A stretch of 64,000 nucleotides of DNA from the NCBI GenBank assembly GCA_043798985.1, contig JAZDOE010000001.1, positions 309-64,308 of the forward strand. Reading direction: 5' to 3'. Below the pieces are notes generated by a model. The model was not told the origin of the DNA. It did not search any database and saw only the letters and a program-made list of their open reading frames with translations. This document shows positions 1 to 64,000 of the stretch, piece after piece. How positions within the stretch are numbered: the first letter of the stretch is position 1; each line of letters opens with the position of its first letter. The stretch comes from Candidatus Falkowbacteria bacterium (GTDB lineage: Bacteria; Patescibacteriota; Patescibacteriia; UBA11705; JACRDX01). The translations under genes were made by a program, and so were the position numbers.

Positions 1-982
1 AGAGCGTTTTGGCGAGGGCGCTATAATGCGTTTTGGCGAAGCAAAACAAATAAATGTTGAGACCATTCCAACCGGTTGCTTGTCTATTGATATTGCTTTG
101 GGAATCGGCGGTATGCCGCAGGGAAGGATTATTGAGGTTTTTGGCACGGAGATGAGCGGAAAAACCACGCTTGCGCACCATTTGGTTGCTGAAGTGCAAA
201 AGCGCGGTGGAGTTGCGGCGTTTATTGACGCTGAACACGCGCTTGATCCTGATTATGCCCGTAAAATTGGCGTTAAGATAGAAGATTTATTAATCTCACA
301 GCCAGACACAGGCGAGCAGGCATTGGAAATTGTTGAAACATTGGTTCGTTCAAATGCCACTGATGTGATTGTCGTTGACTCTGTGGCCGCTTTGACCCCG
401 CGGGCAGAAATAGAAGGCGAAATGGGCGAACAGCACATGGGTTTGCACGCGAGATTAATGAGTCAGGCTTTGCGTAAGTTGACTGGCATTGTGTCAAAAT
501 CCAAAACCATTGTTATGTTTATCAATCAGACGCGACAAAAAATCGGTGTGTTTTTTGGCAATCCAGAAACAACAACAGGCGGCATGGCATTGAAATTTTA
601 CAGTTCGGTTCGTGTTGAATTGCGCCGCGCCGCTCAAATTAAACAAGGAGAGAAGATAATTGGAAATCGCATCAAATGTAAGATTGTTAAAAACAAAGTC
701 GCGGCGCCGTTTAAAACTTGTGAATTTGATATAATGTACGACGAAGGCATTTCTATTTCTGGCGATATTATTGATTTGGGCGTAGCGCACAAAATAATTA
801 CCAAATCCGGAAACTCTTACAGCTATGGTGATGAAAAATTGGGCGTTGGACGGGAAAGCGCTAAACAGTATTTGCGCGCCAATCCGAAGTTGATTGAAAA
901 GATTCGCAAAGAAATTTGGTCAATTGTAAAAAGAGAAAAAGACGAACCAGCAGAGGTCGTCCCAGTTGAAGAAATCGGATAA
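1..982 (+). CDS. recA: Recombinase RecA. 5' end is outside the window: the reading frame is open upstream of the first ATG and reads ...[13 protein letters not shown], matching the conserved QFGKGSIMKLGE region of RecA.
   Basis: Walker A motif [10 protein letters not shown] and the full-length conserved RecA core in the ORF 26..982 translation. The frame continues to position 2. Confidence 0.95.
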
Positions 983-988
983 ATTTTT

Positions 989-1552
989 TTATACGCGTTC
1001 AACGTATTCACCGGTTTCGGTATTGATTTTAACAACGTCGCCTTCTTTTACGAACAGCGGCGCGTTGACATGCATGCCGGTTTCAAGAGTGATTTGTTTT
1101 GTCGCGCCCTGCGATGAATCACCTCTGATTCCCGGCGGCGCTTCAATGACTTTTAAGTCAACTTTATTTGGAAGCTGAATGGATAAAGCATTGCCTTTGA
1201 ATTTTAAAACTTCAATTTCCTGATTTTCCAGCAAAAATTTCAGCTGGTCTTCAATGTTTTTTTTTGGCACTGAAAATTGTTCGTAGGAAACAGCTTCCAT
1301 GAAATACGCGTTGTTTTCGTCTGCGTAGAGAAAGGTTGCTTTTATGTGTTCAAGCTCTGCCTCTGTAATTTTGTCGCCGGGCTTGAAAGAGACTTCTAAA
1401 ATTTTGCCAGTCACCAAATTTTTTAGTTTTGACTGCATGACAGGTTTTCTCATTTGCATGCGCAAAAAATTCGCTTCAACCACGCGATACGGTTCGTTGT
1501 TGATTTCAACGTTAGTGCCCTTTTTTATGTCGTTCAAACTTGAGATCGCCAT
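989..1552 (-). CDS. efp: Elongation factor P
   Basis: 187-aa translation has typical EF-P length and conserved segments (KPGKG-like loop, C-terminal OB domains). Confidence 0.9.
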   Translation of the reverse strand: MAISSLNDIKKGTNVEINNEPYRVVEANFLRMQMRKPVMQSKLKNLVTGKILEVSFKPGDKITEAELEHIKATFLYADENNAYFMEAVSYEQFSVPKKNIEDQLKFLLENQEIEVLKFKGNALSIQLPNKVDLKVIEAPPGIRGDSSQGATKQITLETGMHVNAPLFVKEGDVVKINTETGEYVERV

Positions 1553-1554
1553 AA

Positions 1555-1782
1555 TTATTGAGTCAAAAATGGCAATAGGGCCATTATTCTGGCACGTTTT
1601 ATCGCTGTCGCGATGCGTCTTTGGTGTTTAGCGCACAGACCGCTACGTTTTTGCGGAGCAATTTTTCCTTGAGATGAAATGAATTTTCGAAGCGTTTCCG
1701 CGTCTTTATAATCAATATCTTCTATTCTGTTCGCGCAAAAGTAGCACTGTTTCTTTTTTGTTGTAGTTATTGGTTTTGGCAT
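1555..1782 (-). CDS. rpsR: 30S ribosomal protein S18
   Basis: 75 aa with the CYFC motif and a basic C-terminus. It lies in the conserved rpsF-ssb-rpsR arrangement. Confidence 0.9.
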
Positions 1783-1784
1783 AA

Positions 1785-2279
1785 TTAAAATGGAATATTT
1801 TCTATTTTTATATCGTCAGTTGCTCCGACTTCTACTGCTTGGCTGGTTGGAACATCGCTGGTGATTGTTGGAACGTCTGTTGGCATTGATGCGGCTGGTC
1901 CCGCAGTTGACGGAGTAAATCTGTTGGAACTTCCAGTGGGCTGTCCTGTGCCAAGTTTGTCCAGCATAATCATATTTTCTGCGATAATTTCGGTTCGCTG
2001 TTTTTTTGTCCCATCTTGCGCGTCCCACTCTCTTGTTTGCAAGCGACCTTCAATATATACTTTGCTGCCCCTTCGTAAATATTGCGCGCATGTTTCTGCC
2101 AATTTTCTCCACGCGACAACATTGTGGAATTCAGCTTTGTCCTGTTTTTGTCCGCTCGCGTCTGTCCAGCGCATGTTTGTCGCGACTCCGAATGTAGTCA
2201 CGGCTATGCCTTGTGGCGTTGTGCGGAGTTCAGGGTCTCGTGTCACGTTGCCGATTATTAGAGCTTTGTTTAGTGTCAT
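1785..2279 (-). CDS. ssb: Single-stranded DNA-binding protein
   Basis: OB-fold N-terminus, a Gly/Pro/Ser-rich linker and an acidic C-terminal tail [10 protein letters not shown]. Sits between rpsF and rpsR. Confidence 0.9.
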
Positions 2280-2287
2280 ATTTATTT

Positions 2288-2782
2288 TTATAAAACGTCA
2301 TTTTTTAAAATTTCATCCAGCTTAACGTCCAGATCATCAAGGGAAATTTTCTTGTCTTTCTTTTCCTGCCTGCTGGCGGGCACAGCTTCTTTTTGCGCGG
2401 CTGAAATTTCTTCTTGCTGATCAAGTTTGTCTTCTGTTTTTTTCAACATTTTTTCTTGCAGCTCTTGCTCTTTTTTAATTTCTTCCGCGGTCTTTTTCTT
2501 TTTTTCAACAATCAAATGGCGTAAAATTTCAAAGGTTAATTTCAAATTTCCCTCAAGTTTTTTCAAATTTTCCGCGTTTATATCAAACTCGGTCGCGACA
2601 TAAATACCCTGATGCGTTGCTTTGATCGGGTAATATAGCCGTTTTTTGCCAAGAATATCTTCGGCTGTGATTTGCGCGCCGAATTTTTTCAGCAAAGAAT
2701 TTATTTTCTCAATGACTGACGCTTCCTCCCCCAAAAATTTGATTGGGATGATGTAAAGCATTTCGTAGTGCCGTGTGTTCAT
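2288..2782 (-). CDS. rpsF: 30S ribosomal protein S6. Start is probably the internal Met (MNTRHYEMLYII...); the C-terminus is a Lys/Glu-rich extension.
   Basis: The RHYE(M/I) motif at the N-terminus is typical of S6. First gene of the rpsF-ssb-rpsR cluster. Confidence 0.85.
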   Translation of the reverse strand: MNTRHYEMLYIIPIKFLGEEASVIEKINSLLKKFGAQITAEDILGKKRLYYPIKATHQGIYVATEFDINAENLKKLEGNLKLTFEILRHLIVEKKKKTAEEIKKEQELQEKMLKKTEDKLDQQEEISAAQKEAVPASRQEKKDKKISLDDLDVKLDEILKNDVL

Positions 2783-2950
2783 AATTTGAATGTTGATTAG
2801 ATTATTCTGCAATATTATCACTCTTTTTTATAAAAAGCAAGCGGCCGTTGTATTTATCAAAAAATATTGTTATAATGTTTGCAAAGCTATATTGAATAGC
2901 TTTTTAATTTTTGCTTTTTTGGTATAATTAACAAATAACATAATAAAGAT

Positions 2951-4153
2951 ATGAAAGTTTTTGACGGAAAAACAATTCAGGCGGCAATTAAACAAATTTG
3001 CGCTGAAAAAGGTCTTGACGAGGCAATGGTAGTTGAAACATTGGAGGCCGCGCTTGCGGCGGCTTATCGCAAAGATTTCGCGGAAAAAAATCAAAACCCG
3101 CGAGCTATTTTGAATATTAAAACTGGTGAGCTTGAAGTTTTTGATGAAAAGACAGTGGTTGAGAATTTGACAGAAGAAGAAATTTCGCAAATTGAGCATT
3201 TTAAAGAACTGCGACAAAAGGCCAAAGAAGAAGGTCGCGAACTTACAGAGCAAGAAATGCCCACAGAAGAAATGCGCAAATTCAGCCCGCGGATGGAGAT
3301 AGAATTAAAAGACGCGAAACTGATAGAGAAGAAAATAAAAGTTGGAGAAGTGCTAAAAACGGTGCTTGAGATTCCGGGTGATTTTGGCAGAATGGCCGCG
3401 CAAACAGCCAAACAAGTGATTACGCAACGGTTGCGCGAAGCAGAACGCAATATTATTTATCAGGCGTATAAAGAAAAAGAAAAAACAATTGTAAATGGAA
3501 TTGTGCAACGCAGAGAAGGATTTAACACGCTTGTTGATTTGGACAGAAAAGCCACTGCGATTTTACCACAGACAGAGCAGATCCGTGGAGAAAATTATCG
3601 TGTTGGCGCGCGATTCAAATTTTATATTGTCAACGTGAATTTGACTACGCGTGGTCCGGAGATCGTTGTTTCTCGCAGTCATCCTGAAATCGTGAGGGAA
3701 TTGTTTGCCACGGAAATTCCAGAGGTCGCCGACAAAACAATTGAAATTAAAGGAATCGCGCGCGAGGCTGGAATGCGTTCAAAAGTCGCGATTTGGACTG
3801 GCGAAGCGAATTTGGACCCTATCGGGTCTTGCATTGGTCAGCGTGGGAGCAGAATTCAAACCATTATTCATGAGTTGAATGGTGAAAAAGTTGATGTTAT
3901 TTTGTACAGCGAAAAACCAGTGCAATACATTAAAAATGCTTTGTCTCCGGCAAAAATTAATAATGTTGAATTGGACGAAGACAACAGAGTCGCGACAGTG
4001 ACTGTTAATGAGGATCAGTTGTCATTAACAATCGGCAGATCAGGGCAAAACGTCCGGTTGGCAAGCAAATTAACCGGCTGGATGATTAACATTAAAGTCG
4101 CTGAAAGCGGAAAAGAAGTAAGTTCAGAGGAAGTTGAAAAAGAAGGAATATGA
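2951..4153 (+). CDS. nusA: Transcription termination/antitermination factor NusA
   Basis: 400 aa with NusA N-terminal, S1 and tandem KH domain pattern. An upstream TGnTATAAT-like promoter lies in 2880-2940. Confidence 0.9.
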   Translation: MKVFDGKTIQAAIKQICAEKGLDEAMVVETLEAALAAAYRKDFAEKNQNPRAILNIKTGELEVFDEKTVVENLTEEEISQIEHFKELRQKAKEEGRELTEQEMPTEEMRKFSPRMEIELKDAKLIEKKIKVGEVLKTVLEIPGDFGRMAAQTAKQVITQRLREAERNIIYQAYKEKEKTIVNGIVQRREGFNTLVDLDRKATAILPQTEQIRGENYRVGARFKFYIVNVNLTTRGPEIVVSRSHPEIVRELFATEIPEVADKTIEIKGIAREAGMRSKVAIWTGEANLDPIGSCIGQRGSRIQTIIHELNGEKVDVILYSEKPVQYIKNALSPAKINNVELDEDNRVATVTVNEDQLSLTIGRSGQNVRLASKLTGWMINIKVAESGKEVSSEEVEKEGI

Positions 4154-4878
4154 GTATAACCATGCTTTATCATGTTATTTTGTATCAACCACTTTTTAAT
4201 GTTTTGGTTTTTTTATATAACATTGTTCCGGGTCACAGTTTGATATTGGCAATTACGATTTTGACAATTTTGATTAAGCTCGTTTTGCTGCCTTTGTCCG
4301 CGTATTCTTTAAAATCACAAAGAGCAATACAGGAATTACAACCAAAACTGGATGAGTTGAAAAAGAAGTTTAAAGATGATAAGCAGGCATTGGCAAAAGC
4401 CACAATGGAATTGTACAAAGAAAATAAGGTGAACCCAGCTTCTTCATGTTTGCCGCTCTTAATTCAATTTCCATTTTTAATCGCGGTTTATCAGGTTTTT
4501 CGTTCGGGTTTAACAAGCGCGGATTTTGGCAATCTTTATTCTTTTGTCACAAATCCGGGCGCTATTGATGTGTCGTGTTTCGGCATACTTGATCTTTCCA
4601 AACCGTCCGTGATTTTGGCGATTATTACCGGTTTGGCGCAGTATGTTCAGACAAAAATGTTGACAACGAAAAAGCCAAAGCCAAAAGTTGAGGGCGCGAA
4701 AGATGAGAGCATGCTGGCTGACATGAACAAAAGCATGCTTTATTTTATGCCATTCATGACCGTGTTGATTGGAATTAGTTTTCCTGCTGGCTTGGTATAT
4801 TATTGGTTGCTCACGACAATTTTGACCATTGTCCAACAGAAGGTGGTTTTCAAAAAAGCGCTGGCGCCGAAGGTTTAA
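4150..4878 (+). CDS. yidC: Membrane protein insertase YidC/Oxa1 (short form)
   Basis: 242 aa polytopic protein with conserved YidC core helices (LPL...Q.PF...Y). Its start overlaps the nusA stop. Confidence 0.8.
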   Translation: MSITMLYHVILYQPLFNVLVFLYNIVPGHSLILAITILTILIKLVLLPLSAYSLKSQRAIQELQPKLDELKKKFKDDKQALAKATMELYKENKVNPASSCLPLLIQFPFLIAVYQVFRSGLTSADFGNLYSFVTNPGAIDVSCFGILDLSKPSVILAIITGLAQYVQTKMLTTKKPKPKVEGAKDESMLADMNKSMLYFMPFMTVLIGISFPAGLVYYWLLTTILTIVQQKVVFKKALAPKV

Positions 4879-5826
4879 ATGCTAACTCATATTGAAAAAT
4901 CAATCATTTCTACTTTGGCGTATTTTGATATTTTTAACTTTCCGCTTACAAAACAGGAGCTTTGGCAAAATTTGTGGATAGAAGATCCTGCGACCGTTGT
5001 TAATGAAAATTTGCAACAGGATTTTGAAAAATCATTTGAGCGATTGATTCCCAAATATATAAATTGCGCCAGCGGTTTTTGCGGACTCGCGGCAAAAGAT
5101 TTTTCGCAAAACATACTTGCGCGTAAAGATAATTATCGTTTGGCAATCAGGAAAAAAAAGATTGCGGTTTGCAATGCGCGGTTGTTGAGCCGCGTACCGT
5201 TCGTAAGAGCGGTTTTTTTGTGCAATAATTTGGCATATGACAATTCTCGGGATGACAGTGATATTGATTTTTTCATTGTGACCAAGCGCGATAGATTGTT
5301 TAGCTGCCGTTTTTTCTGTGTTTTGTTGATGAAAATTTTGCGGAGACGGCCGAGCGCCAGAAAAAATCGCGATCAAATTTGTTTGAGTTTTTTTGTGGAT
5401 GAAACAAAATTGGCGCTCGGCGATCTTTTAAAACAAAATGATATTTATTTGCATTATTGGTTAAAACAGCTTGTTCCGTTGTATGATCCGCAAAATTTGT
5501 TGAACAAAATTTGGCAGCAAAATGTTTGGATAAAATATCGGCTGCCAAATGCTTTGCCATACCGCGGCGCTGCGCGGCTGGTTGATAATCACAAAAAGAG
5601 AATTGCGGTCAGAATTTTTTCAGGGTTGATTCCGCGTTTTGTAGAAAATATTGCGCGTAAAATTCAGATTGCCATGCTTCCAGCGGAAGTTAAAAGTAAA
5701 ATGATAGTTAATGACGGAGGCGTGATTATTGGAGCGAATATTTTTAAGGCGCATGTTAATGATCGCCGCGAGCAGTTTAAAAATATTTGGTTGAAAAAAG
5801 TTGAACAAATATATGCCACGAATTAA
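4879..5826 (+). CDS. Hypothetical protein, possibly nucleotidyltransferase-fold (DSDIDFFIV motif)
   Basis: 315-aa ORF tightly packed between yidC and the O-antigen-ligase-like gene. It has an acidic D.D motif after a beta-strand-like segment. No firm family assignment. Confidence 0.4.
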   Translation: MLTHIEKSIISTLAYFDIFNFPLTKQELWQNLWIEDPATVVNENLQQDFEKSFERLIPKYINCASGFCGLAAKDFSQNILARKDNYRLAIRKKKIAVCNARLLSRVPFVRAVFLCNNLAYDNSRDDSDIDFFIVTKRDRLFSCRFFCVLLMKILRRRPSARKNRDQICLSFFVDETKLALGDLLKQNDIYLHYWLKQLVPLYDPQNLLNKIWQQNVWIKYRLPNALPYRGAARLVDNHKKRIAVRIFSGLIPRFVENIARKIQIAMLPAEVKSKMIVNDGGVIIGANIFKAHVNDRREQFKNIWLKKVEQIYATN

Positions 5827-7186
5827 AAAGATTATTGTTGCGCTGATTTGTCTGTATATTTTTTTAATTCCATTGCAAACGCATTGGCTTTACGACCAAA
5901 AACTGATTGGCGGAGAGTCGTGGCAATATGGAGCTTTGAAAATTTACGCGACAGAATTATTGTTTTTTGTGATTTTGTGCCTGACAGTTTTTTATTTTTT
6001 GAAAGTTGAGCGCGCGAAGCTGCGGTGGACTTTTTCATGGCCAAAAATAACCGCGCTTGTTTCATTGTTGATAATGTGCGCGCTGAATTTTTATTTCGCG
6101 ATTAACCAAGACATCGCGTTTTACAAGCTAACGATTTATATTCAGGCAATCGCGTTGTTTTTTCTTTTGTTCGCGATTAGAATCGGTTTTGAAAAAATTT
6201 CGTGGATGTTGGTTTTGTCCGGCGGCGTTCAATCAATTTTGGCAATAATCCAATTTGCTTCTCAAAAGGTTTTTGCGTCAAAATGGTTGGGTATGGCCGG
6301 ACAATGTCCGTTTATCCTTGGGACTCCGGTCGTTGAAACTAGTGATGGCCGCTGGTTGCGCGCGTTCGGGACTTTTTCGCACCCAAATATTTTGGCTGGG
6401 TTTTTGGTGTTTGCGATTTTATGCGGAATTTATTTGTTGATAAACAAGGGCGCAACAAGCACGGTCAGCGGTAGGGTAAAAATGATTTTGGCAAGTTCAA
6501 TCGCGTTAAATTCCGTTGGATTGGCGTTCACTTTTTCGCGCGCGGCAATCATCGCGCTGGTTGTTGCCTTGGTTTTTTTAACGATTTTATTTTTCAAAAA
6601 AGGGCAGTGCCTGCCCGTTGACATGGGATACGATCTTGGGGCAAGGCGTCGAACAAATTTTTTTTTAGTTGCAATTGGGTTGATTGCAATTTCTTTTTTG
6701 TGCGTTTCATTAATGTTCCCAAATTTAATTATGACGCGCGCAGGAGGAGAACAGCGACTTGAAGTGAAATCAAATTCAGAAAGAATTGCTGAATATAAAA
6801 TGGCGCCGGCGCTAATGAAAAATTATTGGCTGTTCGGCGCCGGCGCTGGCAATTACACGCTTGCTGTTGAAAAAACAAATCCAAATCAACCTGTTTTTTT
6901 CTATCAACCAATTCACAACGCGATTTTATTGGAAATAATAGAATTCGGCGTCGTTGGAATTTTATTGCTAATCGTCTTCGTTGTTTTTTTGCTTGCCACG
7001 ACGAAGCCATGGCGTAGATGGTTAGATAGCGGGCTTGCCCGCCGTAGCCTCGGCGGAGGCGGGTCATTGCCGTTTATTATTGCATTGTTGCTACTCGCAT
7101 TTTTTGATCACTATTTATCCTCAATGTATAGTGGCATTTTGCTGACGACAGTTGTTGGATATTTAATCCTCTCGCCCCAACAATAA
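5801..7186 (+). CDS. O-antigen ligase (Wzy_C) family membrane protein
   Basis: 461 aa with about 10-12 TM segments and the G.F.HPN.LAGFL signature of O-antigen ligase/Wzy_C. Confidence 0.7.
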   Translation: MNKYMPRIKKIIVALICLYIFLIPLQTHWLYDQKLIGGESWQYGALKIYATELLFFVILCLTVFYFLKVERAKLRWTFSWPKITALVSLLIMCALNFYFAINQDIAFYKLTIYIQAIALFFLLFAIRIGFEKISWMLVLSGGVQSILAIIQFASQKVFASKWLGMAGQCPFILGTPVVETSDGRWLRAFGTFSHPNILAGFLVFAILCGIYLLINKGATSTVSGRVKMILASSIALNSVGLAFTFSRAAIIALVVALVFLTILFFKKGQCLPVDMGYDLGARRRTNFFLVAIGLIAISFLCVSLMFPNLIMTRAGGEQRLEVKSNSERIAEYKMAPALMKNYWLFGAGAGNYTLAVEKTNPNQPVFFYQPIHNAILLEIIEFGVVGILLLIVFVVFLLATTKPWRRWLDSGLARRSLGGGGSLPFIIALLLLAFFDHYLSSMYSGILLTTVVGYLILSPQQ

Positions 7187-7197
7187 TAAAAAAATTA

Positions 7198-7220
7198 CCC
7201 CCGCTAATTTTTAGCGGGGG
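7198..7220. terminator. Bidirectional stem-loop terminator (cccccgct-aattttt-agcggggg) with an A-run on one side
   Basis: Perfect 8-bp GC-rich stem. On the minus strand it is followed by a T-run, directly after the stop of the 7230..7535 gene. Confidence 0.7.
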
Positions 7221-7229
7221 CCGTTCGTC

Positions 7230-7535
7230 TCACATCAACGACAGGACAAGCTCGTCTTCCCTAAAAGACCCATTGATATTTGTGAACGTGTAGCTCACGT
7301 AGTGTTTGTGGCGGATATCAACCAGGATTCTAACGCTTGCAACACACACTACTCTTCGCATGTTATGCTCAGTAAGCATTTCGAATGTTTCTCCACATTT
7401 GTATCGCGCGTTGGCCAATATTGTTGCGCATCGCGCATAGCACGCTTCTGCGTCTTCCTTGCGACCGAATCGTTCATCGCATAATGTGCATTCAAAAAAC
7501 GTTACTCGCCGAATTTTTGTTTTCTCCATGTTCAT
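7230..7535 (-). CDS. Small zinc-ribbon-like protein (CxxC...CxxxC), paralog of the upstream gene
   Basis: 101 aa with FECTLC...AEACYARCATILANAR, which aligns with FQCPLC...ANSCAGQCQQILSVAR of the neighbouring gene. GC content is higher than in the flanking genes. Confidence 0.55.
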   Translation of the reverse strand: MNMEKTKIRRVTFFECTLCDERFGRKEDAEACYARCATILANARYKCGETFEMLTEHNMRRVVCVASVRILVDIRHKHYVSYTFTNINGSFREDELVLSLM

Positions 7536-7541
7536 CCTCCT

Positions 7542-7871
7542 TTATGTTGTTGCTGACTGTTTGCGTTTCGCATTCTTGCTCATGACAATGGACGATGGAA
7601 ACACCTGTGTGCGGCCGTCTCCATTCACGCATTCAAACGCGACCTGCACATTGCCGGGTACCCCTCTTCTCAAACGTACGCCAGTAACCGTAAACAGACG
7701 ATTATCTCCTTCGCGAAGCAACGCGATTTCATCGTCTATTCCGAACCGCGCTACGCTAAGAATTTGCTGGCATTGACCAGCGCACGAATTTGCGAGTTCC
7801 TGCTCCAGATACAGCGTGCCGCACAATGGGCACTGAAACGCTTCCATTTTCTTCGCTTCCAGCTTGTTCAT
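7542..7871 (-). CDS. Small zinc-ribbon-like protein (CxxC-x13-CxxxC), tandem paralog
   Basis: 109 aa, strong upstream SD (aaaaggagaaaacATG) and a TTGACA-17-TAAGCT promoter. Paralogous to 7230..7535. Confidence 0.55.
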   Translation of the reverse strand: MNKLEAKKMEAFQCPLCGTLYLEQELANSCAGQCQQILSVARFGIDDEIALLREGDNRLFTVTGVRLRRGVPGNVQVAFECVNGDGRTQVFPSSIVMSKNAKRKQSATT

Positions 7872-7986
7872 GTTTTCTCCTTTTCAACGGGTTTTCAAAG
7901 TTCGTTGACTGATAATTCAGCTTAGCAAGTTTTTTTGTTCTTGTCAACGATTGACAACCCTAAAAATTTTGCGCTAAGATGCGTAA

Positions 7987-8006
7987 AGACGTAGCATGCT
8001 ACGTCT
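7987..8006. repeat. Perfect 20-bp palindrome agacgtagcatgctacgtct (28 bp with one mismatch). Member of the GTAGAGACG...CGTCTCTAC family, sitting at the operator position of the groES promoter.
   Basis: It lies 7 nt downstream of the -10 (TAAGAT, 7975-7980) of a TTGACA-18-TAAGAT promoter. Same family as the copies at 21485, 40347 and 44742. Confidence 0.8.
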
Positions 8007-8039
8007 CTACAATTTAAAAAATAAATAATTTTTAAAATT

Positions 8040-8324
8040 ATGTTAAAACCTTTATCTGACCACGTAGTCGTAAAACCGCTTGAAGAAGAATCAAAAACCA
8101 AAGGCGGAATTGTTCTTCCTGAAACAGCGAAAGAAAAACCTCAACGCGGCGAAGTCATTGCAATTGGTTCAGGCAAACTTTTGGACAATGGTAGCCGCGC
8201 GCAACTGGAAGTAAAAGTCGGCTACAAGATTTTGTTTTCAAAATACGGACAAAATGAAGTGAAAATTGATGAACAAATTTATTACATTTTAACCGAAGCG
8301 GACATTTACGCGATTATTCAATAA
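8040..8324 (+). CDS. groES: Co-chaperonin GroES
   Basis: 94 aa with the typical GroES sequence (KPL.DRV...GGI.LP). Directly upstream of groEL. Confidence 0.95.
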   Translation: MLKPLSDHVVVKPLEEESKTKGGIVLPETAKEKPQRGEVIAIGSGKLLDNGSRAQLEVKVGYKILFSKYGQNEVKIDEQIYYILTEADIYAIIQ

Positions 8325-9974
<1,650 letters not shown>

Positions 9975-10012
9975 GCAGGTGGATATTGTATTTTTATTTT
10001 GTATTTTCTATA

Positions 10013-10411
10013 ATGACGTCATCAAATAGTTTGCGCTTTTGCGCGCGATGGCCTATGTACATTTCCCCCAAAGCCGGCAGCGAGATTTCTTGCGTGATGT
10101 TCGGCATTGATAAAGTTTTATTGTGCGACAACAAGCAGCTTGAAAAAATTTTCCGAGACGCGTTAACAACGGATAGTTTTACAATGCTTGAGTCAGCCAA
10201 GCATGATTTTGAACCACGCGGTTATTCGTCTTTGATAATTTTGTCAGAATCGCACGCTGGCATTCATACTTACCCTGAACATGGAACGTTATTTTTCTAC
10301 TTGCATAGTTGCCGCGGGGAAAAAGATGGTGAAAAGACGTTTCAGTATATGCAGGAAAAATTACAGCCCAAACGCGTTGATATAAGTCGGAGATCTGTAG
10401 CAGTTGGATAG
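10013..10411 (+). CDS. speH: S-adenosylmethionine decarboxylase proenzyme, SpeH (pyruvoyl) type. The annotated ORF start at 9914 overlaps groEL; the real start is likely an internal Met (10013 or 10055).
   Basis: LIILSESHAGIHTYPEHG closely matches the B. subtilis SpeH self-cleavage region (VVIISESHLTIHSFPEHG). Length is about 120-130 aa. Confidence 0.75.
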   Translation: MTSSNSLRFCARWPMYISPKAGSEISCVMFGIDKVLLCDNKQLEKIFRDALTTDSFTMLESAKHDFEPRGYSSLIILSESHAGIHTYPEHGTLFFYLHSCRGEKDGEKTFQYMQEKLQPKRVDISRRSVAVG

Positions 10412-10440
10412 TATAAGAAATTGTTTAATAAAAAAATTAC

Positions 10441-10460
10441 GCCGCGACTTTGTCGCGGCG
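10441..10460. terminator. Bidirectional rho-independent terminator hairpin (gccgcgactttgtcgcggcg) flanked by A/T runs
   Basis: Perfect 8-bp GC stem with a T-run on the minus strand (ends ychF/small ORF) and an A-run plus T-rich tail on the plus strand (ends speH). Confidence 0.7.
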
Positions 10461-10468
10461 TTTACGTT

Positions 10469-10645
10469 TCATCTGCCAATGTCAAAAAGCTTCTGCGCAA
10501 GCTTTTCTTTTTCTTTGGCAAGGGCAGTCAAACGTTCCGAAGCTTTGTGAATTTCACCATCCACAGCCGCAATCTGCGCCACGATTTCTGTCCGCGCCCT
10601 TTGCTTCTGTTGCGTCATTTTGTTAGCTTTTTTCGCGGTTGACAT
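10469..10645 (-). CDS. Small 58-aa coiled-coil protein of unknown function (MSTAKKANKMTQQKQRARTEIVAQIAAVDGEIHKASERLTALAKEKEKLAQKLFDIGR), below the 60-aa cutoff of the ORF track
   Basis: Strong SD GAGGGGG 6 nt upstream of the ATG. It ends at a hairpin (gccgcgac-aaag-tcgcggc) followed by a T-run, and lies downstream of ychF on the same strand. Confidence 0.5.
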   Translation of the reverse strand: MSTAKKANKMTQQKQRARTEIVAQIAAVDGEIHKASERLTALAKEKEKLAQKLFDIGR

Positions 10646-10672
10646 TTGGCACCCCCTCGTTATATTGGAAGA

Positions 10673-11767
10673 CTACACATTGAATTTAAAAACACAAACA
10701 TCTCCGTCCTGAACAATATAATCTTTGCCGCAAAGTTTTATCAATCCTTTTTCTTTGGCGGCCGGCTCGCTTCCAGCGTCAAGTAAAACCTTCCAGTTGA
10801 CTACATCTGCCGCGATAAATCCACGCTGGAAGTCAGTGTGTATTTTGCCGGCCGCCTCTGGCGCCGTTGAACCTTTCGTAATTGTCCACGCGCGCGTTTC
10901 TTTTGGTCCGGCAGTAAGAAACGTGATCAAATTCAGCAATTCGTATGCTTTTAAAATTATATTGTCCAAGCCAGTATGTTGCAAATTCATTGTTTTTAAA
11001 TATTCAGCCACTTCTTCTGCGGGCAAATCCGCGAGATCAGCTTCAAGTTTCGCGCAGATTGGCACAACAATTTCGTTTTTTAATCCAATTTTTTGTAAAT
11101 CAACGTTTTGCGTTAAAGAATTTTCATCAATATTCAAAGCGTAAAACATTGGTTTTGCGGTCAGCAAGTTTAAATATTTTATTGATTCCAGTTCCTCGTA
11201 GTCTAACCCAATTTTTTGCAGCAATTTGCCGGCTTCGAGCGCCGGCACGATTTTATTTGTTAATAAATCAATAGTTTGTTGAGTCTCTTTTTGCTCTTGC
11301 GTTTTCGCGCCTTTTAATTTTGCGCGTAATTTTTCCAAATGTTTTTTGACAACTTCCAAATCTGCTAGCGCCAATTCAATGTCTATTGTCTCTCTATCAC
11401 CAGCCGGATCCACTTTTGCGTTAACGTGAATAATATTTTCATCCTGAAAACAGCGGACAACTTGGCATATCGCGTCAACTTCTCGTATGTGCGACAAAAA
11501 TTGGTTGCCAAGCCCCTCGCCTTTGTGCGCTCCGCGCACTAAGCCAGCGACATCCCAAAATTCAACGACCGTCGCTACGATTTTTTGTGAACTGTAAAAA
11601 TCGGCGAGCTTTTTGAGCCGTTCGTCTGGAACCTCAACGATTCCTTTGTTCGGCGCGATAGTGCAAAAAGGATAGTTGGCAATGTCCACCTGCCTTTTTG
11701 TCAGCGCTTTAAATAAAGTTGATTTGCCGACATTCGGCAAACCAACTATTCCGATTGAAACAGACAC
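10673..11767 (-). CDS. ychF: Ribosome-binding ATPase YchF (Obg-family GTPase)
   Basis: G1 motif GIVGLPNVGKSTLF at the N-terminus and the C-terminal TGS domain. 364 aa. Confidence 0.92.
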   Translation of the reverse strand: MSVSIGIVGLPNVGKSTLFKALTKRQVDIANYPFCTIAPNKGIVEVPDERLKKLADFYSSQKIVATVVEFWDVAGLVRGAHKGEGLGNQFLSHIREVDAICQVVRCFQDENIIHVNAKVDPAGDRETIDIELALADLEVVKKHLEKLRAKLKGAKTQEQKETQQTIDLLTNKIVPALEAGKLLQKIGLDYEELESIKYLNLLTAKPMFYALNIDENSLTQNVDLQKIGLKNEIVVPICAKLEADLADLPAEEVAEYLKTMNLQHTGLDNIILKAYELLNLITFLTAGPKETRAWTITKGSTAPEAAGKIHTDFQRGFIAADVVNWKVLLDAGSEPAAKEKGLIKLCGKDYIVQDGDVCVFKFNV

Positions 11768-11773
11768 AGAATA

Positions 11774-12649
11774 TTATTTTTTAGCCGCTTCTACGACCGT
11801 CGTAAAAGTAGCGGCAATTTTTTCAAAATCGTTTCTGTATGTTAAATATCCAGCGATTTGTTTATCAATTGCGTTAAAGCTCATGCGGTAGATGTGCTTT
11901 TTTGTAAGCAATAAAACCGTTGGAATTTGTTCTCCCGCGTCGTTCAAGTTTAAGAAGTACAGACCAGTGCCATTAACAAAAGCAAATTCGTCAATCAGTT
12001 TTAGGTCTTTGAAAATATCGTATTTTTCTTTTAGTGTCAGTCCTGCAAAATCCAAGTAGTCTTCTTCGATGGAAGTTGCCTGCCTAAAATCAATTATTGC
12101 TTTTGGCTGAAAATAGACAATAAATTTGACAACAGGATTGACCGTTTCTTTGTCAGTGGTCGTTTTGTCGGCAGGCGGCGTTGTGTCCAGCTTTTGATCA
12201 TTGACGATTAGCGGCTTTGCCACCTCCCAAGTTGTTGGAAGTTTTATTTGAAACGCAGCGGTTTCGTCTTTGTAAATTGTCCAGTCCGTTGTATTCATAT
12301 CATCTGGAATTTTGCGTTCTTTTTCCAACATATCAACAACCAATGCCTGATTTTCTTTGTTTGAAGTTTCTAAGGCGTTGGTTTTATCCTGCAATGACGC
12401 TATTTTTTTCGTCACGTCTTGCAATTGCGTTGCCAATGCTTCGGATTGTTCCTGCGCGTCATTCAGTTTGTTGATTTTGTCTTTGGTGTATCCGAAAATT
12501 ATTCCGATTACCACCAAAATTACAATTACCACAACGGCCAAAGAAAAGTACACGTTGTCAGATTCTTTGTCGCTTTTGTTTGTTGGTTTGTTTGGCATCA
12601 CGCTCGCCCCTCCTGTTGAGCTGTCAGCCAGAATTTTTTTCGTTGCCAT
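11774..12649 (-). CDS. Hypothetical single-pass membrane protein with a coiled-coil region
   Basis: 291 aa with one TM helix (LAVVVIVILVVIGIIFGY) and a Q/K/E-rich heptad region. No recognisable catalytic motif. Confidence 0.5.
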   Translation of the reverse strand: MATKKILADSSTGGASVMPNKPTNKSDKESDNVYFSLAVVVIVILVVIGIIFGYTKDKINKLNDAQEQSEALATQLQDVTKKIASLQDKTNALETSNKENQALVVDMLEKERKIPDDMNTTDWTIYKDETAAFQIKLPTTWEVAKPLIVNDQKLDTTPPADKTTTDKETVNPVVKFIVYFQPKAIIDFRQATSIEEDYLDFAGLTLKEKYDIFKDLKLIDEFAFVNGTGLYFLNLNDAGEQIPTVLLLTKKHIYRMSFNAIDKQIAGYLTYRNDFEKIAATFTTVVEAAKK

Positions 12650-12789
12650 AGAGTTTTAAAAGGTGAATGATTGTAGTTTTATTTTAAATCATTTGTTCAA
12701 ATAACGCAATCATAAATAACACAACATAAAAGTTTGTCAAAATGTCCGTTGATAATGTATAATGGTGCTGTAGTGTCAAAGTTTGTCAT

Positions 12790-14532
12790 TTGATATTTGA
12801 AATTAGAAATTTTTATTCTATGTCTTCCCACAATCCATCGTTAGATGATTTATTAAGTTCAACAAAACCAACTGATAGCGATGATACTGGCGCCGGCGCA
12901 AAGCTTTCTGAAAAATTGCGCGACATAAAGTTGAGCGATGAGGAAAAAGTTGTCGCGCAAAACGCCGGCGCGCAGAATTTGCCGTACATTGATTTAGTGT
13001 CTTTCCCAATTAATAATGAAGCCATCGCGAGTATTCCGCGGGAAACGGCAGAAGAATTGTCGGTCGTTTGTTTTTTAAATACAGGAGACGAAATGCGGCT
13101 TGGCGTTGTTGAGCAAAATGATAAAACAAAAGAACTGGCATACCAGCTTGGCGAGCGTTTTCATGCCAATGTCCGCGTTTATCTGATCAGCCCGCAAAGT
13201 TTCAAAATCGCGATGAAAATTTATGACCGTATTCCGAAAGTTAAAAAAGTTGAACGTGGATTGAAAATTGAAGAAGATTCTTTGAAAAATTTTCGTAAGT
13301 CTATCAAAAGTTTGGCAGATATTCAGGGACTGTTGAGCGGCGCGAATATTACGGAGATGGTTGATTTGCTTATCGCGGCCGCGATTTTTGCAAATGCGTC
13401 TGATTTTCATATTGAAGCCGGAAAAGAAAAAATTCACGTGCGGTTTAGAATTGATGGCGTGTTGAATGACATCGCGGAGTTAAAGTCGGATTTGCTAAAA
13501 AGATTACTTGATCGCGTAAAACTTTTGGCAGGGTTGAAAATTAATATAACCGACGCGCCACAAGACGGAAAATTTTCCATAGAGACAGAGGCGTTTGGAG
13601 AAATTGACGTGCGCGTTTCAACAATCCCGACCAATTTTGGCGAGAGCGTGGTAATGCGGCTTTTGATGTCCAGTAAAATTGACATCAATCTTTCAACGCT
13701 TGGTTTGCGTGATTTTGATTTTAAATCGTTGAACCAGCAAATTAGCCGACCAAATGGCATGATTCTGGTGACAGGTCCTACTGGGTCTGGTAAAACAACA
13801 ACGCTTTATGCTGTGTTGCTTGAATTGAATAAGCCAAAGGTGAAAATTATTACGTTGGAGGATCCGATTGAGTATCAGGTTTCTGGAATTAACCAAAGTC
13901 AGGTTGACTCAACAAAAAATTATTCATTTTCAAGCGGTTTGCGTTCAATTTTGCGGCAAGATCCTGACATTGTTATGATTGGTGAAATCCGCGATTTGGA
14001 AACAGCTGAAACCGCGATTAACGCCAGTTTAACCGGACATTTATTGCTTTCTACGGTGCATACAAATTCTGCCGCGGGCGCCGTTCCAAGATTATTGTCA
14101 ATGAACGTCAAACCTTTTTTACTGGCGCCCGCGTTGAATTTAATAGTTGCGCAACGTTTGGTGCGCGTGCTTTGCGATAAATGTAAAGAAAAAATTAAAA
14201 TTGATTCTGGAATGTTAACTCGCGTTCAGGATATTGTCAGCGAGATTCCGGACAGCAACACTGACAAGCCGCATGTTGAAAATTTGGTTTTTTATGGGTC
14301 GAAGGGCTGTCCAGCGTGTCATAATGTTGGCTATAAAGGCAGAATCGGAATTTTTGAATTAATTGTCGTCACCGACGAAATGAAAAAAATGATAAACGAT
14401 GGCAAAGCCACAGAAATGGATATTGTGACAGCCGCCAGAAAAAATGGAATGACAACCATGGTTCAGGATGGAGTAATCAAAGCTGGCCAAGGATTAACAT
14501 CGTTGGATGAAGTATTTAGGGTTATTGAATAA
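12790..14532 (+). CDS. pilB: Type IV pilus assembly / type II secretion ATPase (GspE/PilB family)
   Basis: Walker A GPTGSGKTT, Asp box, His box, and the C-terminal tetracysteine zinc motif (CDKC...CPACH). Upstream promoter TTGATAATGTATAAT. Confidence 0.9.
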   Translation: MIFEIRNFYSMSSHNPSLDDLLSSTKPTDSDDTGAGAKLSEKLRDIKLSDEEKVVAQNAGAQNLPYIDLVSFPINNEAIASIPRETAEELSVVCFLNTGDEMRLGVVEQNDKTKELAYQLGERFHANVRVYLISPQSFKIAMKIYDRIPKVKKVERGLKIEEDSLKNFRKSIKSLADIQGLLSGANITEMVDLLIAAAIFANASDFHIEAGKEKIHVRFRIDGVLNDIAELKSDLLKRLLDRVKLLAGLKINITDAPQDGKFSIETEAFGEIDVRVSTIPTNFGESVVMRLLMSSKIDINLSTLGLRDFDFKSLNQQISRPNGMILVTGPTGSGKTTTLYAVLLELNKPKVKIITLEDPIEYQVSGINQSQVDSTKNYSFSSGLRSILRQDPDIVMIGEIRDLETAETAINASLTGHLLLSTVHTNSAAGAVPRLLSMNVKPFLLAPALNLIVAQRLVRVLCDKCKEKIKIDSGMLTRVQDIVSEIPDSNTDKPHVENLVFYGSKGCPACHNVGYKGRIGIFELIVVTDEMKKMINDGKATEMDIVTAARKNGMTTMVQDGVIKAGQGLTSLDEVFRVIE

Positions 14533-14545
14533 AAAAATACAACGA

Positions 14546-14574
14546 AAGCCCCGCTGATTGGCGGGGCTTTTGAG
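14546..14574 (+). terminator. Rho-independent terminator (aagccccgc-tgattg-gcggggctt-TTTT)
   Basis: 9-bp GC stem plus a T-run, 14 nt after the pilB stop. Confidence 0.75.
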
Positions 14575-14590
14575 TTGGGATGTTTTAATT

Positions 14591-14908
14591 TTATAGTGCC
14601 GGTTGAACTGGTACGGCAACGGCGTCTTTCTTGGTTTTGAGATATTTTTTGAGTCGTTGGCCGGCTTTGAATTTGACAACCAAAGTGTCTGGAATGGTGA
14701 TTGGTTCTGATGTTTTTTGCGGGTTCACGCCAACGCGGCCCTTTCTTGTTCTGGCGGAAAAAGTTCCAAATCCGGTTAATGTCACTTCGTCGCCAGCTTT
14801 GATGGCGTTCATTGTTGTTTCAACAAAGCAATCAAGCGTGTCTTCGGCTTGTTTTTTTGTGACGTTGCATTTTTCCGAAATTACTGCGGCAAGTTTGTCT
14901 TTGTTCAT
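14591..14908 (-). CDS. hup: DNA-binding protein HU/IHF family
   Basis: 105 aa with the HU signature (GFGTF...R.GRNP.T). The C-terminus is extended. Confidence 0.9.
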   Translation of the reverse strand: MNKDKLAAVISEKCNVTKKQAEDTLDCFVETTMNAIKAGDEVTLTGFGTFSARTRKGRVGVNPQKTSEPITIPDTLVVKFKAGQRLKKYLKTKKDAVAVPVQPAL

Positions 14909-14919
14909 ATTAATTGTGG

Positions 14920-15720
14920 TTACGAAATTTTAACGTAAGCATTGAGGCGTTCAATTTTTTCACACAGACCCTTTTCATTTATTATAGCAAAAATAGCATT
15001 GACAATACAATTGCCTTCTTCCGGCAGTTCAAACTTTTGCGGTGTCTGGTATAAAAATTGTTCAACGACTTCGTTCAGATTAACGCCCAAGCTTCCGTCT
15101 TTAAATCCAGCCATGCCAATGTCAGTAATATAGCCAGTGCCTTTTGGTAAAATTTCTTCGTCAGAAGTTGGAATGTGCGTGTGTGTTCCGACCAGCAAAG
15201 AAATCTGGCCGTCAAAATATCTTCCCATTGTTGTTTTTTCAGAAGTTGCTTCAGCATGCAAGTCAACGATAATGTGTTTTATTTTTTTCTTTTTTGCTTC
15301 TCTGATTATTGTTTCTATTGTCCTGAACGGGCAGTCAAAATTTTCTTTAAAAAAGAATACGCGGCCATTAACATTGGCGATGAGTACTTTTTTCTTTTCT
15401 GTTTTTACGATTTTATAACCAACACCTTGGAGTCCCGCGGGGTAGTTTGCCGGGCGGATTATTGGCAGTTGATCATTTTTAAAAATTTCTTCGGCTTTGG
15501 CATTGTCCCAGACATGGTTGCCCGAGGTAAAAAAATCAACGCCAGCTTCCATCATTTCGTTGAGAGTGGATTCCGTTATGCCTTTGCCGTGCGCCAAATT
15601 TTCCGCGTTGGCAATCACCAGGTCAGGTTCGTAAATTTCTTTCCATTTTGGCAAAACTTGTTTGACCGCTTTTCTGCCGATTTTGCCGACAATGTCTCCG
15701 ATGAATAGTATTTTTAGCAT
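14920..15720 (-). CDS. ymdB: YmdB-family metallophosphoesterase (2',3'-cyclic-nucleotide phosphodiesterase, TIGR00282)
   Basis: N-terminus MLKILFIGDIVGKIGR...ANAENLAHGKGIT...GNHVWDN aligns closely with B. subtilis YmdB. ymdB normally sits next to rny, but here an island separates them. Confidence 0.88.
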   Translation of the reverse strand: MLKILFIGDIVGKIGRKAVKQVLPKWKEIYEPDLVIANAENLAHGKGITESTLNEMMEAGVDFFTSGNHVWDNAKAEEIFKNDQLPIIRPANYPAGLQGVGYKIVKTEKKKVLIANVNGRVFFFKENFDCPFRTIETIIREAKKKKIKHIIVDLHAEATSEKTTMGRYFDGQISLLVGTHTHIPTSDEEILPKGTGYITDIGMAGFKDGSLGVNLNEVVEQFLYQTPQKFELPEEGNCIVNAIFAIINEKGLCEKIERLNAYVKIS

Positions 15721-15869
15721 ATGTTTGTTTAATTATTATATCAACGCCTGTAATTTAGCGCAAATTTTGGTGTTGACAAATCGGGAGCGATTTGATAATC
15801 TGTGGGCATTAGGGGGAGCCTATCATGGTGGTGGGAGATCCTTAACAACTTAAGCAACGGAGGCCTGTT

Positions 15870-16673
15870 ATGGGAAGCCTGCTGAAAGAGCTGCCATCCT
15901 CTGAACTGGTGGCAACGATTGAAGAGTTTGGACGATTGGGGGTGACGCATGCGGATCTGAAGATTTTCAGATCTCTATGCGAGGAAGAGAAGAAAAGCAT
16001 CATAGCAACGTTTCGCTCTTTTGGCTCATTGCCAAATTTGCAAGGATTTGTGCTCGAGCCGTATAAGAGGACGACTGCTCAAGTGAAATTGCGCGAGATC
16101 ATGGGCAAGAACATGTTCGGAATAGAAGACGCGCTGATGCATTTTGATGCATGGGCAACCAGTGGGCAAATCGCGGCATTGGACGAGATACCATACTCTA
16201 AAAATGTGTTGAGAGAGTGCAAAGAAACGCATGTCTTGATAGCAGATTTTGGTTTGTCTATCAGAGACATGTGGAAAATGCACAGACGATTGTTTCGCTA
16301 TCGGGACAAGATGCCAGATGCGCCAAGCGAGTTTCTGGAAAAACGCGCGGCTCCTCAATGGCGTTTGATTGCCAAATACGCGAAGATAGACATCTGTAAC
16401 GCCGAGGATGGAGATACGCTTGCGACGCTTGGCAACGATGAAGAAATGCCAATAGCGCGAGAGTTGGTGTACGCGGCAATCGGGATGCGGCTCGCTCGCG
16501 GAGAGATTCTGTTTCATGATGTTAGAATCAGAACAGATGAAGGGCGGCGGTTTGAAGGTTGGTACATGCATATTGGTCCGCATGATGAAGAGTATGGGCT
16601 TGGTATTTTTTACGGCGGACTCATGCATGGTAGTGTTGGTAGTGGAATTGTGGGTCGCAGAAAGTTGTGTTGA
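15870..16673 (+). CDS. Hypothetical protein, high-GC island 'A', paralog of the 40488..41306 product
   Basis: About 55% GC with GC3-rich codons in a low-GC genome. It has its own TTGACA-18-GATAAT promoter (15775-15806) and SD (AACGGAGGcctgttATG). Several protein segments align with island 'B' (e.g. DEEMPIARELVYAAIGMRLARGEILF vs DERVPNAAEVAWGVIAYKAVRNVFLL). Confidence 0.6.
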   Translation: MGSLLKELPSSELVATIEEFGRLGVTHADLKIFRSLCEEEKKSIIATFRSFGSLPNLQGFVLEPYKRTTAQVKLREIMGKNMFGIEDALMHFDAWATSGQIAALDEIPYSKNVLRECKETHVLIADFGLSIRDMWKMHRRLFRYRDKMPDAPSEFLEKRAAPQWRLIAKYAKIDICNAEDGDTLATLGNDEEMPIARELVYAAIGMRLARGEILFHDVRIRTDEGRRFEGWYMHIGPHDEEYGLGIFYGGLMHGSVGSGIVGRRKLC

Positions 16674-16676
16674 ACG

Positions 16677-17114
16677 TTGAAATTCACTGGCAAACAATGG
16701 AGGAAGGCCATGAGAAGAGTGATGAAGTGGGAGATTCCTGCCTATGGAGCGTTGCTGTTGATAACGTTGGCGTTGATTGCGTGGACGTACTTGCCAAAGT
16801 CAACCGACGCAAAACCGTACCCGATCAATGATTCTGCTGTCAAAGCGGAAGAACACGTAAGATCGCCGTTCGCGTTTTCCGAGAGTCTTTACGAGGCGCT
16901 TAAAGAGAATGACGCGCTTCGCGAGGAGCTGGAAGTGTACAAGGCGCTGGAAGCCGAGTGGGCGGCGCAGGTTTTGACCCAGCTGCCGTGTCCAACATGT
17001 CCTGGCCATGTGGAAATCCTTTCTTCCGCAACGCCGCAGTGGTCAATGCCGCTCGAGTTGTTGGCGCTTTATTACTCCGGCGCAAACGGCGGAGGAGGAG
17101 TAAGCGTGAAATAG
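16677..17114 (+). CDS. Hypothetical N-terminally membrane-anchored protein, co-transcribed with island 'A'
   Basis: 145 aa. Starts 3 nt after the stop of gene A. One TM segment (AYGALLLITLALIAWTY), a CPTCP motif and a Gly-rich C-terminus. High GC. Confidence 0.5.
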   Translation: MKFTGKQWRKAMRRVMKWEIPAYGALLLITLALIAWTYLPKSTDAKPYPINDSAVKAEEHVRSPFAFSESLYEALKENDALREELEVYKALEAEWAAQVLTQLPCPTCPGHVEILSSATPQWSMPLELLALYYSGANGGGGVSVK

Positions 17115-17186
17115 GATAGGCTACACCGCTCAGCAAAGCTGGGCGGCGATTTTTTTGCAAAAAAAAACGAGCGTCGTTGTGGGTGT

Positions 17187-17297
17187 TGTCATTTCGACCC
17201 CACAACGCCCGCTTCGCCGAGGCGAGTGGGGGAGAAATCCCTTGTGAAATGCATTTGCGAAGGGATTCCTCACCCTTTGCAAGGGTTCGGAATGACA
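17187..17297 (-). mobile_element. MITE/RPE-like hairpin repeat, full-length copy R1 (111 bp), minus orientation, intergenic between island A/H and rny
   Basis: Terminal inverted repeats tgtcatttcgacccc ... ggttcggaatgaca. The internal core gggggagaaatcccttgt(g/a)aa is shared with copies at 42447, 44175 and 49030. The element is itself flanked by an 8-bp inverted repeat (gagcgtcg / cgacgctc). Confidence 0.8.
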
Positions 17298-17329
17298 GGC
17301 GGCCTCACCGACGCTCTGTTTTGTAATTT

Positions 17330-18850
17330 TTATCTGGCGTATTCTATGACTCTGTTTTCGCGAATAACTGTTACCTTAATTTCACCCGGATATTTTAGTT
17401 CAGCTTCTATTTTTTTCGCGATTTCCTCCGCAAGTTTTTGCGCTTGCAAATCTGAAATCTGTTCTGGCTGGACAAACACGCGGACTTCGCGGCCAGCCTG
17501 AATAGCATATGCTTTTTCAACGCCCGGAAGATCTGTCGCGATTCCTTCCAAATCAGACAGCCGTTGCAAATAGTTTTCGTAAGTGTCTTTTCTTGCCCCT
17601 GGACGCGCGCCGGAAATCGCGTCAGCTGTTTTTACAATTATGCCTTCAACCGTTGTTGGCGTATCAAGATGATGCTCAAGAATCGGCGCGATAATTTCAG
17701 CTGGTAAATTGAATTTTTTGGCAATGTCGCGGCCGATTTCAGGGTGAGTGCCTTGAACTTCGTGATCAACGGCTTTGCCCAGGTCATGCAAAAACCCGGC
17801 TTTTTTGGCAACCGCGACTTTTACTCCAAGCTGTTCCGCAAGCAACGCGGAAAGATGCGCGACTTCAATGCTGTGCTGTAAAACATTTTGGCCATAGCTT
17901 GTGCGGTATTTTAAGCGGCCCATGATTTGAACCAACTTTGGGTCTAGTCCCGCAATTCCAACGTCATAGCAAGCTTCTTCGCCCGCTTTTTTGATGTCTA
18001 TGGCAACTTCTTGTTTTGCTTCTTCCAGCGCGCTTTCAATTTTTGCGGGATGAATGCGTCCGTCCAAAATTAATTTTTCCAGCATTCGTTTTGCCACTTG
18101 TCTGCGAATCGGTGAAAAGCTGGAAATGGTGATTGCTTGTGGCGTGTCGTCAATAATGATTTCAGTGCCAGTCATTTGTTCAAGCACTTTGATGTTGCGG
18201 CCTTCGCGACCAATGATTCTGCCTTTCATTTCGTCTGATGGCAAATTGACAGTGCTGGTCGTTGTTTCAACCGCTTGATTAATTGCGCAACGTTGTATCG
18301 CGCTGATAAGAATTCTTTTTGCTTCTTCGTCCAAAACTGTCGCGCCTTCTTCTTTTAATTTTTTCACGCGGCTCATAATGGATTCTTCCATTTGAGTTTC
18401 AACGTTTTTTACTAAAACCTGCGCTGCTTCCTGTTTCGTGAGACCTGCGATTTTTTCCAATTTTTCCAACTGGCTTTTTTGGATTTCCTGAATTTTTAAT
18501 TTTGTCTCTTCCAATTGCTGCGCTTTTTCTTGAAGTTTGCCTTTTTCGCCTTCCAAATCCATCAGTTTTTGGTCAAACATTGATTCTCTGCGCTCAAGTC
18601 GTTTTTGTAAATTTGACAATTCTTGTCTGCGGCCTTGCTCGTCGCGTTTCGCGTCTTCAATGATTTTGAACGCCTTGTCTTTTGCTTCCATTACCATTTC
18701 TTTTTGCTTGGCTTTTGTTTCGTTCAGCGAATTCGCGATTTTGGTTTCAAGTGATTTTGCTTTGTTGGCGATAATCAATTTTCGCGTGTAATAACCAACA
18801 AAAAAACCAGCCACGAGGATGACAGCCGCTTCAATAATTAGCTGTGACAT
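17330..18850 (-). CDS. rny: Ribonuclease Y
   Basis: N-terminal TM anchor, coiled coil, KH domain and HD domain (H...HD...D). 506 aa. Confidence 0.92.
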   Translation of the reverse strand: MSQLIIEAAVILVAGFFVGYYTRKLIIANKAKSLETKIANSLNETKAKQKEMVMEAKDKAFKIIEDAKRDEQGRRQELSNLQKRLERRESMFDQKLMDLEGEKGKLQEKAQQLEETKLKIQEIQKSQLEKLEKIAGLTKQEAAQVLVKNVETQMEESIMSRVKKLKEEGATVLDEEAKRILISAIQRCAINQAVETTTSTVNLPSDEMKGRIIGREGRNIKVLEQMTGTEIIIDDTPQAITISSFSPIRRQVAKRMLEKLILDGRIHPAKIESALEEAKQEVAIDIKKAGEEACYDVGIAGLDPKLVQIMGRLKYRTSYGQNVLQHSIEVAHLSALLAEQLGVKVAVAKKAGFLHDLGKAVDHEVQGTHPEIGRDIAKKFNLPAEIIAPILEHHLDTPTTVEGIIVKTADAISGARPGARKDTYENYLQRLSDLEGIATDLPGVEKAYAIQAGREVRVFVQPEQISDLQAQKLAEEIAKKIEAELKYPGEIKVTVIRENRVIEYAR

Positions 18851-19162
18851 ATTCTTTGGCCAGCTGGAAAAACGTTTGAATTGTTTGCGTCTACAACAAA
18901 AAACTTATTTACTGATTTTAGCGGTATTTTGTGAAAGCACGTCTTGGTTGTTGTATATATTCAAATTCATGCGATTACTGAAATTTGTTGAATTTCGCAA
19001 ATCTAACGTTTTCTTGCTTGCCGTTTATTTTTAAACTATTCATATTATACAGCATCTGAAAATAAAAAGCAAATGCAGGGTTAATGTTGACATTTTGAAA
19101 TAAATGAAATAAACTAAGTAGCAGAATGTTGGATGGCCACTTTTACAACGAGGAGGTGTGCA

Positions 19163-19606
19163 ATGAATGAGGGATGCAGGCCGGCGCATGAAGTGATCGT
19201 GCATCATCTGGAAGCTCAAGTTGATTTTGTCCATCGCAGTCTGGTGACGGAAACGCTGGACATCGCGTTCAGCCGATACGCGCAGGTGCACGCTCTGTTG
19301 TTCGTCTTGGAGGAGATGGTCATTCCAGAGCAAGCGGTTAGCCGCGTGATTTCTGCGTTGCATGGTATTTCGGAGCGTTTCAAAGAGATGCTGCCAATGG
19401 CCGGAGCGTTTCACGCGCGGATGGACAAGGCAGTTGAGATTCTGGTGGCGCGCAAGAAGCGCAGCGAGCAGCCGGGCGGATCGTCGAATGCTGACAAGCC
19501 ATTGTCTGCAGCAGAGAAGAAGATGGTGGGGGGTGTAGTTGATGAGGCGCTGCGCCTTGCCGATGAGTGCGAGGTCGTTGCTGAGAAGTTGAGAAAGAAA
19601 AGATGA
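19163..19606 (+). CDS. Hypothetical protein, high-GC island 'C'
   Basis: About 58% GC. TTGACA-18-TAAACT promoter (19087-19116), SD GAGGAGGTGTGCA-ATG, followed by a terminator. The ORF track calls 19133, but the ATG 30 nt downstream has the proper RBS spacing. Confidence 0.55.
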   Translation: MNEGCRPAHEVIVHHLEAQVDFVHRSLVTETLDIAFSRYAQVHALLFVLEEMVIPEQAVSRVISALHGISERFKEMLPMAGAFHARMDKAVEILVARKKRSEQPGGSSNADKPLSAAEKKMVGGVVDEALRLADECEVVAEKLRKKR

Positions 19607-19617
19607 TGAGTGATCTT

Positions 19618-19650
19618 TCGGGGCGCTCGCAAAGCGATCGCCCCCTTTTT
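19618..19650 (+). terminator. Rho-independent terminator after island C (cggggcgctcgc-aaa-gcgatcgccccc-TTTTTTT)
   Basis: 11-bp stem with one mismatch, followed by T7. Confidence 0.75.
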
Positions 19651-19674
19651 TTACGCCAGCATTTTTGCTAAGAT

Positions 19675-20853
19675 ATGGTTGTACGGGTTGTTAAATATGT
19701 CTTTATGAATATAGCGCAGGTTGTGTGCGTTCTGCCACCTATAGCCGGAGGAATTGGTCGCGTGGCAGATCGCTATGCTGATGAATTAACAAAACTCGGG
19801 CATGAAGTTCAGGTTTTTCTTCCTCAACAAAAAGGGGTGGATTTTTGTTTGGGCAAAAATTACAGAGTTGAACTGTTAAAACCGCTTGTTGGAAACGGGT
19901 TAGCAGCTGTTTTACCGCAGCTTTTTGGCAAATTGAAAAATTTTGATGCGATTATTTTGCATTATCCGTTTTTTGGGTCAGCTTTGTTGACGGCGCTGGT
20001 TGTCTCCTTCGACAGGCTCAGGATGACAACGCCGCGACGATTTATTGTTGTTTATCACATGGATGTTGTGTTAAAAGGTTGGAAAAAAATTTATGAAAAA
20101 GTTGGGCGATGGTTGTTTTTAAATTTTATTTTAAATTCCGCGGATAAAATTGTTTGTTCGTCATTTGATTACATTGAAAATTCAAATATAAAAAAATATT
20201 TTAGAAAACGCCGCGCCAAATTTTTTGAAATTCCTTTTGGCGCATCCGATCAATTTAAACCAGCGCCAAAAGATACAGAATTGTTGGCGCGGCACGGTTT
20301 TATTGAATCCGATAAAATCGTTTTATTTGTCGGTGGTTTAAATTCCGAACATTATTTTAAAGGCGTGAATTATTTTATTGACGCGATCAAGTTGATTGAT
20401 GATAAAAACATAAAAGCATTGATTGTTGGTTCTGGAAATTTGAAAAGCGAATATGAGAAGTTGGTTGACGAGAAGAATTTGGCGAATCGCGTAAAGTTTG
20501 CCGGATTTGTAAGTGATGAAGATTTGCCAAAATATTATAATTTGGCAGACGCAATAATTTTGCCGTCAATAAATTGTTCGGAAGCGTTTGGCATTGTGCT
20601 GGTTGAAGCAATGGCGTGCGGAAAACCGGTGCTGGCGTCAGATTTGGCAGGCGTGCGAAGTGTTGTTGAAAATAATAGAAACGGTTTTACGTTTGAACCA
20701 AAAACATCGGCTGATATCGCGTTAAAAATTGAAATGCTTTTTGGCGATGTTGCGCGCTATAAAATATTCAGCGAAGAATGTTTAAGGTTAGTTGAACAAA
20801 AATATCGCTGGAATATCGCCGCGAAAAAATTGAATGAAATAATTTTGTCATGA
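19675..20853 (+). CDS. Glycosyltransferase family 1 (GT4)
   Basis: C-terminal EAFGIVLVEAMACGKPV...E motif typical of GT4 retaining glycosyltransferases. Confidence 0.85.
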   Translation: MVVRVVKYVFMNIAQVVCVLPPIAGGIGRVADRYADELTKLGHEVQVFLPQQKGVDFCLGKNYRVELLKPLVGNGLAAVLPQLFGKLKNFDAIILHYPFFGSALLTALVVSFDRLRMTTPRRFIVVYHMDVVLKGWKKIYEKVGRWLFLNFILNSADKIVCSSFDYIENSNIKKYFRKRRAKFFEIPFGASDQFKPAPKDTELLARHGFIESDKIVLFVGGLNSEHYFKGVNYFIDAIKLIDDKNIKALIVGSGNLKSEYEKLVDEKNLANRVKFAGFVSDEDLPKYYNLADAIILPSINCSEAFGIVLVEAMACGKPVLASDLAGVRSVVENNRNGFTFEPKTSADIALKIEMLFGDVARYKIFSEECLRLVEQKYRWNIAAKKLNEIILS

Positions 20854-22049
20854 AAATTTGCATAATAACAAATTTATACCAGCCGCATAGTCGCGGCGGC
20901 GCGGAATTGATTGCCAAAACAATGGCAAACGGTTTTGTCAGCGCTGGTGATTCAGTTGTTGTTATTTCAACAAAACCAACGCGCGGTTTATCCGTGGATC
21001 AGGCGAGCGGGCGCATGCGAATTTATCGTTTCCTGCCGCTGAATATTTTTTATTATTTAAATGATTATAAACACAGCGCGCCAATCCGGTTGCTGTGGCA
21101 TTTTTTTGACATGTTCAATTGGCACAGCGCCAAAGTTGTCGCCGGAATTTTGAAAAATGAAAAACCTGATTTAGTCGTCACACACAATTTAAAAGGCATT
21201 GGTTTGTTAATACCGCGCGTAATCGCGCGGCTGAAATTAAAGCATGTTCATGTTTTGCACGATGTTCAGCTTGTTGTTCCATCTGGTCTGATTTTGAAAA
21301 ATCACGAGCAAGATTTTTCCATTGTCGGCTGGCCGACAAGAGTTTACGCTGGGATTTGTCGCTGGTTGTTTGGCAAAGTTAGTTTTGTCGTTTCGCCATC
21401 AAAATGGTTGCTTGATTTTTATGTTAGAAATGGATTTTTCAAAAACAGCCAGCAACAAACTATTCGCAATCCTGTGGTTGGCGTAGAGACGAGACATGTC
21501 TCGTCTCTGCAAAAGACCAATCAATTTTTGTTTGTTGGGCAAATTGAAAAGCACAAAGGCATTGATTGGTTAGTAAATTTTTGGAGGAAAAAGAATATTG
21601 CTGACGAATTGTTGATCGTTGGCCATGGATCGTTGAAGCATGGCTACGAAACTGCAAATCAGGACGAATGTTACAAATCTGCGAATATTAAGTTTTTTGG
21701 AAAAAAGACGAGGGAAGAGTTGGAAGAAATGTACCGGCCAGCTGACTTTTTAATCGCACCGTCATTATGTTATGAAAACTCTCCGACGGTGATTCAATCA
21801 GCGTTCCAAAACGGGGTGCCGGTGATTGTCGCTGATATTGGCGGCGCGGCAGAATTGGTTGAAAATAAAAAAACAGGATTTATTTTTCCTGCTGGCAACG
21901 AAGACGCGTTGATTAAAATCTTGGAAAATATCAAGTTGCTCGCGGACAAGGATTATCAAAAAATGTCAGAGCAATGTTTGGAAAAGTCGCGAGATTGGGA
22001 TGTTGAAAGATATATCGTAGCTTGTAGGAAGATAGCTGGTAGCTTGTAG
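20850..22049 (+). CDS. Glycosyltransferase family 1 (GT4), carrying an in-frame palindromic insertion (VETRHVSSLQ)
   Basis: N-terminal RGGAE glycine loop and C-terminal E.SPTVIQSAFQNGVPVIVADIGG motif. It overlaps the previous GT gene by 4 nt. Confidence 0.85.
   Translation: MKICIITNLYQPHSRGGAELIAKTMANGFVSAGDSVVVISTKPTRGLSVDQASGRMRIYRFLPLNIFYYLNDYKHSAPIRLLWHFFDMFNWHSAKVVAGILKNEKPDLVVTHNLKGIGLLIPRVIARLKLKHVHVLHDVQLVVPSGLILKNHEQDFSIVGWPTRVYAGICRWLFGKVSFVVSPSKWLLDFYVRNGFFKNSQQQTIRNPVVGVETRHVSSLQKTNQFLFVGQIEKHKGIDWLVNFWRKKNIADELLIVGHGSLKHGYETANQDECYKSANIKFFGKKTREELEEMYRPADFLIAPSLCYENSPTVIQSAFQNGVPVIVADIGGAAELVENKKTGFIFPAGNEDALIKILENIKLLADKDYQKMSEQCLEKSRDWDVERYIVACRKIAGSL
21485..21508. repeat. Perfect 24-bp palindrome agagacgagacatgtctcgtctct inside the GT CDS, in-frame. 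Member of the GTAGAGACG family.
   Basis: Its reverse complement is identical. It encodes ETRHVSS on both strands. Same sequence family as the copies at 7987, 40347 and 44742. Confidence 0.8.
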
Positions 22050-22085
22050 AATAAAAAATCGGCCCAGTAGTCTGGACCGGTTTTT

Positions 22086-23174
22086 TTATAAACCTTTTAA
22101 ACTTAATCCCATTCTGTATTCGTTTGGTTCCAAAGAAACAATTTTGAATTTCATTTTATCGCCAGCTTTTGCAATGTCGCTTGGGGTTGCTTCTTTGTCT
22201 GACAATTCAGAAACATGCGCCAATCCTTGTAATTCTCCATCCAGTTGGACAAACAAGCCATACGGATTTACTTTTGCGATTGTTCCTTCAACAATGTCTC
22301 CGATTTTATATTTTTGTTCAATCCCGATCCAAGGATTTGCGCTAAGCTGTTTTACTGACAAAAACATTTTGGAATTATCAATTTTGATAATTTTTACCTG
22401 AAGTTCCTGTTCGACTTTGAACAATTCATTTGGGTCGTCAATTCTTTGCCACGCCAGTTCAGAAATGTGGATTAGCCCTTCCAGCCTTTCTCCAAACTCC
22501 ACGAACACTCCGAAATTTGTTATGGCAGTCACTTTGCCGGGTATGATGTCGCCTTCCTTATACTTGCTAAAAATTTCTTTTTTCGTTTCTTCCCACGCCG
22601 CTTTTTCAGAAACGATTAATTTTTCTTCATCTTCGTCAGCGGTAATAATTTTGACGGCCAATTCTTCGCCAGCCAGTTTTTTCAGGCGTTCAAGAATTTT
22701 GTTCTTGTCACCGCCAGGGACGCGCGGATAATGCTCTGGACTTAATTGAGAAACCGGCAAAAATCCGTTCAATTTTCCATAGGTGACCAATAAGCCGCCT
22801 TTGTTCGCGTCTTTTACGCGGACATTCACAATGCTGTTTGCCTGCATTAATTCGTGCAGACCGTTCCAGACTTTTTGATGGCCGGCATAACTGAATGAAA
22901 GTTCCGCGAATCCAAGCTCGTTTTCTCCTTCCAAAACAGTGGCTTCAACAGAATCGTTGACTTTTAGGTTTTTGTATTCGTCAGAATGAGTGTTCAGCTC
23001 TTGGCCGCGCACAATTCCGACCGCGATTCCGTCAATGTCAACCAAAATTTGGTTGCGTTTGATTGCGATTACCGTGCCTTTAACGATTTCGCCTGCTTCT
23101 GGCAGCTTTGGCGTACCGTCTTTTTTGTCCAAAAGCTCGGTCATTTTTGAATTTTCTACGATTGCATTAGACAT
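22086..23174 (-). CDS. rpsA: 30S ribosomal protein S1 (four S1 domains)
   Basis: 362 aa with repeated S1 motifs (G.V..I..FG.FV.L..GL.HISE). Confidence 0.9.
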   Translation of the reverse strand: MSNAIVENSKMTELLDKKDGTPKLPEAGEIVKGTVIAIKRNQILVDIDGIAVGIVRGQELNTHSDEYKNLKVNDSVEATVLEGENELGFAELSFSYAGHQKVWNGLHELMQANSIVNVRVKDANKGGLLVTYGKLNGFLPVSQLSPEHYPRVPGGDKNKILERLKKLAGEELAVKIITADEDEEKLIVSEKAAWEETKKEIFSKYKEGDIIPGKVTAITNFGVFVEFGERLEGLIHISELAWQRIDDPNELFKVEQELQVKIIKIDNSKMFLSVKQLSANPWIGIEQKYKIGDIVEGTIAKVNPYGLFVQLDGELQGLAHVSELSDKEATPSDIAKAGDKMKFKIVSLEPNEYRMGLSLKGL

Positions 23175-23440
23175 CGCTTAATGCTCCTTTCTTTGTAAGA
23201 TGCACTAAGCGTAGCGCAGGCGATTTAAATTGTCAACGCTTGATTTTTTGTTCACATTTTGGGCTTTCATTTTTTATTAAATTCTGATAGAATGTAATAA
23301 GAAAGTAGAAACTGGAAACTGGGAATTAGGGTATATGAATATGCGTAATTGCAATTTTTTAAACCATAAGTTGTAACCTCAATTTCTAATTTCTCAATTT
23401 TGTTAATTTCAATTATAAATTAATTAAATAGTATAAAGTT

Positions 23441-23953
23441 ATGGATTTTTCTTTAATAATAATAATTTGTCTTTTTGTATATCTGTGTATTTTTTTAAGA
23501 CTAATTTTGGTTAAGTTTAATAATACTCTTAATAAAAAAAGTGAATTGGAAAACGATAAAGATTCCTTTTATCCTGTGTTTAGCCGAGCAGAAATTAAAC
23601 AGCAGCTTTTTGATATTGAAATTAAGAAATTTAAAAAATCAAAAAAAGGTGATGAATATGACAAGCTACTTTCCGAGGAGAAAGAAAAAAATATTTTTCC
23701 GAGCGATAACATTAAGTATTTAATACGAGATTATTCTGAAGATGTTATTGAATACGAATTTTCCGAAAATAGATTAAACAAAATGTTGCAGGCAAATATA
23801 GACGTGCTAAATGGGAGTAAAAAAATTAATGAAGTTGACAAAGATAAAGTTTTGTGTGACATAATAGAAATGTTTGATAAAATTAAGCAAGGCAAGCTTA
23901 GATATGAAGAATGGTTAGAGCGAATACAAAGTAAAAAAGAGCCAAAGAAATAG
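23441..23953 (+). CDS. Hypothetical membrane-anchored Lys/Glu-rich protein in an AT-rich island
   Basis: 170 aa with an N-terminal TM (LIIIICLFVYLCIFL). The region is about 25% GC, far below the surroundings. Confidence 0.4.
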   Translation: MDFSLIIIICLFVYLCIFLRLILVKFNNTLNKKSELENDKDSFYPVFSRAEIKQQLFDIEIKKFKKSKKGDEYDKLLSEEKEKNIFPSDNIKYLIRDYSEDVIEYEFSENRLNKMLQANIDVLNGSKKINEVDKDKVLCDIIEMFDKIKQGKLRYEEWLERIQSKKEPKK

Positions 23954-24015
23954 CGCAACGTGGATAGTATTAATGGTAATTTAAGTAAAATTTCTGAGGG
24001 AAGTTTATAAAAATT

Positions 24016-24231
24016 ATGGCTAGAATAAATTTTGATTCAGTCTTTGAGCGAAGGGCTGACGGCACGTTAATTCCTCGTCAAAGGATACGCGTAGGGGGAA
24101 TTGAGTTGGGGCTAGGTGTTGTTTTTCGTCGGGGGGTCGCCTTTGGAGGCATAGATTTTACGCAATTTATAGGTCGCGAGCTTGATGTAGAGACAGACGG
24201 TGATATTTTGGTTATCAAAGGGATTTATTAA
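24016..24231 (+). CDS. Hypothetical small protein (71 aa)
   Basis: ORF with a Gly/Arg-rich beta-like sequence. It is GC-richer than the neighbouring AT-rich genes. No family recognised. Confidence 0.35.
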   Translation: MARINFDSVFERRADGTLIPRQRIRVGGIELGLGVVFRRGVAFGGIDFTQFIGRELDVETDGDILVIKGIY

Positions 24232-24235
24232 GTTT

Positions 24236-24529
24236 ATGGGTAAGAACGAAAAACCACAAATTATCATACCTGATCCAATCCATGAAGCGATAAATAGAAT
24301 TAATAAAGCAATATGGGCTATCGTTAGTATTTTGATCCTTGGTTTTATAACGATGCTTTTAATGGTAGCGGGTCTCGTTTTAGATGCATGGCGATTTAAA
24401 AGTAATTCCTATGAGGGTTTGATAGAGACGATACGGACGCAAGAAGAGATTATTAATAATAATAAAATTCAACAAGCCGAGGTGAAAAGTATTTTAGAAA
24501 ATATACAAAAGAAGTTACCGAAAAAATAA
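24236..24529 (+). CDS. Hypothetical small membrane protein
   Basis: One TM helix (AIVSILILGFITMLLMVAGLVL) and a Lys-rich C-terminus. Start is probably MGKNEKPQ, since the ORF-track start at 24200 overlaps the previous gene. Confidence 0.4.
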   Translation: MGKNEKPQIIIPDPIHEAINRINKAIWAIVSILILGFITMLLMVAGLVLDAWRFKSNSYEGLIETIRTQEEIINNNKIQQAEVKSILENIQKKLPKK

Positions 24530-24589
24530 AATGATTTTGGACAAATAAGTCTGATTTCAAAATTAAAAATTTAAAATCCAAAATTTTGT

Positions 24590-25249
24590 ATGACTATTCA
24601 ATGGTTAGGGCATTCATGTTTTAAGCTTTCAACAAAAACCGGCAACAACGAAGTGATCGTCGTCACGGATCCATATTCCAATGACATTGGTTTTCGTTTT
24701 CCGAAAACATCGGCTGATATTGTCACCATTAGCCACGATCATTTTGACCATAATAATTATCAGGAGATTAAGGGAAATTTGGAAGAAGCGCCGTTTATTA
24801 TTAAGGAAGCTGGCGAGTATGAGACAAAGGGAGTGTTTGTTCAGAGCATTGAGACTTTCCACGATGACAAATCCGGCGTTGAACGCGGTAAAAATCTGGC
24901 GTTTTTGATTCATATTGAAGATGCCACGGTTTTGCATTTGGGCGATCTTGGGCATGAACTTTCTAACGAGCAAGTTGAAGCAATCGGAGATGTTGATATT
25001 TTGTTGATTCCGGTTGGCGGCAAGTACACAATAAACGCGAAAATAGCGGTTGATGTTGTAAAAGCCATTGAGCCGCGGATTGTTATTCCAATGCACTATA
25101 AAATTCCGGGGCTGAAAGTTGAGATTGAAAGCGCTGACGCGTTTTTGAAAAATTTTGGCAGTAAAGTTGAGACGATGAAAAAGTTAAAGGTTGCAAAAAA
25201 AGATTTAATGGCAGAGGAAACCAAAGTCGTCGTGTTAGAGAAAGAATAA
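24590..25249 (+). CDS. MBL-fold metal-dependent hydrolase (UPF0173 family)
   Basis: HSCF...D.Y......SHDHFDH pattern of metallo-beta-lactamase-fold hydrolases. 219 aa. Confidence 0.8.
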   Translation: MTIQWLGHSCFKLSTKTGNNEVIVVTDPYSNDIGFRFPKTSADIVTISHDHFDHNNYQEIKGNLEEAPFIIKEAGEYETKGVFVQSIETFHDDKSGVERGKNLAFLIHIEDATVLHLGDLGHELSNEQVEAIGDVDILLIPVGGKYTINAKIAVDVVKAIEPRIVIPMHYKIPGLKVEIESADAFLKNFGSKVETMKKLKVAKKDLMAEETKVVVLEKE

Positions 25250-25275
25250 GGCGAGATTGCCGCGCTACGCTCGCA

Positions 25276-25527
25276 ATGACAAATGATAAACGAAAATTAT
25301 ATTTGATCATTTCAGTTGCTATTACCGCATTGTTGATTTTTATTTTTTGGCTTGGTAGTGTCGCGAGTGATTTTCAACAAATAGATGCTGGACAAAAAAT
25401 AGGGGAAAACGGCGTTAAGCAGGAAATAGAAAGTTTTTTCAGCGGCGTGAAAAGTTTTATTATAAAAGATAAGCAAGATTTGTTAAATAAATATGAAAAA
25501 GATTCCGCAAAAAGCACTGGAATTTAA
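25276..25527 (+). CDS. Hypothetical small membrane protein
   Basis: 83 aa with one TM helix ([19 protein letters not shown]). It overlaps the gyrA start. Confidence 0.35.
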
Positions 25528-27982
25528 TATTGGCAGAGTTGAACCTCGCCCAATTTTGGACGAAATAAGCGATTCATATTTGGATTACGCGATGTCTGTG
25601 ATTGTTTCGCGCGCGTTACCAGATGTGCGTGACGGTCTAAAACCGGTTCACCGCAGAATTTTGTACGCGATGTGGACAATCGGATTGCGCTCGTCCGCAA
25701 GATACAGAAAATCCGCGACAGTGGTCGGTGAGGTGCTCGGTAAATACCACCCGCACGGCGATGTGGCTGTCTACGATTCAATGGTGCGCATGGCGCAGGA
25801 TTTTTCAATGCGGTATGAGCTTGTTGACGGGCAGGGAAACTTTGGTTCAATGGACGGCGACGGCGCGGCTGCTATGCGTTATACTGAAGCGCGGCTCGCT
25901 GGAATCGCGGATGAATTGTTGCTGGACTTGGAAAAAAATACAGTTGATTTTATACCAAATTACGATGGCTCGCATAAGGAACCATTGGTTTTGCCGGCAA
26001 AACTTCCAAACTTGTTGCTGAACGGCGCCATGGGAATCGCGGTTGGTATGGCGACAAATATTCCGCCGCACAATTTGTCTGAACTTTGCGACGCGATTGT
26101 TTATTTGGTGGATAATCCAAACGCTGATGTTGATGATTTGGTGAAAATCGTTCAAGGCCCGGATTTTCCGACCGGCGGTATTATTTACAATATCAAAGAT
26201 ATTACCGAGGCATACGCGACTGGTCGTGGTCAGATTGTCGTGCGCGCGAAAGCGGATATTGAGGAAGACGCGAATGGAAAGTTTAAGATTATTGTGACAG
26301 AAATTCCATATCAGGTGAACAAATCTTCGCTGTTACAAAAAATCGCGGAGTTGGTTAAAGACAAAAAGTTTGATGAAATAAAAGATTTGCGCGATGAGTC
26401 TGACAAAGACGGCGTACGAATTGTGGTTGAGCTGAAAAAAGACGCGTATCCCAAAAAAGTTTTGAACAAATTGTTCAAGCTCACTCAATTGCAGACGAAT
26501 TTTAACGTGAACATGCTGGCATTGGTTGACGGAATTCAGCCGCGAGTTTTGACGTTAAAAGATGTTTTGTCAGAATATGTTAAGCATCGTCAGACCGTTA
26601 TCCGCCGCAGAACTGAATTTGATTTGAAAAAAGCGCAAGAGCGGTGTCATATTTTGGATGGTTTGAAAATTGCGCTGGACAACATTGACGCGGTTGTTAA
26701 GTTGATTAAAAAATCAAAGGATCGCGACGAAGCAAAAAAGGGTTTAATGAAAAATTTCAAGTTGAGCGAAGTTCAGGCAATCGCGATTTTGGAAATGCGT
26801 TTGCAAAATTTGGCAAACTTGGAACACATGAAAATTTTGGACGAATTAAAAGAAAAACTGGCATTGATTAAAGATTTGAAAACGATTTTGGGTTCAGAAA
26901 AGAAGGTTTTGAAAATGATTCAGGATGATTTGAAATATGTAAAAGAAAAATATGGCGACCAGCGTCGGACAAAAGTCGTGAAAGCTGCGCTCGGAGAGTT
27001 TTCGCAGGAGGATTTTATACCAAATGAGCCGACAATGGTAATGATTACCAAAGATGGGTATATCAAACGGTTGGCGCCAGATACTTTTAGGACGCAGCGT
27101 CGCGGCGGCAAAGGCGTTGTTGGATTTACCACAAAAGAAGAAGATGTTGTGGAGCAATTTTTCTCAACGATGACGCATAATGATTTGCTGTTTTTCACAA
27201 CTCGCGGCAGGGCGTTTCAAATGAAGGCGTATGATATTCCGGCGTCTTTGCGCACGAGCAAAGGGCAGGCATTGGTGAACTTTTTGCAACTTTCGTCAGA
27301 GGAAAAAGTGTCATCGGTTTTGAGCGTTGACGACATGGCAAGTTTTAAATATTTATTCATGACAACAAAGTTCGGTTTGGTGAAAAAGGTTGATGTCGCG
27401 GATTTTTCAAATGTGCGGCGCAGTGGCTTGATTGCGATAAAATTAAAAGATGATGACCGGTTGCAATGGGTAGAGCCGACAACCGGCAAAGACGAAATTG
27501 TTTTGGCAACAAATCGCGGCCAATCAATACGATTTTCGGAAAAAGACGCGCGCTCAATGGGCAGAAACGCGGCTGGCGTGCGCGGCGTGAGATTGAAGAA
27601 CGGAGATTTTGTCGTGAACATGGCAGTCATCAACCCAGCGTTCATTAAAAAAGAGCAATTGCTGACTGTCGGTGAAAACGGTTTTGGCAAAAGAACGACT
27701 TTGAAATTTTATAGAATTCAGAAACGCGGTGGCACTGGAATTCGCGCGATGAAAGTTTCATCAAAAACCGGTAAGCTGGTTTGCGCGCTGATTGTGAATT
27801 CTGAAGATTTGGCGCACGATTTAATGGTTATTTCAAAGAAGGGACAAGTGATTCGGTTGCCAGTGAAAAGCGTTTCTGAAGTTGGCCGCGACACGCAGGG
27901 CGTGCGTCTGATGAAGTTTAAAGCTGACAATGATACCGCGGTAAAAGTTTCTTTGGTTGATCAGGGCGTGGAGGAGGAATAA
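25493..27982 (+). CDS. gyrA: DNA gyrase subunit A
   Basis: N-terminal [27 protein letters not shown], active-site Tyr in [10 protein letters not shown], and a C-terminal beta-pinwheel repeat region. 829 aa. Confidence 0.95.
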
Positions 27983-27989
27983 TGTCATG

Positions 27990-28934
27990 CTACGTCTCTA
28001 TTTTTATTGAAAACCCCGCGGCTTTTTGATGACCGCCGCCGCCGAGGATGTTGGCCAGCAGGCCAACATCCACCCTGTCGGACGTTGTCCGCAGGCTGCC
28101 TTTTATAAGGCCGGCGGCGGCGTCAATTTTAATTACCATCGCCATTTTAATTCCGGAAATATAGTTCAAAAAATCGGTAAATTCGTCATTCACTTCTGGT
28201 TCATTTTCGTTAATCTCTTTCAATAATTCAGGAGGAATGATTATCAGCGCGACACCATAGCGTTTGTTTATTTTTACGGTCTTGAGTATTTTTCCCCAAT
28301 ATTTTAGCGCTTGTGGATTTTTGTTGTACCAAAGTTTTTGATTCATGTCTGCCAGATTAGCGCCGAGACTCATAAGTTTATCAACGATTTCCAGCGTTTT
28401 GGGAGTGGTCGTTAGATTCGCAAAAGAATCAGTGTCAGTGATAATGCCCAACAAAAGGCTGTTGGCAATTTGTTTATTAAGCGGAATTTGCCAGTTGGAA
28501 AATAGCTCAAAAATTATTTCAGTGGTTGCCGCGGCTTTTTCGTCAATCAAGTTTATGTTGCCAAAAAGATGATTGTTTGGATGATGGTCAATGTTTATCA
28601 TCGGGCATTTATAGTTGGTTGAAAGTTGGCCAAGCGGCGTGCGACTTATTTCGCCGCAGTCGCAGGCAATAATTAAATCAATTCTTTTTAATTCGTCTTG
28701 GTTTGTATTTGTCAAAATCGCATCTTGCGGCAAGTTAAGGAATTTATATTTGCCATTGTTATTGAAATTTTCCTGCGCGAGAATTTTTACATTTTTATTT
28801 TGGTCCAGAAGTTTGATGAAAAAATAAAAAGCAACAACGCAGCCAATGGTGTCGCCGTCTGGATTTACGTGTGTAAGCAAAAGAATGTTTTGCGCGCAAC
28901 GGATATTGATTAGTATTGCCTGCTCTTTAGTCAT
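27990..28934 (-). CDS. nrnA: DHH-family phosphoesterase (NrnA-like nanoRNase / pAp phosphatase)
   Basis: DHH motifs (HVNPDGDTIG, IDHHPNNH) and a DHHA1 C-terminus (GGGGHQKAAGF). Confidence 0.85.
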   Translation of the reverse strand: MTKEQAILINIRCAQNILLLTHVNPDGDTIGCVVAFYFFIKLLDQNKNVKILAQENFNNNGKYKFLNLPQDAILTNTNQDELKRIDLIIACDCGEISRTPLGQLSTNYKCPMINIDHHPNNHLFGNINLIDEKAAATTEIIFELFSNWQIPLNKQIANSLLLGIITDTDSFANLTTTPKTLEIVDKLMSLGANLADMNQKLWYNKNPQALKYWGKILKTVKINKRYGVALIIIPPELLKEINENEPEVNDEFTDFLNYISGIKMAMVIKIDAAAGLIKGSLRTTSDRVDVGLLANILGGGGHQKAAGFSIKIET

Positions 28935-29292
28935 GAAGCTCGTCGTCCGATCTCTCTCCAGCGACTCGGTCTATAATTTTTTCAATTTCAAATGCTTTTT
29001 CTTCGGTAAAATCCGGGATAAATGTTAATTCTGGCGTTGTGCGAAGGTATTTGATTCTTTTTGATAGTTCGCGTTTTATGAGGCCTTTGTTTTTTACCAA
29101 AAAACCAACCGCGAATTTTGTTTTGTCGCTTGGTATGGCGCTGATAAAAACCTTGCAGCTGTTCAAATTCGCGGCCACGTCAGTTTTTGCAACTGTTATG
29201 AATACGCCCGTTGGCAATTCAAGCTCTTTGTTTATTACTTCGCTAAGAGCAGTTGCAATAAGTTGGTTCAATTGTTTTTCGCGATGCGACAT
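28927..29292 (-). CDS. rbfA: Ribosome-binding factor A
   Basis: 121 aa with the KH-like RbfA signature (R..R....I...L..). Confidence 0.85.
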   Translation of the reverse strand: MSHREKQLNQLIATALSEVINKELELPTGVFITVAKTDVAANLNSCKVFISAIPSDKTKFAVGFLVKNKGLIKRELSKRIKYLRTTPELTFIPDFTEEKAFEIEKIIDRVAGERSDDELHD

Positions 29293-29505
29293 AGTTTTGT
29301 TTTGTAAATCTAATCATCATAAACCATCTGTTTTAAAAGGTCAAAATGAAAATATTGCACTGTTGACATACGTTGCCGTGCGTGATAATATTTTGATGTT
29401 CATTAACAATAGCCAGAGATTGGAATGTCCTTGCGCAGATTGCGAAGGAATGGCCAAGCTTGGCAGTATGCTGGCAAAATTGTCAGCAAAAAACGGAGGG
29501 GTGTC

Positions 29506-30684
29506 ATGGCTGATGGCGATGGGAAGGCAGTAAAATGCAATAGCTGTGTTGATGATTTGCGCAAATTGTTTCAGTCGCAACAAGTGTCGCGACAGGACAA
29601 AGTCTGTTTCGTGGTCGGATTGCTGCTGATGTGCGTGGTAACAACTTTGTTATGGCGCGGCAGTGGTTTGGTGGAGACGTTGTGTTGGTTTGGGGTGTTG
29701 TGCGTTGCCTGCGGGGGATGTTTGCCTGCTTGTTTCCATGTCTGGGATGCGCGTATCATCGGGATTGTGCTATATGTTGGAAGAGGCAAGGATGGGGAGA
29801 TTCATGTACACAAGACCATGCCGCAACAGCTTGGCGAGCACTACTTTTGGTCTGCCAATGTAGATGCTAAAGAGCTTGGTGATCAGCATGTTTTTGCGCC
29901 GGTGTTTAAGCTGCGACTTGGGAGTGTGTTTAACAGCAGCATCGTTGTTGGTGGGTTTCAGAAAAATGATCCGTGCGCTGTTGGATTGGGTAGGGCATGG
30001 TTGTGGTGGCATGGGTCGTCAATTGACGTGGAAATGTCTTACGGCGGGCAGGGCAGCAAGGTTGTTTTAGGTGCGTTGAGAGTTGAACGGGCGTTTAAGT
30101 TGTATGATTATTTGGTGCAACAACGACCCGGTTCAATTGGGTGGTGCATAGGTGAGCTTCGCGACACGCTTCTTGAGGTAGTAGAACAATGTACAAATCA
30201 TGAAGCAATCGCGAAAAATGCGTTGTGCAAGTTGACCAGATGCAAGCAAGCGCTTGCAAAATGTGCTGTGCAGAGAAACGCATTGATGCTTCGCGTTCAG
30301 CGCATTGTCATGTTGCTTGCGGCAAGCAAGGCGATTGAAAAGTCGCATACTTCTGCCGCGGCGCGGCAAATGCTTGAAAACGCGCTGGTGTTGGTCATTG
30401 GTAATGAACTCTCTGGCGTTGGAAACTACAATCAAGATATGTTTCCCGGCAGAGAGAAAGACACTGATTTGAATACTGCTGTGGACAATCTGCTTCGCGG
30501 AATGATGCAATATCCAGAAGTTTTCAAACGCATTCCGGGAGAGACGAGCATAGACAGCGTTGTTGACGCGCTTGCTCGTGTCATCGCGGAGCAAGAGTAC
30601 GAGTTTCAGAGAACGATCATGGTGCGGATTGATAAGGGCACTGGCACAGAGAAAATGGATTTGGGTACAGGAAACAAGCCATAG
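29506..30684 (+). CDS. Hypothetical membrane protein, high-GC island 'D' (Cys-rich two-TM N-terminal region plus a soluble domain)
   Basis: TTGACA promoter at 29373, -10 GATAAT at 29394, SD AACGGAGGGGTGTC-ATG at 29506. GC is above 50%. The ORF-track start at 29425 lies upstream of the SD. Confidence 0.55.
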   Translation: MADGDGKAVKCNSCVDDLRKLFQSQQVSRQDKVCFVVGLLLMCVVTTLLWRGSGLVETLCWFGVLCVACGGCLPACFHVWDARIIGIVLYVGRGKDGEIHVHKTMPQQLGEHYFWSANVDAKELGDQHVFAPVFKLRLGSVFNSSIVVGGFQKNDPCAVGLGRAWLWWHGSSIDVEMSYGGQGSKVVLGALRVERAFKLYDYLVQQRPGSIGWCIGELRDTLLEVVEQCTNHEAIAKNALCKLTRCKQALAKCAVQRNALMLRVQRIVMLLAASKAIEKSHTSAAARQMLENALVLVIGNELSGVGNYNQDMFPGREKDTDLNTAVDNLLRGMMQYPEVFKRIPGETSIDSVVDALARVIAEQEYEFQRTIMVRIDKGTGTEKMDLGTGNKP

Positions 30685-30693
30685 CGCGTTGCG

Positions 30694-30726
30694 CGGCGTT
30701 CAAAATGAACGCCGCGGTTTATTTTA
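30694..30726 (+). terminator. Rho-independent terminator after island D (gcggcgttc-aaaa-gaacgccgc-ggTTTATTTT)
   Basis: Perfect 9-bp stem followed by a T-rich tail. Confidence 0.75.
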
Positions 30727-31115
30727 TGGTTGCAAAATGTAGGGTTGTGGATAAGTTTGCTTGAAAATTTTTAGAAATTTTGCAGTCTGACATTTTGGCT
30801 AAAATAAGCCAAATTCCGTTTTTAATATAAAAGCGCGCGCGCCAGAAGGTTTTTCTATTGACACGTGCAAAATTCTTTGTTAGTATTAAATCATCATTCC
30901 TCTTATTAAAATCTTTGGCACAAACGTCGCGAGATCGCCCAAAATAAAACTTATTTTGCGTTGAAATCTATTTTCTGGCGCGCGCGTTTGGCAAAGAACC
31001 CACTAATTAAACTTGTTCTCTTGAAGGGGCTTCGGAGCAACAGGTTACAAAATACATGACCGTGGGGACTCAAAATTAAATACTTTTAAATACCTCGTTC
31101 TCTAAGGAAGCGAGA

Positions 31116-34100
31116 TTGTTTTTTATGCCAAAAAAAGCCGCGACCGTTAAAACAAGCCGGAAATATTTTACAAAGTCATACTTTTTGGATCTGCCGGACT
31201 TGATAGAGATTCAAAAAAAATCTTATAACAATTTTTTGCGAACAGGGCTGGAGGAATTGTTGCAGGAAATTTCTCCGATAGTTGACGTGTCTGAAAAAGG
31301 GCTTGAGTTGCATATGCAAGATTATTATTTGGACGAGCCGAAATTTGACGAGGTGACGAGCAAGGAAAAGAACATCACATACGAAGCTCCAATTCGCGTT
31401 AAAGCCGTTTTGATAAATAGCAAAACAAAAAAACGCGAGGCGCAGGAAGTTTATCTTGGCGATTTTCCGATTATGACTGATCGCGGAACGTTTATTATCA
31501 ATGGTATTGAACGCGTGGCAGTTTCGCAGATTATTCGATCAGCCGGCGTGTTTTTTACTTCTGATTACATTCGCGAGAAAAACAGATTTTTTTACGGAGC
31601 CAAGGTAATTCCTAACCGCGGAGCATGGCTGGAATTTGAAACTGACGCGAACAACGTTATCTGGGTTAAAATTGATCGTAAAAGAAAAGTCGCGGCAACT
31701 TCGTTGTTGCGAGCGTTTGGCGTGTCCACTGACGAAGATATCAACAAGCTTTTTTCAGGAGTTGATTCTCATCCTGACATAAAATACATTGACGCCACTT
31801 TGGCAAAAGACGCGGCGCATGATCAAGACGAGGGACTGATGGAAATTTATAAAAGGATACGACCGGGAGATTTGGCTACGCCGGAAAACGCGAAGTCATT
31901 GATTTTCGCGATGTTTTTTAATTTTGAACGTTATGATTTTGGACAGGTTGGCAGATATAAAATGAACCAACGGTTTGGCAATGAGTATCCGTTGATAGAA
32001 GAGCACCGCATTTTGAAAGTTGATGATTTGGTTGCGATAATAAAAGAAATAATTCGCTTAAGCATTACGCAATCTGATGCCGATGATATTGATCATCTTG
32101 GCAATCGAAGAGTTCGCGCGATTGGCGAGTTGATTCAGAATCGTTTCCGAATTGGTTTGGCGCGCATGACGCGTATTATTAGAGACAGGATGTCAACAAT
32201 GGATCCTATTTCGCTTACGCCGTCAAAGTTGATAAACGCGCGACCGGTGATTGGTGTTGTCAGGGAGTTTTTCATGTCTTCCCAGCTTTCGCAGTTTATG
32301 GATCAGACAAATCCATTGTCTGAATTGGAGCATAAACGCAGATTGTCAGCAATGGGTCCGGGTGGTTTGTCGCGCGAGCGCGCGAGCTTTGAGGTGCGCG
32401 ACGTACACGCGACTCATTATAGTCGTATATGCCCGATTCAGACGCCAGAAGGTCCGAACATTGGCTTAGTTGGGCATTTAGCAAGCTATGCGCACGTTAA
32501 TGATTTTGGATTTATTGAGGCGCCATTTTTTGCCGTGACACATAAAGTGACGAAAGATATAAAAGATCCAAAAACAAATCAGATTTTATTTAAAAAGGGA
32601 GCAGTGGTTTTGGGTATTGAGTTGGACACATGCTCTGTTGACGATGAAATAATTGCCAGCAGCGTTGAAACAACAATTACAAAAGACGTTAAATATTTAA
32701 CCGCGATTCAGGAGGAAAAATCAATCACAGCTTCTTGCGTTGTGGCATTTGATGAAAACGGAAAATTTTTGGTGGATAAAACAAGCATGCGTTATTATGG
32801 CAAACCATCTATTGATTATGTTTTTAAAATTGACTATTTAGACGTTGCTTCAAATCAAATTGTAAGTATTGCCACTTCATTGATTCCGTTTTTGGAGCAT
32901 GACGATGGCGCCCGCGCGTTAATGGGATCAAACATGCAACGGCAGGCAATTCCGTGTGTGCACCCGCAAGCCCCGCTTGTTGGAACAGGAATTGAGGCAA
33001 AGGCTGCTTATGATTCTGGTCATTTGATTATTGCCGAGGATGATGGAGAGATTGTCAAAGCTGACGCGCAAGAAATTCATTTGTTATCAAAGAAAGGCGT
33101 TTTGTATAAACATAAGCTTCGCAAATACAGCTGTTCAAACGCTTCAACCAGCATTAACCAACGGACATCAATAGAAAATGGAGCAAAGGTTAAGCGCGGT
33201 GAAGTTTTGGCAGATGGCCCTGCGACAGACCGTGGCGAATTGGCGCTTGGGCAAAATTTACTGACAGCGTATATTTGTTGGGAAGGATATAATTATGAAG
33301 ACGCGATAATTTTGTCTGAACGTTTGGTTCACGATGACAGATTTTCGTCTGTGCATATTGAAACATATTCGGTTGATGTTCGCGACACAAAACTTGGCGC
33401 GGAGCAAATAACAGCTGATATTCCAAACATTTCAGAAGAGCGATTAAAGAATTTAGATGCTGATGGCATTGTGCGCATTGGCGCGACAGTTGCGTCGGGC
33501 GATATTTTAGTCGGAAAAATTACGCCAAAAGGCGAAACCGAGTTGTCGCCAGAAGAAAAATTGCTAAAAGCGATTTTTGGTGAAAAAGCGCGCGATGTGC
33601 GCGACACATCTTTGCGACTTGAGCATGGTGAACACGGAAAAGTTGTTGATGTCCGAATTTTTTCGCAGGAAAATGGTGACAGATTGTCTCCCGGCGTGAC
33701 AAAAACTATTCAGGTGACAATTGCCAATCTGCGAAAAGTTCAGGTGGGTGACAAATTGGCAGGAAGACATGGAAACAAGGGCGTTATTTCCAAGATTGTT
33801 CCGGTTGAAGACATTCCATTTTTGGAAGATGGCACGCCGGTTGATATTATTTTGACACCGCTTGGCATTGTGTCTCGTATGAATCTTGGTCAGGTGCTTG
33901 AAACGCATACTGGTTTGGCAATTAAGAAACTTGGATTTACGGTGGCAACTCCGGCGTTTAATGGCATTACTGAAGAAAAAGTTAAAGAATTATTAAAAGA
34001 AGCAGGATATCCGGAAACAGGGCAAATGTATTTGTATAATGGAAAGACTGGCGAAAGATTTGATCGTCCTGCAACTATTGGCTATCACTATGCGATGAAA

Positions 34101-34484
34101 TTGAACCACATGGTTGAAGACAAGATTCACCAGCGTTCAATTGGACCATATTCTTTGATTACTCAACAGCCATTGGGCGGTAAGGCGCAGTTTGGTGGAC
34201 AAAGATTTGGAGAAATGGAAGTCTGGGCGCTTGAGGCTTATGGCGCGGCCCATATGTTGCAGGAAATTTTGACTATTAAGTCTGATGATGTGATTGGCCG
34301 CGCCAAAGCGTATGAGTCAATTATCAAGGGAGATCCAATCCGCAGGCTGAATGTGCCAGAGTCATTTAATGTTTTGGTGCGCGAACTAAAAGGATTAGTT
34401 CTCGAAGTGCTTTTGTTGAAAAATGGCAAGGTCGTTGACATGGACGCAATCGCACAGGCCAGAAATAATGAACAAAAAAGATAA
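31116..34484 (+). CDS. rpoB: DNA-directed RNA polymerase subunit beta
   Basis: 1122 aa with conserved rifampicin-cluster and catalytic regions. Followed directly by rpoC. Confidence 0.97.
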   Translation: MFFMPKKAATVKTSRKYFTKSYFLDLPDLIEIQKKSYNNFLRTGLEELLQEISPIVDVSEKGLELHMQDYYLDEPKFDEVTSKEKNITYEAPIRVKAVLINSKTKKREAQEVYLGDFPIMTDRGTFIINGIERVAVSQIIRSAGVFFTSDYIREKNRFFYGAKVIPNRGAWLEFETDANNVIWVKIDRKRKVAATSLLRAFGVSTDEDINKLFSGVDSHPDIKYIDATLAKDAAHDQDEGLMEIYKRIRPGDLATPENAKSLIFAMFFNFERYDFGQVGRYKMNQRFGNEYPLIEEHRILKVDDLVAIIKEIIRLSITQSDADDIDHLGNRRVRAIGELIQNRFRIGLARMTRIIRDRMSTMDPISLTPSKLINARPVIGVVREFFMSSQLSQFMDQTNPLSELEHKRRLSAMGPGGLSRERASFEVRDVHATHYSRICPIQTPEGPNIGLVGHLASYAHVNDFGFIEAPFFAVTHKVTKDIKDPKTNQILFKKGAVVLGIELDTCSVDDEIIASSVETTITKDVKYLTAIQEEKSITASCVVAFDENGKFLVDKTSMRYYGKPSIDYVFKIDYLDVASNQIVSIATSLIPFLEHDDGARALMGSNMQRQAIPCVHPQAPLVGTGIEAKAAYDSGHLIIAEDDGEIVKADAQEIHLLSKKGVLYKHKLRKYSCSNASTSINQRTSIENGAKVKRGEVLADGPATDRGELALGQNLLTAYICWEGYNYEDAIILSERLVHDDRFSSVHIETYSVDVRDTKLGAEQITADIPNISEERLKNLDADGIVRIGATVASGDILVGKITPKGETELSPEEKLLKAIFGEKARDVRDTSLRLEHGEHGKVVDVRIFSQENGDRLSPGVTKTIQVTIANLRKVQVGDKLAGRHGNKGVISKIVPVEDIPFLEDGTPVDIILTPLGIVSRMNLGQVLETHTGLAIKKLGFTVATPAFNGITEEKVKELLKEAGYPETGQMYLYNGKTGERFDRPATIGYHYAMKLNHMVEDKIHQRSIGPYSLITQQPLGGKAQFGGQRFGEMEVWALEAYGAAHMLQEILTIKSDDVIGRAKAYESIIKGDPIRRLNVPESFNVLVRELKGLVLEVLLLKNGKVVDMDAIAQARNNEQKR

Positions 34485-34498
34485 ATTAATATATTCAT

Positions 34499-37400
34499 AT
34501 GGCAGAATTAAAAATAAATGACTTTGACTCAATTGCGGTTAAGCTTGCGTCGCCAGATCAAATTCTTGGCTGGTCGCACGGCGAAATCTTGCGGCCGGAA
34601 ACTATTAATTACCGCACGCAAAGGCCGGAAAAAGACGGATTGTTTTGTGAGAAAATTTTTGGACCGACAAAAGACTGGGAGTGCTATTGCGGTAAGTACA
34701 AAAAAATTCGTTACAAAGGAATCGTTTGCGACAAGTGCGGAGTTGAGGTGACACGCGCCATTGTAAGACGTGAACGAATGGGGCACATTACTTTGGCCAC
34801 GCCTGTTTCGCACATTTGGTTTTTGCGCGGTGTTCCGTCAAAAGTCGGTTTGATTTTGGATATTTCCGTGCAAAAGCTTGAAAAAGTTATTTACTTTGCC
34901 AATTTTATAATCATGGACGTTGATCAGCAAGCAAAGGATGAGGAAATTGAAAATTTGAAAAAAGAATTTATCACTCAGCAAAAAACATTGGACAATCAGC
35001 TCAAACAAAAAGTGAGCGCTGTGACGAATAACAATTCAATCCCTAACGCTGATAAGACGGCGGCCATTGTAAAATTGAATCAGGAAATAGAGCAGGAAAA
35101 AACTGATCTTGAAAAACGTTATCAGGAAGAAGATAAAACATTGAAACGTCTTCGTCCGTTGGAGCTTTTGGCAGAGACGACGTTTCAGGATTTATCTTTG
35201 AAATATGGCCATGTGTTTGAGGCTGGTATTGGCGCCGCGGCTGTCCGAAAGCTTTTGGAAAAAGTTGATGTTGAGCAAGAAGTTAAAATAATGGAAAAGC
35301 ATATTAAGAATGACAATGTTGGCGGTGAAAAGAAAATAGTGAACCGTTTGAAATTGTTGCGCAATTTGAAACGAAATAAAATTCGGCCGGAATGGATGAT
35401 TTTGTCCGTTGTTCCGGTTATTCCGCCGGATTTACGGCCAATGGTTCCATTGGATGGCGGCCGCTACGCGACGTCAGATTTGAATGATTTATATCGCAGA
35501 GTTTTGTCGCGCAATAATCGTTTGAAAAAATTATTGGAATTAAACGCGCCAGAGGTGATTTGTCGCAATGAACGCAGAATGTTGCAGGAGGCTGTTGACG
35601 CGTTGATTGACAATTCGGCGCGACATACAAAAGCCGTCGCCGCAACCATGCAAAAGCGGCCGCTAAAATCTTTGGCAGATTATTTGAAAGGCAAGCAAGG
35701 TCGATTTCGTCAGAATTTGCTTGGCAAACGCACGGATTATTCTGGCCGCAGTGTAATCGTTGTTGGTCCGCATTTGAAATTGCATCAATGCGGTTTGCCA
35801 AAAACAATGGCAATTGAACTTTTTAAACCATTTATTATCAGCCGATTAATTCGCGATGGGTTTGTCCATAATATTCGCAGCGCCAATCGTTTTATTGAAC
35901 TGGATCGGCCAGAAGTTTGGGATATTTTGGAAGATGTTGTTAAGGATTCGCACGTGTTATTGAACCGCGCGCCAACATTGCACAGACTTGGCATTCAGGC
36001 GTTTCAGCCGATTTTGGTGGAAGGCAAAGCCATTCAATTGCATCCATTGGTTTGCACTGCGTTTAACGCTGACTTTGACGGCGACCAAATGGCAGTGCAT
36101 TTGCCATTGACCGAAGAAGCTAAGTTGGAAGCAAAGGAATTGATGAGATCAACAAAAAATCTTTTGAAACCAGCGACCGGCCAGTCAATCGTCACGCCAT
36201 CAAAAGACATGATTTGGGGCATTTATTACGTGACGTCTGTAAAAGATGAAAACGCAGAGCCTAAAAAATATTTTGCATCTATTCAGGAGGCGAAAATCGC
36301 GTATGATTTACGTAAGATAACGTTGCGCGACATTATTGCCGTGAGAGTTATTGACGAAGAGTTGAAGAAAAAATGCAAAGATGAAAAATATTTAAAAACA
36401 ACGTTAGGCAGAATTATCTTCAATAAGATTTTGCCGGAAAAGTTGGCGTTTTATAACGCTGTTATTGAGAAAAAGCGGTTCGCTGAAATAATTCAGGGCT
36501 TGTTTGAACATTATGATTTTGAAACCGTTGCGGTTGTGCTGGATGATATTAAAGATTTTGGTTTTAAGCAGCTTACAAAGTCTGGATTTTCATGGGGCAT
36601 GTCAGATTTGCCGGTTATTAAAGAAAAGCAGCCATTGATTGAGGAAGGAAATCGGTTGGTGGATGAAATTGAAAATCAATATGAAGATGGTTTGCTTACT
36701 GCTGACGAGCGGTACACAAAAATTATTGAAACATGGACAGTCATAAAAGATAAAATCGCGGCAGTTAGTAAGCAATATCTGGATACGCAGGGACCGGTTT
36801 ATTCAATGATTGATTCTGGCGCGCGCGGTTCATGGGCACAGCTGATCCAGATGCTTGGAATGAAGGGTTTGGTGATTAATCCTGCCGGACAAATTATTGA
36901 ATTGCCGGTTAAGGCGAATTTTAAAGAAGGGTTTAATGTGCTGGAATATTACATTTCAACGCATGGAACGCGTAAAGGTTTGACTGATACTGCTTTGCGC
37001 ACGGCAAACTCTGGATATCTTACCCGTCGCTTGGTTGATGTAGCGCAAGAGGTGATGGTTTTGAAGGATGATTGCGGAGACATTGATGGATTTTTGGTGA
37101 CTCGTAAAGACGCTGAATCGTGCGGACAAAAGTTTTTTGAACGCATTGTTGGCCGGTATACGGTTCGCGACATTATTTTACCAAAAACACGCAAGCCGCT
37201 CGTGAAAGCAGGCGAGATGATTGTAGCGGATTTTGCGAAAAAGATTGACAAGGAACTTGGAGTTGAAGATGTTTTGATTCGCTCGGCGCTTTCCTGCAAA
37301 TTGAAAAAAGGAATCTGCCAAAAATGTTATGGCATTGACCTCGCTTACAACAAGCTGGTTGAGATTGGAACGGCGGTTGGTGTAATCGCGGCGCAAAGTA

Positions 37401-38434
37401 TTGGTGAGCCTGGCACGCAGCTTACAATGAGAACTTTTCATACCGGTGGCGTGGCTGGTGTTGATATTACGCAGGGTTTGCCGCGCGTTGAGGAAATTTT
37501 TGAAGTCAGACCGCCAAAGAAAAAAGCATTGATGAGCGAGGTTGAGGGTAATGTTGATATTCAGGAAGTCCCGCGCGTGATTCAAGGCACAAAAGGTGAA
37601 ATAGTGGCGCGCACTTCTTTTGGTGAAAAGATTTTGAAGATTAGATTTATTGATAAAGAAAAAGAAGCATTCCAAATGCCGGAAAGCGCGAAATTAAAAG
37701 TCAAAGTCGGAGAGAGCGTTTTGCCGGGCACAGTGATTTTCGTCACAGCTGATAAACACAAAATAAAGAACAAACAAACTGGCATTGTGCAGATTGATGG
37801 TAATAAAATAGAAATTTCCGGCGAACGCGATGCGGAAAAAGAATATCTAATTCCAGCTGGCACTGTGCTTTGGGTAAAAAATGGTGATTATGTTTATGCT
37901 GGCGATCAGCTTACAGAAGGCAGCCTTGATTTGCAGCAGCTTTATAAATTAAAGAGCAAGGAAGCTGTGCAAAAGTATATTTTGAAAGAAATTCAATCTA
38001 TTTATACTTCACAAGGTCAGAAGCTGAACGAAAAGCACATTGAGATTATTATCAAGCAGTTGTTCTCTCGCGTGTATGTTAAAAATGCAGGTGACACCGA
38101 GTTGCTGGAAGGCGAAATCGTTTGCAAATCTGAATTTTTGGACGCGAATGACCGTGTCGGAAAAGGTGCTTTGGCAGAAGGCGAGGATGTTTTACTTGGA
38201 ATTACCAGAGTCGCGTTGACCACCGGTAGCTTTTTGGCAGCGGCCTCATTTCAAGAGACTGCTCGCGTACTTATCAACGCCGCGCTTAGCGCTAAAGCAG
38301 ACGGGTTGGAAGGGCTGAAAGAAAACGTTATTATCGGCCGTTTGATTCCAGCTGGTACTGGTTTTCACAAGCATGGCATTTCTGACCGCGAGGTTGAGGA
38401 ACCGGTTGAAGAAAAAGCGGCGCCAGAAGTTTAA
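34499..38434 (+). CDS. rpoC: DNA-directed RNA polymerase subunit beta'
   Basis: N-terminal zinc finger CYCGKYKKIRYKGIVCDKCG and the catalytic NADFDGDQM motif. 1311 aa. Confidence 0.97.
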   Translation: MAELKINDFDSIAVKLASPDQILGWSHGEILRPETINYRTQRPEKDGLFCEKIFGPTKDWECYCGKYKKIRYKGIVCDKCGVEVTRAIVRRERMGHITLATPVSHIWFLRGVPSKVGLILDISVQKLEKVIYFANFIIMDVDQQAKDEEIENLKKEFITQQKTLDNQLKQKVSAVTNNNSIPNADKTAAIVKLNQEIEQEKTDLEKRYQEEDKTLKRLRPLELLAETTFQDLSLKYGHVFEAGIGAAAVRKLLEKVDVEQEVKIMEKHIKNDNVGGEKKIVNRLKLLRNLKRNKIRPEWMILSVVPVIPPDLRPMVPLDGGRYATSDLNDLYRRVLSRNNRLKKLLELNAPEVICRNERRMLQEAVDALIDNSARHTKAVAATMQKRPLKSLADYLKGKQGRFRQNLLGKRTDYSGRSVIVVGPHLKLHQCGLPKTMAIELFKPFIISRLIRDGFVHNIRSANRFIELDRPEVWDILEDVVKDSHVLLNRAPTLHRLGIQAFQPILVEGKAIQLHPLVCTAFNADFDGDQMAVHLPLTEEAKLEAKELMRSTKNLLKPATGQSIVTPSKDMIWGIYYVTSVKDENAEPKKYFASIQEAKIAYDLRKITLRDIIAVRVIDEELKKKCKDEKYLKTTLGRIIFNKILPEKLAFYNAVIEKKRFAEIIQGLFEHYDFETVAVVLDDIKDFGFKQLTKSGFSWGMSDLPVIKEKQPLIEEGNRLVDEIENQYEDGLLTADERYTKIIETWTVIKDKIAAVSKQYLDTQGPVYSMIDSGARGSWAQLIQMLGMKGLVINPAGQIIELPVKANFKEGFNVLEYYISTHGTRKGLTDTALRTANSGYLTRRLVDVAQEVMVLKDDCGDIDGFLVTRKDAESCGQKFFERIVGRYTVRDIILPKTRKPLVKAGEMIVADFAKKIDKELGVEDVLIRSALSCKLKKGICQKCYGIDLAYNKLVEIGTAVGVIAAQSIGEPGTQLTMRTFHTGGVAGVDITQGLPRVEEIFEVRPPKKKALMSEVEGNVDIQEVPRVIQGTKGEIVARTSFGEKILKIRFIDKEKEAFQMPESAKLKVKVGESVLPGTVIFVTADKHKIKNKQTGIVQIDGNKIEISGERDAEKEYLIPAGTVLWVKNGDYVYAGDQLTEGSLDLQQLYKLKSKEAVQKYILKEIQSIYTSQGQKLNEKHIEIIIKQLFSRVYVKNAGDTELLEGEIVCKSEFLDANDRVGKGALAEGEDVLLGITRVALTTGSFLAAASFQETARVLINAALSAKADGLEGLKENVIIGRLIPAGTGFHKHGISDREVEEPVEEKAAPEV

Positions 38435-38442
38435 TTTAAGTT

Positions 38443-40284
38443 ATGCGCAAAAATTTGTTTAAAAATATTTTGATATTCGCGGCAGCGCTTTTAGTAATCA
38501 GCAGTTTGTTCAGCTTATACGAGGTGCAAAGCGAAAAGCCTAAGGCAATCGGCGTTCCGGCGCTTGTGCAACAAATTAATAATGCGGAAGTTTCTAAGAT
38601 AGAGATAACTGACAGGTCGCTGGATGTTGTTTTAAAAAATGATGAGAAAGAAACAATCGCGAAAGAAGCTGGCGACACATTTTCTGACTTGATAAAAAAT
38701 TACCAGGTTGATCCTGCCAAATTGGCAGGCGTGGAAGTGGTTGTCAAACAAGAATCAGGCGCCGCGTTTTGGGTGAATGTTTTGGCGCCGATCCTTTTGC
38801 CATTGCTGTTGATTATTGGTTTTATATGGTTTATGACTCGGCAGGTGCAAGGCGCGAATATGCAGGCAATGAATTTTGGCAGAAGCCGCGCGCGCGAAAT
38901 GAAAAAGGGGCAGGTTGGCAATGAAATTGTCACGTTTAAAGATGTTGCTGGCGTTAAAGAAGCAAAAGAAGAATTGCAGGAAATAGTGGAGTTTTTAAAA
39001 CATCCTAAAAAGTTTTTAAAATTGGGCGCGAAAATTCCGCGAGGAGTTTTACTGCTCGGCGCGCCGGGAACAGGTAAAACATTGTTGGCGCGCGCTGTGG
39101 CCGGCGAAGCCGGCGTCCAGTTTTTCAGCATTTCCGGTTCAGAGTTTGTTGAAATGTTTGTTGGCGTTGGAGCGTCTCGCGTGCGAGATTTATTCGCGCG
39201 CGCGAAAAAAAGCGCGCCGTGCATATTGTTTATTGATGAAATAGACGCCGTAGGCCGTCAGCGCGGCGCCGGATTGGGCGGCTCGCACGATGAACGCGAG
39301 CAAACGTTAAATCAGATTTTGGTTGAAATGGACGGGTTTGATCCAACCACAAATTTGATCGTGCTCGCCGCGACAAACAGACCAGATGTTTTGGATCCGG
39401 CTTTATTGCGGCCCGGCCGCTTTGACCGCCGCGTGTTTTTGGATTTGCCGGACATAAATGACCGCGAGGCCATACTGAAAGTTCACGCGCGCAAAAAGCC
39501 GCTGACAGCTGACGCGAATTTGCGCCATGTGGCCGAGCGGACGCCCGGATTTTCCGGCGCTGATTTGGCAAATGTTTTGAATGAAGCCGCGATTTTGACC
39601 GCGCGACGTGACAAAAATAAAATCGGCGAAATTGAAATTTTGGAAAGTATTGAAAAAGTTTTGCTTGGGCCAGAGCGGCAAAGTTGTTTATTGAGCCAAG
39701 ATGAGAAAAAGGTGACTGCGTATCACGAGGCAGGGCACGCGCTTGTCGCGCACATGATGCCGCACGCTGATCCTGTTCACAAAATTTCAATTGTGTCGCG
39801 CGGCAGAGTAGCTGGCTTTACTTTGAATTTGCCGGAAATAGAGCGCAGGCTGCATCGCAAGTCAGAGTTTTTGGATGATTTGGCTGTTTTGCTGGCAGGC
39901 TATGTGACGGAAAAAGAAATTTTTCACGAGGTGACAACTGGTGCTGGAGATGATTTGCGAAAAGCCACGGAATTGAGTCGTGATTTAATCACGCAGTATG
40001 GGATGAGCGATACGCTGTCTCCGCGAATTTACGGTGGCAGAGAAGAAATGATATTTTTGGGACGCGATATTCGCGAGCAGAGAAATTACAGCGAGCGCGT
40101 GGCTGAACAAATTGATTCTGAAATTGATAAATTGATGACTGAAGCAGCTGCGCGAGCGAAAGTGGTTATCAACGAAAATAAAGATCGGCTGGAAAATATC
40201 GTTAAGGTTTTGTTGGAAAAGGAAACAATTGAAAAAGATGAGTTTGTCCAAGTGGTTGGAATTCCAAAGCCAAGCAGGACGTAA
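38443..40284 (+). CDS. ftsH: ATP-dependent zinc metalloprotease FtsH
   Basis: Two TM helices, AAA+ Walker A GPPGTGKT (here GAPGTGKT), the SRH, and the zinc motif HEAGHA. Confidence 0.95.
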
Positions 40285-40346
40285 ATGCCCCGCATTTTAT
40301 CTGTAAAGTACGAAATGATTGCGGGGTCCCGCCATCGAGGCGGGAT

Positions 40347-40371
40347 AGAGACGAGGCATTGCCTCGTCTCT
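40347..40371. repeat. Perfect 25-bp palindrome agagacgaggcattgcctcgtctct. GTAGAGACG family, downstream of ftsH and upstream of island B.
   Basis: Reverse complement is identical apart from the central base. An adjacent hairpin cccgcc-atcgag-gcggg lies immediately upstream. Confidence 0.8.
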
Positions 40372-40487
40372 TGGGTTTGCGCGACGGTTGACAAAAAGTA
40401 AGGTCTGATGTAAGATGATTTTGCTGTGGTAAAACCATTTGGTTCAGACCCGCCAGCGTTTAGTTCTTTCAAAGAGGAGCAACTACC

Positions 40488-41306
40488 ATGAGTAGAACAA
40501 CCTCGCAGGACTCGGGTTTCCCGGGATGGTATGTCACGTTTCAGACCGCTGCGTTGAATCAACTGCCGCGTCCGCCAGAGCTGGATCAGGTGACAGCAGA
40601 AGGGTGGATCAAGAACCAAGGCGCGCTGAAAAAGGTGCTTGCCGAAGATTTGCTGCCGCCAACGCTGAAGAAGACGATGGCGGAGCGGGTGGGGGGCGAG
40701 CTGGCAAGTGAAATTCTGGGCAAGGATTTCATCAACGCGGCAGAGATTGAGGCGGCGTTTAGGATGAAGTACGAGGCAGAACAGCTGGCAATGCTGGAAG
40801 ATTCGATGCCGTCGGAAGAAGTCCTGCGGTGGATGGCGGCAAACGAGTACATGCTCGTGGCGAAGCCACCGACAGAAATGTCGTTGCTGGATGTTCGGGC
40901 GGAGAAGCGTGAGCTGTTTTACAGCAAGACCGATGACGGATGGTATTGCAAGCAGGAGCAGACGTTTGCGCGCGATGACAAGACCAGCGCAGGGTGGCTT
41001 GCACTGCGCAAGACAATAGTGCCGAATTCGCAGAGCAAGACATGGGAAGAGCAGCAGAAGCTGCTGACCAAGGACGAGAGAGTGCCGAACGCGGCAGAGG
41101 TAGCGTGGGGAGTGATTGCGTACAAGGCGGTGAGAAACGTGTTTCTCTTGCCCACGATGTACGCGCGGACAAGTTCCGTGTCTGCCCTTGGTTTTCATGT
41201 GGATGTCGGTGGTTTTGTTGTTGCCGGCTTAGATGTCTGCGTCTGGTTTGACTGTTACGTTGGTCGCCTCGGCTTGGCGGGCGCGCGCCTGCCTACCGTC
41301 AGGTAG
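40488..41306 (+). CDS. Hypothetical protein, high-GC island 'B', paralog of the 15870..16673 product
   Basis: About 58% GC. Own TTGACA-17-TAAGAT promoter (40389-40417). Alignable with island A over several segments. Gly-rich hydrophobic C-terminus. Confidence 0.6.
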   Translation: MSRTTSQDSGFPGWYVTFQTAALNQLPRPPELDQVTAEGWIKNQGALKKVLAEDLLPPTLKKTMAERVGGELASEILGKDFINAAEIEAAFRMKYEAEQLAMLEDSMPSEEVLRWMAANEYMLVAKPPTEMSLLDVRAEKRELFYSKTDDGWYCKQEQTFARDDKTSAGWLALRKTIVPNSQSKTWEEQQKLLTKDERVPNAAEVAWGVIAYKAVRNVFLLPTMYARTSSVSALGFHVDVGGFVVAGLDVCVWFDCYVGRLGLAGARLPTVR

Positions 41307-41422
41307 GGAAGTTCTAGTTTCTACTTGACTTTTTGAGTTTTTTGATGCTTTGTGGGTATTCGCAACGCGGATACTCCTTTTTTTTGATTTTGTGGTATAA
41401 TAAAACAAACTAAAAAACAAAT

Positions 41423-42436
41423 ATGAAAAAGTTTTATCGTTTAGTTTTGGGTCGCGCGTTGTGGATCGTCTGGCAATATAAGTGGCTGTGGCCATTGGGC
41501 TTGGCCGCGGTTTTTGTTTCAGCTGGAAGCATCTATGATTTTTTGCTACGAATTTTTGACAATTTACTTTCAGGCGTGTCGCCTGTTTTCAGCGTAATGG
41601 AATATTGGAGTACCAACTTGTTTAGTTGGATGAGCTTGTTAAGCGTGAGCGCGTGGTTGGGCGGGACTGGCCCATTGTGGATGGAAATTTTGATGGGATT
41701 TTTGGTCATTGTTTGTTTGCTGGTAGTTTTGGTTTTGGCAATTATCTGCCAAGTGGGTTTGATCAAAAGCGTCATTTCGTTGGACAAAGCAAAGCGAATC
41801 ACGCCAAATCAAGCGATTCAATCTGGCGTCAAATTGTTTTGGCCGGCATTAAAATTCAATATTTTGTCCAAAGTATTTTTGATCGCGTTGCTGTTTGGTT
41901 TTTCGTGGATGATCAGTTTGGTTGTGTTGGATAATTCATTGTTAAGTCTCGCGATGTATGCCGCGGCATTTGTCGTTTTGGTAATCGCGGTCATAGTCGT
42001 GCATTTCATTACAGTTTTTGGAATCGCCAGTTTGGTTTTAAAAAAGACCGACGTTGTTCACGCGGTCAAAAACGCGTTTCGGTTGTTTTCAAAAAATATC
42101 GTGCTGAACTTGGAAATGGGGTTGATACTTTTTTGTATAAATGTTGTCGTGGGAATGGCAGGCATTATCGCGATAATTGTGGTTGAGGCGCCATTGATTT
42201 TGGTTTATATGTTGGCAACGTTGTTGTCTTGGAATTTGTTGGCGCTAATATTTTCAGCTTTAATGTTAATCGTGTTTGTGTGCGTTTTGCTTGTTTTGGT
42301 CGCATGGTTGTCAACGTTCCAGCTTGCGTCGTGGGTGATTTTGTTTGACGAGTTAGAGGCAAATCGCGGTGAGGCAAAAGTTTCGCGGCTGACCGCGCAC
42401 TTAATCAAACGGCTGATTGGTAGGAAAAAGAAATAA
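41423..42436 (+). CDS. Hypothetical polytopic membrane protein
   Basis: 337 aa with about 8 predicted TM helices. Low GC like the host. Confidence 0.5.
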   Translation: MKKFYRLVLGRALWIVWQYKWLWPLGLAAVFVSAGSIYDFLLRIFDNLLSGVSPVFSVMEYWSTNLFSWMSLLSVSAWLGGTGPLWMEILMGFLVIVCLLVVLVLAIICQVGLIKSVISLDKAKRITPNQAIQSGVKLFWPALKFNILSKVFLIALLFGFSWMISLVVLDNSLLSLAMYAAAFVVLVIAVIVVHFITVFGIASLVLKKTDVVHAVKNAFRLFSKNIVLNLEMGLILFCINVVVGMAGIIAIIVVEAPLILVYMLATLLSWNLLALIFSALMLIVFVCVLLVLVAWLSTFQLASWVILFDELEANRGEAKVSRLTAHLIKRLIGRKKK

Positions 42437-42446
42437 GGTTGCTCGT

Positions 42447-42570
42447 TGTCATTCCGAATCCGCCCGGGGCGGATGAGGAATCCCTTCGCAAATGCCTTTA
42501 CAAGGGATTTCTCCCCCGCTCGCCTCGCTATCGCTTGTGCGAAGCGGGCTAAAGCAGGGTCGAAATGACA
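42447..42570 (+). mobile_element. MITE/RPE-like hairpin repeat, full-length copy R2 (124 bp), plus orientation, abutting the nfo stop codon
   Basis: tgtcattccgaatcc...gaggaatcccttcgcaaatgcctttacaagggatttctccccc...gggtcgaaatgaca. Same family as 17187..17297 (reverse orientation) and the short copies. Confidence 0.8.
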
Positions 42571-43398
42571 TCAGCGCAGACTTTTTAACAGCTTAAGCGT
42601 TTGCTTGTAAGACATTTTTTCTGCCGGAGTTTCTATGATTCCGGCGATTTTTTTTAGTTTTGGATGGTTGATCAAGGCTTTGAACGCAGCAAGCCCAATT
42701 GTTCCTTTGCCAATATCTTCATGCCGATCTTTTCGCGAACCAAGCTCTGCTTTCGCGTCGTTCAGATGTAAAATTTTCAGTTTGTTTAATCCGATCGTGT
42801 TGTTAAATTGTTTTAACGTTTTATTTAACGCGGCGCTCGTTCGTAAATCATAGCCAGAAACAAACGCGTGACAAGTGTCCATGCAAACGCCGACGTTTTT
42901 GTTTTTTAGATTTTTAATAATGTAGCCGATTTCATCAAAAGCATCTCCAATAATTTTGCCGGCGCCGGCGGAATTTTCCAAAAGCAATTGAGGCGCGCCA
43001 GAATAGCCATCCAAGATTTGATTGAGAGATTTTATCGCAAGTTGGCGCGCTTGCATTTCCGTTTGCTCGCCGGCGCTGCCAATGTGTGTGATTACGTACG
43101 CCACGCCAAGTTTGTTCGCGATGTCCAATTCGCTTTTTATTGAAGCAATGGACGCGTGGCGGATTTTATTATTTATTGAAGCGAGGTTTATGTAATACGC
43201 GCTGTGAATGCAAACAGTTGAAAACCGAAAGCGCGCGCAATTTTGTTTGAACGCGTCAATTGATTTTTTTGTGTAGGTTGGTTTGCCACCGCGCGGTGAA
43301 CGCGAAAACATTTGAAAAACTTCGCAACCAAGTTGCGCGGCGCCTAAGGGCGCGTTTTGTATTCCGCCGGCGATGGAAACGTGAGAACCAAATAGCAT
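42571..43398 (-). CDS. nfo: Endonuclease IV (AP endonuclease family 2)
   Basis: MLFGSHVSIAGG N-terminus and conserved His/Asp/Glu metal ligands of Nfo. 275 aa. Confidence 0.9.
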   Translation of the reverse strand: MLFGSHVSIAGGIQNAPLGAAQLGCEVFQMFSRSPRGGKPTYTKKSIDAFKQNCARFRFSTVCIHSAYYINLASINNKIRHASIASIKSELDIANKLGVAYVITHIGSAGEQTEMQARQLAIKSLNQILDGYSGAPQLLLENSAGAGKIIGDAFDEIGYIIKNLKNKNVGVCMDTCHAFVSGYDLRTSAALNKTLKQFNNTIGLNKLKILHLNDAKAELGSRKDRHEDIGKGTIGLAAFKALINHPKLKKIAGIIETPAEKMSYKQTLKLLKSLR

Positions 43399-43484
43399 AG
43401 TTTAGAAAATTAGAATATCGAAATCCGAAACAAATTCGAAATTCGAATGTTTCAGACATTGGCAATTTCGTGCTTCGTGCTTGT

Positions 43485-44693
43485 TTAGGATTTCGGATTT
43501 CGTATTTCGAATTTTATTTTATGGATGTTTCTAATTACATGTTGCCCCGGCCTAGAATATTGCCAAGAGCCAACGATTTTAAGATTTGTTTGCGCGAGAA
43601 TCTTTTCAAGGTTAAGATTGAATGTTTGTTGTTTAATGTTAAAAGACGGGACAATGATAACGAGCGTGCCTGTTTTTTTCAAAACAACTGCCAGTTGTTC
43701 AAGGATTTCCGCGTAAAAAATTTCAAGTTCGCTGACCTGTTGTTTTATGACGTTCAACGGTTCATTGCCCCAAAGCGGTTTGCCTAAAAATGGTTCTGTC
43801 ACAATCACGTCAATGGAATTTTTCGCGACTTCATTGCTCAATATTCTGGCGTCCAGTTGGGCTATTTCAATATTGAATTGTTTGTTGGTTTGCTGTTCTA
43901 TCCATGCGATATTTTTGCGAGAATCTTCAACTGCTTTTGCTGAAAAATCAGAGCCGAGAATTTTTTTAAAACCAAGTAGCGCCGCTTGTTGTAAAATTGT
44001 TCCGGAGCCGCAGAATGGATCCAAGATTGTTGCGGTTTGTTTTGCTTCGCTTAAATTTAACATTATTGTCGCGACTTTTGGCGGCAACATACCTGATTCA
44101 GCGTCTTTGTTCGGTCTGTCGTAGTCAAATTTGGAGAACTTTTCAAATGGCTGGACTGCCAATGTGCGGCCAATTACAAGGGATTTCTCCCCCGCCAAGG
44201 CGGGGTCGAAATGACAGGTGCGTGCATCAGCCGAGAACAAATTAAATTCAGCGCCGGCGTCGGTTAAAAGTTTGTTTTTTTCGGTTGCAACGCTGGATAA
44301 ATATTTTTCGCCTTGTTGCGGATAAACAAATCTGCAGGGTTGTTCAATTTCTTTTTTAAGTTGTTTGCTCAAATTTATTGGTTTGTTTTTGCCGGTATAA
44401 TCATTGATGCCAAATATGATTTTTTTGTCCGTTTGCGGCAACAAAGACTTTATTGTTGCGCTAAGGTTGGTTGAGTCTGTTGTGCCAACAATTTCGCCGA
44501 TCTTAATTGTACCGCCTAAATGTTGAATCATTTGCTCCGCGTCTATTTTGGTTTTAAGGTCAAAAATAGCAAATTCTTTTGTTGATGCTAAACATTTCGC
44601 GATAATTTTGTCGCGTTTAAAAACTGCTTCTAATTCAGCAATGGATAATTCTGGTTGTCTGCCTAAAATAAAGAAATATTGCATATATCGCAT
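43485..44693 (-). CDS. Putative RNA (guanine-N2) methyltransferase, Trm11/TrmN-like (UPF0020 family), carrying an in-frame MITE insertion
   Basis: SAM motif I LDPFCGSGTIL and a motif-IV-like VTEPFLGKP. A perfect TATAAT lies 7 nt before the ATG, suggesting leaderless or short-leader expression. Contains the 17-aa MITE-encoded peptide TCHFDPALAGEKSLVIG. Confidence 0.6.
   Translation of the reverse strand: MRYMQYFFILGRQPELSIAELEAVFKRDKIIAKCLASTKEFAIFDLKTKIDAEQMIQHLGGTIKIGEIVGTTDSTNLSATIKSLLPQTDKKIIFGINDYTGKNKPINLSKQLKKEIEQPCRFVYPQQGEKYLSSVATEKNKLLTDAGAEFNLFSADARTCHFDPALAGEKSLVIGRTLAVQPFEKFSKFDYDRPNKDAESGMLPPKVATIMLNLSEAKQTATILDPFCGSGTILQQAALLGFKKILGSDFSAKAVEDSRKNIAWIEQQTNKQFNIEIAQLDARILSNEVAKNSIDVIVTEPFLGKPLWGNEPLNVIKQQVSELEIFYAEILEQLAVVLKKTGTLVIIVPSFNIKQQTFNLNLEKILAQTNLKIVGSWQYSRPGQHVIRNIHKIKFEIRNPKS
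44175..44216 (+). mobile_element. Short (42-bp) copy R3 of the MITE/RPE-like family, inserted in-frame within the methyltransferase CDS (which is read on the opposite strand)
   Basis: tacaagggatttctcccccgccaaggcggggtcgaaatgaca. The reverse complement translates in the gene's frame to TCHFDPALAGEKSLV. Confidence 0.8.
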
Positions 44694-44741
44694 TTATTAT
44701 AATGGATGGACCGATTTTCAGCAAATTTTTGTTGGTTGCGT

Positions 44742-44769
44742 GTAGAGACGAGATATATCTCGTCTCTAC
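44742..44769. repeat. Perfect 28-bp palindrome gtagagacgagatatatctcgtctctac (GTAGAGACG family)
   Basis: Reverse complement is identical. Intergenic, about 50 bp upstream of the methyltransferase start and about 140 bp upstream of the island E promoter. Confidence 0.85.
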
Positions 44770-44860
44770 CATATATAAACCATTTTTGTTTTGACGCAAA
44801 ATTGAGGGTTGTGGACAGGTAATACCCTCAAATTCGGTAGAGGGTAGATTATGATATTGT

Positions 44861-44868
44861 GGGGGGGG
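44861..44868 (+). repeat. G8 homopolymeric tract about 45 bp upstream of the -35 of the island E promoter
   Basis: ggggggggca at 44861; the only G8 in intergenic sequence in this window. Confidence 0.6.
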
Positions 44869-44990
44869 CATCAAAATGGCTAAATTTGGCTGGTTTTAAG
44901 GCAAGGCTATTGACTTTTTCGCCAAGAGGGTGTATAATGTAATTATTGAAGTGATCGTTGAAGCAGTTTAACTCATAGCGGAGGTGTGTC

Positions 44991-45455
44991 ATGGAGCAGA
45001 ACTACAACGACGAGATGGGACTGGACAAGGCGCTCGGATGCAAGCCGTCGAAGAACCACCGTGTGCTGGATCGGATCGCGAAGATCGTCGGCGCGCTGAT
45101 GTTGGCCGGAATCGTGTTGTTCCTCGGACTGACGGCGTTGCAGCTGGTTCGCGTGTACAACCTCAACGAGGACTCGATGGAGCTGACGCAGAGAGTGGAC
45201 GAGTTCACCAAGTGCGGCGAGTACGAGTCGTACAACAAGTGCATGGATCGGGCGATCGCGCGGAATCCGCAGAAGGCGAAGCGGATGTTCGCCAGCGTGC
45301 AGGATTTACTTGACCGGAGAGCCGAAGGCTTCTTCTGGCCGGCGAACGCGGACTACCAGGGAGCAAACGGCTGGCCAGTGACGAGCCTCCGCGTCAATCG
45401 GGAGCAGTTGAGTGCGTCGCTGGACAAGTGGCGCACTCAACCCGGCAACCTGTAG
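44991..45455 (+). CDS. Hypothetical single-pass membrane protein, high-GC island 'E'
   Basis: About 60% GC with strongly GC3-biased codons. Promoter is TTGACT-17-TATAAT (44912-44940). SD CGGAGGTGTGTC-ATG. One TM helix (IVGALMLAGIVLFLGLTAL). Confidence 0.6.
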   Translation: MEQNYNDEMGLDKALGCKPSKNHRVLDRIAKIVGALMLAGIVLFLGLTALQLVRVYNLNEDSMELTQRVDEFTKCGEYESYNKCMDRAIARNPQKAKRMFASVQDLLDRRAEGFFWPANADYQGANGWPVTSLRVNREQLSASLDKWRTQPGNL

Positions 45456-45537
45456 GCGAGCAGTCTCGCAACGAGCGTGGCGACATGGGCGTTCAGAATC
45501 TTGAGCGCCCTGTTTTTTTTGCTACGAATGGCGGCTA

Positions 45538-45569
45538 CGTTGACGATAAAGCTAATTTGCGCTATCATT
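45538..45569 (+). repeat. 32-bp direct repeat copy 1 (cgttgacgataaagctaatttgcgctatcatt), containing a TTGACG-17-TATCAT promoter
   Basis: Identical except for one base to 46523..46554. The two copies bracket gene F. Confidence 0.85.
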
Positions 45570-45645
45570 ATGAACAAGAATAGCGACCGCACTCGAGCCT
45601 CGGTTTTCAATTGCTTTATATATTTTTTGGAGGTATACTTAATTT

Positions 45646-46458
45646 GTGTGCGTCGTTATTTTAGAAATTAATTTTATTTTTATGGTTTCGTTTGAAGATC
45701 CAACATTGCAGTCAACAGGTGAAGCTAAATCCGTTCAAGACGAACAAAAGGGAAAAAAAGATGCGATTATTTCTCCGGAACGAGCGCTTGAAGAGTCGCG
45801 CGCATTTTATCAACGGCATAATTTTGCCGCGCTTTTGGACAAGATTCCCGAGAGCATTATTCTTTCTGATGAGGCCAGGAAAAAGATTGAGGAGGCGCAG
45901 AAGCAGGGGTTTGATCGTATGATGATTATGCCGGATATTGCGACGCAGAATGAGCAGACCAAAGAGATTGTAACTGGTTTGGTTACCGACAAACCGAGCT
46001 ATTATAATGCGCTAGATCAGCATAGTCGTGATTCTGAGAATTGGCATCAGCATTTACCCAAAAATCGTCCAGAGGGGAAACCTTATATGTTTCTTTATAA
46101 ATCCACAGGCGTAGAGCCAGAAACATTAGGCAAAACGCATCCTGAAGCGGAAGCATATTTGAAAGAGCATGGTTGGACAGGGCTTGCTTTGCAGGAGGCT
46201 TATTTGATTATGTATAAGGATAGAGAGGATAACCCAACTGCTTTTGCTAACAGGCTCGTGGAGTATGGCGAGAAATACGGTAGTTATTTGCTCGATGAGA
46301 GCGGGTATAGCCAGAAGTATATGACTGCGTGGTCTAAATTGGCGCCAGATCCCGATACTGGCGAGCGCGCACATGAATATCAATGGTCCAATTCTTTTGG
46401 TGGAAACAGAAGAGATGACCACGTCGGGACAAAAGCGTCAATAGTTATTGAATTATAG
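45646..46458 (+). CDS. Hypothetical soluble protein, island 'F'. Start is uncertain: GTG at 45646 (with an upstream GGAGG) or ATG at 45682.
   Basis: 270/258-aa ORF between the two promoter-containing direct repeats. It ends with a terminator hairpin (atcacgtga...tcgcgtgatTTTTTT, about 46471-46506). Confidence 0.5.
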   Translation: MCVVILEINFIFMVSFEDPTLQSTGEAKSVQDEQKGKKDAIISPERALEESRAFYQRHNFAALLDKIPESIILSDEARKKIEEAQKQGFDRMMIMPDIATQNEQTKEIVTGLVTDKPSYYNALDQHSRDSENWHQHLPKNRPEGKPYMFLYKSTGVEPETLGKTHPEAEAYLKEHGWTGLALQEAYLIMYKDREDNPTAFANRLVEYGEKYGSYLLDESGYSQKYMTAWSKLAPDPDTGERAHEYQWSNSFGGNRRDDHVGTKASIVIEL

Positions 46459-46522
46459 TACAATCAGAGAATCACGTGACTTATTTATGAGTTCGCGTGA
46501 TTTTTTATATAGCGATGAGTCG

Positions 46523-46554
46523 CGTTGACGATGAAGCTAATTTGCGCTATCATT
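46523..46554 (+). repeat. 32-bp direct repeat copy 2, the promoter immediately upstream of infB
   Basis: cgttgacgatgaagctaatttgcgctatcatt, 6 nt before the infB ATG region. Confidence 0.85.
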
Positions 46555-46559
46555 GACAT

Positions 46560-48563
46560 ATGAATGTTTCAGAATTGGCTAGAAAATTAAGAACAACCAC
46601 AGATGAGCTTTTGGCAAAATTACCAGAGCTTGGTTTTGATATTGGTAAACGCGCGATTAAAGTTGATGACCGCGTTGCGAGTCGCATTGTTCAGGCGTGG
46701 AACAGCTATAAAATTCAGGAAGCGCAAAAGCAGGATTATCTGCGCGCCAAAGAACATCAGGCCGCTACCCGCGAGGGCGCGCAATTGAGCGGCGAAAAAG
46801 TTCAGATTCCGGCTGTTTTGAGTGTGCGCGAGCTTGCGGAAATTTTGAAAACGCCGGTTTCGCAGGTAATTGGGACATTAATGAAAAACGGCGTGATCGC
46901 GTCATTGAATCAGAAGATTGATTATGAGACAGCCGCGATTGTCGCCGAAGAAATGGGCTTTCCTGCTGAACAAACAACAGCTAATGCCGATGATCAGGTT
47001 TTTGTTAGTCAGATTGAAAAAATGGATAAAGTTTTAGCGGCCGATACTGGCAAGTTATCTCGGCCGCCGATAGTCGTTGTGATGGGACATGTTGATCATG
47101 GTAAAACAAAATTATTGGACGCGATTAGAAAAACGCACGTGATGGAAGGCGAAGCTGGCGGAATTACGCAGCACATTGGAGCATACCAAGTTGTTTGGAA
47201 AGATAAAAATAAGAATGAGCAGAAGATCAGCTTTATTGACACCCCGGGTCACGAGGCTTTTACTGCAATGCGGTCGCGCGGCGCTGAAGTTGCTGACATT
47301 GCGATTTTGGTTATCGCGGCCGACGATGGTGTTATGCCGCAGACTATTGAAGCAATTAAAATTGCGGAGGCCGCGAAATTGCCGATTATTGTCGCGATAA
47401 ACAAAATTGACAAACCAGGCGCTGATCCTGAAAAAATCAAGCGTGAATTGTCGCAGCAAAATTTAATCAGCGAAGACTGGGGCGGCAAAACAATAATGAT
47501 TCCAATCTCAGCAAAGCAAAATCAAAATATTGACGCTGTGCTGGACGCGATTTTGTTGGTTGCCGGGATGGAAGTAGCAACAATACAAGCCAATCCTGAT
47601 GGTAAAATAATGGCTTGTGTAATTGAGTCGCACATTGATAAGAATTCTGGTCCTGTTGCGACATTGCTGGTAAAAAATGGAACATTGCGAGTCGCTGATA
47701 TTTTGCATATAGATGGCGTTTTCGTTGGCAAAGTAAAAACACTGAAAGATTGGTTGGGCAAGGAGCTGAAAGAAGTCGAACCATCATGTCCAGCGCAGAT
47801 TTTGGGATTTAAAATCGCGCCAAAAGTTGGCGACATTGTTGAAGTTGCCGCTGAAATGGGAGACGTCACACGCGTGAAATTTAGAAAATCGGAAAAGCAA
47901 GAATCAGCCGGAGTTGATGAATCCAGTCAGACCGAAGACAAAGAAGGGGTGACAAAAGTGAATTTAATTTTGCGAGCCGACGTGCTTGGTTCGCTTGAAG
48001 CTATTGTTGAATCCCTGAAAAAATTAGAGCGTGAGGATTTGAAAATAAAAATTGTTAAGCAAGGGTTGGGAAATTTAACGGAAAATGACGTGGCATTGGC
48101 AGAGGCGAGCAAAGCGATTGTTTTTGGTTTTAATGTGCGATTCGGCAGAGGCGTTGAAGAGGCGTTAAAAGCCAAGAATATTACGGTTAAGCTTCACCGC
48201 ATCATTTACGATTTAATTGATGATGTTAAAGAAAAGATAAATGAGTTGGTAAAACCTGAAACTGTTCGTTTGGATTTGGGCAAGGTTGAAGTTTTGGTAA
48301 TATTTAAAAAGACAGCCGGGCAAATGGTAATTGGCGGCAAGGTTGTTGACGGCGAAATTGTGCAAGGCGCTAAAGCGGCTGTGTTGCGGCAGGGTAATTT
48401 TATCACAACCGGCGACATTGAAAAATTACAAGCAGCCAAACAAGACGTGACAAATTGCGTGCGCGGACAAGAGTGCGGAGTGCAATTCAGAGGTCAGCCA
48501 TTGATTGAAAAAGGTGATATTTTAGAGGTTTTTCGCGAAGAAGCCAAGAAACATGGGATATAA
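46560..48563 (+). CDS. infB: Translation initiation factor IF-2
   Basis: G domain (VMGHVDHGKTKLLD, DTPGHEAF, NKID) plus the C-terminal beta-barrels. 667 aa. Confidence 0.95.
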   Translation: MNVSELARKLRTTTDELLAKLPELGFDIGKRAIKVDDRVASRIVQAWNSYKIQEAQKQDYLRAKEHQAATREGAQLSGEKVQIPAVLSVRELAEILKTPVSQVIGTLMKNGVIASLNQKIDYETAAIVAEEMGFPAEQTTANADDQVFVSQIEKMDKVLAADTGKLSRPPIVVVMGHVDHGKTKLLDAIRKTHVMEGEAGGITQHIGAYQVVWKDKNKNEQKISFIDTPGHEAFTAMRSRGAEVADIAILVIAADDGVMPQTIEAIKIAEAAKLPIIVAINKIDKPGADPEKIKRELSQQNLISEDWGGKTIMIPISAKQNQNIDAVLDAILLVAGMEVATIQANPDGKIMACVIESHIDKNSGPVATLLVKNGTLRVADILHIDGVFVGKVKTLKDWLGKELKEVEPSCPAQILGFKIAPKVGDIVEVAAEMGDVTRVKFRKSEKQESAGVDESSQTEDKEGVTKVNLILRADVLGSLEAIVESLKKLEREDLKIKIVKQGLGNLTENDVALAEASKAIVFGFNVRFGRGVEEALKAKNITVKLHRIIYDLIDDVKEKINELVKPETVRLDLGKVEVLVIFKKTAGQMVIGGKVVDGEIVQGAKAAVLRQGNFITTGDIEKLQAAKQDVTNCVRGQECGVQFRGQPLIEKGDILEVFREEAKKHGI

Positions 48564-48630
48564 GGTTGCGTTTTTCGATTGGAATTGCTATAATGTCAGT
48601 AGAATTTAAATTTAAATAACTTCAAACACT

Positions 48631-48792
48631 ATGGCAGTACAAGCTTATTGCGTAAAGTGCAAGGCCAAGAGAGACATGAACGATCCAAAGGAAGTGTCTT
48701 TCAATGCAAAGGGTGGAAAGAGCAGAAGGGCAATGCAGGGCACATGCCCAAAGTGCGGAACAAAGATGTTTAGAATCATGCCTAATAAATAA
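48631..48792 (+). CDS. Small zinc-ribbon protein (53 aa, C-x2-C...C-x2-C; DUF5679-like), below the ORF-track size cutoff
   Basis: MAVQAYCVKCKAKRDMNDPKEVSFNAKGGKSRRAMQGTCPKCGTKMFRIMPNK. Two CxxC pairs. Located just downstream of infB. Confidence 0.5.
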   Translation: MAVQAYCVKCKAKRDMNDPKEVSFNAKGGKSRRAMQGTCPKCGTKMFRIMPNK

Positions 48793-48946
48793 TTACTTAG
48801 CATGGCGAAATGCTCTCGGCTGATCCGGGGGCATTTTGTTTTATTGAAAAAATGGGAAAATTACGATACAATACCAAGTGAAATTTCAAATATCAAAGTT
48901 CAAATTTCAAATCAATTACAAATGTCAAATGTCAAAGATGTAAATT

Positions 48947-51466
48947 ATGCAAAAATATAACCATAAAAAGATAGAAAAGAAATGGCAGAAAGAGTGGGAA
49001 AAGAGTGGGATAAACGAGGCGAAGACATTTACAAGGGATTTCTCCCCCGTCAGGGACGGGGTCGAAATGACAACTGCGCATGCTGGAAAAGAACGACCCA
49101 AGTTTTATTGTTTAGTTGAGTTTCCATATCCGTCCGGAGATGGTTTGCATGTCGGACATGTGCGCTCATACACGGCCATGGACATTATTTCCCGCAAAAA
49201 GCGAATGCAGGGATTTAATGTTTTATATCCAATCGGTTGGGATGCTTTTGGTTTGCCGACTGAAAATTTTGCTATAAAAACAGGAAAACAACCAGCGCTC
49301 GTCACAAAGGAAAATGTAAAAGTTTTTAAAAAACAAATTCAATCACTTGGAATCAGTTTTGACTGGTCGCGCGAAATAAATACCACTGATCCTGAATATT
49401 ACAAATGGACGCAGTGGATTTTTTTGAAACTTTTTGAAAAAGGTTTGGCGTATAAAAAGAAAATGCCCATAAACTGGTGCCCAAAATGCAAAAGTGGATT
49501 GGCGAACGAGGAAGTTGTTGACGGAAAATGCGAGCGGTGCGGCGCGGAGACGACAACAAAGGAGCTTGAACAATGGATGTTGCGAATCACAAAATACGCG
49601 GACAGGTTGATTGAAGATTTGGAAACAGTTGATTATTTGGAAAAAATAAAAACCCAGCAAATAAATTGGATCGGGCGTAGTTATGGCGTCAATTTTAAAC
49701 ACAAGATAAAAGATTTGAACATTGAGTTTGAAGTTTTTGATTCAATTCCGCAAACGCATCAGGCGCAGACTTTTTTTATTATCGCGCCCGAACACCTATT
49801 GGTGCGTGAGTTGGTTAAGGGTACAAAAGAAGAATCCGCGGTCATGAAATTTGTTGATGAAATTGTAAAAAAGAAGCTCGCCAAGAAGTTTGATATTGAT
49901 AAGGACATGGAAGGTGTTTTCACTGGACGATGTGTTGAAAATTATTTGGGAACAGGCAGAGATTTGCCGATTTGGGTCGCAAGTTTTGCGTTGGTTGATT
50001 ATGGGACGGGCATTGTCGGTTGCAGTGCGCACGATGAGCGGGATTTTAAATTCGCGAAAAAATATAATATCCCATTAAAGCCGGTTTTGTTTCCAAAAGA
50101 TAAAGAATTGGCAGAAAAAGTTCGTGCCATGGAAATATTTTATCGCGAGTCGGACGGGATTTTGGAAGAGCCGGTGGAATTTAAAGGGCGACAATGGGAC
50201 GAGGCGAGGGAAGATATTGTTGATTGGATTGAAAAAAATAATTTGGGCAAACGGACAGTGCAATATAAATTGCGTGACTGGGTTTTTTCGCGGCAGCATT
50301 ATTGGGGAGAACCAATACCGTTAATTTTTTGTGAAAAGTGTGGCTGGGTAGCGGTTCCGGAAGATGAGTTGCCAGTTGAATTGCCAAAAGTGAAAAAATA
50401 CGAGCCAACTGAAACAGGCGAATCGCCATTGGCAGCAATTGAAAAATGGGTGAAAACAAAATGCCCAAAGTGCGGGAGTGTTGCGCGGCGTGAAACTGAC
50501 ACAATGCCAAATTGGGCAGGTAGCTCGTGGTATTACCTCGCATACTTGATTGGCAAAATGACCAAATCCCAATTCCCAATGACCAATTATGGAAAGGAAT
50601 TTAAATACTGGCTTCCGGTTGACTTGTATAATGGCGGCATGGAACACACGACTTTGCATTTATTGTATTCAAGATTTTGGCACAAATTTTTATATGACAT
50701 TGGCGCTGTGCCAACCAGCGAGCCATACCAGCGACGCATTTCGCACGGTATGATTCTCGCGCCAGACGGTCAAAAAATGTCAAAGTCGCGCGGTAATGTT
50801 ATAAATCCTGACAAAATTGTTGAAGAATTTGGCGCGGATGTTTTGAGAATTTACGAAATGTTTATGGGTCCGTACGATCAGGCTGTTGCGTGGGATTTGA
50901 ATGGCGTAAAGGGCGCGTCAAGATTTGTTGAGCGCGTTTATCATTTTAAAAATTTTACTGAAAAATGTGAGCCTGAAGTTGAAAATTTGTTGCACAAAAC
51001 AATTAAAAAAGTCAGCGAAGATATTGATGAGCGCAGATTTAACACGGCTGTTTCGGCAATGATGATTTTCGTGAATAAAATTTACGAAAAAGGTTGTTGC
51101 AAAGAATGTTTTAAAAAGTTTTTACTTTTGTTAAGTCCGTTTGCCCCGCATTTGGCAGAAGAGTTGTTTGTCGCACTTCCCCTCGACGAAGCTCGGGGCA
51201 GGCTCGCTCATGGTGACAAGTCATCAATATTTTTGAATGAATGGCCAACGTTTGACGTAACAAAAATCGTGGATAAAATGATTGAAGTTGTTATTCAAAT
51301 CAATGGAAAAGTAAGAGGACGATTGCAGGTTGCGGCAGATATTCAGGAAAAAGATATTTTAGAATTGGCGCTGACCGACGAGAAAATTAAAAGTCAAATT
51401 GAGGGGAAAAAAATAATTAAAACAATGTACGTTCCGAAGAAAATAGTGAGCATTGTTGTTAAGTAA
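48947..51466 (+). CDS. leuS: Leucine--tRNA ligase, carrying an in-frame MITE-encoded insertion near the N-terminus
   Basis: HVGH (HIGH-class) motif in PYPSGDGLHVGHVRSY and KMSKS (QKMSKSRGN). 839 aa. About 15 extra residues (FTRDFSPVRDGVEMT) occur between the conserved N-terminal helix and the KFYCL strand. Confidence 0.95.
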   Translation: MQKYNHKKIEKKWQKEWEKSGINEAKTFTRDFSPVRDGVEMTTAHAGKERPKFYCLVEFPYPSGDGLHVGHVRSYTAMDIISRKKRMQGFNVLYPIGWDAFGLPTENFAIKTGKQPALVTKENVKVFKKQIQSLGISFDWSREINTTDPEYYKWTQWIFLKLFEKGLAYKKKMPINWCPKCKSGLANEEVVDGKCERCGAETTTKELEQWMLRITKYADRLIEDLETVDYLEKIKTQQINWIGRSYGVNFKHKIKDLNIEFEVFDSIPQTHQAQTFFIIAPEHLLVRELVKGTKEESAVMKFVDEIVKKKLAKKFDIDKDMEGVFTGRCVENYLGTGRDLPIWVASFALVDYGTGIVGCSAHDERDFKFAKKYNIPLKPVLFPKDKELAEKVRAMEIFYRESDGILEEPVEFKGRQWDEAREDIVDWIEKNNLGKRTVQYKLRDWVFSRQHYWGEPIPLIFCEKCGWVAVPEDELPVELPKVKKYEPTETGESPLAAIEKWVKTKCPKCGSVARRETDTMPNWAGSSWYYLAYLIGKMTKSQFPMTNYGKEFKYWLPVDLYNGGMEHTTLHLLYSRFWHKFLYDIGAVPTSEPYQRRISHGMILAPDGQKMSKSRGNVINPDKIVEEFGADVLRIYEMFMGPYDQAVAWDLNGVKGASRFVERVYHFKNFTEKCEPEVENLLHKTIKKVSEDIDERRFNTAVSAMMIFVNKIYEKGCCKECFKKFLLLLSPFAPHLAEELFVALPLDEARGRLAHGDKSSIFLNEWPTFDVTKIVDKMIEVVIQINGKVRGRLQVAADIQEKDILELALTDEKIKSQIEGKKIIKTMYVPKKIVSIVVK
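49030..49072 (+). mobile_element. Short (43-bp) copy R4 of the MITE/RPE-like family, inserted in-frame in leuS
   Basis: tacaagggatttctcccccgtcagggacggggtcgaaatgaca, which translates in the leuS frame as TRDFSPVRDGVEMT. Confidence 0.8.
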
Positions 51467-51468
51467 AT

Positions 51469-52230
51469 ATGTTGTCAACGCAACTTACTTGTTTGGGTTT
51501 TAGCGAGAAAGAGGCAAAAGTTTATTTATCAGTTTTGCAATTGTCGCGCGCAACAGCAACGCAGGTCGCAGACTACGCGAAAATGAATCGCGCGACAACG
51601 TATTTGTACTTGCGCGGCTTAATTAATCGTGGCTTGGTTTCTTCGTATGGCCTTATGGGCCATATTATTTTTGTCGCGGAATCTCCGGAAAAAATAACAA
51701 GACTTTTGGAAATTAAAAAGCAGGAAACAGCCCGTCAGTTTGAACATTTTGGCAAAATTTTGCCGGAATTGCGTTCAATTTTTAATCTGGCAAAAGGCAA
51801 ACCGCAGATAAGATTTTTTGAAGGCAAGGCTGGACTCGCGAGTATTCAACAAGAGATTTTGGAAACGGCTATCGGAGAAGTTCGTTGTTTTTATTGTGTT
51901 GATTATGTCTATGATGTATTCCCCAATATCGCGCAAACATACTCAAGAGATCGCGTGAAGCGGCAGTTAAAATCTAAAATAATTTATACCAGCAGATTAG
52001 GACCAAAAAGATTTGTTGATGATGAACAAAGATTACGTGAACGTAGATTTGTACCATTTGAAAAATTTCCGTTTTCCAGCGATGTGACTATATTTTCCAA
52101 TAAAGTTGCAATTGCGTCTTTGCGCGGTGATTTGGCCGGGGTGATTATTGAGAATCAACATATTGCTGACAGTTTTAAACTTCTTTTTGATTTAGCGTGG
52201 GATGGCGCGCAAAAATATAGTTTGCCGTAA
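51469..52230 (+). CDS. TrmB-family transcriptional regulator (winged HTH)
   Basis: N-terminus LGFSEKEAKVYLSVLQLSRATATQVADYAKMNRATTYLYLRGLINRGLV is a TrmB-type HTH. Paralogous to 58619..59356. Confidence 0.75.
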   Translation: MLSTQLTCLGFSEKEAKVYLSVLQLSRATATQVADYAKMNRATTYLYLRGLINRGLVSSYGLMGHIIFVAESPEKITRLLEIKKQETARQFEHFGKILPELRSIFNLAKGKPQIRFFEGKAGLASIQQEILETAIGEVRCFYCVDYVYDVFPNIAQTYSRDRVKRQLKSKIIYTSRLGPKRFVDDEQRLRERRFVPFEKFPFSSDVTIFSNKVAIASLRGDLAGVIIENQHIADSFKLLFDLAWDGAQKYSLP

Positions 52231-52293
52231 AAAAAAGAGAAATGGCCAAGTTCATGCAACCTGACCACTTCTGCTGTGGCAGTGCCTCCCCGT

Positions 52294-52329
52294 TGCGTTG
52301 GGAGCCTTTTTTTTCTGTGATGTTTGTCC
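52294..52329 (+). terminator. Probable rho-independent terminator (ctccc-loop-gggag followed by T9) after the TrmB-like gene
   Basis: Short GC stem followed by a nine-T run. Confidence 0.5.
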
Positions 52330-52607
52330 AGTCCGGACGTTCTGGTCGCGCCATTGGGCGCAATCATACTTGCCCGTGAGCGGTGGCATGGGTGTTTGGC
52401 TTTTTGCCTTTTTCTCTTGCCACTTCTTTCTGGCATCCCAGAAATACTTGGGCTTTCCAGCGCTTGCGTTCCGCGGTTTTGAGATTTGGTGAGTGCTCAC
52501 CTCCTACTCTCCACCCATCTGCTCCCTCCTTGTAAAAGATGACAGATGTAGGGAAAAACGGCCCGCAAAGGGAGTTTTATGTAGTCCCTACGTTTTTATT
52601 ATACTAT

Positions 52608-54551
52608 TTATTTTTGCACAACGCCAGTGCCTTTGCCGTACGGGTCATTATCCAGATTTGAGGTGAGCGTTGATATTGTGGAAGAGATAGTTGAGTTGAT
52701 TTTTTTGTCAGTTGCGAACAGCGTTGTGTTTTCCGTCAGTTTTACGATTTTGCCAACATCAGCGATGGTTGGTTTTAGTTCCACGAAAAATGAGGCAAAG
52801 ACTTCGTTTGTTGTTGCCGGAAGATCATTAATTGACCATGTTAGTTGCCTGGTTTTTGCGTCAAAGGTTATTTCTCCTGCGGTTTTGTTGACCTCGTTTG
52901 TAAAGTTAACATTTACCGGCAGCGTTGTTGTCGCGGATATTTTGGTCAAATCGTGCAACGAATTTTTGATTGTCCAGAATATTTTATATTTTGTCGCTTG
53001 TCCGACTTTGGGTGGCAACGGCCCAGAGCCGATTGGCGTTCCATCTTCAAAAAAGAACAGCGCTTTGTTTGACAATGTTAAGTCAGAATTGAGCGTTAAT
53101 GTTATTTTGTTGCCATTAATCGTAAAAAGCGCATTGCCGGTTGTGTCTTTCACGTTCAATAACGGCTGAATAATGATATTGCCATTTGCCAAGGCAGGAT
53201 TATCGCCAACTTTGAAATCAGTGCGCGGTTTGATTGGCAAAGAAAAGGAAAACATGCTGTCAGCTCCGGGTTTTAATTCTTTGAAATCCGGAATTTGTTG
53301 TTTTGTCCAAATAACTTGTTTGCCAGTCGTTGTGCTGGTTATGCTGCCTAAGTTTTTATCAACCAGCTTATTCCAGTCCAGAAGGTTGAGCGGCGCGGTA
53401 TCAATATTAATTTTTGCCTCAATGTTGCTGTATGTTTTTTTGCTTTTGTTTTTGTAGACCAAAGAGCAGTTTAATGTTTCGCCAAAAGATATTGTTTTGT
53501 CTGTTGTCGCGCCATTGACAATGAGATAAACAAGAAGCTCCTGACTTGTTAAATTGATTTTAATTTCATGGTCTTTAATCGGAAAAAAGTTATTATCATT
53601 GTCTCCGGCCAAGATTTGCGCGACGAATTTTTGTTCTTCTGCCAAAGATTTCACATCCAAGTCATTACGCGTTGTAAATTCAAACGCCACTTCACCTGTT
53701 CCGCCCGGGTTTATTATCGGGATTAGCCATCCAGGTTCATTTTTTTCTGTTTTTGGTGAAAATGTTAAAAGTTGTAATTCGGAGGTTGGTATTATTTTGA
53801 TTTTTATTTTTTCCAATGGGGTTGTTTGTTGGATTGGCAGTGAATAGCCAATAATTATTCTGGCTTTTTCGCCTGCCGCCACGGTTAAGGGCGCGACAGA
53901 AGTTAATGTCAGATCAAACGGTTCAAGCGTTGTTTGAAATTCTGCGTTGGCGCTGAATGTTGAGCTGAAATTTTTTGGCGTAAAAGTAAGAGTTGCTTTC
54001 ATGGTTTCAGTTGCTTCTATGTCATCAACAAAATACCCGGTAATTTCAAGCGTTTTGTTTTCAAACGGAGCAAGACTGCCAAGATTCCAGACATGATTAC
54101 TTTTTTCAGGTTTGGTAGATGTGATCCAAAAACCGGCTGGTTTTAAAATGTTAATTTTGTTTTCTGTTGATTCAATTTTACCGGCATTTTTTATTGTCAC
54201 TTTGTAAGTAATTGATTCTTTGATTTTTGCTTTTTGCGGGCCCTCAACGCTGATTGAAATTTTTTCTTCTGGCGCGTTGAGTTTTTTACTGAAGTAAAAA
54301 AAGCCAGCTACGCTGGCGCCCGCAAAAATAACAAGACCAACAATGATTGAAAGCAAAATTTTCGCGCGGCGCTGTTTACGGTGACCGTCAATCAAAAAAG
54401 CAATGGATTGTTCTGGGTCTAGTTGCTCGGTTTTTTCCATCTCGGAAATTTGTTTGTCTTCCGACTGTTCCAGCTCTTTGTACAAATGATCCAGACGGTC
54501 TATTGGAGAAGGATGTTTGTGTTCGTGAATCACAAAATATTTATTTTTCAA
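52608..54551 (-). CDS. Large membrane-anchored extracellular protein (DUF11/CARDB-like beta-repeat architecture)
   Basis: 647 aa with an N-terminal cytoplasmic segment, one TM helix (ILLSIIVGLVIFAGASVAGFFYF), then a long beta-rich ectodomain. It overlaps the upstream DUF4012 gene by 11 nt. Confidence 0.6.
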   Translation of the reverse strand: MKNKYFVIHEHKHPSPIDRLDHLYKELEQSEDKQISEMEKTEQLDPEQSIAFLIDGHRKQRRAKILLSIIVGLVIFAGASVAGFFYFSKKLNAPEEKISISVEGPQKAKIKESITYKVTIKNAGKIESTENKINILKPAGFWITSTKPEKSNHVWNLGSLAPFENKTLEITGYFVDDIEATETMKATLTFTPKNFSSTFSANAEFQTTLEPFDLTLTSVAPLTVAAGEKARIIIGYSLPIQQTTPLEKIKIKIIPTSELQLLTFSPKTEKNEPGWLIPIINPGGTGEVAFEFTTRNDLDVKSLAEEQKFVAQILAGDNDNNFFPIKDHEIKINLTSQELLVYLIVNGATTDKTISFGETLNCSLVYKNKSKKTYSNIEAKINIDTAPLNLLDWNKLVDKNLGSITSTTTGKQVIWTKQQIPDFKELKPGADSMFSFSLPIKPRTDFKVGDNPALANGNIIIQPLLNVKDTTGNALFTINGNKITLTLNSDLTLSNKALFFFEDGTPIGSGPLPPKVGQATKYKIFWTIKNSLHDLTKISATTTLPVNVNFTNEVNKTAGEITFDAKTRQLTWSINDLPATTNEVFASFFVELKPTIADVGKIVKLTENTTLFATDKKINSTISSTISTLTSNLDNDPYGKGTGVVQK

Positions 54552-57054
54552 ATTGAATTTCCAGTTGTTCGTCTTGATTCAGCGGTGTTTGTAGCCCGCC
54601 AACCGGAATGTTGCTGTTTATAATTTTTATGTCATTCGGGACGTTAATTTCCACTGACACAGAATTGTTTTGCTGACCCGGCTGTTTTTGCAATAATAAA
54701 GAATATGTCGCGGTCGCGCTTGCGGCTGTTTTGTATTGCCGTTCAAAAAAGTTTAAAGTTTCTTTGCTGAAAGAAAGTTTTTGCGGCAGTTTATATTTAA
54801 AAGTCGCGAAAGTTGTTTCTCCGGGCTTGGTTTGCAGCCAATTCGCAAAAACTGTTTTTCCAAATTCGCGGGTTGTAATCGTTTGCGTAATTGGGTCAAT
54901 ATATTGTTGTTTTTCAGAATCGTTGATTAAAGAATCTGTGCGCCACTGCGGTTGAGTAGGTTCAAATTGTTCTGGTGTCGGCGGCTCAAACGTGCCTGTT
55001 GCAGACAAAAGTTTACTGCCATCTGGCACATAGACGCGCAAATAATCAACATTATTAACTTTGCCAGTAGTCGGATTTGTGCGGCTTATTGTTAAAGTAT
55101 TGATTATTTCTCCGTTGGCCGCTATTTCAACGGATAATGTTGATTTTTGTTGAATCAGCGCGTCTGTTTTTTCGCCGCCGATATTTGTATTTACGATTTG
55201 CAAATAATCAGAGTCAGTTGTTTTCATCTGGCCTGTCCAATTGTATTTGTTCAAGATATTTTGAAAATCTTCATTTTGGAAATATAGCAAAATTTCTTTT
55301 TCGTTTAGTCCTTGTTTTATTAAGTTTGCCAAGGGCAAAAGTTTTGCTTCGCTAATTTGCGGCAATGTTTCCAGCAGTTTCTCTGCCAAATCTCCGATTA
55401 TTTTTTTCGGGGCGTTTTTGTTGGCTTTGTCCAATGTGATTGTTTGCAGTTCGTCAACAAAGTTTGCGCCGGTAAATGCTGTTTTGTATTGCGGCAAAGA
55501 AAGCGGCCCGACAAAATCAACCAATTTTGCTGCCCACGAAGCATTGATCGCGATAACACCATCAACTGTCGGCCAGTTTGCTTCTTCCAAAAACCACGTC
55601 ATTTTTCCTGCGCTTGTCGGGAAATCCGGGAACCAGTTTGAATCTTGAAATTCAAATCGCGGCTGGATCAATTGGAGCGGGTGAGGCGCGGCATAGGATT
55701 CTGTAATACTGCCTTGCAAAGCATAGCTTCCGCCGGACGGGATGTTAATATTCGCGATTTTGCCTTTGTCCACCTCAATCAAAGCAAAGCTGCCGATAAA
55801 ACCGCCGGTTGGTCGAAGTTCATTATTGTTTTGGAAAACGACGAGGTAGCGCTGTTTGTGGTTTTTGCCAAGAGAGTCAATCAAATAATCAGCGCTGGCG
55901 TTAATATCCAATAAAATTGATTCGGCATTTTTAAGCCCGCTTGTTAGTTGCGCAAATTTTTCAGGGCTGGTTGAATTGCCAGATGCCGCGGTAACAAAAT
56001 CGGGAGATATGTCAGCGAGCAATGTGTTTGCTTCGTTGACGAGCGGTAATATTTTTTTAGTTCGCGTGGTAATGAATTGCAATTTTTCAATCAGGGATTT
56101 GTTGTTTGTTGTTTGGTAAAAATCAGCGATTGCTTTGCTAAGTTGAATGCCGATTAAAGACAAATTTTCGCTGGCCGTGACAATGTTTTGCGCGTCTGCC
56201 ATTGAGCTGTTGGCAAAACCGCCGATAGTTTTAATTAAAGAATTGATGCTGTTAAATTGTTGGTCAATTTTTATTAAATTGTTGGACGCTTTGAGAAATT
56301 GGACTTTGGCTGTGCTTGCCCCGCCCGCCTGTCCGGTAGGCAGGCCAGCGGCGGGGTTATTCATCAAGGAATCAACCGCCAACTGAAATTCGTTGTAAGT
56401 TGTTTGAGACAAAGCTGTTAAATCGTCACGCGTTGCTGACAATTTTTGGTAATAAGAAAATCCGCACAATGGCAAAACAATAAGCATGCAAAATGCTAAG
56501 CCTGCGACGATTAACCGCGGCGCGAGGTTGTATATTAAAATTAAATTTGATTGAAATGAAGTTGTAAATTGGTCGGAATAATTTTTATGGCGCCGCGGCG
56601 AAGAATTTTTTTGTTTTAATTTTAATGACGGCGCGCGCGTTCCCGCCGTTTCCGAACGGCGGGACAAGTTTTTATGTTGCGCGATGAATTGTTTAACTTC
56701 TTCTTTTTGCTTTTCATGCATCGCGCGTTTTTGTTTTTGCGCGCGCAAATCCAAAATATGAGGGGAGTGATGTGATTGTTGTTGCTGAATTGCCACGTTG
56801 TGGCGTGCCACTTCGTGGCGCTGCGCGGCGGAAGTTGTCATCCTGAGCTTGTCGAAGGAGACAGCGGGAGTGGATTCTGAAATATTTAAGTCTCGCAATA
56901 TTTTATGATGAATATGCTGGTTGTGCGCTCCGTGTTTTGTCACGCCGTCCAGTTCGTGTTGCGCAATATGAAAAATATTTGCCACTTTTTTCGCCTGCCT
57001 CGCCGGCAGGTGGGCTGGTTTATTTGTTATTTTGCTTTTAGCTTTTGTTTTCAT
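54541..57054 (-). CDS. DUF4012-domain envelope protein with a basic cytoplasmic N-terminus
   Basis: 837 aa with a TM helix (LIVAGLAFCMLIVLPLCGF) and the DUF4012 signature LRPTGGFIGSFALIEVDKGKI. Confidence 0.65.
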   Translation of the reverse strand: MKTKAKSKITNKPAHLPARQAKKVANIFHIAQHELDGVTKHGAHNQHIHHKILRDLNISESTPAVSFDKLRMTTSAAQRHEVARHNVAIQQQQSHHSPHILDLRAQKQKRAMHEKQKEEVKQFIAQHKNLSRRSETAGTRAPSLKLKQKNSSPRRHKNYSDQFTTSFQSNLILIYNLAPRLIVAGLAFCMLIVLPLCGFSYYQKLSATRDDLTALSQTTYNEFQLAVDSLMNNPAAGLPTGQAGGASTAKVQFLKASNNLIKIDQQFNSINSLIKTIGGFANSSMADAQNIVTASENLSLIGIQLSKAIADFYQTTNNKSLIEKLQFITTRTKKILPLVNEANTLLADISPDFVTAASGNSTSPEKFAQLTSGLKNAESILLDINASADYLIDSLGKNHKQRYLVVFQNNNELRPTGGFIGSFALIEVDKGKIANINIPSGGSYALQGSITESYAAPHPLQLIQPRFEFQDSNWFPDFPTSAGKMTWFLEEANWPTVDGVIAINASWAAKLVDFVGPLSLPQYKTAFTGANFVDELQTITLDKANKNAPKKIIGDLAEKLLETLPQISEAKLLPLANLIKQGLNEKEILLYFQNEDFQNILNKYNWTGQMKTTDSDYLQIVNTNIGGEKTDALIQQKSTLSVEIAANGEIINTLTISRTNPTTGKVNNVDYLRVYVPDGSKLLSATGTFEPPTPEQFEPTQPQWRTDSLINDSEKQQYIDPITQTITTREFGKTVFANWLQTKPGETTFATFKYKLPQKLSFSKETLNFFERQYKTAASATATYSLLLQKQPGQQNNSVSVEINVPNDIKIINSNIPVGGLQTPLNQDEQLEIQFEK

Positions 57055-58148
57055 TTTATTGATTTATATGCTGCCAAAGTTTGTTCAGCGCATTTTTTCC
57101 AGCTGAATCTTTTTACATTTTCAAAACCTTTTTCAATTAACTTTTTGCGTAAATCCGCGTTAGATAACACTTTATAAAGTTGTTCGGCGATTTGTTCAAC
57201 ATTTGTTGGGTCAAAGAATTCTGCCGAGTCACCCAAAATTTCTGGCATTGAGGTTGTGTTTGTTGAAACAACAGGACAACCGCAAGCTTGCGCTTCAATT
57301 GCGATTAAGCCAAAACCTTCAATGAAAGAGGGAAGGCAGAAAACATCAGCAGTGTTGTATAAAATCGGCAGGTCAGAATCACTTATGTAACCGGGCGTGA
57401 CAATGTCATTTTTAAACGCTGATTGGTCAATTGTTTCTTGAATTTTCGTGTAATGTAAATCTGCGCGGCCACCGATAACAAGTTGGTGCGGAATTTTATA
57501 TTTTTCTTTCAGAATATTGAACGCACGCACCAATGATTCAATGTTTTTGTGGCCGCGCCAAACACCTACGAAAAATATAAACGGTTTTGTACCCTTGATT
57601 ATATCACTATTTTCAATTGGTTTGAATCTTTCATCCACACCTTCGTAAATGACTTCAATTTTTTTCGGATTGACGCGCAAATATTTGACCAAATCGCGCT
57701 TTGTGCTTTGAGAAATCGTGATGACTTTGCGAGCTTTTGACAAAGTTGCTTTAAAAACAAGGCGATAGGCGAGTCTACGGACGATTGATTTCATTTTGTG
57801 TCCGGGAAAAAACAAAGGAGTAATGTCATGAATCGTGCAAATTGATTTTTTGGGATAAAGAATTGGAGAATTAAAATGCGGATAGTGGATTAAATCAAAT
57901 TTTTCTTTGGCAAATTCAAATGGCAGTTTAAATTGTTCGGCATAGGAATAGTGCGGCGAATTGACTCTAATTTTGCGTACGCGATCCGTTGGCGCCGAGA
58001 ATTTTGAGAATTCCGGTTCGGTCATGAATAAAATATATTCATTTTTCGCGTCCAGCTTAAAAAGTTCGTTGGTCAGTCGTTGAACATAAGTGCCGATTCC
58101 TGTGAATTTTTCATTGCCGTACATGCGGCAGTCAATGGCTATTTTCAT
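57051..58148 (-). CDS. Glycosyltransferase family 1 (GT4)
   Basis: C-terminal EGFGLIAIEAQACGCPVV motif. 365 aa. Confidence 0.85.
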   Translation of the reverse strand: MKIAIDCRMYGNEKFTGIGTYVQRLTNELFKLDAKNEYILFMTEPEFSKFSAPTDRVRKIRVNSPHYSYAEQFKLPFEFAKEKFDLIHYPHFNSPILYPKKSICTIHDITPLFFPGHKMKSIVRRLAYRLVFKATLSKARKVITISQSTKRDLVKYLRVNPKKIEVIYEGVDERFKPIENSDIIKGTKPFIFFVGVWRGHKNIESLVRAFNILKEKYKIPHQLVIGGRADLHYTKIQETIDQSAFKNDIVTPGYISDSDLPILYNTADVFCLPSFIEGFGLIAIEAQACGCPVVSTNTTSMPEILGDSAEFFDPTNVEQIAEQLYKVLSNADLRKKLIEKGFENVKRFSWKKCAEQTLAAYKSIK

Positions 58149-58172
58149 AGATTGGGTGCTGGTAACTGGTAA

Positions 58173-58556
58173 TTAGTAACTGGGGTTATTGTTGTTTATT
58201 GAGTTTATTAATCCATTAATTAGCCGTGCGGATTCTTCGCATTGCGCGGACAGTTTTTGGAGCGTTGGTTGATCTATGTATCTTAACGCTTCTGATAAAA
58301 ATAAAAAGCTTTGGACTTCAGCTGCCGATGCTCTAGCCATATAATAAAATTTGATTTTGTCCTTGAAATGAAATCGTGCGAATCCTTCGGCAATATTTGC
58401 CATTATTGAAGCTGATGCTCGCCGCAATTGGTTTGTTATTCCAAAAAGTTCCTCTTTGGGGAAAGTTTTTGTTATATTGTAAATTTGCAGTGTCAGGTCG
58501 CGCGCTTTTTGCCATGCTTCCAACTCGTAAAAATTTTTGATTTTTTTGTTTTCCAT
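58173..58556 (-). CDS. Four-helix-bundle protein (23S rRNA intervening-sequence protein family, TIGR02436)
   Basis: 127 aa with the YELEAWQKARDL...QLRRASASIMANIAEG pattern diagnostic of this family. It is flanked by GTAACTAGTAAC-type repeat motifs. Confidence 0.8.
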   Translation of the reverse strand: MENKKIKNFYELEAWQKARDLTLQIYNITKTFPKEELFGITNQLRRASASIMANIAEGFARFHFKDKIKFYYMARASAAEVQSFLFLSEALRYIDQPTLQKLSAQCEESARLINGLINSINNNNPSY

Positions 58557-58618
58557 AATATTACCAATTCCCAGTTACCAGTTCCTAGTTCCCAGCCCTA
58601 GTTACCGGTTACTAGTTA

Positions 58619-59356
58619 CTAGCCCCCATCCCCAGTGTTATCCCACACCATCTGCCAAATAGATTTCAGCGTCTTTGCGATTGCAGGATCTTCAATGATG
58701 ACCGCGGCATAAGGTTTACGGAACGAAATTAGCGAAACTTTATTGCTGTAAATGTTGATTTCGGTCTCAAAATCAATATTCGCGACAAGGCGCGTTTCGC
58801 GCAGTTGTTCTTTGTCTTTTGATTGAACAATTCGTCCCATTTTTCCATCTTTTGCGATGCAATAGAAGTGAGCGTTGTTTTTTACTCGCGTTTCCGCGGT
58901 CGGCCAGAGAAAGTCGGCCGGCAACGCCTCAAACATTTTTTCATAATCGCTGAACCCGTAAATCGGCTGGTTTGGCTGAGAATAATCGTTATATACCTGT
59001 TTTAATCCATCGAGTCCCTGATAGAATTTAACTTTTGGTTTTTTTGTTGGACGATTGAAAATGCTCAAAATTTCAGGCAAGGATTTTTTCACTTCATCAA
59101 TTCGTTGTTGCGTTCGTTTAACGACCGTTTCCGGATTTTCCGCGACCAATAAAAGTTTTTTTCCCTCTTTAACTTCGGTGACAAGTCCGAGATTTTTTAA
59201 TTCTTCGAGAAAATTATAAATGCTTGTGCGTTTAACTTTTGATTTTTGCGCCAACTCCTGAATTGTTGCGGAACCCAACTCAAGACAGGCGAGATATACT
59301 TTCGCTTGTTTTTCTTGTATTCCTAAATTTTGCAAAATCTTTAAGAGTGTCGCCAT
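58619..59356 (-). CDS. TrmB-family transcriptional regulator (winged HTH)
   Basis: LGIQEKQAKVYLACLELGSATIQELAQKSKVKRTSIYNFLEELKNLGLV. Paralog of 51469..52230. Confidence 0.75.
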   Translation of the reverse strand: MATLLKILQNLGIQEKQAKVYLACLELGSATIQELAQKSKVKRTSIYNFLEELKNLGLVTEVKEGKKLLLVAENPETVVKRTQQRIDEVKKSLPEILSIFNRPTKKPKVKFYQGLDGLKQVYNDYSQPNQPIYGFSDYEKMFEALPADFLWPTAETRVKNNAHFYCIAKDGKMGRIVQSKDKEQLRETRLVANIDFETEINIYSNKVSLISFRKPYAAVIIEDPAIAKTLKSIWQMVWDNTGDGG

Positions 59357-59584
59357 ATTAACCCCAGTTACTAGTTACCAGTCCCTATCATAATCTGTCT
59401 ATCTTTTAGACATTGTATCATATAAAAAATAAAGTGTCAAATTTGGCTAAATATGCATAAAATAATCGTTGGGCTTGCAATATGATAATTTGCTCTAGTC
59501 TAAATTATTGACAAAATAATTCTTCTCTGATAAAATGGTTTGTTCGGGAAAAGTGATCTTTGAAAATTAACAAAGGAGAAAGAC

Positions 59585-60016
59585 ATGGGAGCAGAAGGAG
59601 GACTTGTGGCGGCAGTGGCTGGTTTGGTGGCCGGTTCTTCGTGTGACGATGATGAAGCTGGCAGCGGTATGTCGGGAGAGTGGTCGGTGGACGAAGGCGA
59701 AGGATTTCTCAGCACAAAGTATTTTTTTAGACGTTTTGCCGAGGAAGATAGAAAGTGGATGGAGGCCGACCGGCAGCGTATAGCGAACGCGAGACATGAG
59801 GAATGGCTTGAGGAACTTTGTAACCGGCATCCCTTGGGAGGCTCAATAGTCGCAATTCTTGAAATAACATTTATTTTACTGCTGTGCCTTATAATGATAG
59901 CTCCCTTTCTTGCCATGCTGTGGCTGTTATTGCAACCATTTCTAGAAGCGTTTGGAGTTGTTTCGGGTCAGTTTTCCTTTAAAGCACTCCTTAACTGGAT
60001 CAGGCCGCCTTGCTAG
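59585..60016 (+). CDS. Hypothetical tail-anchored membrane protein, high-GC island 'G'
   Basis: GC-rich N-terminus (GAEGGLVAAVAGLVAGSS, acidic stretch), a C-terminal TM (IVAILEITFILLLCLIMIAPFLAMLWLLL), and a TTGACA-17-GATAAA promoter at 59509. Confidence 0.5.
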   Translation: MGAEGGLVAAVAGLVAGSSCDDDEAGSGMSGEWSVDEGEGFLSTKYFFRRFAEEDRKWMEADRQRIANARHEEWLEELCNRHPLGGSIVAILEITFILLLCLIMIAPFLAMLWLLLQPFLEAFGVVSGQFSFKALLNWIRPPC

Positions 60017-60316
60017 ACGCGTGTTCAAAAACCGCCGACTTGTAAGCAATCAACAATTCATCGCGCCCCGCCGCTCACCATCGGCGGGGCCTCACTCACG
60101 CAAATCAAAAGATGGTTTTCGGGAGCGAGGCTTGCCCTGAACCGACCCCGACTTGGCGGGGTCTGGTTTAGGGGGTGTTCATTTCACTTAAACGAGGAGG
60201 CGAACATCCCGCCATTCTTGGAGGAGTTCAAATAAGGACGTAACGCAAAAGAGACAATCAACGAATTGTCTCTCTTTTTTCGGTCGCGGTTCTCTTTTAA
60301 AGTTTTTTTGAAGTGA

Positions 60317-60556
60317 TTATGAATTGTAAGTCGTATCTGACCGGCGCTCAATGGTTAAAATTTTAATGGTTTCTTCCGTTTTATTGAATATTACCCTGAT
60401 TGTTCCTTTCCGAACACGATAAACATCATTTTTCCCTTTAAGTTTTAAAATATCAAGATTCAAAAAATCGCTTCTGTTTAGTTTTTCTAGAATTTTTTTC
60501 AGCTCCAATCTTTCTTTGGGCGACAATTTTTTCAATGCCTTAGCGATTTTGTCCAT
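60317..60556 (-). CDS. relE: Type II toxin-antitoxin system RelE/ParE-family toxin
   Basis: 79 aa with a ...LKGKNDVYRVRKGTIRVIFNKTEETIKILTIERRSDTTY C-terminus typical of RelE/ParE toxins. Located immediately downstream of the antitoxin. Confidence 0.75.
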   Translation of the reverse strand: MDKIAKALKKLSPKERLELKKILEKLNRSDFLNLDILKLKGKNDVYRVRKGTIRVIFNKTEETIKILTIERRSDTTYNS

Positions 60557-60565
60557 AAAAGGTGG

Positions 60566-60775
60566 CTAGAGTCTTTTCAATAAATCATTGATATCCACGC
60601 CGCCGCGTTGGAGTTTGGTAAAATCAATAACTTCTTCCCACGCGCCGGCATTCACAGGCGAAATTTTAAAAATAGGCTGCGCTCGCCGCGTGACGATTAT
60701 TGATTCGCCGGCTTTTACTTTTTGGTAGTAGCTGTCCAAATTTTGTCTGAACTCTTTTAGATTTACTTGATTCAT
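60566..60775 (-). CDS. Type II toxin-antitoxin system Phd/YefM-family antitoxin
   Basis: 69 aa (MNQVNLKEFRQNLDSYYQKVKAGESIIVTRRAQPIFKISPV) with a Phd/YefM fold signature, 10 nt upstream of the toxin. Confidence 0.75.
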   Translation of the reverse strand: MNQVNLKEFRQNLDSYYQKVKAGESIIVTRRAQPIFKISPVNAGAWEEVIDFTKLQRGGVDINDLLKRL

Positions 60776-60918
60776 ATATGTTAACGTTAAGATTATCTTA
60801 ATCGTATCTTATGTTTATCTTTGTGTCAAATTTAGGGTTGTTGAATACAGATACCCTCGATTTGACCAAAAGATTTTTTACAGGCTATACTGGTTGCAGA
60901 AAATAACGAAAAAATAAT

Positions 60919-61323
60919 ATGAAAAAGCAAGAGCCAACAATTAAGGACGTGATGTCCAGCTTAGACGTTGTTCATAAGGAATTATGTGGGCTGAATAATA
61001 GATTTACAGGGCTAGAAGAAACAGTGGGACAGACAAAAGAGGATATAACAGAAATGCGGGGTGATATAACAGAAATACGAGGAGATATAACGGGAATGAA
61101 AGGTGATATAACAGAAATGAAGGACGATATTACCTACCTAAAACGTGGAGTTGCCGAAGTTAATGTTAAGATTGATAGATTGCAAGAAGACGTGATTGAG
61201 ATGGGTGGCGCAATGACATTGTTTGCGCAGAATGTTGACGAGCGATTTGTCAAGGTTGACGAAGAATTCAAAGAAATGCACAAAGAATTATCAACACGAT
61301 CGTCTCGCGTACTTGTTGTATAG
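60919..61323 (+). CDS. Hypothetical coiled-coil protein with tandem heptapeptide repeats (GDITEM[RK])x5
   Basis: Encoded by about five tandem 21-bp DNA repeats at roughly 61040-61144. Confidence 0.55.
   Translation: MKKQEPTIKDVMSSLDVVHKELCGLNNRFTGLEETVGQTKEDITEMRGDITEIRGDITGMKGDITEMKDDITYLKRGVAEVNVKIDRLQEDVIEMGGAMTLFAQNVDERFVKVDEEFKEMHKELSTRSSRVLVV
61040..61144 (+). repeat. Tandem 21-bp repeat (about 5 units, ggtgatataacagaaatgcgg-like) within a CDS
   Basis: Successive units gaggatataacagaaatgcgg / ggtgatataacagaaatacga / ggagatataacgggaatgaaa / ggtgatataacagaaatgaag / gacgatattacctacctaaaa. Confidence 0.8.
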
Positions 61324-62508
61324 TTAAAGTTTATTGAAGATATTGAGCAATTGCTGCGCCGCTGATTGCCAAGAGAATTTCGCGGCTTGCGAGAGCCCGG
61401 AGTTTATTAAATGTCGTTGTTGTTGGTCATTCCCTGCTAAGGCCGTCAGCGCCGCGACGAGGTCATTGATATTATTTGGGTCAATATACGTCGCGGCGCT
61501 TTCACAAATTTCCGGCAAAGACGAAGCATGCGAAGTGATTACCGGTTTGCCGCATGCCATGGCCTCAAGAACAGGGAATCCAAAACCTTCGTAAAGCGAC
61601 GGATAAACAAACATTTCAGCAAGATTATATAAATATGGCTTGTCTTCGGGCGAAACATAATCAACAAGTTTTATCATGTCGCGAAATGGCGACTTTCTGA
61701 TTTGTTTGTTGATTTTGTCAAATCGCCAGCCATGCTTTCCAGCCAGCACAAGCGAATAATTTTTGTGAGTTGCGGATTTTTTAAAAAGTTCAAACGCGGA
61801 AATCAAGGTCGCAATGTTTTTGCGCGGCTCAATTGTCCCGAGATATAAAATGAATTTTTGCGGAAGTTGGTATTTATTTTTGATTCGCTTGGCAGTCGGT
61901 GTTTCTTGAAGATTGGGCTGAAAAACTGGCGCGATTCCAGAATAGATTGTGGTGATTTGTTGTTCTGGAATATTGTAAATTTTCGTTAAATCGCGTTTTG
62001 TATTTTCCGAAACCGCGATTATTTTTTTTGCTCGTTGAAATGTCTGCCGCGCGTTAATCAGCCAATGCCACGCGCGGCTTTTTGGCGAAAAACATTTTTT
62101 TAGGAACACGAAAGTCAAATCGTGGGCTGTGATTATGTATGGGCAAGCAGTTGCAATGAAATTTATATTCGGAAAAAAGAAAAAATCAACCTTGACGTTG
62201 AATTTTTTGTTGATCAAGCGATCCAATTTTGGCAATTTGAATAATAAAATCAATACGTTTAGTAGTTTGTTGGGAAAATTGAAATTGCAATAATGAACAT
62301 TGTCGCCGATGAATTTTGGCCCGCCTCCGTCCCGCCAGCGGCGGGACTCCGGCGTGGCAAGCTGATTTTTTTTGTAGGAATTGTAAAAAAGATAGTATTG
62401 ATTTTGTTTGTCTATGCTAAAAAGTTGCGATAACAAATTGAAAGTGTATTCGCCGACGCCGGTTAATTGTTTGTCTATCAGACAGCGGACATCAATTGCG
62501 ATGTTCAT
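61324..62508 (-). CDS. Glycosyltransferase family 1 (GT4)
   Basis: C-terminal EGFGFPVLEAMACGKPVITS motif. 394 aa. Confidence 0.85.
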   Translation of the reverse strand: MNIAIDVRCLIDKQLTGVGEYTFNLLSQLFSIDKQNQYYLFYNSYKKNQLATPESRRWRDGGGPKFIGDNVHYCNFNFPNKLLNVLILLFKLPKLDRLINKKFNVKVDFFFFPNINFIATACPYIITAHDLTFVFLKKCFSPKSRAWHWLINARQTFQRAKKIIAVSENTKRDLTKIYNIPEQQITTIYSGIAPVFQPNLQETPTAKRIKNKYQLPQKFILYLGTIEPRKNIATLISAFELFKKSATHKNYSLVLAGKHGWRFDKINKQIRKSPFRDMIKLVDYVSPEDKPYLYNLAEMFVYPSLYEGFGFPVLEAMACGKPVITSHASSLPEICESAATYIDPNNINDLVAALTALAGNDQQQRHLINSGLSQAAKFSWQSAAQQLLNIFNKL

Positions 62509-63586
62509 AAGAATTCCATTTGCTATCTATTAAATTTTTGATTTTGGACTTAAAGTTATCTTTGTCCCAATGCAATGCGTGCTCGCGGATTTTTTGCGGG
62601 TCAAAGTTTTCCGGTTTGAACCGTAGAATCGCGTCAGCTAAATCTTCCCAACATTGCTCGTTAAAGAACATTCCGGTTTGACCCTCAATTACTGTTTCCT
62701 TTGCTCCGCCTGCGCGCAATGCTATTACCGGTCTGCCACTGGCCATTGCTTCAACCGCAGTGATTCCAAAATCTTCAACTTGCGGATTGATAAATGCCAG
62801 AGCATGACTGTACAAATTCGGCTTGTCTTTGTCGCTGATTTGCCCGAGAAATTCAATGTTTGGTTTTGCCATTTCGCGGAGTTTATTAAGCTCTGGACCG
62901 GTGCCAAAAATTTTAAGTTCCATGTTTAGCCGATTGAATGCGGTGACGATAATGTCAAAACGTTTGTAGCTCACAAGCCTGCCTCCGGCCAAATAATAGC
63001 CGTCATTTTTTGTTGAAATGTGGAATTTACTGGTATCAACCGGCGGATGAATAACTTCGCTTGGCCGGTTGTAAAAATGCGCGATTCTGCGCTGAACTTC
63101 GTGAGAATTCGCAATAAAATAATTGACGCGGCTGGCGGCTAAACGATCCCATTGCCGCAGCCGCGTCAAAATAATCGGAAGGATTTTTTTTATTAGTTTG
63201 TTTGTTTTTAATTCCTTGACGTACGAATGATAATCAAGCCAAAGAAATCGTGGCGGTGTGTGGCAGTAGCAAATGTGCAGAGTGTTTGGTTGCGTGATTA
63301 CGCCTTTCGCGAAAATGGATGAGCTGGAAATAACAATGTCAAAGTTTTTTAAATCATGATGCTCCGTCGCAGTAGGCATCAATGGAAGCAACCATTGGAA
63401 TTTGTCCTTGTTGCGCGTGAGTTTTTGCAAAAAAGAAGTATGAATTTTGTTTGCGCTCTGGAATGTCGCAGGGTCATGCACTAACGTAAAAATAGGCGCT
63501 TCTGGATAAAGCTCTGCCATTGCTTCTAAAACTTTTTCCGCCCCCCCCTTTTGCGTTAGATGATCGTGAACCAGGGCGATTTTCAT
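62492..63586 (-). CDS. Glycosyltransferase family 1 (GT4) with a G8 homopolymer at codons 13-16
   Basis: N-terminal KGGAEKV glycine loop and C-terminal EDFGITAVEAMASGRPVIA motif. 364 aa. Confidence 0.85.
   Translation of the reverse strand: MKIALVHDHLTQKGGAEKVLEAMAELYPEAPIFTLVHDPATFQSANKIHTSFLQKLTRNKDKFQWLLPLMPTATEHHDLKNFDIVISSSSIFAKGVITQPNTLHICYCHTPPRFLWLDYHSYVKELKTNKLIKKILPIILTRLRQWDRLAASRVNYFIANSHEVQRRIAHFYNRPSEVIHPPVDTSKFHISTKNDGYYLAGGRLVSYKRFDIIVTAFNRLNMELKIFGTGPELNKLREMAKPNIEFLGQISDKDKPNLYSHALAFINPQVEDFGITAVEAMASGRPVIALRAGGAKETVIEGQTGMFFNEQCWEDLADAILRFKPENFDPQKIREHALHWDKDNFKSKIKNLIDSKWNSYEHRN
63541..63548 (-). repeat. G8 homopolymeric tract (C8 on the + strand) inside the 5' end of the glycosyltransferase CDS (codons K13-G14-G15-A16)
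   Basis: aag ggg ggg gcg on the coding strand. The other GT genes in the window encode the same G-G loop without a homopolymer. Confidence 0.85.
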
Positions 63587-63593
63587 ATTTAAG

Positions 63594-64000
63594 CTACACG
63601 TTGGATTTTCTTGTCAAAATTACCCACGGGGTTTTTAGCATTATCCAAAAGTCTAATTTCAGAGACCAGTTTTCAATATAGTATGTGTCTAATTTTACCT
63701 CGTCATCAAAGTTTAAATCGCTTCTTCCTGAAATTTGCGCCATGCCAGTGACGCCGGGTTTTATGTCCAAAACGCGCTTGTGCGCTTTTTCGTACTTTTC
63801 AACTTCGCGAGGTTGGTGCGGTCGCGGTCCGACAAGGCTCATGTTGCCAATCCAAACATTGAAAAATTGCGGAAGTTCGTCGAGCGAGGTTCGCTCAAGA
63901 AAGCGCCCAAAATGCGTTCTTCGCGGATCATTCAGAACTTTATAAAGAGGCCCTTTTCGTTCAGATTGTTTTTTGACCAATTCTTTTTCATATTCAAGCA
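63594..64000 (-). CDS. Bacterial sugar transferase (polyprenyl-phosphate hexose-1-phosphate transferase, WbaP/PglC-like). C-terminal part only; the 5' end is beyond the window.
   Basis: [22 protein letters not shown]...KPG(V/I)TGMAQI is the conserved catalytic C-terminal domain of the PF02397 family. Confidence 0.85.

Follow-up and report, generated by a model that had tools for sequence, protein, structure and literature searches.

The 64,000 nucleotides analysed here (the window) are chromosomal DNA from a Candidatus Falkowbacteria (Patescibacteria/CPR) MAG, a tiny-genome groundwater bacterium. They consist of a native chromosome of about 41% GC whose genes lack Shine-Dalgarno (SD) sequences, among which eight or more self-contained transcription units of accessory character appear to be interspersed. 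A unit is made up of a sigma70-like promoter, a leader of 40-110 nt, a strong SD of the GGAGG type, a single GC-enriched ORF or a pair of them, and an intrinsic terminator, and the units form a class by architecture and composition, not one protein family. Two of the products, A and B, belong on sequence grounds to a known system, as variable proteins of diversity-generating retroelements (DGRs). Taken as a whole, the data are probably best explained, though with considerable reserve, by old, individually inserted accessory genes of foreign style that carry a GC and SD signature, with A and B as DGR variable proteins, and not by a recent wave from one donor. The cassette pattern is real, yet it is no new kind of system. 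An earlier note on this DNA had correctly suggested that the cassettes are accessory, lineage-restricted and foreign in composition and translation signals, but it missed the identity of A and B, and its proposal of one foreign source or a gene family is not borne out, the signature being long-lived and A and B the sole homologous pair, which leaves no single gene family. The features are collected in Table 1.

Table 1. Cassette genes, gene F and their associated signals in the window
Feature	Position	Strand	Description
A (V1902_00100)	15870..16673	+	267 aa; belongs to the C-type-lectin-fold DGR variable-protein superfamily, A type; 48.3% GC; SD GGAGG; collinear with B; paralogue in L002
VR-like 3' end of A	16533..16670	+	NNT codon excess; aligns with VR of family members
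H (V1902_00105)	16710..17114	+	134 aa; N-terminal TM segment; 54.1% GC; SD GGAGG; predicted co-transcription with A
C (V1902_00115)	19163..19606	+	147 aa; no TM-like segment; 55.4% GC; SD GAGGAGG
D (V1902_00175)	29506..30684	+	392 aa from SD-led start; two TM-like segments; 49.3% GC
B (V1902_00195)	40488..41306	+	272 aa; C-type-lectin-fold DGR variable protein; 57.0% GC; SD GAGGAG
VR of B	41175..41290	+	NNT excess, low A content, codon comparison with L106, L107
E (V1902_00215)	44991..45455	+	154 aa; one TM-like segment; 60.4% GC; SD GGAGGTG
F (V1902_00220)	45682..46458	+	258 aa; native GC; no SD at annotated ATG; outside the cassette class
G (V1902_00270)	59585..60016	+	143 aa; C-terminal TM-like segments; 49.3% GC; SD AAGGAG
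Extra unit	7230..7871	-	two SD-led CxxC ORFs, 7542-7871 (51% GC) and 7230-7535 (45% GC)
Signals of extra unit		-	palindrome 7983-8010; promoter TTGACA-17-TAAGCT 7947-7919; terminator 7186-7222
Promoter-like site, A-H	15773..15799	+	TTGACA-15 nt-GATAAT; read from sequence, outside scan's spacer range
Promoter-like site, C	19087..19115	+	TTGACA-17-TAAACT; scan
Promoter-like site, D	29363..29391	+	TTGACA-17-TAATAT with TG; scan
Promoter-like site, B	40388..40416	+	TTGACA-17-TAAGAT; scan
Promoter-like site, E	44910..44938	+	TTGACT-17-TATAAT; scan; kept in L024
Promoter-like site, G	59508..59536	+	TTGACA-17-TAAAAT with TG; scan
Terminator, A-H (after H)	17126..17156	+	intrinsic; scan: 9-bp stem, 7 GC pairs, T run
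Terminator hairpin, C	19620-19652	+	by eye
Terminator, D	30692..30726	+	hairpin type GGCGTTCA..TGAACGCC, common to D and E; scan
Terminator, B	41354..41386	+	intrinsic; scan
Terminator, E	45487..45520	+	GGCGTTCA..TGAGCGCC type; scan
REP-like palindrome	40347..40371	none	AGAGACG..CGTCTCT, upstream of B promoter; exact-copy count
REP-like palindrome	44744..44767	none	upstream of E; also upstream of E orthologue in L024

The whole window has 42.2% GC, and 39 ordinary ORFs average 41.3% (sd 2.5) with a GC3 of 0.417 (sd 0.038). Against this background E, B, C and H are strong outliers (z = 5-8; for E, z=7.6/11.5 in GC/GC3) and A, D and G moderate ones (z ~3), the strong class being in excess in the window (4/55 genes versus 4/457 genes of 42 other Patescibacteria loci, p=0.006). 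The compositional contrast is therefore mostly upheld, but the 50-62% GC attributed earlier to eight ORFs holds for four of them only, since A, D and G lie at 48-49% and F at 44.4%. With a GC3 of 0.42 (z=1.2/0.2) F resembles the native genes and falls outside the cassette class, while a minus-strand unit with the same architecture had been overlooked. In the cassette ORFs GC1, GC2 and GC3 are all elevated, NNG/NNC codon usage is that of 55-65% GC genomes, and GC3 declines from E (0.86) through B (0.69), C (0.64), H (0.63), D (0.52) and A (0.51) to G (0.47), the weakest member of the class and hardly above the native 0.42. Both the codon usage and the graded series, as expected for acquisitions of different age, favour the first reading of these data, namely repeated and fairly recent acquisition from a single donor pool that is higher in GC and uses SDs (a host bacterium, a phage or a plasmid), with slow amelioration since; weighed with the evidence given below, that reading is unlikely.

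Far less probable, and largely refuted, is the view that the GC-rich blocks arose by chimeric assembly, or are non-coding RNAs of high GC that simply contain ORFs. Structured RNAs can form GC-rich islands in AT-rich genomes, and the 3' region of G has an unusually stable fold (z=-5.9). However, codon-position GC is strongly periodic in the cassette ORFs, most clearly in E and B; protein homologues exist for A, B, D and E, the E pair showing a dN/dS of 0.35; E together with its flanks, and likewise units of the B type, are found again in independent assemblies (L024, L106, L107); and no Rfam match was obtained.

The SD is a sharper discriminator of the cassettes than GC. A 5-mer of the GGAGG type precedes all 9 cassette ORF starts versus 1 of 42 other genes (p=3e-9), the native genes having SD-less starts with AT-rich or leaderless 5' ends; across Patescibacteria loci in general SD frequency is 8-11%, close to chance. 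The start context noticed earlier for A, C, D and E is confirmed, and was understated, because B and G, which had been exempted, are also preceded by an SD. The presence of an SD on every unit of an otherwise SD-less genome would fit a common donor pool. It would also fit a functional signature, in which GC-rich ORF, consensus promoter, strong SD and strong terminator mark a specially expressed class of genes that could owe its features to very high expression, stable mRNA or a ribosome sub-population with free anti-SD, its GC3 being kept high by selection or by biased gene conversion among paralogues. This proposal agrees with the enrichment of strong SDs among GC-rich outlier genes of other Patescibacteria loci (4/38 versus 7/462, p=0.006, and in a second comparison 8/26 versus 15/202, p=0.0015), with the CCUCC anti-SD retained in the 16S rRNA of a relative, and with cassette expression signals that are all near consensus. 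Yet the SD could just offset a more structured GC-rich 5' end, and the presumed highly expressed groEL, HU, rpoB/C and efp are not GC3-rich, which makes ordinary translational codon selection unlikely; a specially expressed class is accordingly judged a distinctly unlikely account.

The near-consensus promoter attributed to each cassette was found by a scan accepting 16-18 nt spacers only, as sites resembling TTGACA with a 17-nt spacer and 10-11 matching positions out of 12, upstream of C, D, B, E, F and G, and the scan misses A, where the spacer is 15 nt. A B-type promoter also lies upstream of the B homologue in L107. These promoters are not private to the cassettes, as had been supposed, because native genes have equally good sites (rpoB 30858, infB 46525, and a minus-strand gene at 59440) and such sites are only ~1.3-1.5 times as frequent in the window as expected from shuffling. 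Terminators are located by the scan after H, D, B and E and recognisable by eye after C and F, but that of G lies ~240 nt past its stop codon.

A DGR diversifies a ligand-binding surface: its reverse transcriptase (RT) transcribes a template repeat (TR) inaccurately at adenine positions, and the resulting cDNA replaces the final ~40 codons of the target gene, known as the variable region (VR). A and B are distant, collinear paralogues. AF2 modelling of the fold gave a pLDDT of 79. As in known variable proteins, such as Bordetella phage Mtd, Treponema denticola TvpA and Thermus TaqVP, the C-type-lectin fold of the family is C-terminal and the VR occupies its last ~40 codons. A is 40% identical to a paralogue in L002 (6894-7679) that is itself a proven DGR target; this prophage-like locus, with terminase and recombinase, holds three tandem targets, a 122-nt TR whose core mismatches with the VR fall on TR adenines only, an adjoining Avd (NCBIfam DivGenRetAVD, 1.3e-20) and then the RT. 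Its prophage character is a point for a common donor pool. B has 57 homologues, two of them paralogues on another contig of the same MAG, and among 23 species-representative loci, 7 have both an RT and an Avd within 2 kb.

The imprint of this process is visible in the codons. Over the last ~45 codons, NNT codons rise to 0.40 in B versus 0.13 elsewhere in the gene (p=8e-5), and to 0.48 versus 0.21 in A (p=3e-4); A content is 6% in the VR of B versus 26% in the rest. Wherever codons differ among B, L106 and L107 they take the form NNT, with the third base fixed, and lie between conserved, GC-rich nucleotide blocks, which is the AAY-derived NNY pattern of DGR targets. The VR of A is more degenerate than that of B and not A-depleted, so A may be a relic, or else would depend on a second TR. 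The 64-kb window contains neither an RT nor an Avd-RT pair nor a TR, unlike known DGR loci, and this makes A and B remote or orphaned targets that might now be diversified in trans. They also differ from known variable proteins in that they match no solved one and no Pfam or NCBIfam model in sequence, lack a signal peptide, as do most family members, and are small (~270 aa), each with its own promoter and SD. In addition, the entire ORF in this family, beyond the VR flanks, exceeds the genome and its own RT/Avd by ~20 GC points. Among described systems, a Patescibacteria-restricted DGR clade also ranks with the nearest (clade 2 of Roux et al. 2021, PMC8144416; the 'CPR set' of Wu et al. 2018, PMC5758913). 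The paralogous target-type genes far from an RT, A and B being 24 kb apart with two more on another contig, resemble the seven scattered remote targets of the Treponema DGR (Wu et al. 2018, PMC5758913), although here the link of A and B to a TR is putative.

High GC and SD seem to move with the genes, family-wide for A and B across Patescibacteria and also in the E orthologue. GC3 of ~0.8 and the SD are maintained among A/B family members merely 42-75% identical, nearly all from Patescibacteria, in genomes of 31-55% GC; at 7 DGR loci the target has ~60% GC, whereas RT/Avd (37-50%) follow the genomes (41-54%). Hence the signature is a long-lived property of the genes and not the scar of a fresh transfer. 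The B lineage holds a GC3 of 0.61-0.70 over dS 0.8-1.8, the L002 paralogues are separated by dS 1.0-1.4, and the same layout of GC, SD, promoter and terminator occurs in L106, L107, L108 and L109 (the latter two carrying GC-rich, SD-led homologues of A) among neighbours of 34-48% GC. Persistence through saturated synonymous divergence thus does not support a single recent foreign source. The reason why GC stays high is a matter of inference. Its constancy across deep divergence, and the excess of 4-23 GC points over the flanks in 20 of 23 homologues, spanning the whole ORF with sharp edges, are compatible with the specially expressed class, but three members (L018, L022, L023) are at native GC, so that high GC is not obligatory for fold or function.

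The old-accessory-unit reading also accommodates the insertion sites. Since rny-ymdB-HU are contiguous in ~50 metagenome loci, A+H, lying as noted earlier between the normally adjacent ymdB and rny, are an insertion into a conserved junction, which a donor pool would likewise explain. E keeps the same place beside infB in L024, with a dS of 0.53 and GC3 0.86 in both, and is not a recent arrival; for E alone, plain neutral decay of GC may suffice, its implied ancestral GC4 being 0.99 from 43 sites only. No integrase or transposase was noticed by eye among the window ORFs, most of which lay outside the family-library scans, in agreement with the earlier note, and the window has no tRNA genes. 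One B-family gene does lie in an island bounded by an integrase, on a contig of 61% GC that carries the label Hyphomicrobium, which favours the donor pool. The suggestion of a phage source finds no support in phage records (queries B, E, C) and viral contigs (queries D, C, H), which gave no match apart from one IMG/VR contig for the B family.

The remaining products are rarer. D and E are lineage-restricted near-orphans: D has a single remote homologue among 1.84 billion representatives (P0067, 23% identity, collinear, pairwise E=2e-14) and an AF2 model too poor for use (pLDDT 38.6), and E has two matches among 5.8 billion sequences and one syntenic orthologue. No recognisable relative of C, G, H or either ORF of the extra unit emerged from family libraries, phage and viral scans and 90%-identity clusters, the sole basis of their orphan status; H was without match in Pfam, PHROG, NCBIfam or viral scans and C in family libraries, phage or viral scans. 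That most products look membrane-anchored or secreted is only half right: H, D, E and G, four of the eight listed ORFs, have TM-like segments.

In odd GC, lineage restriction, the placement of A+H between conserved neighbours and the want of recognisable domains, the cassettes resemble compositionally atypical islets and acquired ORFans. They differ in being single-gene units with their own promoter and terminator, whose signature survives saturated synonymous divergence, and in lacking tRNA anchors, target-site duplications and, as judged by eye, mobility genes. The one exception is a 32-bp piece of the infB promoter, directly repeated (45538-45569, 46523-46554) on either side of F, which is not GC-rich and is an indel relative to L024. 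SD-poor Flavobacterium and other Bacteroidota retain the anti-SD but rarely use it, their SD-led genes being a few native regulatory cases. The present genome is similar in its general lack of SD, the intact anti-SD of a relative and its few strong-SD genes, but here the latter are GC-rich accessory genes and orphans. The REP-like palindrome occurs in three exact copies within the window, with none expected.

The ordinary ORFs of the window (n = 39) have a mean GC content of 41.3% (sd 2.5) and a GC3 of 0.417 (sd 0.038), and against this background the high GC that the earlier note had ascribed to all eight ORFs is strong for E, B, C and H (z = 5-11), moderate for A, D and G (z about 3) and native-like for F, which is no outlier. 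The strong-outlier criterion is passed by 4 of 55 window genes versus 4 of 457 in 42 other Patescibacteria loci (p = 0.006), hence the GC enrichment of the window is real. There is also an AT-rich island of opposite sign, with ORFs of 170 and 109 aa at 26.5% and 31.5% GC (z = -5.8 and -3.9). Start contexts, tabulated over the 25 nt ahead of each start codon in the window, set the cassettes apart more sharply. Native 5' ends are AT-rich and leaderless or without a Shine-Dalgarno sequence (SD), the mean GC of the 20 upstream nt being 0.28, while a GGAGG-type SD stands 5-9 nt from the start in every cassette ORF; a 5-mer SD was found at 9 of 9 cassette starts and, among 42 others, solely at that of an S1-like gene (p = 3e-9). 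This curated table was used in place of an automated test on longest-ORF starts, which under-calls the SDs of the window since C, D and H truly start inside their longest ORFs. Across about 100 other Patescibacteria loci SD-like motifs are no commoner than chance (8-12%). The complete 16S rRNA of a relative, whose rny is 66% identical, ends in GGATCACCTCCTT, so that an anti-SD is available in this lineage. Many native genes look leaderless (46548-46562, 44693-44710 and other starts), and the -10 box of infB, TATCAT, ends 6 nt ahead of its ATG. The NCBI start of F (ATG 45682) has no SD, which together with its composition makes F native-like in both respects, and its membership in the cassette set is therefore withdrawn. 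The set itself was incomplete, a minus-strand unit of the same architecture having been overlooked.

Promoter-like sites with 10-11 of 12 matches and a 17-nt spacer were located by a scan ahead of C, D, B, E, F and G, and terminators after H, D, B and E; the promoter of A has a spacer of 15 nt and the terminator of G lies 240 nt 3' of the stop codon. Consensus promoters and terminators thus accompany most units, but the promoters are not private, as had been claimed, nor do they distinguish the cassettes, because rpoB, infB and other native genes have equally good ones. Palindromes of the GTAG...CTAC type (AGAGACG-N-CGTCTCT) precede B, E and, in a copy with one mismatch, the minus-strand unit; three of the four window copies of this REP-like family lie just 5' of cassette promoters and one falls within a glycosyltransferase ORF. 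The palindrome is also found ahead of the E orthologue in L024, a Logan contig of a related organism, and flanking the B homologue in the external locus L107. A terminator hairpin, GGCGTTCA..TGARCGCC, is common to D and E and recurs 3' of the B homologues in L107 and in a second external locus, L106. These shared palindrome and terminator modules hint at a common cassette 'backbone' and are not evidence of a mobility mechanism. Two further repeats are present in the window: a MITE-like inverted-repeat element (GTCATTTCGACC...GGTTCGGAATGAC) 3' of the A-H terminator, with intergenic partial copies, and the motif AAAATNTAGGGTTGT, in four copies (0.3 expected), always intergenic and upstream of promoters; the copies at E and ahead of gene 60919 belong to a hairpin, TAGGGT..ACCCTC.

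Coordinates of cassettes and associated features (window positions unless a locus is named)
Feature	Position	Strand	Content
A	15870-16673	+	48.3% GC; variable region (VR) 16533-16670
H	16710-17114	+	54.1% GC, GC3 0.63
C	19163-19606	+	55.4% GC, GC3 0.64
D	29506-30684	+	49.3% GC
B	40488-41306	+	57.0% GC, GC3 0.69; VR 41175-41290
E	44991-45455	+	60.4% GC, GC3 0.86
F	45682-46458	+	44.4% GC, GC3 0.42
G	59585-60016	+	49.3% GC
Additional unit	7230-7871	-	palindrome 7983-8010, promoter 7947-7919, SD-led CxxC ORFs 7542-7871 and 7230-7535, terminator
REP-like palindromes, GTAGAGACG..CGTCTCTAC	7983-8010, 21485-21508, 40347-40371, 44744-44767; L024 3-26; L107 481-505, 1317-1341; L048 (external locus) 1641		only in close relatives
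infB promoter repeat	45538-45569, 46523-46554		32 bp, direct
MITE-like element	17150-17320; partial 42471-42529, 44171-44205, 49026-49060		inverted repeat
Motif AAAATNTAGGGTTGT	7954-7968(-), 30734-30748, 44798-44812, 60827-60841		intergenic
AT-rich island	23441-24529		two ORFs
Four-helix-bundle protein	58173-58556	-	TIGR02436
GC-rich folded stretch	60017-60295		G stop to terminator
Adjoining small ORFs	60317-60556, 60566-60775	-	79 and 69 aa
Prophage-like setting	L002 1-12624		about 41% GC
B-family gene	L014 5887-6618		between tail-fibre-like protein and integrase

The gene content of the window (among others recA, efp, ssb, nusA, groEL, ychF, HU, ymdB, rny, gyrA, rbfA, rpoB/C, ftsH, infB and leuS) and its GC of 42.2% are consistent with a Patescibacteria chromosome. 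B, E, A, D, G, H, C and F each find, as best match, a 100% identical 'hypothetical protein' from a Candidatus Falkowbacteria MAG (72.8-kb contig, locus tags V1902_00050 to V1902_00270). The insertion of A+H between ymdB and rny is borne out by about 50 metagenome loci in which rny, ymdB and HU are contiguous, an empty site at clade level only, in relatives whose rny is at most 69% identical. GC-rich inserts at the rny-ymdB junction of other genomes were ruled out, the few inserts there being AT-rich and unrelated. E has a single relative among 5.8 billion clusters, in L024, the sole close relative compared, whose infB is 85% identical in nucleotides and 95% in protein to that of the window. 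There E is present directly 5' of infB, with the same palindrome, promoter, SD and terminator around it and F missing. In the window two direct copies of the infB promoter, 97% identical, bracket F, and L024 has one copy only; F is thus an indel at the duplicated infB promoter. The E orthologues, both with a GC3 of 0.86, show a dS of 0.53, against 0.62 for infB, and a dN/dS of 0.35; the latter value, with no Rfam family found in the 64-kb window, led to the rejection of the cassettes as ncRNAs.

Mobility was considered in two forms. Integron gene cassettes are promoterless ORFs with an attC, arrayed by intI, whereas here each unit comes with a promoter-like site and a terminator, the units are dispersed, the 24-28 nt GTAGAGACG palindromes sit 5' of promoters and not after ORFs, and no tyrosine-recombinase-like ORF was seen by eye in the window; an integron origin was accordingly rejected. 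An island of recent horizontal transfer is expected to combine atypical composition with an empty site in close relatives; the composition is atypical here, an empty site is seen for A+H at clade level, and E is present in the close relative. Such islands are further marked by mobility genes, a tRNA anchor or direct-repeat borders, none of which the cassettes display: inspection of the window ORFs by eye revealed neither integrase nor transposase, in agreement with the earlier note, the 64-kb window has no tRNA gene, and no flanking direct repeats surround A/H, C, D, B, E or G.

A and B belong to the variable proteins of Patescibacteria diversity-generating retroelements (DGRs), a kind already known. 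The homologues of B (n = 57) are nearly all from Patescibacteria, and the same MAG has two paralogues, 74% and 68% identical, on a different contig. A is related to B as a distant paralogue and is collinear with it at 20% identity; A aligns over the whole domain, and an A-type copy, 40% identical to A, occurs in the external locus L002. There, downstream of three family members in tandem, come a 122-nt repeat of their 3' ends, an Avd accessory gene (NCBIfam DivGenRetAVD, 1.3e-20) and a reverse transcriptase (RT) gene; the three VRs match this one template repeat (TR), their core mismatches falling only at its adenines, and the arrangement thus constitutes a complete DGR. The setting is prophage-like (XRE/ImmA pair, ParB-methylase, large terminase, thermonuclease, serine recombinase) and the MAG is labelled Gammaproteobacteria. 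Of 23 species-representative loci, 7 have both RT and Avd no more than 2 kb from the homologue. DGR targets are expected to have a C-type-lectin (or Ig) fold with variable residues at the C-terminus and a codon imprint of adenine mutagenesis (AAY-derived NNY codons that vary at positions 1-2); the A/B family has the lectin fold, and A and B carry the codon imprint. The switch to NNT codons at their 3' ends is abrupt, the NNT fraction of the last ~45 codons versus those upstream being 0.40 versus 0.13 in B (p = 8e-5) and 0.48 versus 0.21 in A (p = 3e-4), and the A content is 6% in the VR of B versus 26% in the remaining gene. Codons that vary between B and its relatives in L106 and L107 are of the form NNT, their third base being fixed, and lie between conserved nucleotide blocks, which is the mark left by AAT-templated adenine mutagenesis. 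Within the 64-kb window no TR was found for either A or B, tblastn with the RT and Avd of L002 gave no match there, and the window has no Avd-RT pair. A and B are therefore either relics or targets served remotely by a DGR in another part of the genome; targets away from their RT are already known (PMC5758913), and given this the missing nearby RT only lowers the probability that they are active targets. A minus-strand four-helix-bundle protein (TIGR02436, 2.7e-36) between glycosyltransferase genes is weakly Avd-like (1e-5) and has no adjoining RT. Search of PDB sequences with the B-family profile gave no match. A B-family gene also lies in L014, a contig of 61% GC that carries the label Hyphomicrobium. 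A tail-fibre-like protein of 1152 aa flanks it on one side and a tyrosine integrase on the other, beside typical alphaproteobacterial genes, which reflects either transfer out of Patescibacteria or a chimeric bin. The eight anonymous 'hypothetical proteins' have thus become testable, two of them as DGR-type binding proteins, and A and B are prime candidates for recognising hosts or phages in a bacterium with an episymbiotic life and a tiny genome.

The high GC might be a scar of transfer or a maintained trait. B homologues are 4-23 GC points above their 12-kb flanks in 20 of 23 loci, and the excess stops at the ORF borders; GC3 is about 0.8 in every third of the ORF, which rules out a DGR constraint on the VR as its source. 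In seven complete DGRs the target has 60-63% GC, Avd and RT 37-50% and the genomes 41-54%, a disparity of which no mention was found in the DGR surveys searched (PMC5758913, PMC8144416, PMC11661182). A/B family members share only 42-75% identity, dS is 1.0-1.4 among the tandem copies of L002 and 0.8-1.8 in the B lineage, and that lineage holds a GC3 of 0.61-0.70 beside neighbours at 0.36-0.44. The A-type homologues of two external loci (L108 and L109) show the same GC and SD contrast to their neighbours. A two-state decay calibrated on infB would require a GC4 of about 0.99 in the ancestor of E (43 sites, weak evidence). Counting against obligatory maintenance are three divergent family members of native GC and the graded GC3 series among the window units. 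The conclusion is that the GC and SD signature is linked to the genes and has lasted for a long time. Candidate causes are selection acting on mRNA or on translation, biased conversion between paralogues, and an ongoing exchange inside a pool of GC-rich genes. That DGR targets persist at about 60% GC, if general, demands an explanation by mRNA or translation selection or by biased conversion. A bolder and rather improbable proposal is that SD-abandoning Patescibacteria keep a selection-maintained class of GC-rich, SD-led, self-contained accessory genes, which would include small membrane orphans as well as the lectin-fold proteins diversified by DGRs and would stay near 60% GC irrespective of host GC. 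Such a class, if it existed, would mean that genes for host or phage interaction are expressed under a regime of their own, for example by anti-SD-dependent translation, mRNA stabilisation or biased conversion. The cassettes offer a simple sequence rule, GC excess plus an SD in an SD-less genome, for accessory and probably interaction-related genes of Patescibacteria MAGs, and this signature and the GC pinning of DGR targets merit a systematic survey.

The units other than A and B are accessory genes of orphan or near-orphan type. The earlier observation is partly confirmed, and the proposal of one foreign source and a gene family finds only partial support. No usable match came from scanning all cassette proteins against Pfam, PHROGs, NCBIfam and PADLOC. 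C, G, H and the minus-strand ORFs are singletons at 90% identity, without a match in the family libraries or viral collections tried; phage records gave none by tblastn with B, E and C, and IMG/VR scans none with D, C and H and a single contig with the B-family profile. For D, a set of 1.84 billion representatives yielded a single remote and collinear homologue, and the AF2 model of D from a 2-sequence alignment (pLDDT 38.6) was unusable and not taken into a fold search. Homology of D and E through the motif [FY]FW[PS]AN.D, present in both, was not accepted, the motif spanning just 11 residues (E = 0.03). Most products had been described as membrane-anchored or secreted-looking; TM-like segments are present only in H, D, E and G. 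Downstream of G, the GC-rich 280 nt from its stop to the terminator fold at -112 kcal/mol (z = -5.9 versus shuffled controls), and match no Rfam family; a structured 3' UTR, an sRNA and a repeat element are all candidates. Two small adjoining minus-strand ORFs beyond this stretch resemble a toxin-antitoxin pair.

Follow-up and report, generated by a model that had tools for sequence, protein, structure and literature searches.

Two diverged paralogues of a Candidatus Falkowbacteria genome as probable variable proteins of diversity-generating retroelements

Two proteins encoded at distant loci of a Candidatus Falkowbacteria MAG, here called A and B, are anciently diverged paralogues within one large Patescibacteria family. 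Judging from its sequences, we consider this family, with a probability of about 85%, to be the variable (target) protein of the Patescibacteria diversity-generating retroelements (DGRs), an identity that was missed in the original prediction. The C-terminal tail of B is a DGR-written variable region (VR) that keeps its full signature, and A is a decayed or frozen DGR target. We infer a ligand-binding role for both proteins, as well as their present state of activity. The window refers to the whole 64,000-nucleotide (64-kb) stretch of DNA that was analysed, and the features of both loci are listed in Table 1.

Table 1. Features of the A and B loci, with positions counted from the first nucleotide of the window.
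Feature	Position	Strand	Evidence or remarks
ORF A, 267 aa (NCBI V1902_00100)	15870..16673	+	A-type subfamily member, probable DGR variable-protein family; hhalign vs B family E = 2e-47
ORF B, 272 aa (NCBI V1902_00195)	40488..41306	+	B-type member, probable DGR variable-protein family
Conserved ~200-aa C-terminal domain of A	16080..16670	+	hhalign aligned columns; tblastn to A-type loci; probably CLec/FGE-like, by homology to B
Conserved C-terminal domain of B	40692..41303	+	AF2 pLDDT 96, pTM 0.93; weak FGE/C-type-lectin-fold matches
Promoter-like site of A, TTGACA, 15-nt spacer, GATAAT	15773..15799	+	Upstream of A; read from sequence
Eroded VR-equivalent of A, last 39 codons before RK	16548..16664	+	21% A, 64% NNY
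Remnant of post-VR element, CGCAGAAAGTTGTGTTGAACGTTGAAATTC vs family CGGAAGTTCTGAACCTTGAAnCC	16656..16685	+	3' flank comparison
Small ORF, 145 aa, one predicted TM helix	16677..17114	+	Seemingly co-transcribed with A; membership uncertain
Promoter-like site of B, TTGACA-17-TAAGAT, 10/12	40388..40416	+	Consensus scan
VR of B, 39 codons, SSVSALG...LGLAGAR	41172..41288	+	6% A, 82% NNY codons
14-nt G/C-only run GGCGGGCGCGCGCC, IMH-like	41276..41289	+	At the 3' end of the VR; sequence, requirement in PMC3240598
Hairpin CCTACC-GTCA-GGTAGG, 6-bp stem, 4-nt loop	41292..41307	+	Spans the stop codon, 2 nt past the G/C run
Ancestral gene-end remnant and second half of conserved post-VR element (GAAGTTCTAG TTTCTACTTGACTTTTTGAG)	41308..41337	+	B 3' flank
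Terminator-like stem-loop and T-run, end of B unit	41354..41385	+	

The original prediction had located both ORFs and aligned three blocks of their products by eye. The coordinates and lengths of the ORFs were confirmed, and BLASTP and hhalign paired the same residues in the three blocks. In the pairwise BLASTP comparison, A and B were 21% identical across 154 aa and the E-value was 0.012, just over the preset refutation cut-off of 0.01, which makes this alignment borderline by itself. The homology is nevertheless settled, because the family profiles match: when A and five homologues were compared with B and 56 homologues, hhalign gave a probability of 100% and E = 2e-47 over 199 columns, supporting the diverged paralogy that had been proposed. 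In transitive tblastn searches, the domain of B matched the A-type loci L024 (5e-24) and L026 (3e-25).

The idea of a family specific to this organism had to be abandoned, since hmmsearch recovered at least 2,906 representatives (clusters at 50% identity), a lower bound on the family size, and all 22 retrieved genomic loci come from different Patescibacteria MAGs; these loci were drawn from species representatives, a set that does not include the source MAG. As had been anticipated, the family is multi-copy in the same genome, with two more members, V1902_00745 and V1902_00455, on another contig (94.8 kb) of the MAG. It also holds that the proteins match no recognised family. Searches of A, B and the small ORF against the curated libraries Pfam, NCBIfam, PHROGs and PADLOC gave no match; Pfam returned nothing for A and B at E ≤ 1, including FGE-sulfatase (PF03781) and DUF1566 (PF07603), and no consistent family for all 57 B-type members at E ≤ 10.

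Both proteins combine a helical N-terminus, which is variable, with a domain of ~200 aa whose last ~39 codons represent the VR. The AF2 model of the B domain is confident (Table 1), and its weak Foldseek matches were mostly SenA, EgtB, FGE, pFGE, Mtd, TvpA, TaqVP and snake C-type lectins. No fold match was obtained at E < 0.1, and the sequence matched no solved structure. Because the list of matches is consistent, although each of them is insignificant, the modelled domain probably has a C-type-lectin/FGE-like fold.

Some of the relatives belong to complete DGR cassettes. At 8 of the 22 loci, the terminal ~120 nt of the gene (the VR) are repeated 370–490 nt downstream as a template repeat (TR), forming VR/TR pairs of 117–122 nt. 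TR adenines account for 118 of the 130 mismatches between both copies (17/17, 18/19, 14/18, 13/14, 15/17, 16/17, 13/14 and 12/12 in the individual loci). These TRs are rich in AAC/AAT codons, the matching VR positions are NNC/NNT, and the cassette-linked VRs contain 8.5–17% A and 77–85% NNY codons. The order of a complete cassette is target gene, TR, avd (on the opposite strand) and RT. The downstream bAvd scored 60.7 bits against PF22296 (cutoff 40) and 75.4 bits against NCBIfam DivGenRetAVD (cutoff 80), the downstream reverse transcriptase (RT) is RVT_1 (3.4e-25), and both RT and Avd are present at nine related loci. In most relatives, the VR is followed by a conserved element that differs from the G/C run and hairpin of the phage BPP-1 type and is composed of CTTGA direct repeats and a GAGGR-CTTGT-YCCTC hairpin. 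B is 40–53% identical to the retrieved relatives, and its identity to the eight TR-linked targets (L001, L003, L006, L007, L008, L010, L013 and L014) is 46–53% over ~200 aa; A is linked to the cassette targets through the profile match (E = 2e-47) and through the A-type intermediates detected by tblastn. L008 is a locus in a GW2011 groundwater Moranbacteria MAG, and this genome series presumably belonged to the CPR set of the DGR surveys.

Relatives in full target-TR-avd-RT cassettes, adenine-specific mismatches and the spread of the family over Patescibacteria are hard to reconcile with an ordinary organism-specific or mobile-element accessory family that has no retroelement link and owes its tail variability to diversifying selection. 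We consider this explanation highly improbable, although the window does offer it some ground: RT and TR are absent, the genes look like GC-rich 'islands', and a small palindromic repeat is close by. Regarding the first point, the window contained no YxDD ORF of ≥150 aa and no tblastn match to the RT or the Avd of L001 at 1e-4, and searches of it by blastn with the 3' ends of A and B and by tblastn with TR peptides showed no copy or TR-like segment. The GC content is 0.48 for A and 0.57 for B, compared with 0.42 for the window; however, 21 of the 22 loci have a target gene of high GC content, with AT-rich avd and RT in the same cassettes, and for this reason recent horizontal transfer was rejected as the origin of the GC islands. 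The 58-nt palindromic repeat near A (17218–17275) has a second copy at 42471–42527, 1.2 kb beyond B with another gene in between, and partial copies at two further sites. The palindrome or MITE association that had been put forward for A and B was not upheld, given that the repeat is also found at unrelated sites and that the flanks of both islands share nothing apart from it and have no terminal repeats. No transposase-like ORF is present between the flanking housekeeping genes; in the absence of common terminal repeats and of a transposase, the idea that these genes are cargo of a MITE or a mobile island was rejected.

The Gly-rich hydrophobic tails described for both proteins are real and are the equivalents of the VR, and the VR codon signature (A-poor, NNY codons, AAY-set residues) is present in B and absent in A. 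In B, adenine makes up 6% of the VR versus 26% of the gene body, and NNY codons account for 82% versus 27%. The gene bodies of the three paralogues of this MAG (B, V1902_00455 and V1902_00745) are 71–80% identical, and their VRs comprise 21 fully identical and 18 variable columns. All the residues in these variable columns (53/53) belong to the 15-residue set of AAY mutagenesis, compared with 67% in the variable columns of the body, and 14 of the 18 columns correspond to adenine-bearing TR codons of the relatives (Fisher p = 3.6e-4). The VR of B is shorter by one codon than those of both sister paralogues. The hairpin that follows it is present in the centroid fold, with a local fold z-score of only −0.9, and of the conserved post-VR element typical of the family only the second half is left. 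A metagenome scan with the constant VR 20-mer of B produced 20 chance matches in high-GC contigs, none of them encoding a relative. A strong promoter had been assigned to each gene; the consensus scan bore this out for B and made no call for A, because its hexamers are only 15 nt apart.

In established DGRs, RT-Avd copies the transcript of the TR into cDNA and misincorporates nucleotides at adenines, and this cDNA overwrites the VR. By analogy, RT-Avd would convert a TR transcript of this family into cDNA carrying substitutions at adenines, and the replacement of the VR by this cDNA would randomise ~16–18 AAY-templated codons. Since the window contains no DGR machinery and B carries the VR signature, B would be a remote target or a recently orphaned one.

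One DGR located elsewhere, probably beside V1902_00745 or V1902_00455, may diversify the three genes in trans, with B as an active remote target. The VR scaffold is identical in the three paralogues despite 20–29% divergence of the gene bodies, every variable residue falls within the AAY set, the VR of B is extremely A-poor, and an IMH-like G/C run and a hairpin follow it. Orphan copies in other genomes retain the conserved post-VR element, and non-adjacent targets are documented in other DGRs (PMC5758913). Such remote action on B is plausible, at somewhat less than an even chance, given that the one-codon deletion in its VR and the loss of the first half of the post-VR element argue against recent rewriting. 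Besides the lack of RT and TR in the window, no RT from the source MAG appeared among the best 120 of at least 5,789 RT homologues.

The codon deletion and the truncated element fit a B that is a fossil like A, its VR frozen and exposed to ordinary mutation after the writing DGR was lost or no longer recognised it. Of the 20 related loci whose flanks are long enough, 11 have no RT within about 3–6 kb, and L004, which has RT and Avd and lacks a TR, indicates that such cassettes decay. A itself and the A-type copy at L017, which adjoins a B-type copy there, are clearly eroded. We regard this possibility as evenly balanced, since the VR scaffold is still identical across the three paralogues, and a VR with 6% A and 82% NNY codons would erode over time in a genome with 42% GC, which places the writing of B recently on the evolutionary scale. 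It is conceivable, though unlikely, that this streamlined genome keeps at least three dispersed VR paralogues that one DGR rewrites in trans via a lineage-specific module, and that the older A-type lineage was released and frozen with a fixed specificity. The module would be the G/C run with the inserted 6-bp hairpin, which is common to B, the inferred end of V1902_00455 and an A-type relative.

The VR-equivalent of A includes GAA, GAG, ATG, AAG and TGG codons (E, K, M and W residues) and a 5-residue insertion. With a decayed VR and the downstream recognition element lost, A would not be diversified any further and would act, if at all, as a binding protein of fixed specificity. The small ORF that follows A had no homologue in any fetched locus. 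A terminator-like site is located past it (17126–17155).

These findings reveal no new mechanism. They turn two "hypothetical proteins" into members of a very large Pfam-less family that could be annotated as Patescibacteria DGR variable protein, and thousands of genes would be picked up by a profile built on the family. In reference genomes, roughly half of the family members are located away from any RT, and cassette-based DGR surveys explicitly miss RT-distant targets (PMC8144416); thus, DGR-shaped proteins in CPR bacteria probably outnumber what DGR counts suggest. The B/A and L017 pairs offer a small series of natural cases, with VRs that are intact, orphaned or eroded, and are useful for following the recruitment, and then the fixation, of hypervariable binding proteins in episymbiotic bacteria. 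If B is indeed a dispersed target written in trans, multi-target remote DGR action would extend to the CPR clade and a birth-and-freeze life cycle of DGR targets would become apparent.

The DGRs of Patescibacteria (CPR), with unclassified variable proteins, known as the 'CPR set' with classes UVR1-6 (Wu et al. 2018, PMC5758913) and as clade 2 (Roux et al. 2021, PMC8144416) belong to the same host phylum. One DGR clade is restricted to Patescibacteria, and its targets, which have no recognisable domains, are suspected to be new C-Lec variants (PMC8144416, PMC5758913). The relatives described here show the same target, TR, avd and RT as the CPR cassettes, and, like the CPR targets, the proteins have no recognisable Pfam domain or TM segment and carry the VR at the extreme C-terminus. 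Unlike CPR cassettes, the copies in the window lack a neighbouring TR, avd or RT, and the family has at least four members spread over two or more contigs; DGRs of the CPR clade tend towards a single target according to the 2017 survey (PMC5758913).

Mtd of Bordetella phage BPP-1 (1yu0-1yu4), TvpA of Treponema denticola (2y3c) and TaqVP of Thermus aquaticus (5vf4) likewise have a C-terminal, AAY-templated VR, and they were among the best, albeit insignificant, Foldseek matches of the B domain (E 1.8–5.4, TM-scores ≤0.3). In contrast to these proteins, with which no sequence similarity is detectable, A and B have different N-terminal parts and no trimer or phage-tail context. The DGR of T. denticola has seven non-adjacent targets (cited in PMC5758913). 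One TR serving several dispersed paralogous VRs would likewise be a model for B, V1902_00455 and V1902_00745; the Treponema TR is known and matches every VR, whereas here the TR is proposed. Target recognition in BPP-1 involves an IMH, (GC)14 plus 21 bp, and then a hairpin/cruciform (Guo et al. 2011, PMC3240598). B resembles this arrangement in having a G/C-only run of 14 nt at the end of the VR and, 2 nt further on, a hairpin whose loop measures 4 nt; the stem of B deviates from the phage consensus in length (6 bp versus 7–10 bp) and its loop in sequence (GTCA versus GRNA).

Two open reading frames of the window, A and B, had been put forward as paralogues in the original prediction, and both were found where claimed. 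They are identical to the NCBI proteins V1902_00100 (A) and V1902_00195 (B), from a 72.8-kb contig of a Candidatus Falkowbacteria MAG. The pairwise alignment obtained with BLASTP was borderline (21% identity over 154 aa, E = 0.012), formally just above the value of 0.01 at which paralogy was to be considered refuted. When profiles built from the database homologues of A (n = 5) and of B (n = 56) were compared, they matched over 199 columns with a probability of 100% (E = 2e-47), and the blocks paired were exactly those previously aligned by eye. The profile comparison establishes that the homology between A and B is real. It spans a C-terminal domain of ~200 aa, the N-terminal ~70 residues being unconserved. 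AlphaFold2 gave confident models, of full-length B with a pLDDT of 87.5 (near 97 in the domain) and of the domain alone with a pLDDT of 96 and a pTM of 0.93.

Neither protein matched any entry of Pfam, NCBIfam, PHROGs or PADLOC, and the comparison of 57 B-type members with Pfam, even at E ≤ 10, revealed no consistent match in any of them. The family is nonetheless a large one: with an HMM of the B set, 2,906 cluster representatives (clustering at 50% identity) were recovered at E ≤ 1e-3, and 659 at E ≤ 1e-30. When each GTDB species was represented by a single genome, the scan provided 22 loci, all of them in Patescibacteria MAGs (22/22), labeled as Moranbacteria, Paceibacteria, Kaiserbacteria, Parcubacteria or 'Saccharibacteria'. 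The family is phylum-wide, and the proposal that it is specific to this organism was not supported. A hydrophobic start that resembles a signal peptide and ends in AQD or AQA is present in the family proteins P0013, P0027, P0037 and P0063 and absent from A, B and most others; judging from these sequences, secreted and cytoplasmic forms may both occur in the family.

Some loci of the relatives contain every component of a diversity-generating retroelement (DGR): a target gene with a C-terminal variable region (VR), a template repeat (TR), avd and a reverse transcriptase (RT) gene. A VR/TR pair was observed in 8 of the 22 loci (L001, L003, L006, L007, L008, L010, L013 and L014), where the final 117-122 nt of the gene are repeated 370-490 nt downstream with 84-90% identity, and the mismatches are almost entirely confined to adenines of the downstream copy (17/17, 18/19, 14/18, 13/14, 15/17, 16/17, 13/14 and 12/12). 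Read in frame, the TR encodes S-V-D-S-D-G-N-R-V-N-V-G-N-F-D-A-K-G-L-N-V-N-N-N-W-D-D-N-R-N-D-N-L-G-L-A-S-A-R; AAC and AAT codons are abundant in it, and NNC or NNT codons occupy the same places in the gene. Directly past the TR lie an opposite-strand gene of 116 aa and an RT of ~350 aa. The former matched bAvd (PF22296) with 60.7 bits (cutoff 40) and the NCBIfam model 'diversity-generating retroelement protein Avd' with 75.4 bits, just under the cutoff of 80; the latter matched RVT_1 (3.4e-25) and carries the motif RYTDDF. The RT matches in L007 and L014 each came in two tblastn pieces, which may reflect a frameshift or an insertion and is a further sign of cassette decay. In 21 of the 22 hosts (L001-L022), the GC-rich 'island' appearance belongs to the target gene itself, whose GC content of 0.55-0.64 exceeds that of the host flanks by ~3-21 points, mostly ≥8; avd and RT in these cassettes are, by contrast, AT-rich (0.37-0.48).

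Orphan family copies, such as those of L005, L015 and L017, are common: among the 20 related loci whose flanks were long enough, 11 had no RT within ~3-6 kb. In L004, avd and RT are present and no TR was found anywhere in its 9.5 kb, indicating that cassettes do decay. In L016, two family genes stand in tandem; their 3' ends are 75% identical at the DNA level along 271 nt, and no RT was found in this 9.6-kb locus. In L025, a YafQ-type toxin-antitoxin pair lies directly 3' of an A-type family gene.

The VRs are followed by a strikingly conserved element of ~60 nt, composed of CGGAAG(TTC)TGA, direct repeats of CTTGA, the hairpin GAGGR-CTTGT-YCCTC, in which G:C/A:T changes compensate each other, and a GC-rich terminator. 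It is retained in several orphan copies without an RT within 6 kb, and it is a candidate for the DGR target-recognition module of this clade. The 10-mer CTGCCTACCG opens a hairpin of 6 bp and 4 nt inserted directly past the VR in B and in L026, an A-type relative. The C-terminus of V1902_00455 (LPAGKAGKF), read at the protein level, would fit the same insert, one base longer and with compensatory stem changes, CCTGCC/GGCAGG in place of the CCTACC/GGTAGG of B. Two unrelated sites, one in the window and one in L001, carry similar sequences.

ORF B stands alone between its two neighbors; it is preceded by a promoter match of 10/12 and a good Shine-Dalgarno sequence and followed by a terminator. 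No RT, Avd or TR was found within the window. Adenine makes up 6% of its VR versus 26% of the rest of the gene, and NNY codons 82% versus 27%; these values equal or exceed those of cassette-linked VRs (adenine 8.5-17%, NNY 77-85%). The last 39 codons of B look exactly like a VR written by a DGR. Over the domain body, B shares 80% identity with P0008 (V1902_00745) and 71% with P0010 (V1902_00455), two relatives encoded on a 94.8-kb contig of the same MAG. Across the three VRs, 21 columns are identical and 18 vary; in the latter, 53/53 residues are among the 15 amino acids that mutation of an AAY codon can yield, as compared with 67% in variable body columns. Of these 18 columns, 14 match adenine-bearing TR codons of related cassettes (Fisher p = 3.6e-4). 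This pattern suggests that the three VRs are outputs of one template. Two points count against present activity: the VRs of P0008 and P0010 have one codon more than that of B, and B retains only the second half of the post-VR element. That B is still being rewritten in trans has, in our view, slightly less than an even chance. That B was recently orphaned we regard as an even bet.

The genes ymdB and rny adjoin in many bacteria; in the window they are split by a 1.6-kb opposite-strand insert holding A and a small ORF. This ORF, directly 3' of A, has one hydrophobic helix and a coiled-coil-like middle; it matched no family, and none of the fetched loci yielded a homologue. In the VR-equivalent of A, adenine amounts to 21% and NNY codons to 64%, codons for Glu, Lys, Met and Trp occur, and five residues are inserted. 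Past it, the post-VR element is reduced to a remnant. The A-type loci L024 and L026 still have a VR-like composition, and L026 still has the element, indicating that the A-type lineage also descends from DGR targets. In L017, a B-type and an A-type copy lie 5 kb apart, and the A-type tail is as eroded as that of A. A link of the family to a MITE was not supported, since the nearby palindrome is an unrelated interspersed repeat: this self-complementary, GC-rich, intergenic sequence of ~58 nt, with two copies of 93% identity and partial ones, is REP/MITE-like and has no specific tie to A or B.

Positions of the features in the window and in related loci
Feature	Sequence	Position	Strand	Remark
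ymdB	window	14920-15720	minus	neighbor of the A unit
ORF A	window	15870-16673	plus	267 aa
VR-equivalent of A	window	16548-16664		
Small ORF	window	16677-17114	plus	145 aa, TTG start, GC 0.53
Terminator	window	17126-17155		closes the A unit, 3' of the small ORF
Palindromic repeat	window	17218-17275		
rny	window	17330-18850	minus	neighbor of the A unit
ftsH	window	38443-40284		neighbor of B
ORF B	window	40488-41306	plus	272 aa
VR of B	window	41172-41288		last 39 codons
G/C-only run	window	41276-41289		14 nt, just 3' of the shared VR scaffold
10-mer and inserted hairpin	window	41289-41307		B
Membrane-protein gene	window	41423-42436		neighbor of B
Palindromic repeat	window	42471-42527	minus	
Palindromic repeat	window	44176-44193		partial
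Palindromic repeat	window	49026-49048		partial
Similar sequence, unrelated site	window	~56334	minus	
Similar sequence, unrelated site	L001	~11534		
avd + RT	L004	6858-8264		
Flank with post-VR element	L005	6586-6675		3' flank of VR
RT match	L007	4542-5622		two pieces
Flank with post-VR element	L009	6595-6684		3' flank of VR
Flank with post-VR element	L013	6607-6696		3' flank of VR
RT match	L014	7487-8532		two pieces
Tandem family gene	L016	2282-2815		
Tandem family gene	L016	2971-3564		
Toxin-antitoxin pair	L025	1380-1924	minus	
Inserted hairpin	L026	1165-1180		

In the best-supported interpretation, A and B belong, as paralogues, to a Patescibacteria family of DGR variable proteins, B being a VR-bearing copy without local machinery and A a decayed or frozen one. 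DGRs in CPR bacteria and their unclassifiable targets are already known, and an earlier survey left CPR VRs in 'unknown VR' classes (PMC5758913); the family in the window belongs to this known but unannotated set of targets. Our results add the assignment to the CPR DGR system of A, B and their family, which has no Pfam entry and comprises at least 2,900 clusters, the frequent dispersed and eroded copies, and the conserved post-VR element. In phage BPP-1, target recognition requires the IMH, the element at the 3' end of the VR, with (GC)14 and a hairpin (PMC3240598). The G/C run of B and the hairpin 2 nt past it (CCTACC-GTCA-GGTAGG, with the stop codon inside) resemble this arrangement, although the stem in B is shorter and its loop departs from GRNA.

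Follow-up and report, generated by a model that had tools for sequence, protein, structure and literature searches.

Tagged palindromic repeats, probably of REP type, between and within genes of a Candidatus Falkowbacteria genome

Results

The DNA analyzed (the window; 64 kb of a contig of Candidatus Falkowbacteria) contains six copies of an ATTYC hairpin unit, spread over four loci: two intergenic spacers, the gene for a Trm11-like RNA methyltransferase, and leuS. A preliminary description had placed one repeat copy at each of these loci, and all four were confirmed; beyond the four copies listed there, further related units were found in the window, including those in a GT4 gene, a DUF4012 gene, and, tentatively, a second one in leuS (see below). 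Recurrence of the repeat was examined in the window and in other genomes. A covariance model (R1) trained on 17 units, including both singlets of the window, returned exactly six units from the 64 kb (E = 1e-14 to 8e-7) and nothing comparable beyond them, the next-best match in the window being far weaker (E 0.24). The 20-mer TACAAGGGATTTCTCCCCCG had three exact matches in the window (expected from shuffles, 0) and one copy with two mismatches (17227-17246, minus strand). The sequence GGGTCGAAATGACA occurred four times exactly and once with two mismatches, versus 0.47 expected. G+C content of the elements is 55-57%, versus 42% for the window.

The consensus of the unit is 5'-(TAC)AAGGG-ATTYC-TC-[GC-rich variable hairpin]-TC-GRAAT-GACA-3'. 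Each unit is an asymmetric hairpin that leaves the TGTC tag unpaired. Its outer stem of 5 bp (ATTYC/GRAAT), opening with A-T, A-T, is followed inward by a 2x2 internal loop and then by a variable GC-rich inner stem (5-7 bp) carrying either a loop of 3-7 nt or a nested insert of 27-39 nt; the tail is CCC(TTGTA). In both long copies, it is this 27-39-nt segment, and not the "short hairpin" assumed previously, that lies between the conserved arms. Overall, units measure 38-68 nt; a single unit encodes 14 residues and leaves four to five of the six reading frames open. Neither a target-site duplication nor a fixed target sequence is visible at the four loci. Folding energies of the hairpins range from -17 to -19 kcal/mol. 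Pairing was present in 93% of cells across 17 hand-picked units (40-56% with the partners slid) and in 94% across 57 distinct units from 29 sources (36-52% slid), the latter in an alignment that was fitted to the model and thus favours structure. Changes on both sides were found in 10 of the 12 stem pairs, and no Rfam family matches the hairpins.

The two intergenic copies (111-124 bp) had been taken for full-length, and the two intragenic ones for minimal, versions of the same element. The tgtcatt ends are indeed present (tgtcattYcga...tcgRaatgaca), but the long copies are head-to-head heterodimers of one ATTCC and one ATTTC unit, with a spacer of 17-18 nt, and the short ones are single units. 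The dimer at 17187-17297 (identified by sequence, pattern and fold scan, and R1), with the TGTC tags outermost, consists of an ATTTC-type unit with a 27-nt nested apical insert as its left half (17187-17242, minus strand; R1 46.8 bits, E 1.7e-10) and an ATTCC-type unit as its right half (17261-17297, plus strand; R1 33.3 bits, E 7.9e-7; also by regex and fold scan). It is flanked by convergent genes, one at 16677-17114 (plus strand) and that for RNase Y (17330-18850, minus strand), and folds into a four-way junction (-53 kcal/mol, z -5.0). The dimer at 42447-42570 (by sequence and R1), again with the tags outermost, joins an ATTCC-type left half (42447-42485, minus strand; R1 40.5 bits, E 8.6e-9) to an ATTTC-type right half with a 39-nt nested apical insert (42503-42570, plus strand; R1 48 bits, E 7.9e-11); its fold has -62 kcal/mol (z -5.4). 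Here, too, the neighbours converge (a gene at 41423-42436, plus strand, and that for an AP endonuclease, 42571-43398, minus strand), with the dimer adjoining the latter's stop codon. No U-tract follows the dimer hairpins at either locus.

The methyltransferase gene (43485-44693, minus strand) encodes a UPF0020/Trm11-like protein of 402 aa (Pfam PF01170, E 3.8e-17), homologues of which carry the name tRNA G10 N-methylase Trm11. It harbours a single ATTTC-type unit of 42 nt (44175-44216, plus strand; R1 62.1 bits, match 44179-44216; hairpin -19.3 kcal/mol), which, read on the opposite strand, makes up exactly codons 160-173 (CHFDPALAGEKSLV, 42 nt); the opposite-strand, in-frame position and the Trm11-type assignment given previously were therefore correct. 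In the predicted structure (mean pLDDT 92.9), the insert forms the only low-confidence loop (pLDDT <50 at residues 158-161), which the model places at the tip of a β-hairpin, between strands 147-154 and 172-180. Methyltransferase orthologues beyond the immediate clade are without the insert. The net gain is 12 aa versus 14 aa for the unit, the tail of which (SLV) aligns to a native β-strand of the protein.

The leuS gene (48947-51466, plus strand; Pfam hits) encodes a leucyl-tRNA synthetase (LeuRS) of 839 aa, 100% identical to an NCBI leucine--tRNA ligase protein of a Candidatus Falkowbacteria MAG. Its single ATTTC-type unit (49030-49072, plus strand; R1 60.1 bits, match 49034-49072) is read on the same strand as codons 28/29-42 (TRDFSPVRDGVEMT). 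With the unit in same-strand reading in leuS and in opposite-strand reading in the methyltransferase gene, in-frame tolerance of the palindromic repeat on either strand, as had been proposed, is borne out. So is the absence of the TRDFSPVRDGVEMT segment from Thermus LeuRS (1h3n), which has a 16+2-residue gap at this position; it is also missing from ~50 CPR LeuRS orthologues. The addition of about 15 residues claimed previously requires correction, in that the gap versus orthologues comprises 19 residues, ~14 from the element and ~5 (TAHAG) from a lineage-specific LeuRS stretch that relative L002 has too. Alignment with 12 orthologues points to a second, decayed tagged unit in leuS (51173-51223, plus strand), which accounts for ~11 extra residues (LPLDEARGRLAH) close to the C-terminal domain; its DNA (...CCCCTCGACGAAGCTCGGGGCAGGCTCGCTCATGGTGACA) resembles units of relatives L008 and L002, but is degenerate, and the assignment is tentative.

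Tagged units of other subfamilies also occur in the window. An ATCCT-subfamily unit, TGTCTCCTTCGACAGGCTCAGGATGACA (20001-20030, plus strand), lies in frame in the gene of a GT4 glycosyltransferase (19675-20853; VSFDRLRMT). The 81%-identical GT4 orthologue also has it, with an intact stem (ATCCT/AGGAT), and it is missing from the 72%-identical and every more distant orthologue. A second unit of this subfamily (56834-56863, minus strand), 97% complementary to the first, is in frame in the DUF4012 gene (54541-57054, minus strand; VSFDKLRMT). An ATTGC-subfamily unit, GAGATTGCCGCGCTACGCTCGCAATGACA (25252-25285, plus strand), intergenic between an MBL-fold gene and gyrA, has a weak hairpin and a weak R1 match (E 0.24). 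All intragenic copies examined in the window (five tagged units and one GTAG repeat) are stop-free and keep the frame, and so do the intragenic copies of relatives L001, L002, L037, L038, and L043. With further genes of the window and orthologues in sister genomes carrying tagged units, such insertions are not unusual for this lineage, contrary to what had been thought.

The net gain in GT4 is only ~5-6 residues versus 10 aa for the unit; there, as in the methyltransferase, simple insertion does not account for the shortfall. A GTAG-type repeat family (GTAGAGACG...CGTCTCTAC), which also has an in-frame copy, coexists in the window.

The places orthologous to those of both dimers and of the 25252-25285 unit are empty in a ~80%-identical genome. 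In relative L001, both genes orthologous to the neighbours of the 42447 dimer abut, and in ~80%-identical relative L043, the 17187 dimer is absent downstream of RNase Y and the 25252 unit from the orthologous spacer. The same methyltransferase loop contains an ATTTC unit in the window, an ATTGC unit in L001, an ATCCT-like unit in L037, and an ATTCT unit in reverse orientation in L002, and is empty in L038; in LeuRS of relatives, three further sites are occupied. Sister genomes carry other subfamilies, or the opposite orientation, within the same protein loops. At the spots of both intragenic singlets, orthologues are either empty or occupied by a different unit.

Beyond this genome, a pattern with 28 anchored bases matched 17 loci, mostly dimers of the same kind, from Luteimonas marina and from delta-/gammaproteobacterial, Omnitrophota, Ignavibacteria, Chlorobiota, Bacteroidetes, and CPR genomes; a relaxed pattern matched four viral contigs. 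Only three further copies with the TACAAGGG head of the window's lineage were present in the metagenome collection. Two gammaproteobacterial MAGs share an orthologous dimer that is identical over ~105 nt of the element, with flanking proteins 66-93% identical. Among the 36 ORFs of the window scanned against Pfam (housekeeping or without match), no mobilising enzyme was found; no IS, transposase, or RAYT gene was found in the window or beside the 17 loci, and no protein recurs beside the latter.

Discussion

The repeats of the window are most likely (probability roughly 0.8) REP-type palindromes of the CGTC/TGTC-tagged superfamily in a genome of Candidatus Falkowbacteria (CPR/Patescibacteria), and the family, which is palindromic, is probably selfish. 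As far as the published account describes it (Di Nocera, De Gregorio & Rocco 2013, BMC Genomics 14:522; PMC3733652), the members of this superfamily include RPE-4 and RPE-6 of Rickettsia and dRS3 of Neisseria; its families have a single uninterrupted stem of 8-9 bp with a loop of 4-5 nt, measure ~25-30 nt, encode 8-10 residues, and mostly form tag-outside (HH) dimers with conserved 20-100-bp spacers, and the intragenic in-frame copies include those in tRNA synthetases and RNA-modification enzymes. That account names five phyla, several of them distant and CPR/Patescibacteria not among them, and presents neither a transposase nor a RAYT association as known (PMC3733652). Measured against these descriptions, the window units agree in the tags, the two A-T pairs opening the stem, the short CC-rich tail, the position downstream of genes and between convergent ORFs, the intragenic in-frame copies, and the occurrence in several distant phyla without an associated transposase; their dimers are likewise tag-outside, but with spacers of 17-18 nt versus the published 20-100 bp. 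They differ from the families described there in their two-tier stem, their length (38-68 nt), and the 14 residues per single unit. An ATTTC-type family may already be among CGTC-2 or CGTC-3 of this superfamily. The published Rickettsia peptides CHSRESGNP and WILRSSRGMT share the CH.../...MT ends with TCHFDP... and ...GVEMT of the window.

Rickettsia palindromic elements (RPE-1 etc.) were reportedly described by Ogata et al. in 2000. RPEs lie in frame in genes of functional proteins, on either strand and at surface-exposed positions; elements of the RPE-1 type measure ~100-150 bp. The window repeats had been called RPE-like, and they are, more closely than had been recognised, as in-frame palindromes on either strand in the small genome of a host-dependent bacterium, and by the tags that place RPE-4 and RPE-6 in the superfamily as described. 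In contrast, they are unrelated in sequence to the RPE-1 type, their host is a CPR bacterium, and units of their type are found nearly unaltered in free-living bacteria belonging to other phyla. GTAG-tagged REPs/REPINs are mobilised by RAYT (IS200/IS605-like Y1) transposases; the window units resemble them as short tagged hairpins occurring as common inverted dimers, singlets, and at gene 3' ends, but their tag is TGTC, not GTAG, and a RAYT gene was not seen in the window or the fetched loci.

MITEs, which derive from IS and have both TIRs and target-site duplications, enter bacterial genes as well (Coxiella QMITEs, Neisseria Correia elements), and the window repeats are like these in being small and non-autonomous, with inverted ends and predicted additions of residues to proteins. 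The preliminary description had used this name, and if the 111-124-bp copies were IS deletion derivatives moved by a DDE transposase, one would take the 42-nt copies for remnants; this is improbable. Although inverted repeats of 11-12 bp (tgtcattYcga/tcgRaatgaca) bound the long copies, whose architecture recurs in many genomes, the "TIRs" are made up of tags and outer stems, contributed by two complete units that fold separately and are each found alone too, and the two halves belong to different subfamilies (ATTCC, ATTTC). With direct target duplications at neither long copy, no IS or transposase in the window or adjoining the 17 other loci, and an anatomy that fits the published tag-outside REP dimers, the term in its strict sense (TIR-bounded IS derivative with target-site duplications) is unsupported. 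Less improbable, yet still unlikely, is that bidirectional terminators, mRNA stabilisers, or binding sites of host proteins were spread by selection instead of selfish mobility. The placement of both dimers exactly between convergent genes, the strong folds with pairing preserved through compensatory change, and the ~105-nt identity of the gammaproteobacterial dimers next to proteins only 66-93% identical would suit such a role, but the hairpins have neither a following U-tract nor an Rfam match, copies of either orientation reside within coding sequence, a place where termination would be harmful, and the closest relative is without dimers at the orthologous gene ends. The REP-type explanation would leave room for exaptation of some copies.

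For the intragenic copies, it is very improbable that they escape translation through ribosome bypass or removal from the mRNA, as reported by Lang et al. in 2014 for GC-rich "byp" inserts in the mitochondrion of a yeast. The inserts are stable GC-rich hairpins within AT-rich coding sequence, but all intragenic copies examined are stop-free and in frame, which bypassing would not need, and matched take-off/landing codons are not evident. From the intact frames only, we infer that the inserts are translated as extra residues. That LeuRS and the methyltransferase contain the peptides as functional parts, with the DNA similarity a by-product, can practically be dismissed and had already been refuted by the strand and orthologue comparisons. 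Intact frames and the alignment of the SLV tail with a native β-strand would be expected, but the same DNA, on opposite strands, yields unrelated peptides in the two genes; as this DNA repeat is also present in non-coding spacers, convergent protein sequence is excluded. Moreover, orthologues are without the segments, different units occupy the same loop in sister genomes, and structure prediction renders the methyltransferase segment as a loop of low confidence.

As REP-type palindromes, the units would spread as non-autonomous DNA, with an enzyme supplied in trans from a gene that is not adjacent and most likely recognising the folded single strand. Only harmless copies would persist: tag-outside inverted dimers in 3' spacers of convergent genes, which could fold into cruciforms of large size or into RNA hairpins, with stabilisation or termination of transcripts as a possible side effect, and single intragenic units in a surface loop, which, stop-free and with the frame kept, would be translated as loop residues. 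Palindromy of resident copies may be maintained via compensatory change or conversion from other copies, and copies would be gained, lost, and exchanged over the time-scale separating genomes of 50-80% protein identity. An element of known kind would thus be met in a new host group, CPR/Patescibacteria, and in a new shape, two-tier and longer, with its intragenic units presumably read through as extra surface loops in LeuRS, an RNA methyltransferase, and other genes.

Tagged hairpins occur as single units and as inverted pairs

The preliminary description placed four copies of a hairpin repeat in the window, and all four were recovered, at 17187-17297, 42447-42570, 44175-44216 and 49030-49072. 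A 20-mer taken from the repeat core is present in three exact copies and in one with two mismatches (0 in shuffled sequence), and a 14-mer from the 3' arm has four exact matches. When the window was searched with R1, a covariance model of the unit built from 17 units (2 of them from the window, the other 15 from genomes representing several phyla), six units were detected with E values from 1e-14 to 8e-7, the next match having an E value of 0.24. The G+C content of the elements is 55-57%, that of the window 42%.

The layout of a unit is 5'-(TAC)AAGGG-ATTYC-TC-[inner stem and loop]-TC-GRAAT-GACA-3', which reads TGTC-ATTYC-GA-...-GA-GRAAT-CCC on the opposite strand. It folds into an outer stem of 5 bp, a 2x2 internal loop, a GC-rich inner stem of 5-7 bp and a loop of 3-7 nt. 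Two units occur singly (49030-49072 and 44175-44216, with folding energies of -17.2 and -19.3 kcal/mol, respectively). Both of their arms are identical, and they are distinguished by the loop and by a compensated pair (CC/GG vs TC/GA) at the upper end of the inner stem.

The two longer copies (17187-17297 and 42447-42570), previously taken for full-length elements, are not single elements. Each is composed of two complete, inverted units, one of the ATTCC and one of the ATTTC type (subfamilies are named here by their outer-stem sequence), with the TGTC tags outermost and a spacer of 17-18 nt; the ATTTC unit of each dimer bears a nested apical insert (27 or 39 nt). The terminal inverted repeat attributed to these copies does exist, but it forms the outer stem of the folded dimer and stands beside three hairpins. 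As single strands, the dimers at 17187-17297 and 42447-42570 fold with -53 and -62 kcal/mol (z = -5.0 and -5.4), respectively. Both are situated between convergent genes, one of them directly touching the stop codon of an AP-endonuclease gene.

Although the four loci are real, their list was incomplete, as the window contains further tagged units. Two belong to the ATCCT subfamily (TGTCWYCCTGAGC..TCGAAGGA) and are in-frame, one (20001-20030) in a gene for a GT4 glycosyltransferase, where it encodes the peptide VSFDRLRMT, and one (56834-56863) in that for a DUF4012 protein (VSFDKLRMT). An ATTGC-type unit is located upstream of gyrA (25252-25285), and a decayed unit in leuS (51173-51223) adds 11 residues. 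The units in the DUF4012 gene and at 51173-51223 were assigned by sequence resemblance only. Altogether, five tagged units reside in four genes of the 64 kb, plus an in-frame GTAG-tagged repeat in a fifth gene.

In-frame units are predicted to form additional loops in host proteins

The hosts of the two singlets are the genes for LeuRS (48947-51466, plus strand) and a UPF0020/Trm11-type methyltransferase (43485-44693, minus strand), as had been proposed. The LeuRS matches a protein of a Candidatus Falkowbacteria MAG with 100% identity, which places the window in a genome of the Candidate Phyla Radiation (CPR)/Patescibacteria. Where the consensus of 60 aligned LeuRS orthologues from CPR reads ...AK-DFS-KKPKFY..., the protein encoded in the window has 19 extra residues, and aligning it with LeuRS of Thermus (1h3n) opened a gap of 16+2 residues at the insert. 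Approximately 14 of the extra residues stem from the unit, while the TAHAG that follows is a lineage-specific stretch also found in L002, a contig of a related genome. The insert lies in the loop joining the N-terminal helix to the first Rossmann strand. This loop was considered as a CPR-wide hot spot for such insertions, a view that was dismissed: long loops at this position were seen in just 5 of 120 homologues, the others being devoid of tag peptides, so recurrence is limited to close relatives of the window.

In the methyltransferase, the unit spans codons 160-173 exactly, at a site which is a tight beta-turn in all but the three closest of 50 aligned homologues. In an AlphaFold model computed from 52 sequences, which is of high confidence overall (mean pLDDT 92.9), the insert lies between strands 147-154 and 172-180 and is the sole low-confidence loop inside the protein, with pLDDT below 50 at residues 158-161 and averages of 72 and 56 for blocks of 10 residues.

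It was confirmed that the units in leuS and in the methyltransferase gene are read on opposite strands, which would yield TRDFSPVRDGVEMT and CHFDPALAGEK, respectively. As the same DNA is also found in spacers, the insert peptides are by-products of the repeat; a single unit leaves 4 or 5 of its six frames open. For both GT4 proteins, alignments to PDB structures reached the C-terminal domain only, and the inserts were placed by orthologue alignments instead.

The same loops hold different units in related genomes

Syntenic contigs of four related genomes, reached via homologues of the methyltransferase and GT4 proteins, were used for comparison. In GCA_016212745.1, the closest genome (protein identity ∼80%; GT4 genes ∼83% identical in nucleotide sequence), both dimers and the gyrA-upstream unit are missing from the orthologous places; the TGTC unit and the GTAG palindrome in GT4 genes are common to it and the window.

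In four genomes, a unit is present in the methyltransferase loop, and each time it is a different one: one of the ATTTC type in the window, an ATTGC-type unit with a CGTC tag in L001, a decayed, ATCCT-like unit in L037, and an ATTCT unit of opposite orientation in L002. The loop is empty in L038, which is more distant. A similar picture emerged for LeuRS, for which the genes of L038 (3986-6478, minus strand) and L002 (3810-6320, minus strand) were compared. At the site of the window singlet, L002 holds an ATTGC unit with its tag in a different reading frame. A second site, near the start of the editing-domain region, carries ATTGC units of opposite orientations in L038 (VIARPSLSRAKQS) and L002 (IAAPRCGGTRND), and a third, within that region, carries an ATCCT unit in L038 only (peptide REILRQAQDDN). 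As these loops differ in both occupancy and subfamily among the relatives, units must have been gained, lost and exchanged since the lineages split. The net gain is often smaller than the unit, amounting to 12 residues for a unit of 14, or 5-6 for a unit of 10, which simple insertion does not explain.

Units occur in several phyla and conserve their pairing

An exact pattern, GGGATTTCTCCCCC-N(9-39)-GGGTCGAAATGACA, was found at 17 loci in a collection of species-representative genomes. These belong to an isolate of Luteimonas marina (two loci), delta- and gammaproteobacterial MAGs, Omnitrophota, Ignavibacteriaceae, Chlorobiota, Bacteroidetes and several CPR genomes, and the tag-outside dimer is the form of most of them. 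Two gammaproteobacterial MAGs share an orthologous dimer with an adjacent third hairpin (L008, 322-430; L013, 7520-7630), which is identical over ∼105 nt of the element. Conservation of the element thus greatly exceeds that of its surroundings, where identity between the flanking proteins is 66-93%. The head ACAAGGGAT is common to the window, L001 and L002 and does not occur in the other phyla. In a metagenome collection, the lineage-specific 18-mer ACAAGGGATTTCTCCCCC was found at 16 loci, ∼13 of which are chance matches and three true dimers, the only further copies with this head to be detected there. BLASTN of a plasmid collection with the dimer yielded no match. A relaxed pattern matched four viral contigs. 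One of these (L042; IMGVR_UViG_3300029288_000501, 62% G+C) contains eight units within ∼5 kb (5826-10895), a local cluster in a family that is dispersed elsewhere.

In an alignment of 57 distinct units, 94% of the cells at paired positions can pair, compared with 36-52% when the partners are slid. Changes on both sides were observed in 10 of the 12 pairs. This alignment was fitted to the model; an independent MAFFT alignment gave 93% vs 40-56%.

The units bear marks of the CGTC-tagged REP superfamily

Among described classes, the units come closest to the CGTC-tagged REP superfamily (Di Nocera et al, 2013; PMC3733652). In the available text of that survey, its members are marked by an unpaired CGTC tag (often TGTC, with CCTC as another variant), a stem that nearly always opens with two A-T pairs and a short, unpaired CC-rich tail (consensus CCA). 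They mostly form tag-outside (HH) inverted dimers with conserved spacers of 20-100 bp, head-to-tail arrangements being negligible, and are located between convergent and unidirectional ORFs. Intragenic copies have tRNA synthetases and RNA-modification enzymes among their hosts. The same text assigns RPE-4 and RPE-6 of Rickettsia and dRS3 of Neisseria to the superfamily, which it reports from five phyla and without an associated transposase (PMC3733652).

The units described here bear its marks in the tag, the start of the stem, the tail and the dimers. The six units, and those of the ATTGC and ATCCT types, end in ...ATGACA, that is, TGTCAT... on the opposite strand, and the tag in L001 is CGTC itself. 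The outer stem ATTYC/GRAAT is present in every unit; across the 57 distinct units, the first pair is A-U in 55 and the second U-A in 56. In the window units the stem is followed by CCC(TT) (AGGG on the opposite strand), which is CC-rich but not exactly CCA, and both dimers are of the tag-outside form, with spacers of 17-18 nt. The in-gene peptides listed for Rickettsia (CHSRESGNP, WILRSSRGMT and VIPAKAGI; PMC3733652) share CH... and ...MT ends with the inserts in the window.

The stem, in contrast, deviates. Families CGTC-1 to CGTC-4 are described with a continuous stem of 8-9 bp and a loop of 4-5 nt (PMC3733652), whereas the window units are two-tiered (5 bp, 2x2 loop, 5-7 bp), about half as long again, and have loops of 3-7 nt or inserts of 27-39 nt. 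This would place them outside the four described families, the marks of the superfamily notwithstanding. Judged against the published text descriptions of the families rather than their consensus sequences, they would represent a new structural variant allied to the CGTC-tagged superfamily. Their host group, the CPR, is not listed for the superfamily in the available text of the survey, and a literature search for REP- or RPE-type repeats in CPR returned no report linking the two. As a functional class, Rickettsia palindromic elements are matched as well: in leuS, the methyltransferase gene and the GT4 gene, an in-frame palindrome absent from orthologues is found, and the products may plausibly remain functional.

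GTAG palindromes and other repeats

A second, GTAG-tagged palindrome family (GTAGAGACGAGAYATRTCTCGTCTCTRC) is represented at 7983-8010, 21483-21510 and 44742-44769 of the window, and at 10344-10370 and 11866-11893 of L043, a contig of a relative that is ∼80% identical. That at 21483 lies in-frame within the linker of a second GT4 gene (20850-22049; VETRHVSSL), a linker of ordinary length to which no residues have been added. In its L043 orthologue, the C-G pair at the stem apex is T-A, a compensated change by which the orthologue exactly matches the intergenic window copy at 44742. In the first GT4 gene of L043, another GTAG copy follows the TGTC unit directly and in-frame. P0374, a GT4 homologue from CPR, has ...ALGGASLGMT... 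in the linker that matches that of the GTAG repeat; its ...GMT end suggests a TGTC-type unit in the GT4 linker of a distant lineage.

Inverted repeats of 24 nt (96% complementary) at 58165-59382 enclose two minus-strand genes, of which one (58173-58556) encodes a 23S-rRNA-intervening-sequence protein, a bAvd-like four-helix bundle, and the other (58619-59356) a TrmB-like regulator; related copies of CCAGTTACYAGTT are found at 58571-58630 and 23303-23327. A 21-nt repeat (GATATAACAGAAATGCGGGGT; 61042-61146) is present in approximately five tandem copies inside ORF 60919-61323, where it encodes a 7-residue DITEMRG repeat in a coiled-coil-like protein. Finally, a 32-nt direct repeat (97% identical; CGTTGACGATRAAGCTAATTTGCGCTATCATT) at 45538-45569 and 46523-46554 resembles a TTGACG-17-TATCAT promoter box and precedes ORFs 45646-46458 and 46560-48563, the latter probably the IF-2 gene, by synteny.

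Discussion

The window contains dispersed, tagged hairpins whose pairing is conserved while their sequence varies. Dimers are found at convergent gene ends and singlets in-frame in surface loops; close relatives differ in the presence and subfamily of units, and near-identical copies occur across phyla. Elements of this kind and their in-frame tolerance are familiar from the Rickettsia work and the 2013 survey. The new aspects are that the host belongs to the CPR, that the units are two-tiered, that essential genes are decorated at such density, and that different subfamilies recur in the same loops.

Other classes of element fit less well. If the dimers were strict MITEs, their terminal inverted repeats would be accounted for; neither dimer is flanked by a target duplication, their halves also occur alone, and no parent IS was found in the window or at the 17 loci. 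More generally, target-site duplications or a shared flanking motif were looked for at the copies and none was accepted; NNTGCGCA, which follows three copies, was considered as a target, but part of it is native coding sequence that encodes the C-terminus of the AP endonuclease. REPIN/RAYT systems likewise comprise inverted hairpins, but their tag is GTAG, and the repeats flank a cognate RAYT gene; here, the tag is TGTC and no Y1 transposase was present among the scanned ORFs. A hammerhead or other ribozyme, attC, dif/Xer sites and CRISPR repeats were discarded because their conserved boxes do not fit; the one CRISPR-repeat match in Rfam (E 3.1) was far below its threshold. Otherwise, Rfam searches with the whole window (gathering threshold) and with the two dimers (E <= 10) produced nothing beyond noise, for example miRNA-like hairpins, and a literature search by tag-plus-stem strings returned unrelated primer matches only. 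A role of the dimers as terminators or stabilizers is possible but unsupported, as no U-tract follows them.

As to how the units spread, no transposase was found among 36 ORFs scanned in the window or around the 17 loci, and an all-vs-all comparison of the ORFs around these loci for a recurrent neighbor gene revealed only coincidences of housekeeping genes (Lon, CysRS) and one orthologous locus pair. We infer that the units are non-autonomous and spread by an enzyme acting in trans. By analogy to REP/RAYT and IS200/IS605 chemistry, this enzyme might work on the folded single strand, a tentative idea to which we give rather less than even odds. Selection would purge insertions except in spacers or in permissive loops where the frame is kept, the inserts would be translated as part of the host proteins, and resident copies may be held palindromic either because the hairpin is selected for or because other copies convert them. 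Alternatively, insertion may not be random at all, but an active process directed at a resident hairpin, or one in which a unit in place is exchanged for a copy of another, with machinery conserved from Proteobacteria to CPR. Such a process would fit the same loops bearing units of differing subfamily or orientation in each sister lineage, length changes smaller than a unit, and orthologous copies kept perfectly palindromic through compensatory changes. Still, we regard such targeting as unlikely. If it did operate, CPR genomes, with their ∼1000 genes, could expose the long-sought mobilizing enzyme of CGTC/TGTC repeats.

If our assignment of the units to a variant of the CGTC-tagged superfamily is correct, CGTC/TGTC-tagged repeats, the group to which the classic in-gene elements of Rickettsia belong, extend to the Candidate Phyla Radiation, and streamlined genomes tolerate many such units within essential genes. 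This would affect how CPR genomes are annotated, how protein families are aligned and how the structures of CPR proteins are predicted, and the inserts would serve as natural markers of permissive loops. Near-identity across phyla together with turnover in the same loops would sharpen the question, raised in 2013, of what moves or maintains these repeats when they are not known to have a dedicated transposase, and the tiny genomes of CPR would make it practical to search for the responsible factor by phylogenetic profiling. The main value of the finding lies in this lead on what mobilizes or maintains CGTC/TGTC repeats.

Follow-up and report, generated by a model that had tools for sequence, protein, structure and literature searches.

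Insertion sequences and transposons usually generate target-site duplications of 2-14 bp. Integron cassettes carry an attC site, an imperfect palindrome (57-141 bp) with a folded single-stranded form, and have an intI gene nearby, and the Correia elements of Neisseria are multicopy repeat elements with inverted ends and outward-facing promoters.

Another way in which a gene can come to lie next to a repeated sequence is promoter capture by duplication, which PMC11111574 presents as a documented route for the activation of acquired or silent genes. The same paper summarises Blount 2012 as a case of promoter capture, together with the activation of his in Salmonella (Anderson and Roth 1978), and describes how spontaneous tandem duplication has activated transferred genes (Li and Bock 2019).

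The locus described here belongs to a Candidatus Falkowbacteria bacterium and lies immediately upstream of infB, which encodes translation initiation factor IF-2, on a 72.8-kb contig of which a 64-kb stretch (hereafter the window) was analysed. Two copies of a 32-nt sequence, P1 and P2, bracket a segment in which F is the only gene, and this arrangement probably arose when the predicted infB promoter was copied onto F.

A candidate infB promoter in two copies

The features of the region, from the methyltransferase gene that is the conserved left neighbour of the locus to infB, are given in Table 1.

Table 1. Features of the infB locus, in window coordinates; promoters, transcription starts and leaders are predictions.
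Feature	Coordinates	Strand	Remarks
RNA/SAM methyltransferase gene (UPF0020/Trm14-like)	43485-44693	-	Pfam PF01170, 3.8e-17; NCBIfam TIGR01177
E module	44834-45520	+	Separate, older insertion; promoter, ribosome-binding site, ORF and terminator all its own
E promoter	44910-44938	+	TTGACT-17-TATAAT, strong consensus match; GGAGG ribosome-binding site present in the module
E ORF	44991-45455	+	154 aa; GC 60%, GC3 0.86; V1902_00215
E terminator	45487-45520	+	dG -23.5 kcal/mol
P1	45538-45569	+	Putative copy of the infB core promoter, fused to F; -35 TTGACG 45540-45545, -10 TATCAT 45563-45568
P1 transcription start	about 45574-45576	+	Predicted from consensus
infB leader remnant	45570-45578	+	ATGAACAAG; 9 nt, probably carried along with P1
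F leader	45579-45681	+	GGAGG 45629-45633; predicted long-range stem of 45577-45592 with 45646-45662
Gene F	45682-46458	+	258 aa as annotated in the source MAG (V1902_00220); start ATG
F intrinsic terminator	46466-46506	+	Hairpin followed by U-run UUUUUUAUAU; dG -18.8 kcal/mol, z -4.46
P2	46523-46554	+	Putative resident infB core promoter; -35 46525-46530, -10 46548-46553
P2 transcription start	about 46560	+	Predicted; the A of the infB ATG
infB (translation initiation factor IF-2)	46560-48563	+	667 aa; Pfam GTP_EFTU, IF-2, IF2_N

The 32-mer, CGTTGACGAT[A/G]AAGCTAATTTGCGCTATCATT, occurs twice on the forward strand, with 985 nt from start to start. The two copies are identical at 31 of 32 positions, the sole mismatch lying at position 11 (A in P1, G in P2), so that the longest exact run common to both is 21 nt, and within the window the repeat stops at 32 nt in both directions. 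Neither strand of the window holds a third copy with three or fewer mismatches, and 100 dinucleotide shuffles gave no match by chance. Among 83 fetched loci, a degenerate form of the promoter pattern was found once in each of two close relatives, designated L081 and L082, and in none of the other 81. Two metagenome scans, one for the exact promoter and one degenerate at its five variable positions, returned no hits. The first-pass annotation had described 32-bp direct repeats with one mismatch, each a TTGACG-17-TATCAT promoter; the repeats were confirmed and are unique in the window, and the promoter call matches 10 of 12 consensus positions in both copies. Extra copies, which would have indicated a common promoter motif, were found neither in the window nor in the fetched loci.

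A single copy stands directly before infB in three lineages (window, L081 and L082) with synonymous divergence of about 0.5. The four known copies differ at five positions, all of them inside the 17-nt spacer: L081 has C at position 9 (A in the other three) and C at position 16 (otherwise T), L082 has A at position 19 (otherwise T) and C at position 21 (otherwise T), and P2 has G at position 11 (otherwise A). No substitution falls in the 12 hexamer positions or the 3 flanking positions, a distribution with a chance probability of about 0.04, and since all five substitutions sit in the spacer the pattern suggests selection on the -35 and -10 hexamers. Taken together, the consensus match and the conservation pattern indicate that the 32-mer is the core sigma-70-type promoter of infB, with predicted activity. 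A strong terminator lies upstream of both P1 and P2 and would insulate each promoter. A date for the duplication was also sought in the four promoter sequences and rejected as uninformative, because P1 is identical to the inferred ancestor and the copies at P2, in L081 and in L082 carry private changes only.

P2 ends 5 nt before the infB ATG, and its -10 element occupies -12 to -7 relative to the A of that codon, therefore the predicted transcription start coincides with the start codon and the infB mRNA from P2 is predicted to be essentially leaderless. The alignment of the IF-2 N-terminus with its relatives begins at residue 1. The infB leader is about 3 nt long (predicted) in L081, 48 nt in L082 and about 60 nt in the more distant L083. 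The absence of a Shine-Dalgarno sequence is uninformative here, because in a crude gene call such a sequence precedes only about 10 of 55 genes.

Gene F

Besides the annotated start, F has an alternative GTG start at 45646, which would give a protein of 270 aa. Its GC content (44%) and GC3 (0.43) are both host-like, the GC3 of E being twice as high, and from this host-like GC3 F probably derives from a compositionally similar CPR source. The F leader folds with a dG of -26.5 kcal/mol (z -2.7), and none of 200 shuffles of the terminator folds as well as the terminator itself.

F is a member of an uncharacterised CPR protein family. A word search of 5.8 billion proteins returned F as its sole match, and exhaustive HMMER searching gave 60 hits, comprising F itself and 59 other proteins with 26-39% identity and E-values down to 2.7e-20. 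The family members align over almost their full length and have in common the motifs FY..H.L..A..LP, GFDRA, NRP..K.YLLLY.S.P.P.ET, GLTL.EYL.LQR, W.WLLDS and LGARP..VV; they are annotated as hypothetical, lie in variable gene neighbourhoods and include one protein from another Falkowbacteria MAG. The 37 aligned members, F among them, have no significant Pfam match, and five Pfam families each match one aligned member with E-values of 4e-4 to 8e-3. F itself has no match in PHROG, PADLOC or NCBIfam, and its AlphaFold2 model, built from the family alignment (pLDDT 80, pTM 0.79), has no significant fold match in PDB or BFVD. With regard to function, Pfam, PHROG, PADLOC and NCBIfam gave nothing usable for either E or F. 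Exact-protein look-ups of F, IF-2, the methyltransferase and a 53-aa DUF5679 protein on other contigs returned no record.

Several possible origins of F were considered and rejected. Derivation from a duplicated infB 5' end is not supported, as the similarity between the start regions is no better than that of 21 of 73 other ORF starts, and the sole protein match (KIEEAQKQ vs KIQEAQKQ, E 0.046) corresponds to a motif in the consensus of the F family. The ORF at 40488-41306 and the small variable ORFs that precede infB in Uhrbacteria-like relatives show no relationship to F (hhalign probability <1%). F was also considered as the target of a diversity-generating retroelement, an idea that came from weak C-type-lectin-like fold matches and a bAvd gene near an F homolog; the window holds no template repeat and the fold matches are not significant.

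Filled and empty sites in close relatives

The searches brought out only two close relatives. L081 is a 1,672-bp Logan contig (SRR22388055) reached through its E homolog, and L082 is JACRDX010000014.1 of GCA_016212745.1, found by means of the N-terminus of IF-2, which is 93% identical at the protein level. In the first 600 nt of infB, nucleotide identity is 90.0% between the window and L081, 88.8% between the window and L082 and 86.3% between L081 and L082; dS is about 0.52-0.55 between the window and either relative and 0.81 between L081 and L082. Among species-level representatives, the genome collection offers only distant ones (IF-2 identity at most 51%); these usually have the divergently oriented truB and rny upstream of infB, often with a small variable ORF between, and are uninformative on the fine structure of this locus.

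In L082 the gene order is rpoB-rpoC-ftsH-membrane protein-nfo(-)-methyltransferase(-), where rpoB and rpoC were named through the L082 annotation, followed after 300 nt by infB. The methyltransferase, which has 82% protein identity to that of the window, is thus directly upstream of infB, with neither E nor F between them. The L082 spacer holds one promoter copy, CGTTGACGATAAAGCTAAATCGCGCTATCATT (9920-9951), downstream of which lie ATGGACAAGCG, a palindromic element (GTAGAGACGAGACATGTCTCGTCTCT), TTATGGAATTTT and then the infB ATG. In L081 an E homolog is followed by the same terminator and then by GCGCG, one promoter copy CGTTGACGCTAAAGCCAATTTGCGCTATCATT (742-773), GACGTAAT and the infB ATG; the contig is unbroken from E through the promoter into infB, and F is absent from that stretch. 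Because L081 and L082 each hold one promoter copy and no F, the combination of F and one promoter copy is, from the alignment of these loci, an indel relative to both close relatives.

The E module has a different history. In the window it sits between the 9-mers CCCTCAAAT (44825-44833) and GCTACGAAT (45521-45529), and in L082, which does not have E, CCCTCAAAT runs straight into GCTACGAAT. The only E homolog found is that of L081, with 72% protein identity, and between the window and L081 the dS of E (0.53) is close to that of infB (0.52), with a dN/dS of 0.35 for E. Since L081 shares the module and its synonymous divergence equals that of infB, E would have been present in the common ancestor of the window and L081. 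By these comparisons E is independent of the F indel, older than it and under selection.

The window also holds a further insertion relative to L082, a 57% GC ORF at 40488-41306 with its own consensus promoter. No flanking repeat was found for this ORF or for the E module.

These relatives bear on several claims of the first-pass annotation, which had predicted a single repeat copy and neither E nor F between the methyltransferase gene and infB in related genomes. L082 has exactly this arrangement, and L081 agrees in part, with one copy before infB and no F, but E present. No relative carries F at this site without the repeat. The assignment of the first copy to F also stands, as P1 is followed by the F ORF and is missing together with F from both relatives, and F does end in its own terminator, a hairpin with a U-run. 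E, however, does not belong to the event that brought F: L081 has E but no F, and the gene carries a promoter and a terminator of its own and has diverged at synonymous sites as much as infB.

Identification of the resident copy

The origin of the two copies was addressed by an anchored comparison of 16 nt on either side of each promoter copy. The right flank of P1, ATGAACAAG, resembles the sequence directly after the L082 promoter, ATGGACAAG (p 0.0016), the right flank of P2, GACAT-ATG, resembles GACGTAAT-ATG of L081 (p 0.0002), and the left flank of P2, GATGAGT--CG, resembles the L082 left flank GATCAGTAGCG (p 0.04); all of these homologies are short, at 9 nt or, where a gap is included, about 9 nt, and unanchored local alignments are not significant. 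The left flank of P1, GGCGGCTA, has an anchored score of 0 against the left flanks of P2, L081 and L082, and the two bases left of the promoter are CG in P2, L081 and L082 and TA in P1. The flank comparison therefore identifies P2 as the ortholog of the single promoter found before infB in the relatives, as the first-pass annotation had proposed in calling the second copy the infB promoter, and it points to P2 as the resident infB promoter and P1 as the copy. P1 would then consist of the promoter and at least 9 nt of ancestral infB leader, placed at a new left junction.

The same flanks differ in what they have kept. P1 keeps leader sequence that is lost at P2, and L081 shares the leaderless-type junction with P2. 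On the other side of the promoter, L081 reads TTTTTTT-GC/GCG-P, which equals the L082 spacer GC[TACGAAT...CAGTA]GCG-P minus one internal deletion. Comparisons of the F leader and of the F 3' region with the L082 spacer and leader gave marginal values (p 0.009-0.045) and unanchored local tests that are not significant, and any extended homology of these parts was not relied on.

Proposed origin by promoter capture

The arrangement is best explained, with a probability of roughly 0.68, by promoter capture, in which at least 41 nt of the infB promoter region were duplicated onto F. The repeat, the indel relative to the two relatives, the flank homologies and the terminators are observed, and the mechanism, the order of events, the transcription starts and the promoter activity are read from them. 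Promoter capture agrees with every tested feature. The duplicated segment holds the predicted promoter of the neighbouring gene, P1 is fused upstream of a different gene, and infB keeps P2.

The product would be a module of approximately 1 kb, consisting of P1, the 9-nt leader remnant, a leader of about 100 nt, F and its terminator, inserted between the E terminator and P2. RNA polymerase would start at P1 (about 45575), transcribe F and stop at the hairpin, and a second, independent start at P2 would give an infB mRNA essentially without a leader. F would in this way obtain the transcription signal of an essential translation gene, and infB would keep its own intact promoter.

The proposed order of events begins with the insertion of E, followed by the copying of the promoter and the start of the leader onto F, and then by the loss of the infB leader at P2. 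The window and L081 lineages would have split after these steps, and one deletion in L081, at GC[...]GCG, would have taken out P1 and F. Capture before the split of the window and L081, with later deletion of P1 and F from L081 in one step, is the most likely order, because P1 keeps the leader that was lost at P2 and L081 shares this loss. A late import of a promoter-leader-F unit into the window lineage would be about one event less parsimonious than ancestral gain followed by loss in L081.

If this is correct, the locus offers a clean natural example of promoter capture at base-pair resolution, with filled and empty sites in close relatives, and indicates one way for a recently acquired gene in a very small genome to gain expression, through a copy of the promoter of an adjacent essential gene. 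The captured copy would preserve a piece of the old infB leader and so record the later move of infB to an almost leaderless arrangement. The placement of F under the same predicted transcription signal as IF-2 also gives a lead to when F is needed.

Alternative explanations

The alternative that survives best, although unlikely, is a Campbell-type or strain-to-strain import, in which a ready promoter-leader-F module from a related donor entered after the L081 split by recombining in or near the promoter, so that the repeat would mark the homology used and not a duplication in situ. This would account for a mosaic of flanks, in which the inner flanks (P1 right and P2 left) are L082-like and the outer right flank is L081-like, and which a single P-circle crossover fits; it would also agree with the absence of F from L081, with the CPR-like composition of F, and with the closeness of P1 and P2, which differ at 1 position where orthologous copies differ at 2-4. 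However, the donor would need to have F already fused to the infB promoter and leader, which merely shifts the capture to another genome, and neither such a donor nor a close F ortholog was found in 5.8 billion proteins. The longest exact homology available for such a crossover is just 21 nt, and the left flank of L081 is accounted for by one deletion that would also take F.

The bracketed segment was also compared with the expectations for mobile elements. Its ends (45570-46522) carry no terminal inverted repeats, and the window holds no second copy of it. The 32-mer has no dyad symmetry and no hairpin, and as single-stranded DNA with its flanks it folds no better than shuffles (z +1.4 and +0.5). 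No tRNA gene or Rfam family was found in the region, and scans of F and of neighbouring genes to its left and right gave no transposase, recombinase or integrase domain. Given this lack of inverted repeats, recombinase, tRNA gene and attC-like structure, the repeat is unlikely to stem from target-site duplication, to be an att site or to belong to an integron-type cassette.

In the site-specific version of this idea, which is very unlikely, the 32-mer would be an att-like core and F a cassette on which a recombinase from another locus acts in trans. Direct repeats around a single gene and empty sites with one copy in L081 and L082 would be expected (the latter also under capture), and 32 bp is within the range of att and dif cores. 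Besides the absence of recombinase genes, symmetry and tRNA gene noted above, the site corresponds to a -35/-10 promoter to the base and its substitutions spare only the hexamers, where a recombination core would show the reverse. The homology of P1 to the ancestral site, moreover, extends 9 nt past the repeat on one side only, and neither E nor the 40488 ORF, which were likewise inserted in the window, has such a repeat. Another, equally improbable proposal is that the infB promoter 32-mer acts as a homing point for small promoter-hitchhiking gene modules in CPR bacteria. If so, modules would recombine in at an essential promoter and gain guaranteed expression, with the essential gene keeping an intact copy, and could pop out cleanly via the repeat, making the promoters of essential genes recurrent and reversible docking sites.

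Faulty assembly, or the collapse of a population variant into a single MAG contig, has to be weighed since the window is a metagenome-assembled contig and F was seen on one contig only, but it seems scarcely credible. The difference at position 11 cuts the exact identity to 21 nt, which at the final k-mer sizes normally used is not enough to mislead an assembler. F is an intact ORF of considerable length that has homologs in its family and comes with a leader and a terminator, and the flanks on both sides are orthologous to those of relatives.

Target-site duplication by a transposable cassette, which would also leave an inserted gene flanked by direct repeats, is effectively refuted by a repeat length far above the usual range, the lack of terminal inverted repeats and transposase, and the presence of ancestral homology on the inner side of P1, the two copies not both being flanked outward by ancestral sequence. 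Of the insertion footprint seen by the first-pass annotation, which left the choice between a target-duplicating cassette and capture by recombination at the promoter, the second form fits and the first, with no inverted repeats, transposase or integrase, is dropped.

Comparison with known systems

Set against the systems described at the outset, the F/infB locus is a tidy but unexceptional instance of an evolutionary mechanism already known and not a new kind of element, and it leaves the current understanding of promoters and of gene gain unchanged. It resembles Correia elements in that a short repeated sequence supplies a promoter to an adjacent gene, but unlike those elements the sequence was found, across the 64-kb window and the 83 fetched loci, at the infB locus only, with two copies in the window and one in each relative. 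With att-site integrative elements and integron cassettes it shares one gene between direct repeats and an empty site with one copy; it differs from them in the absence of an integrase, an attC-like palindrome or a tRNA target, and in that the repeat is a promoter under hexamer-specific constraint. Campbell-type integration likewise produces a direct repeat of a homologous segment that brackets the insert and is reversible by recombination between the repeats, whereas here the homology is 32 nt (21 nt exact), the segment contains nothing that resembles a vector or element, and there is no known donor.

The closest likeness is to promoter capture by duplication, in which the promoter of a neighbouring gene is copied upstream of a different, probably acquired gene, the donor gene keeps a copy, recombinase signals are absent and a pair of direct repeats results. 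The present case differs in the very small size of the duplicate, about 41 nt made up of the core promoter and 9 nt more, against the kilobase scale of a tandem duplication, and in being a fixed natural allele in an uncultured CPR bacterium. It differs also in that the donor promoter belongs to an essential translation gene, and that the captured copy keeps a leader fragment that the donor gene has since lost.

Apparent gene gain upstream of infB

In relatives with about 45–50% IF-2 identity, infB is preceded by truB and rny in divergent arrangement, and the gap between truB and infB often holds small plus-strand ORFs that are mutually unrelated and lineage-specific (distant relatives inspected upstream of infB: L001, L002, L006, L007, L012 and L016). 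The site directly upstream of infB, which in the window holds the inserted genes E and F, appears to be a recurrent spot of gene gain.

Gene E has a GC3 of 0.86 and an overall GC content of 60%, compared with 42% for the genome. E matches infB in synonymous divergence (dS 0.53; dN/dS of E is 0.35), indicating that E was resident before the window split from L081, a close relative that carries E and lacks F; its composition is still not host-like despite this residence. The family of E comprises only two members among 5.8 billion proteins. The family of F comprises about 60 remote members, which share conserved motifs, are uncharacterised and gave no convincing match in a Pfam search. Gene F, at 45682-46458, is confidently modelled as an alpha/beta fold, for which PDB and BFVD gave no significant match, the only matches being weak and C-type-lectin-like (E about 0.2).

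Another insertion, with a GC content of 57%, contains the ORF at 40488 and is located where L082, a close relative with neither E nor F, has 143 nt only. No family match was found for this ORF, and hhalign showed it to be unrelated to F.

Expression signals of the inserted genes and infB

A recognisable Shine-Dalgarno sequence precedes only about 10 of 55 genes in crude gene calls across the whole window. GGAGG-type sites accompany all three genes inserted relative to L082, namely E, the 40488 ORF (GAGGAG) and, provided that it starts at GTG 45646, F. Gene E is also equipped with a near-consensus promoter and a strong terminator, as predicted from sequence. The F leader is predicted to fold with a dG of -26.5 kcal/mol (z -2.7), including a long-range stem of ~15 bp that would mask the alternative GTG start and enclose the GGAGG in its loop. 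This stem may be a regulator of translation or a relic of a palindromic element.

In the window, the -10 element of the infB promoter spans -12 to -7 relative to the ATG, which predicts an infB mRNA lacking a leader; in L081 the mRNA would be nearly leaderless. The infB leader of L082 is 48 nt long. Leaderless initiation is favoured by IF-2 itself.

Coordinates of features in the window and close relatives
Feature	Window	L081	L082	Remarks
Insertion relative to L082	40329-41379 (ORF 40488-41306)			between ftsH and membrane-protein gene
Promoter of 40488 ORF	40388-40416			TTGACA-17-TAAGAT, sequence match
E module	44834-45520	98-737
F leader stem	45577-45592 with 45646-45662			predicted
GGAGG of F	45629-45633
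infB start region	46548-46562	767-784	9952-10003
REP-like element	7983-8010, 21483-21510, 44742-44769	1-28	9761-9789, 9963-9988	window variant 40345-40371
~55-nt element	17227-17245(-), 42445-42578, 44171-44224, 49026-49080
In-frame ~55-nt copy, methyltransferase	residues about 157-175
In-frame ~55-nt copy, LeuRS N-terminus	residues about 27-45

Palindromic elements

A REP-like palindromic element, GTAGAGACG-N10-CGTCTCTAC, is repeated in intergenic regions of the window, L081 and L082. It adjoins or sits within insertion points, and one copy lies within the L082 infB leader. A second palindromic element of ~55 nt, ACAAGGGATTTCTCCCCCG...CGGGGTCGAAATGACA, has four copies in the window, two of which are in frame within conserved genes. 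At its position in the methyltransferase, L082 carries a different insert and the more distant relative L083 none; the IF-2 of L081 contains an additional in-frame segment, PPKEAQPSRAERGISKNR. This arrangement resembles the palindromic elements that lie in frame in Rickettsia genes.
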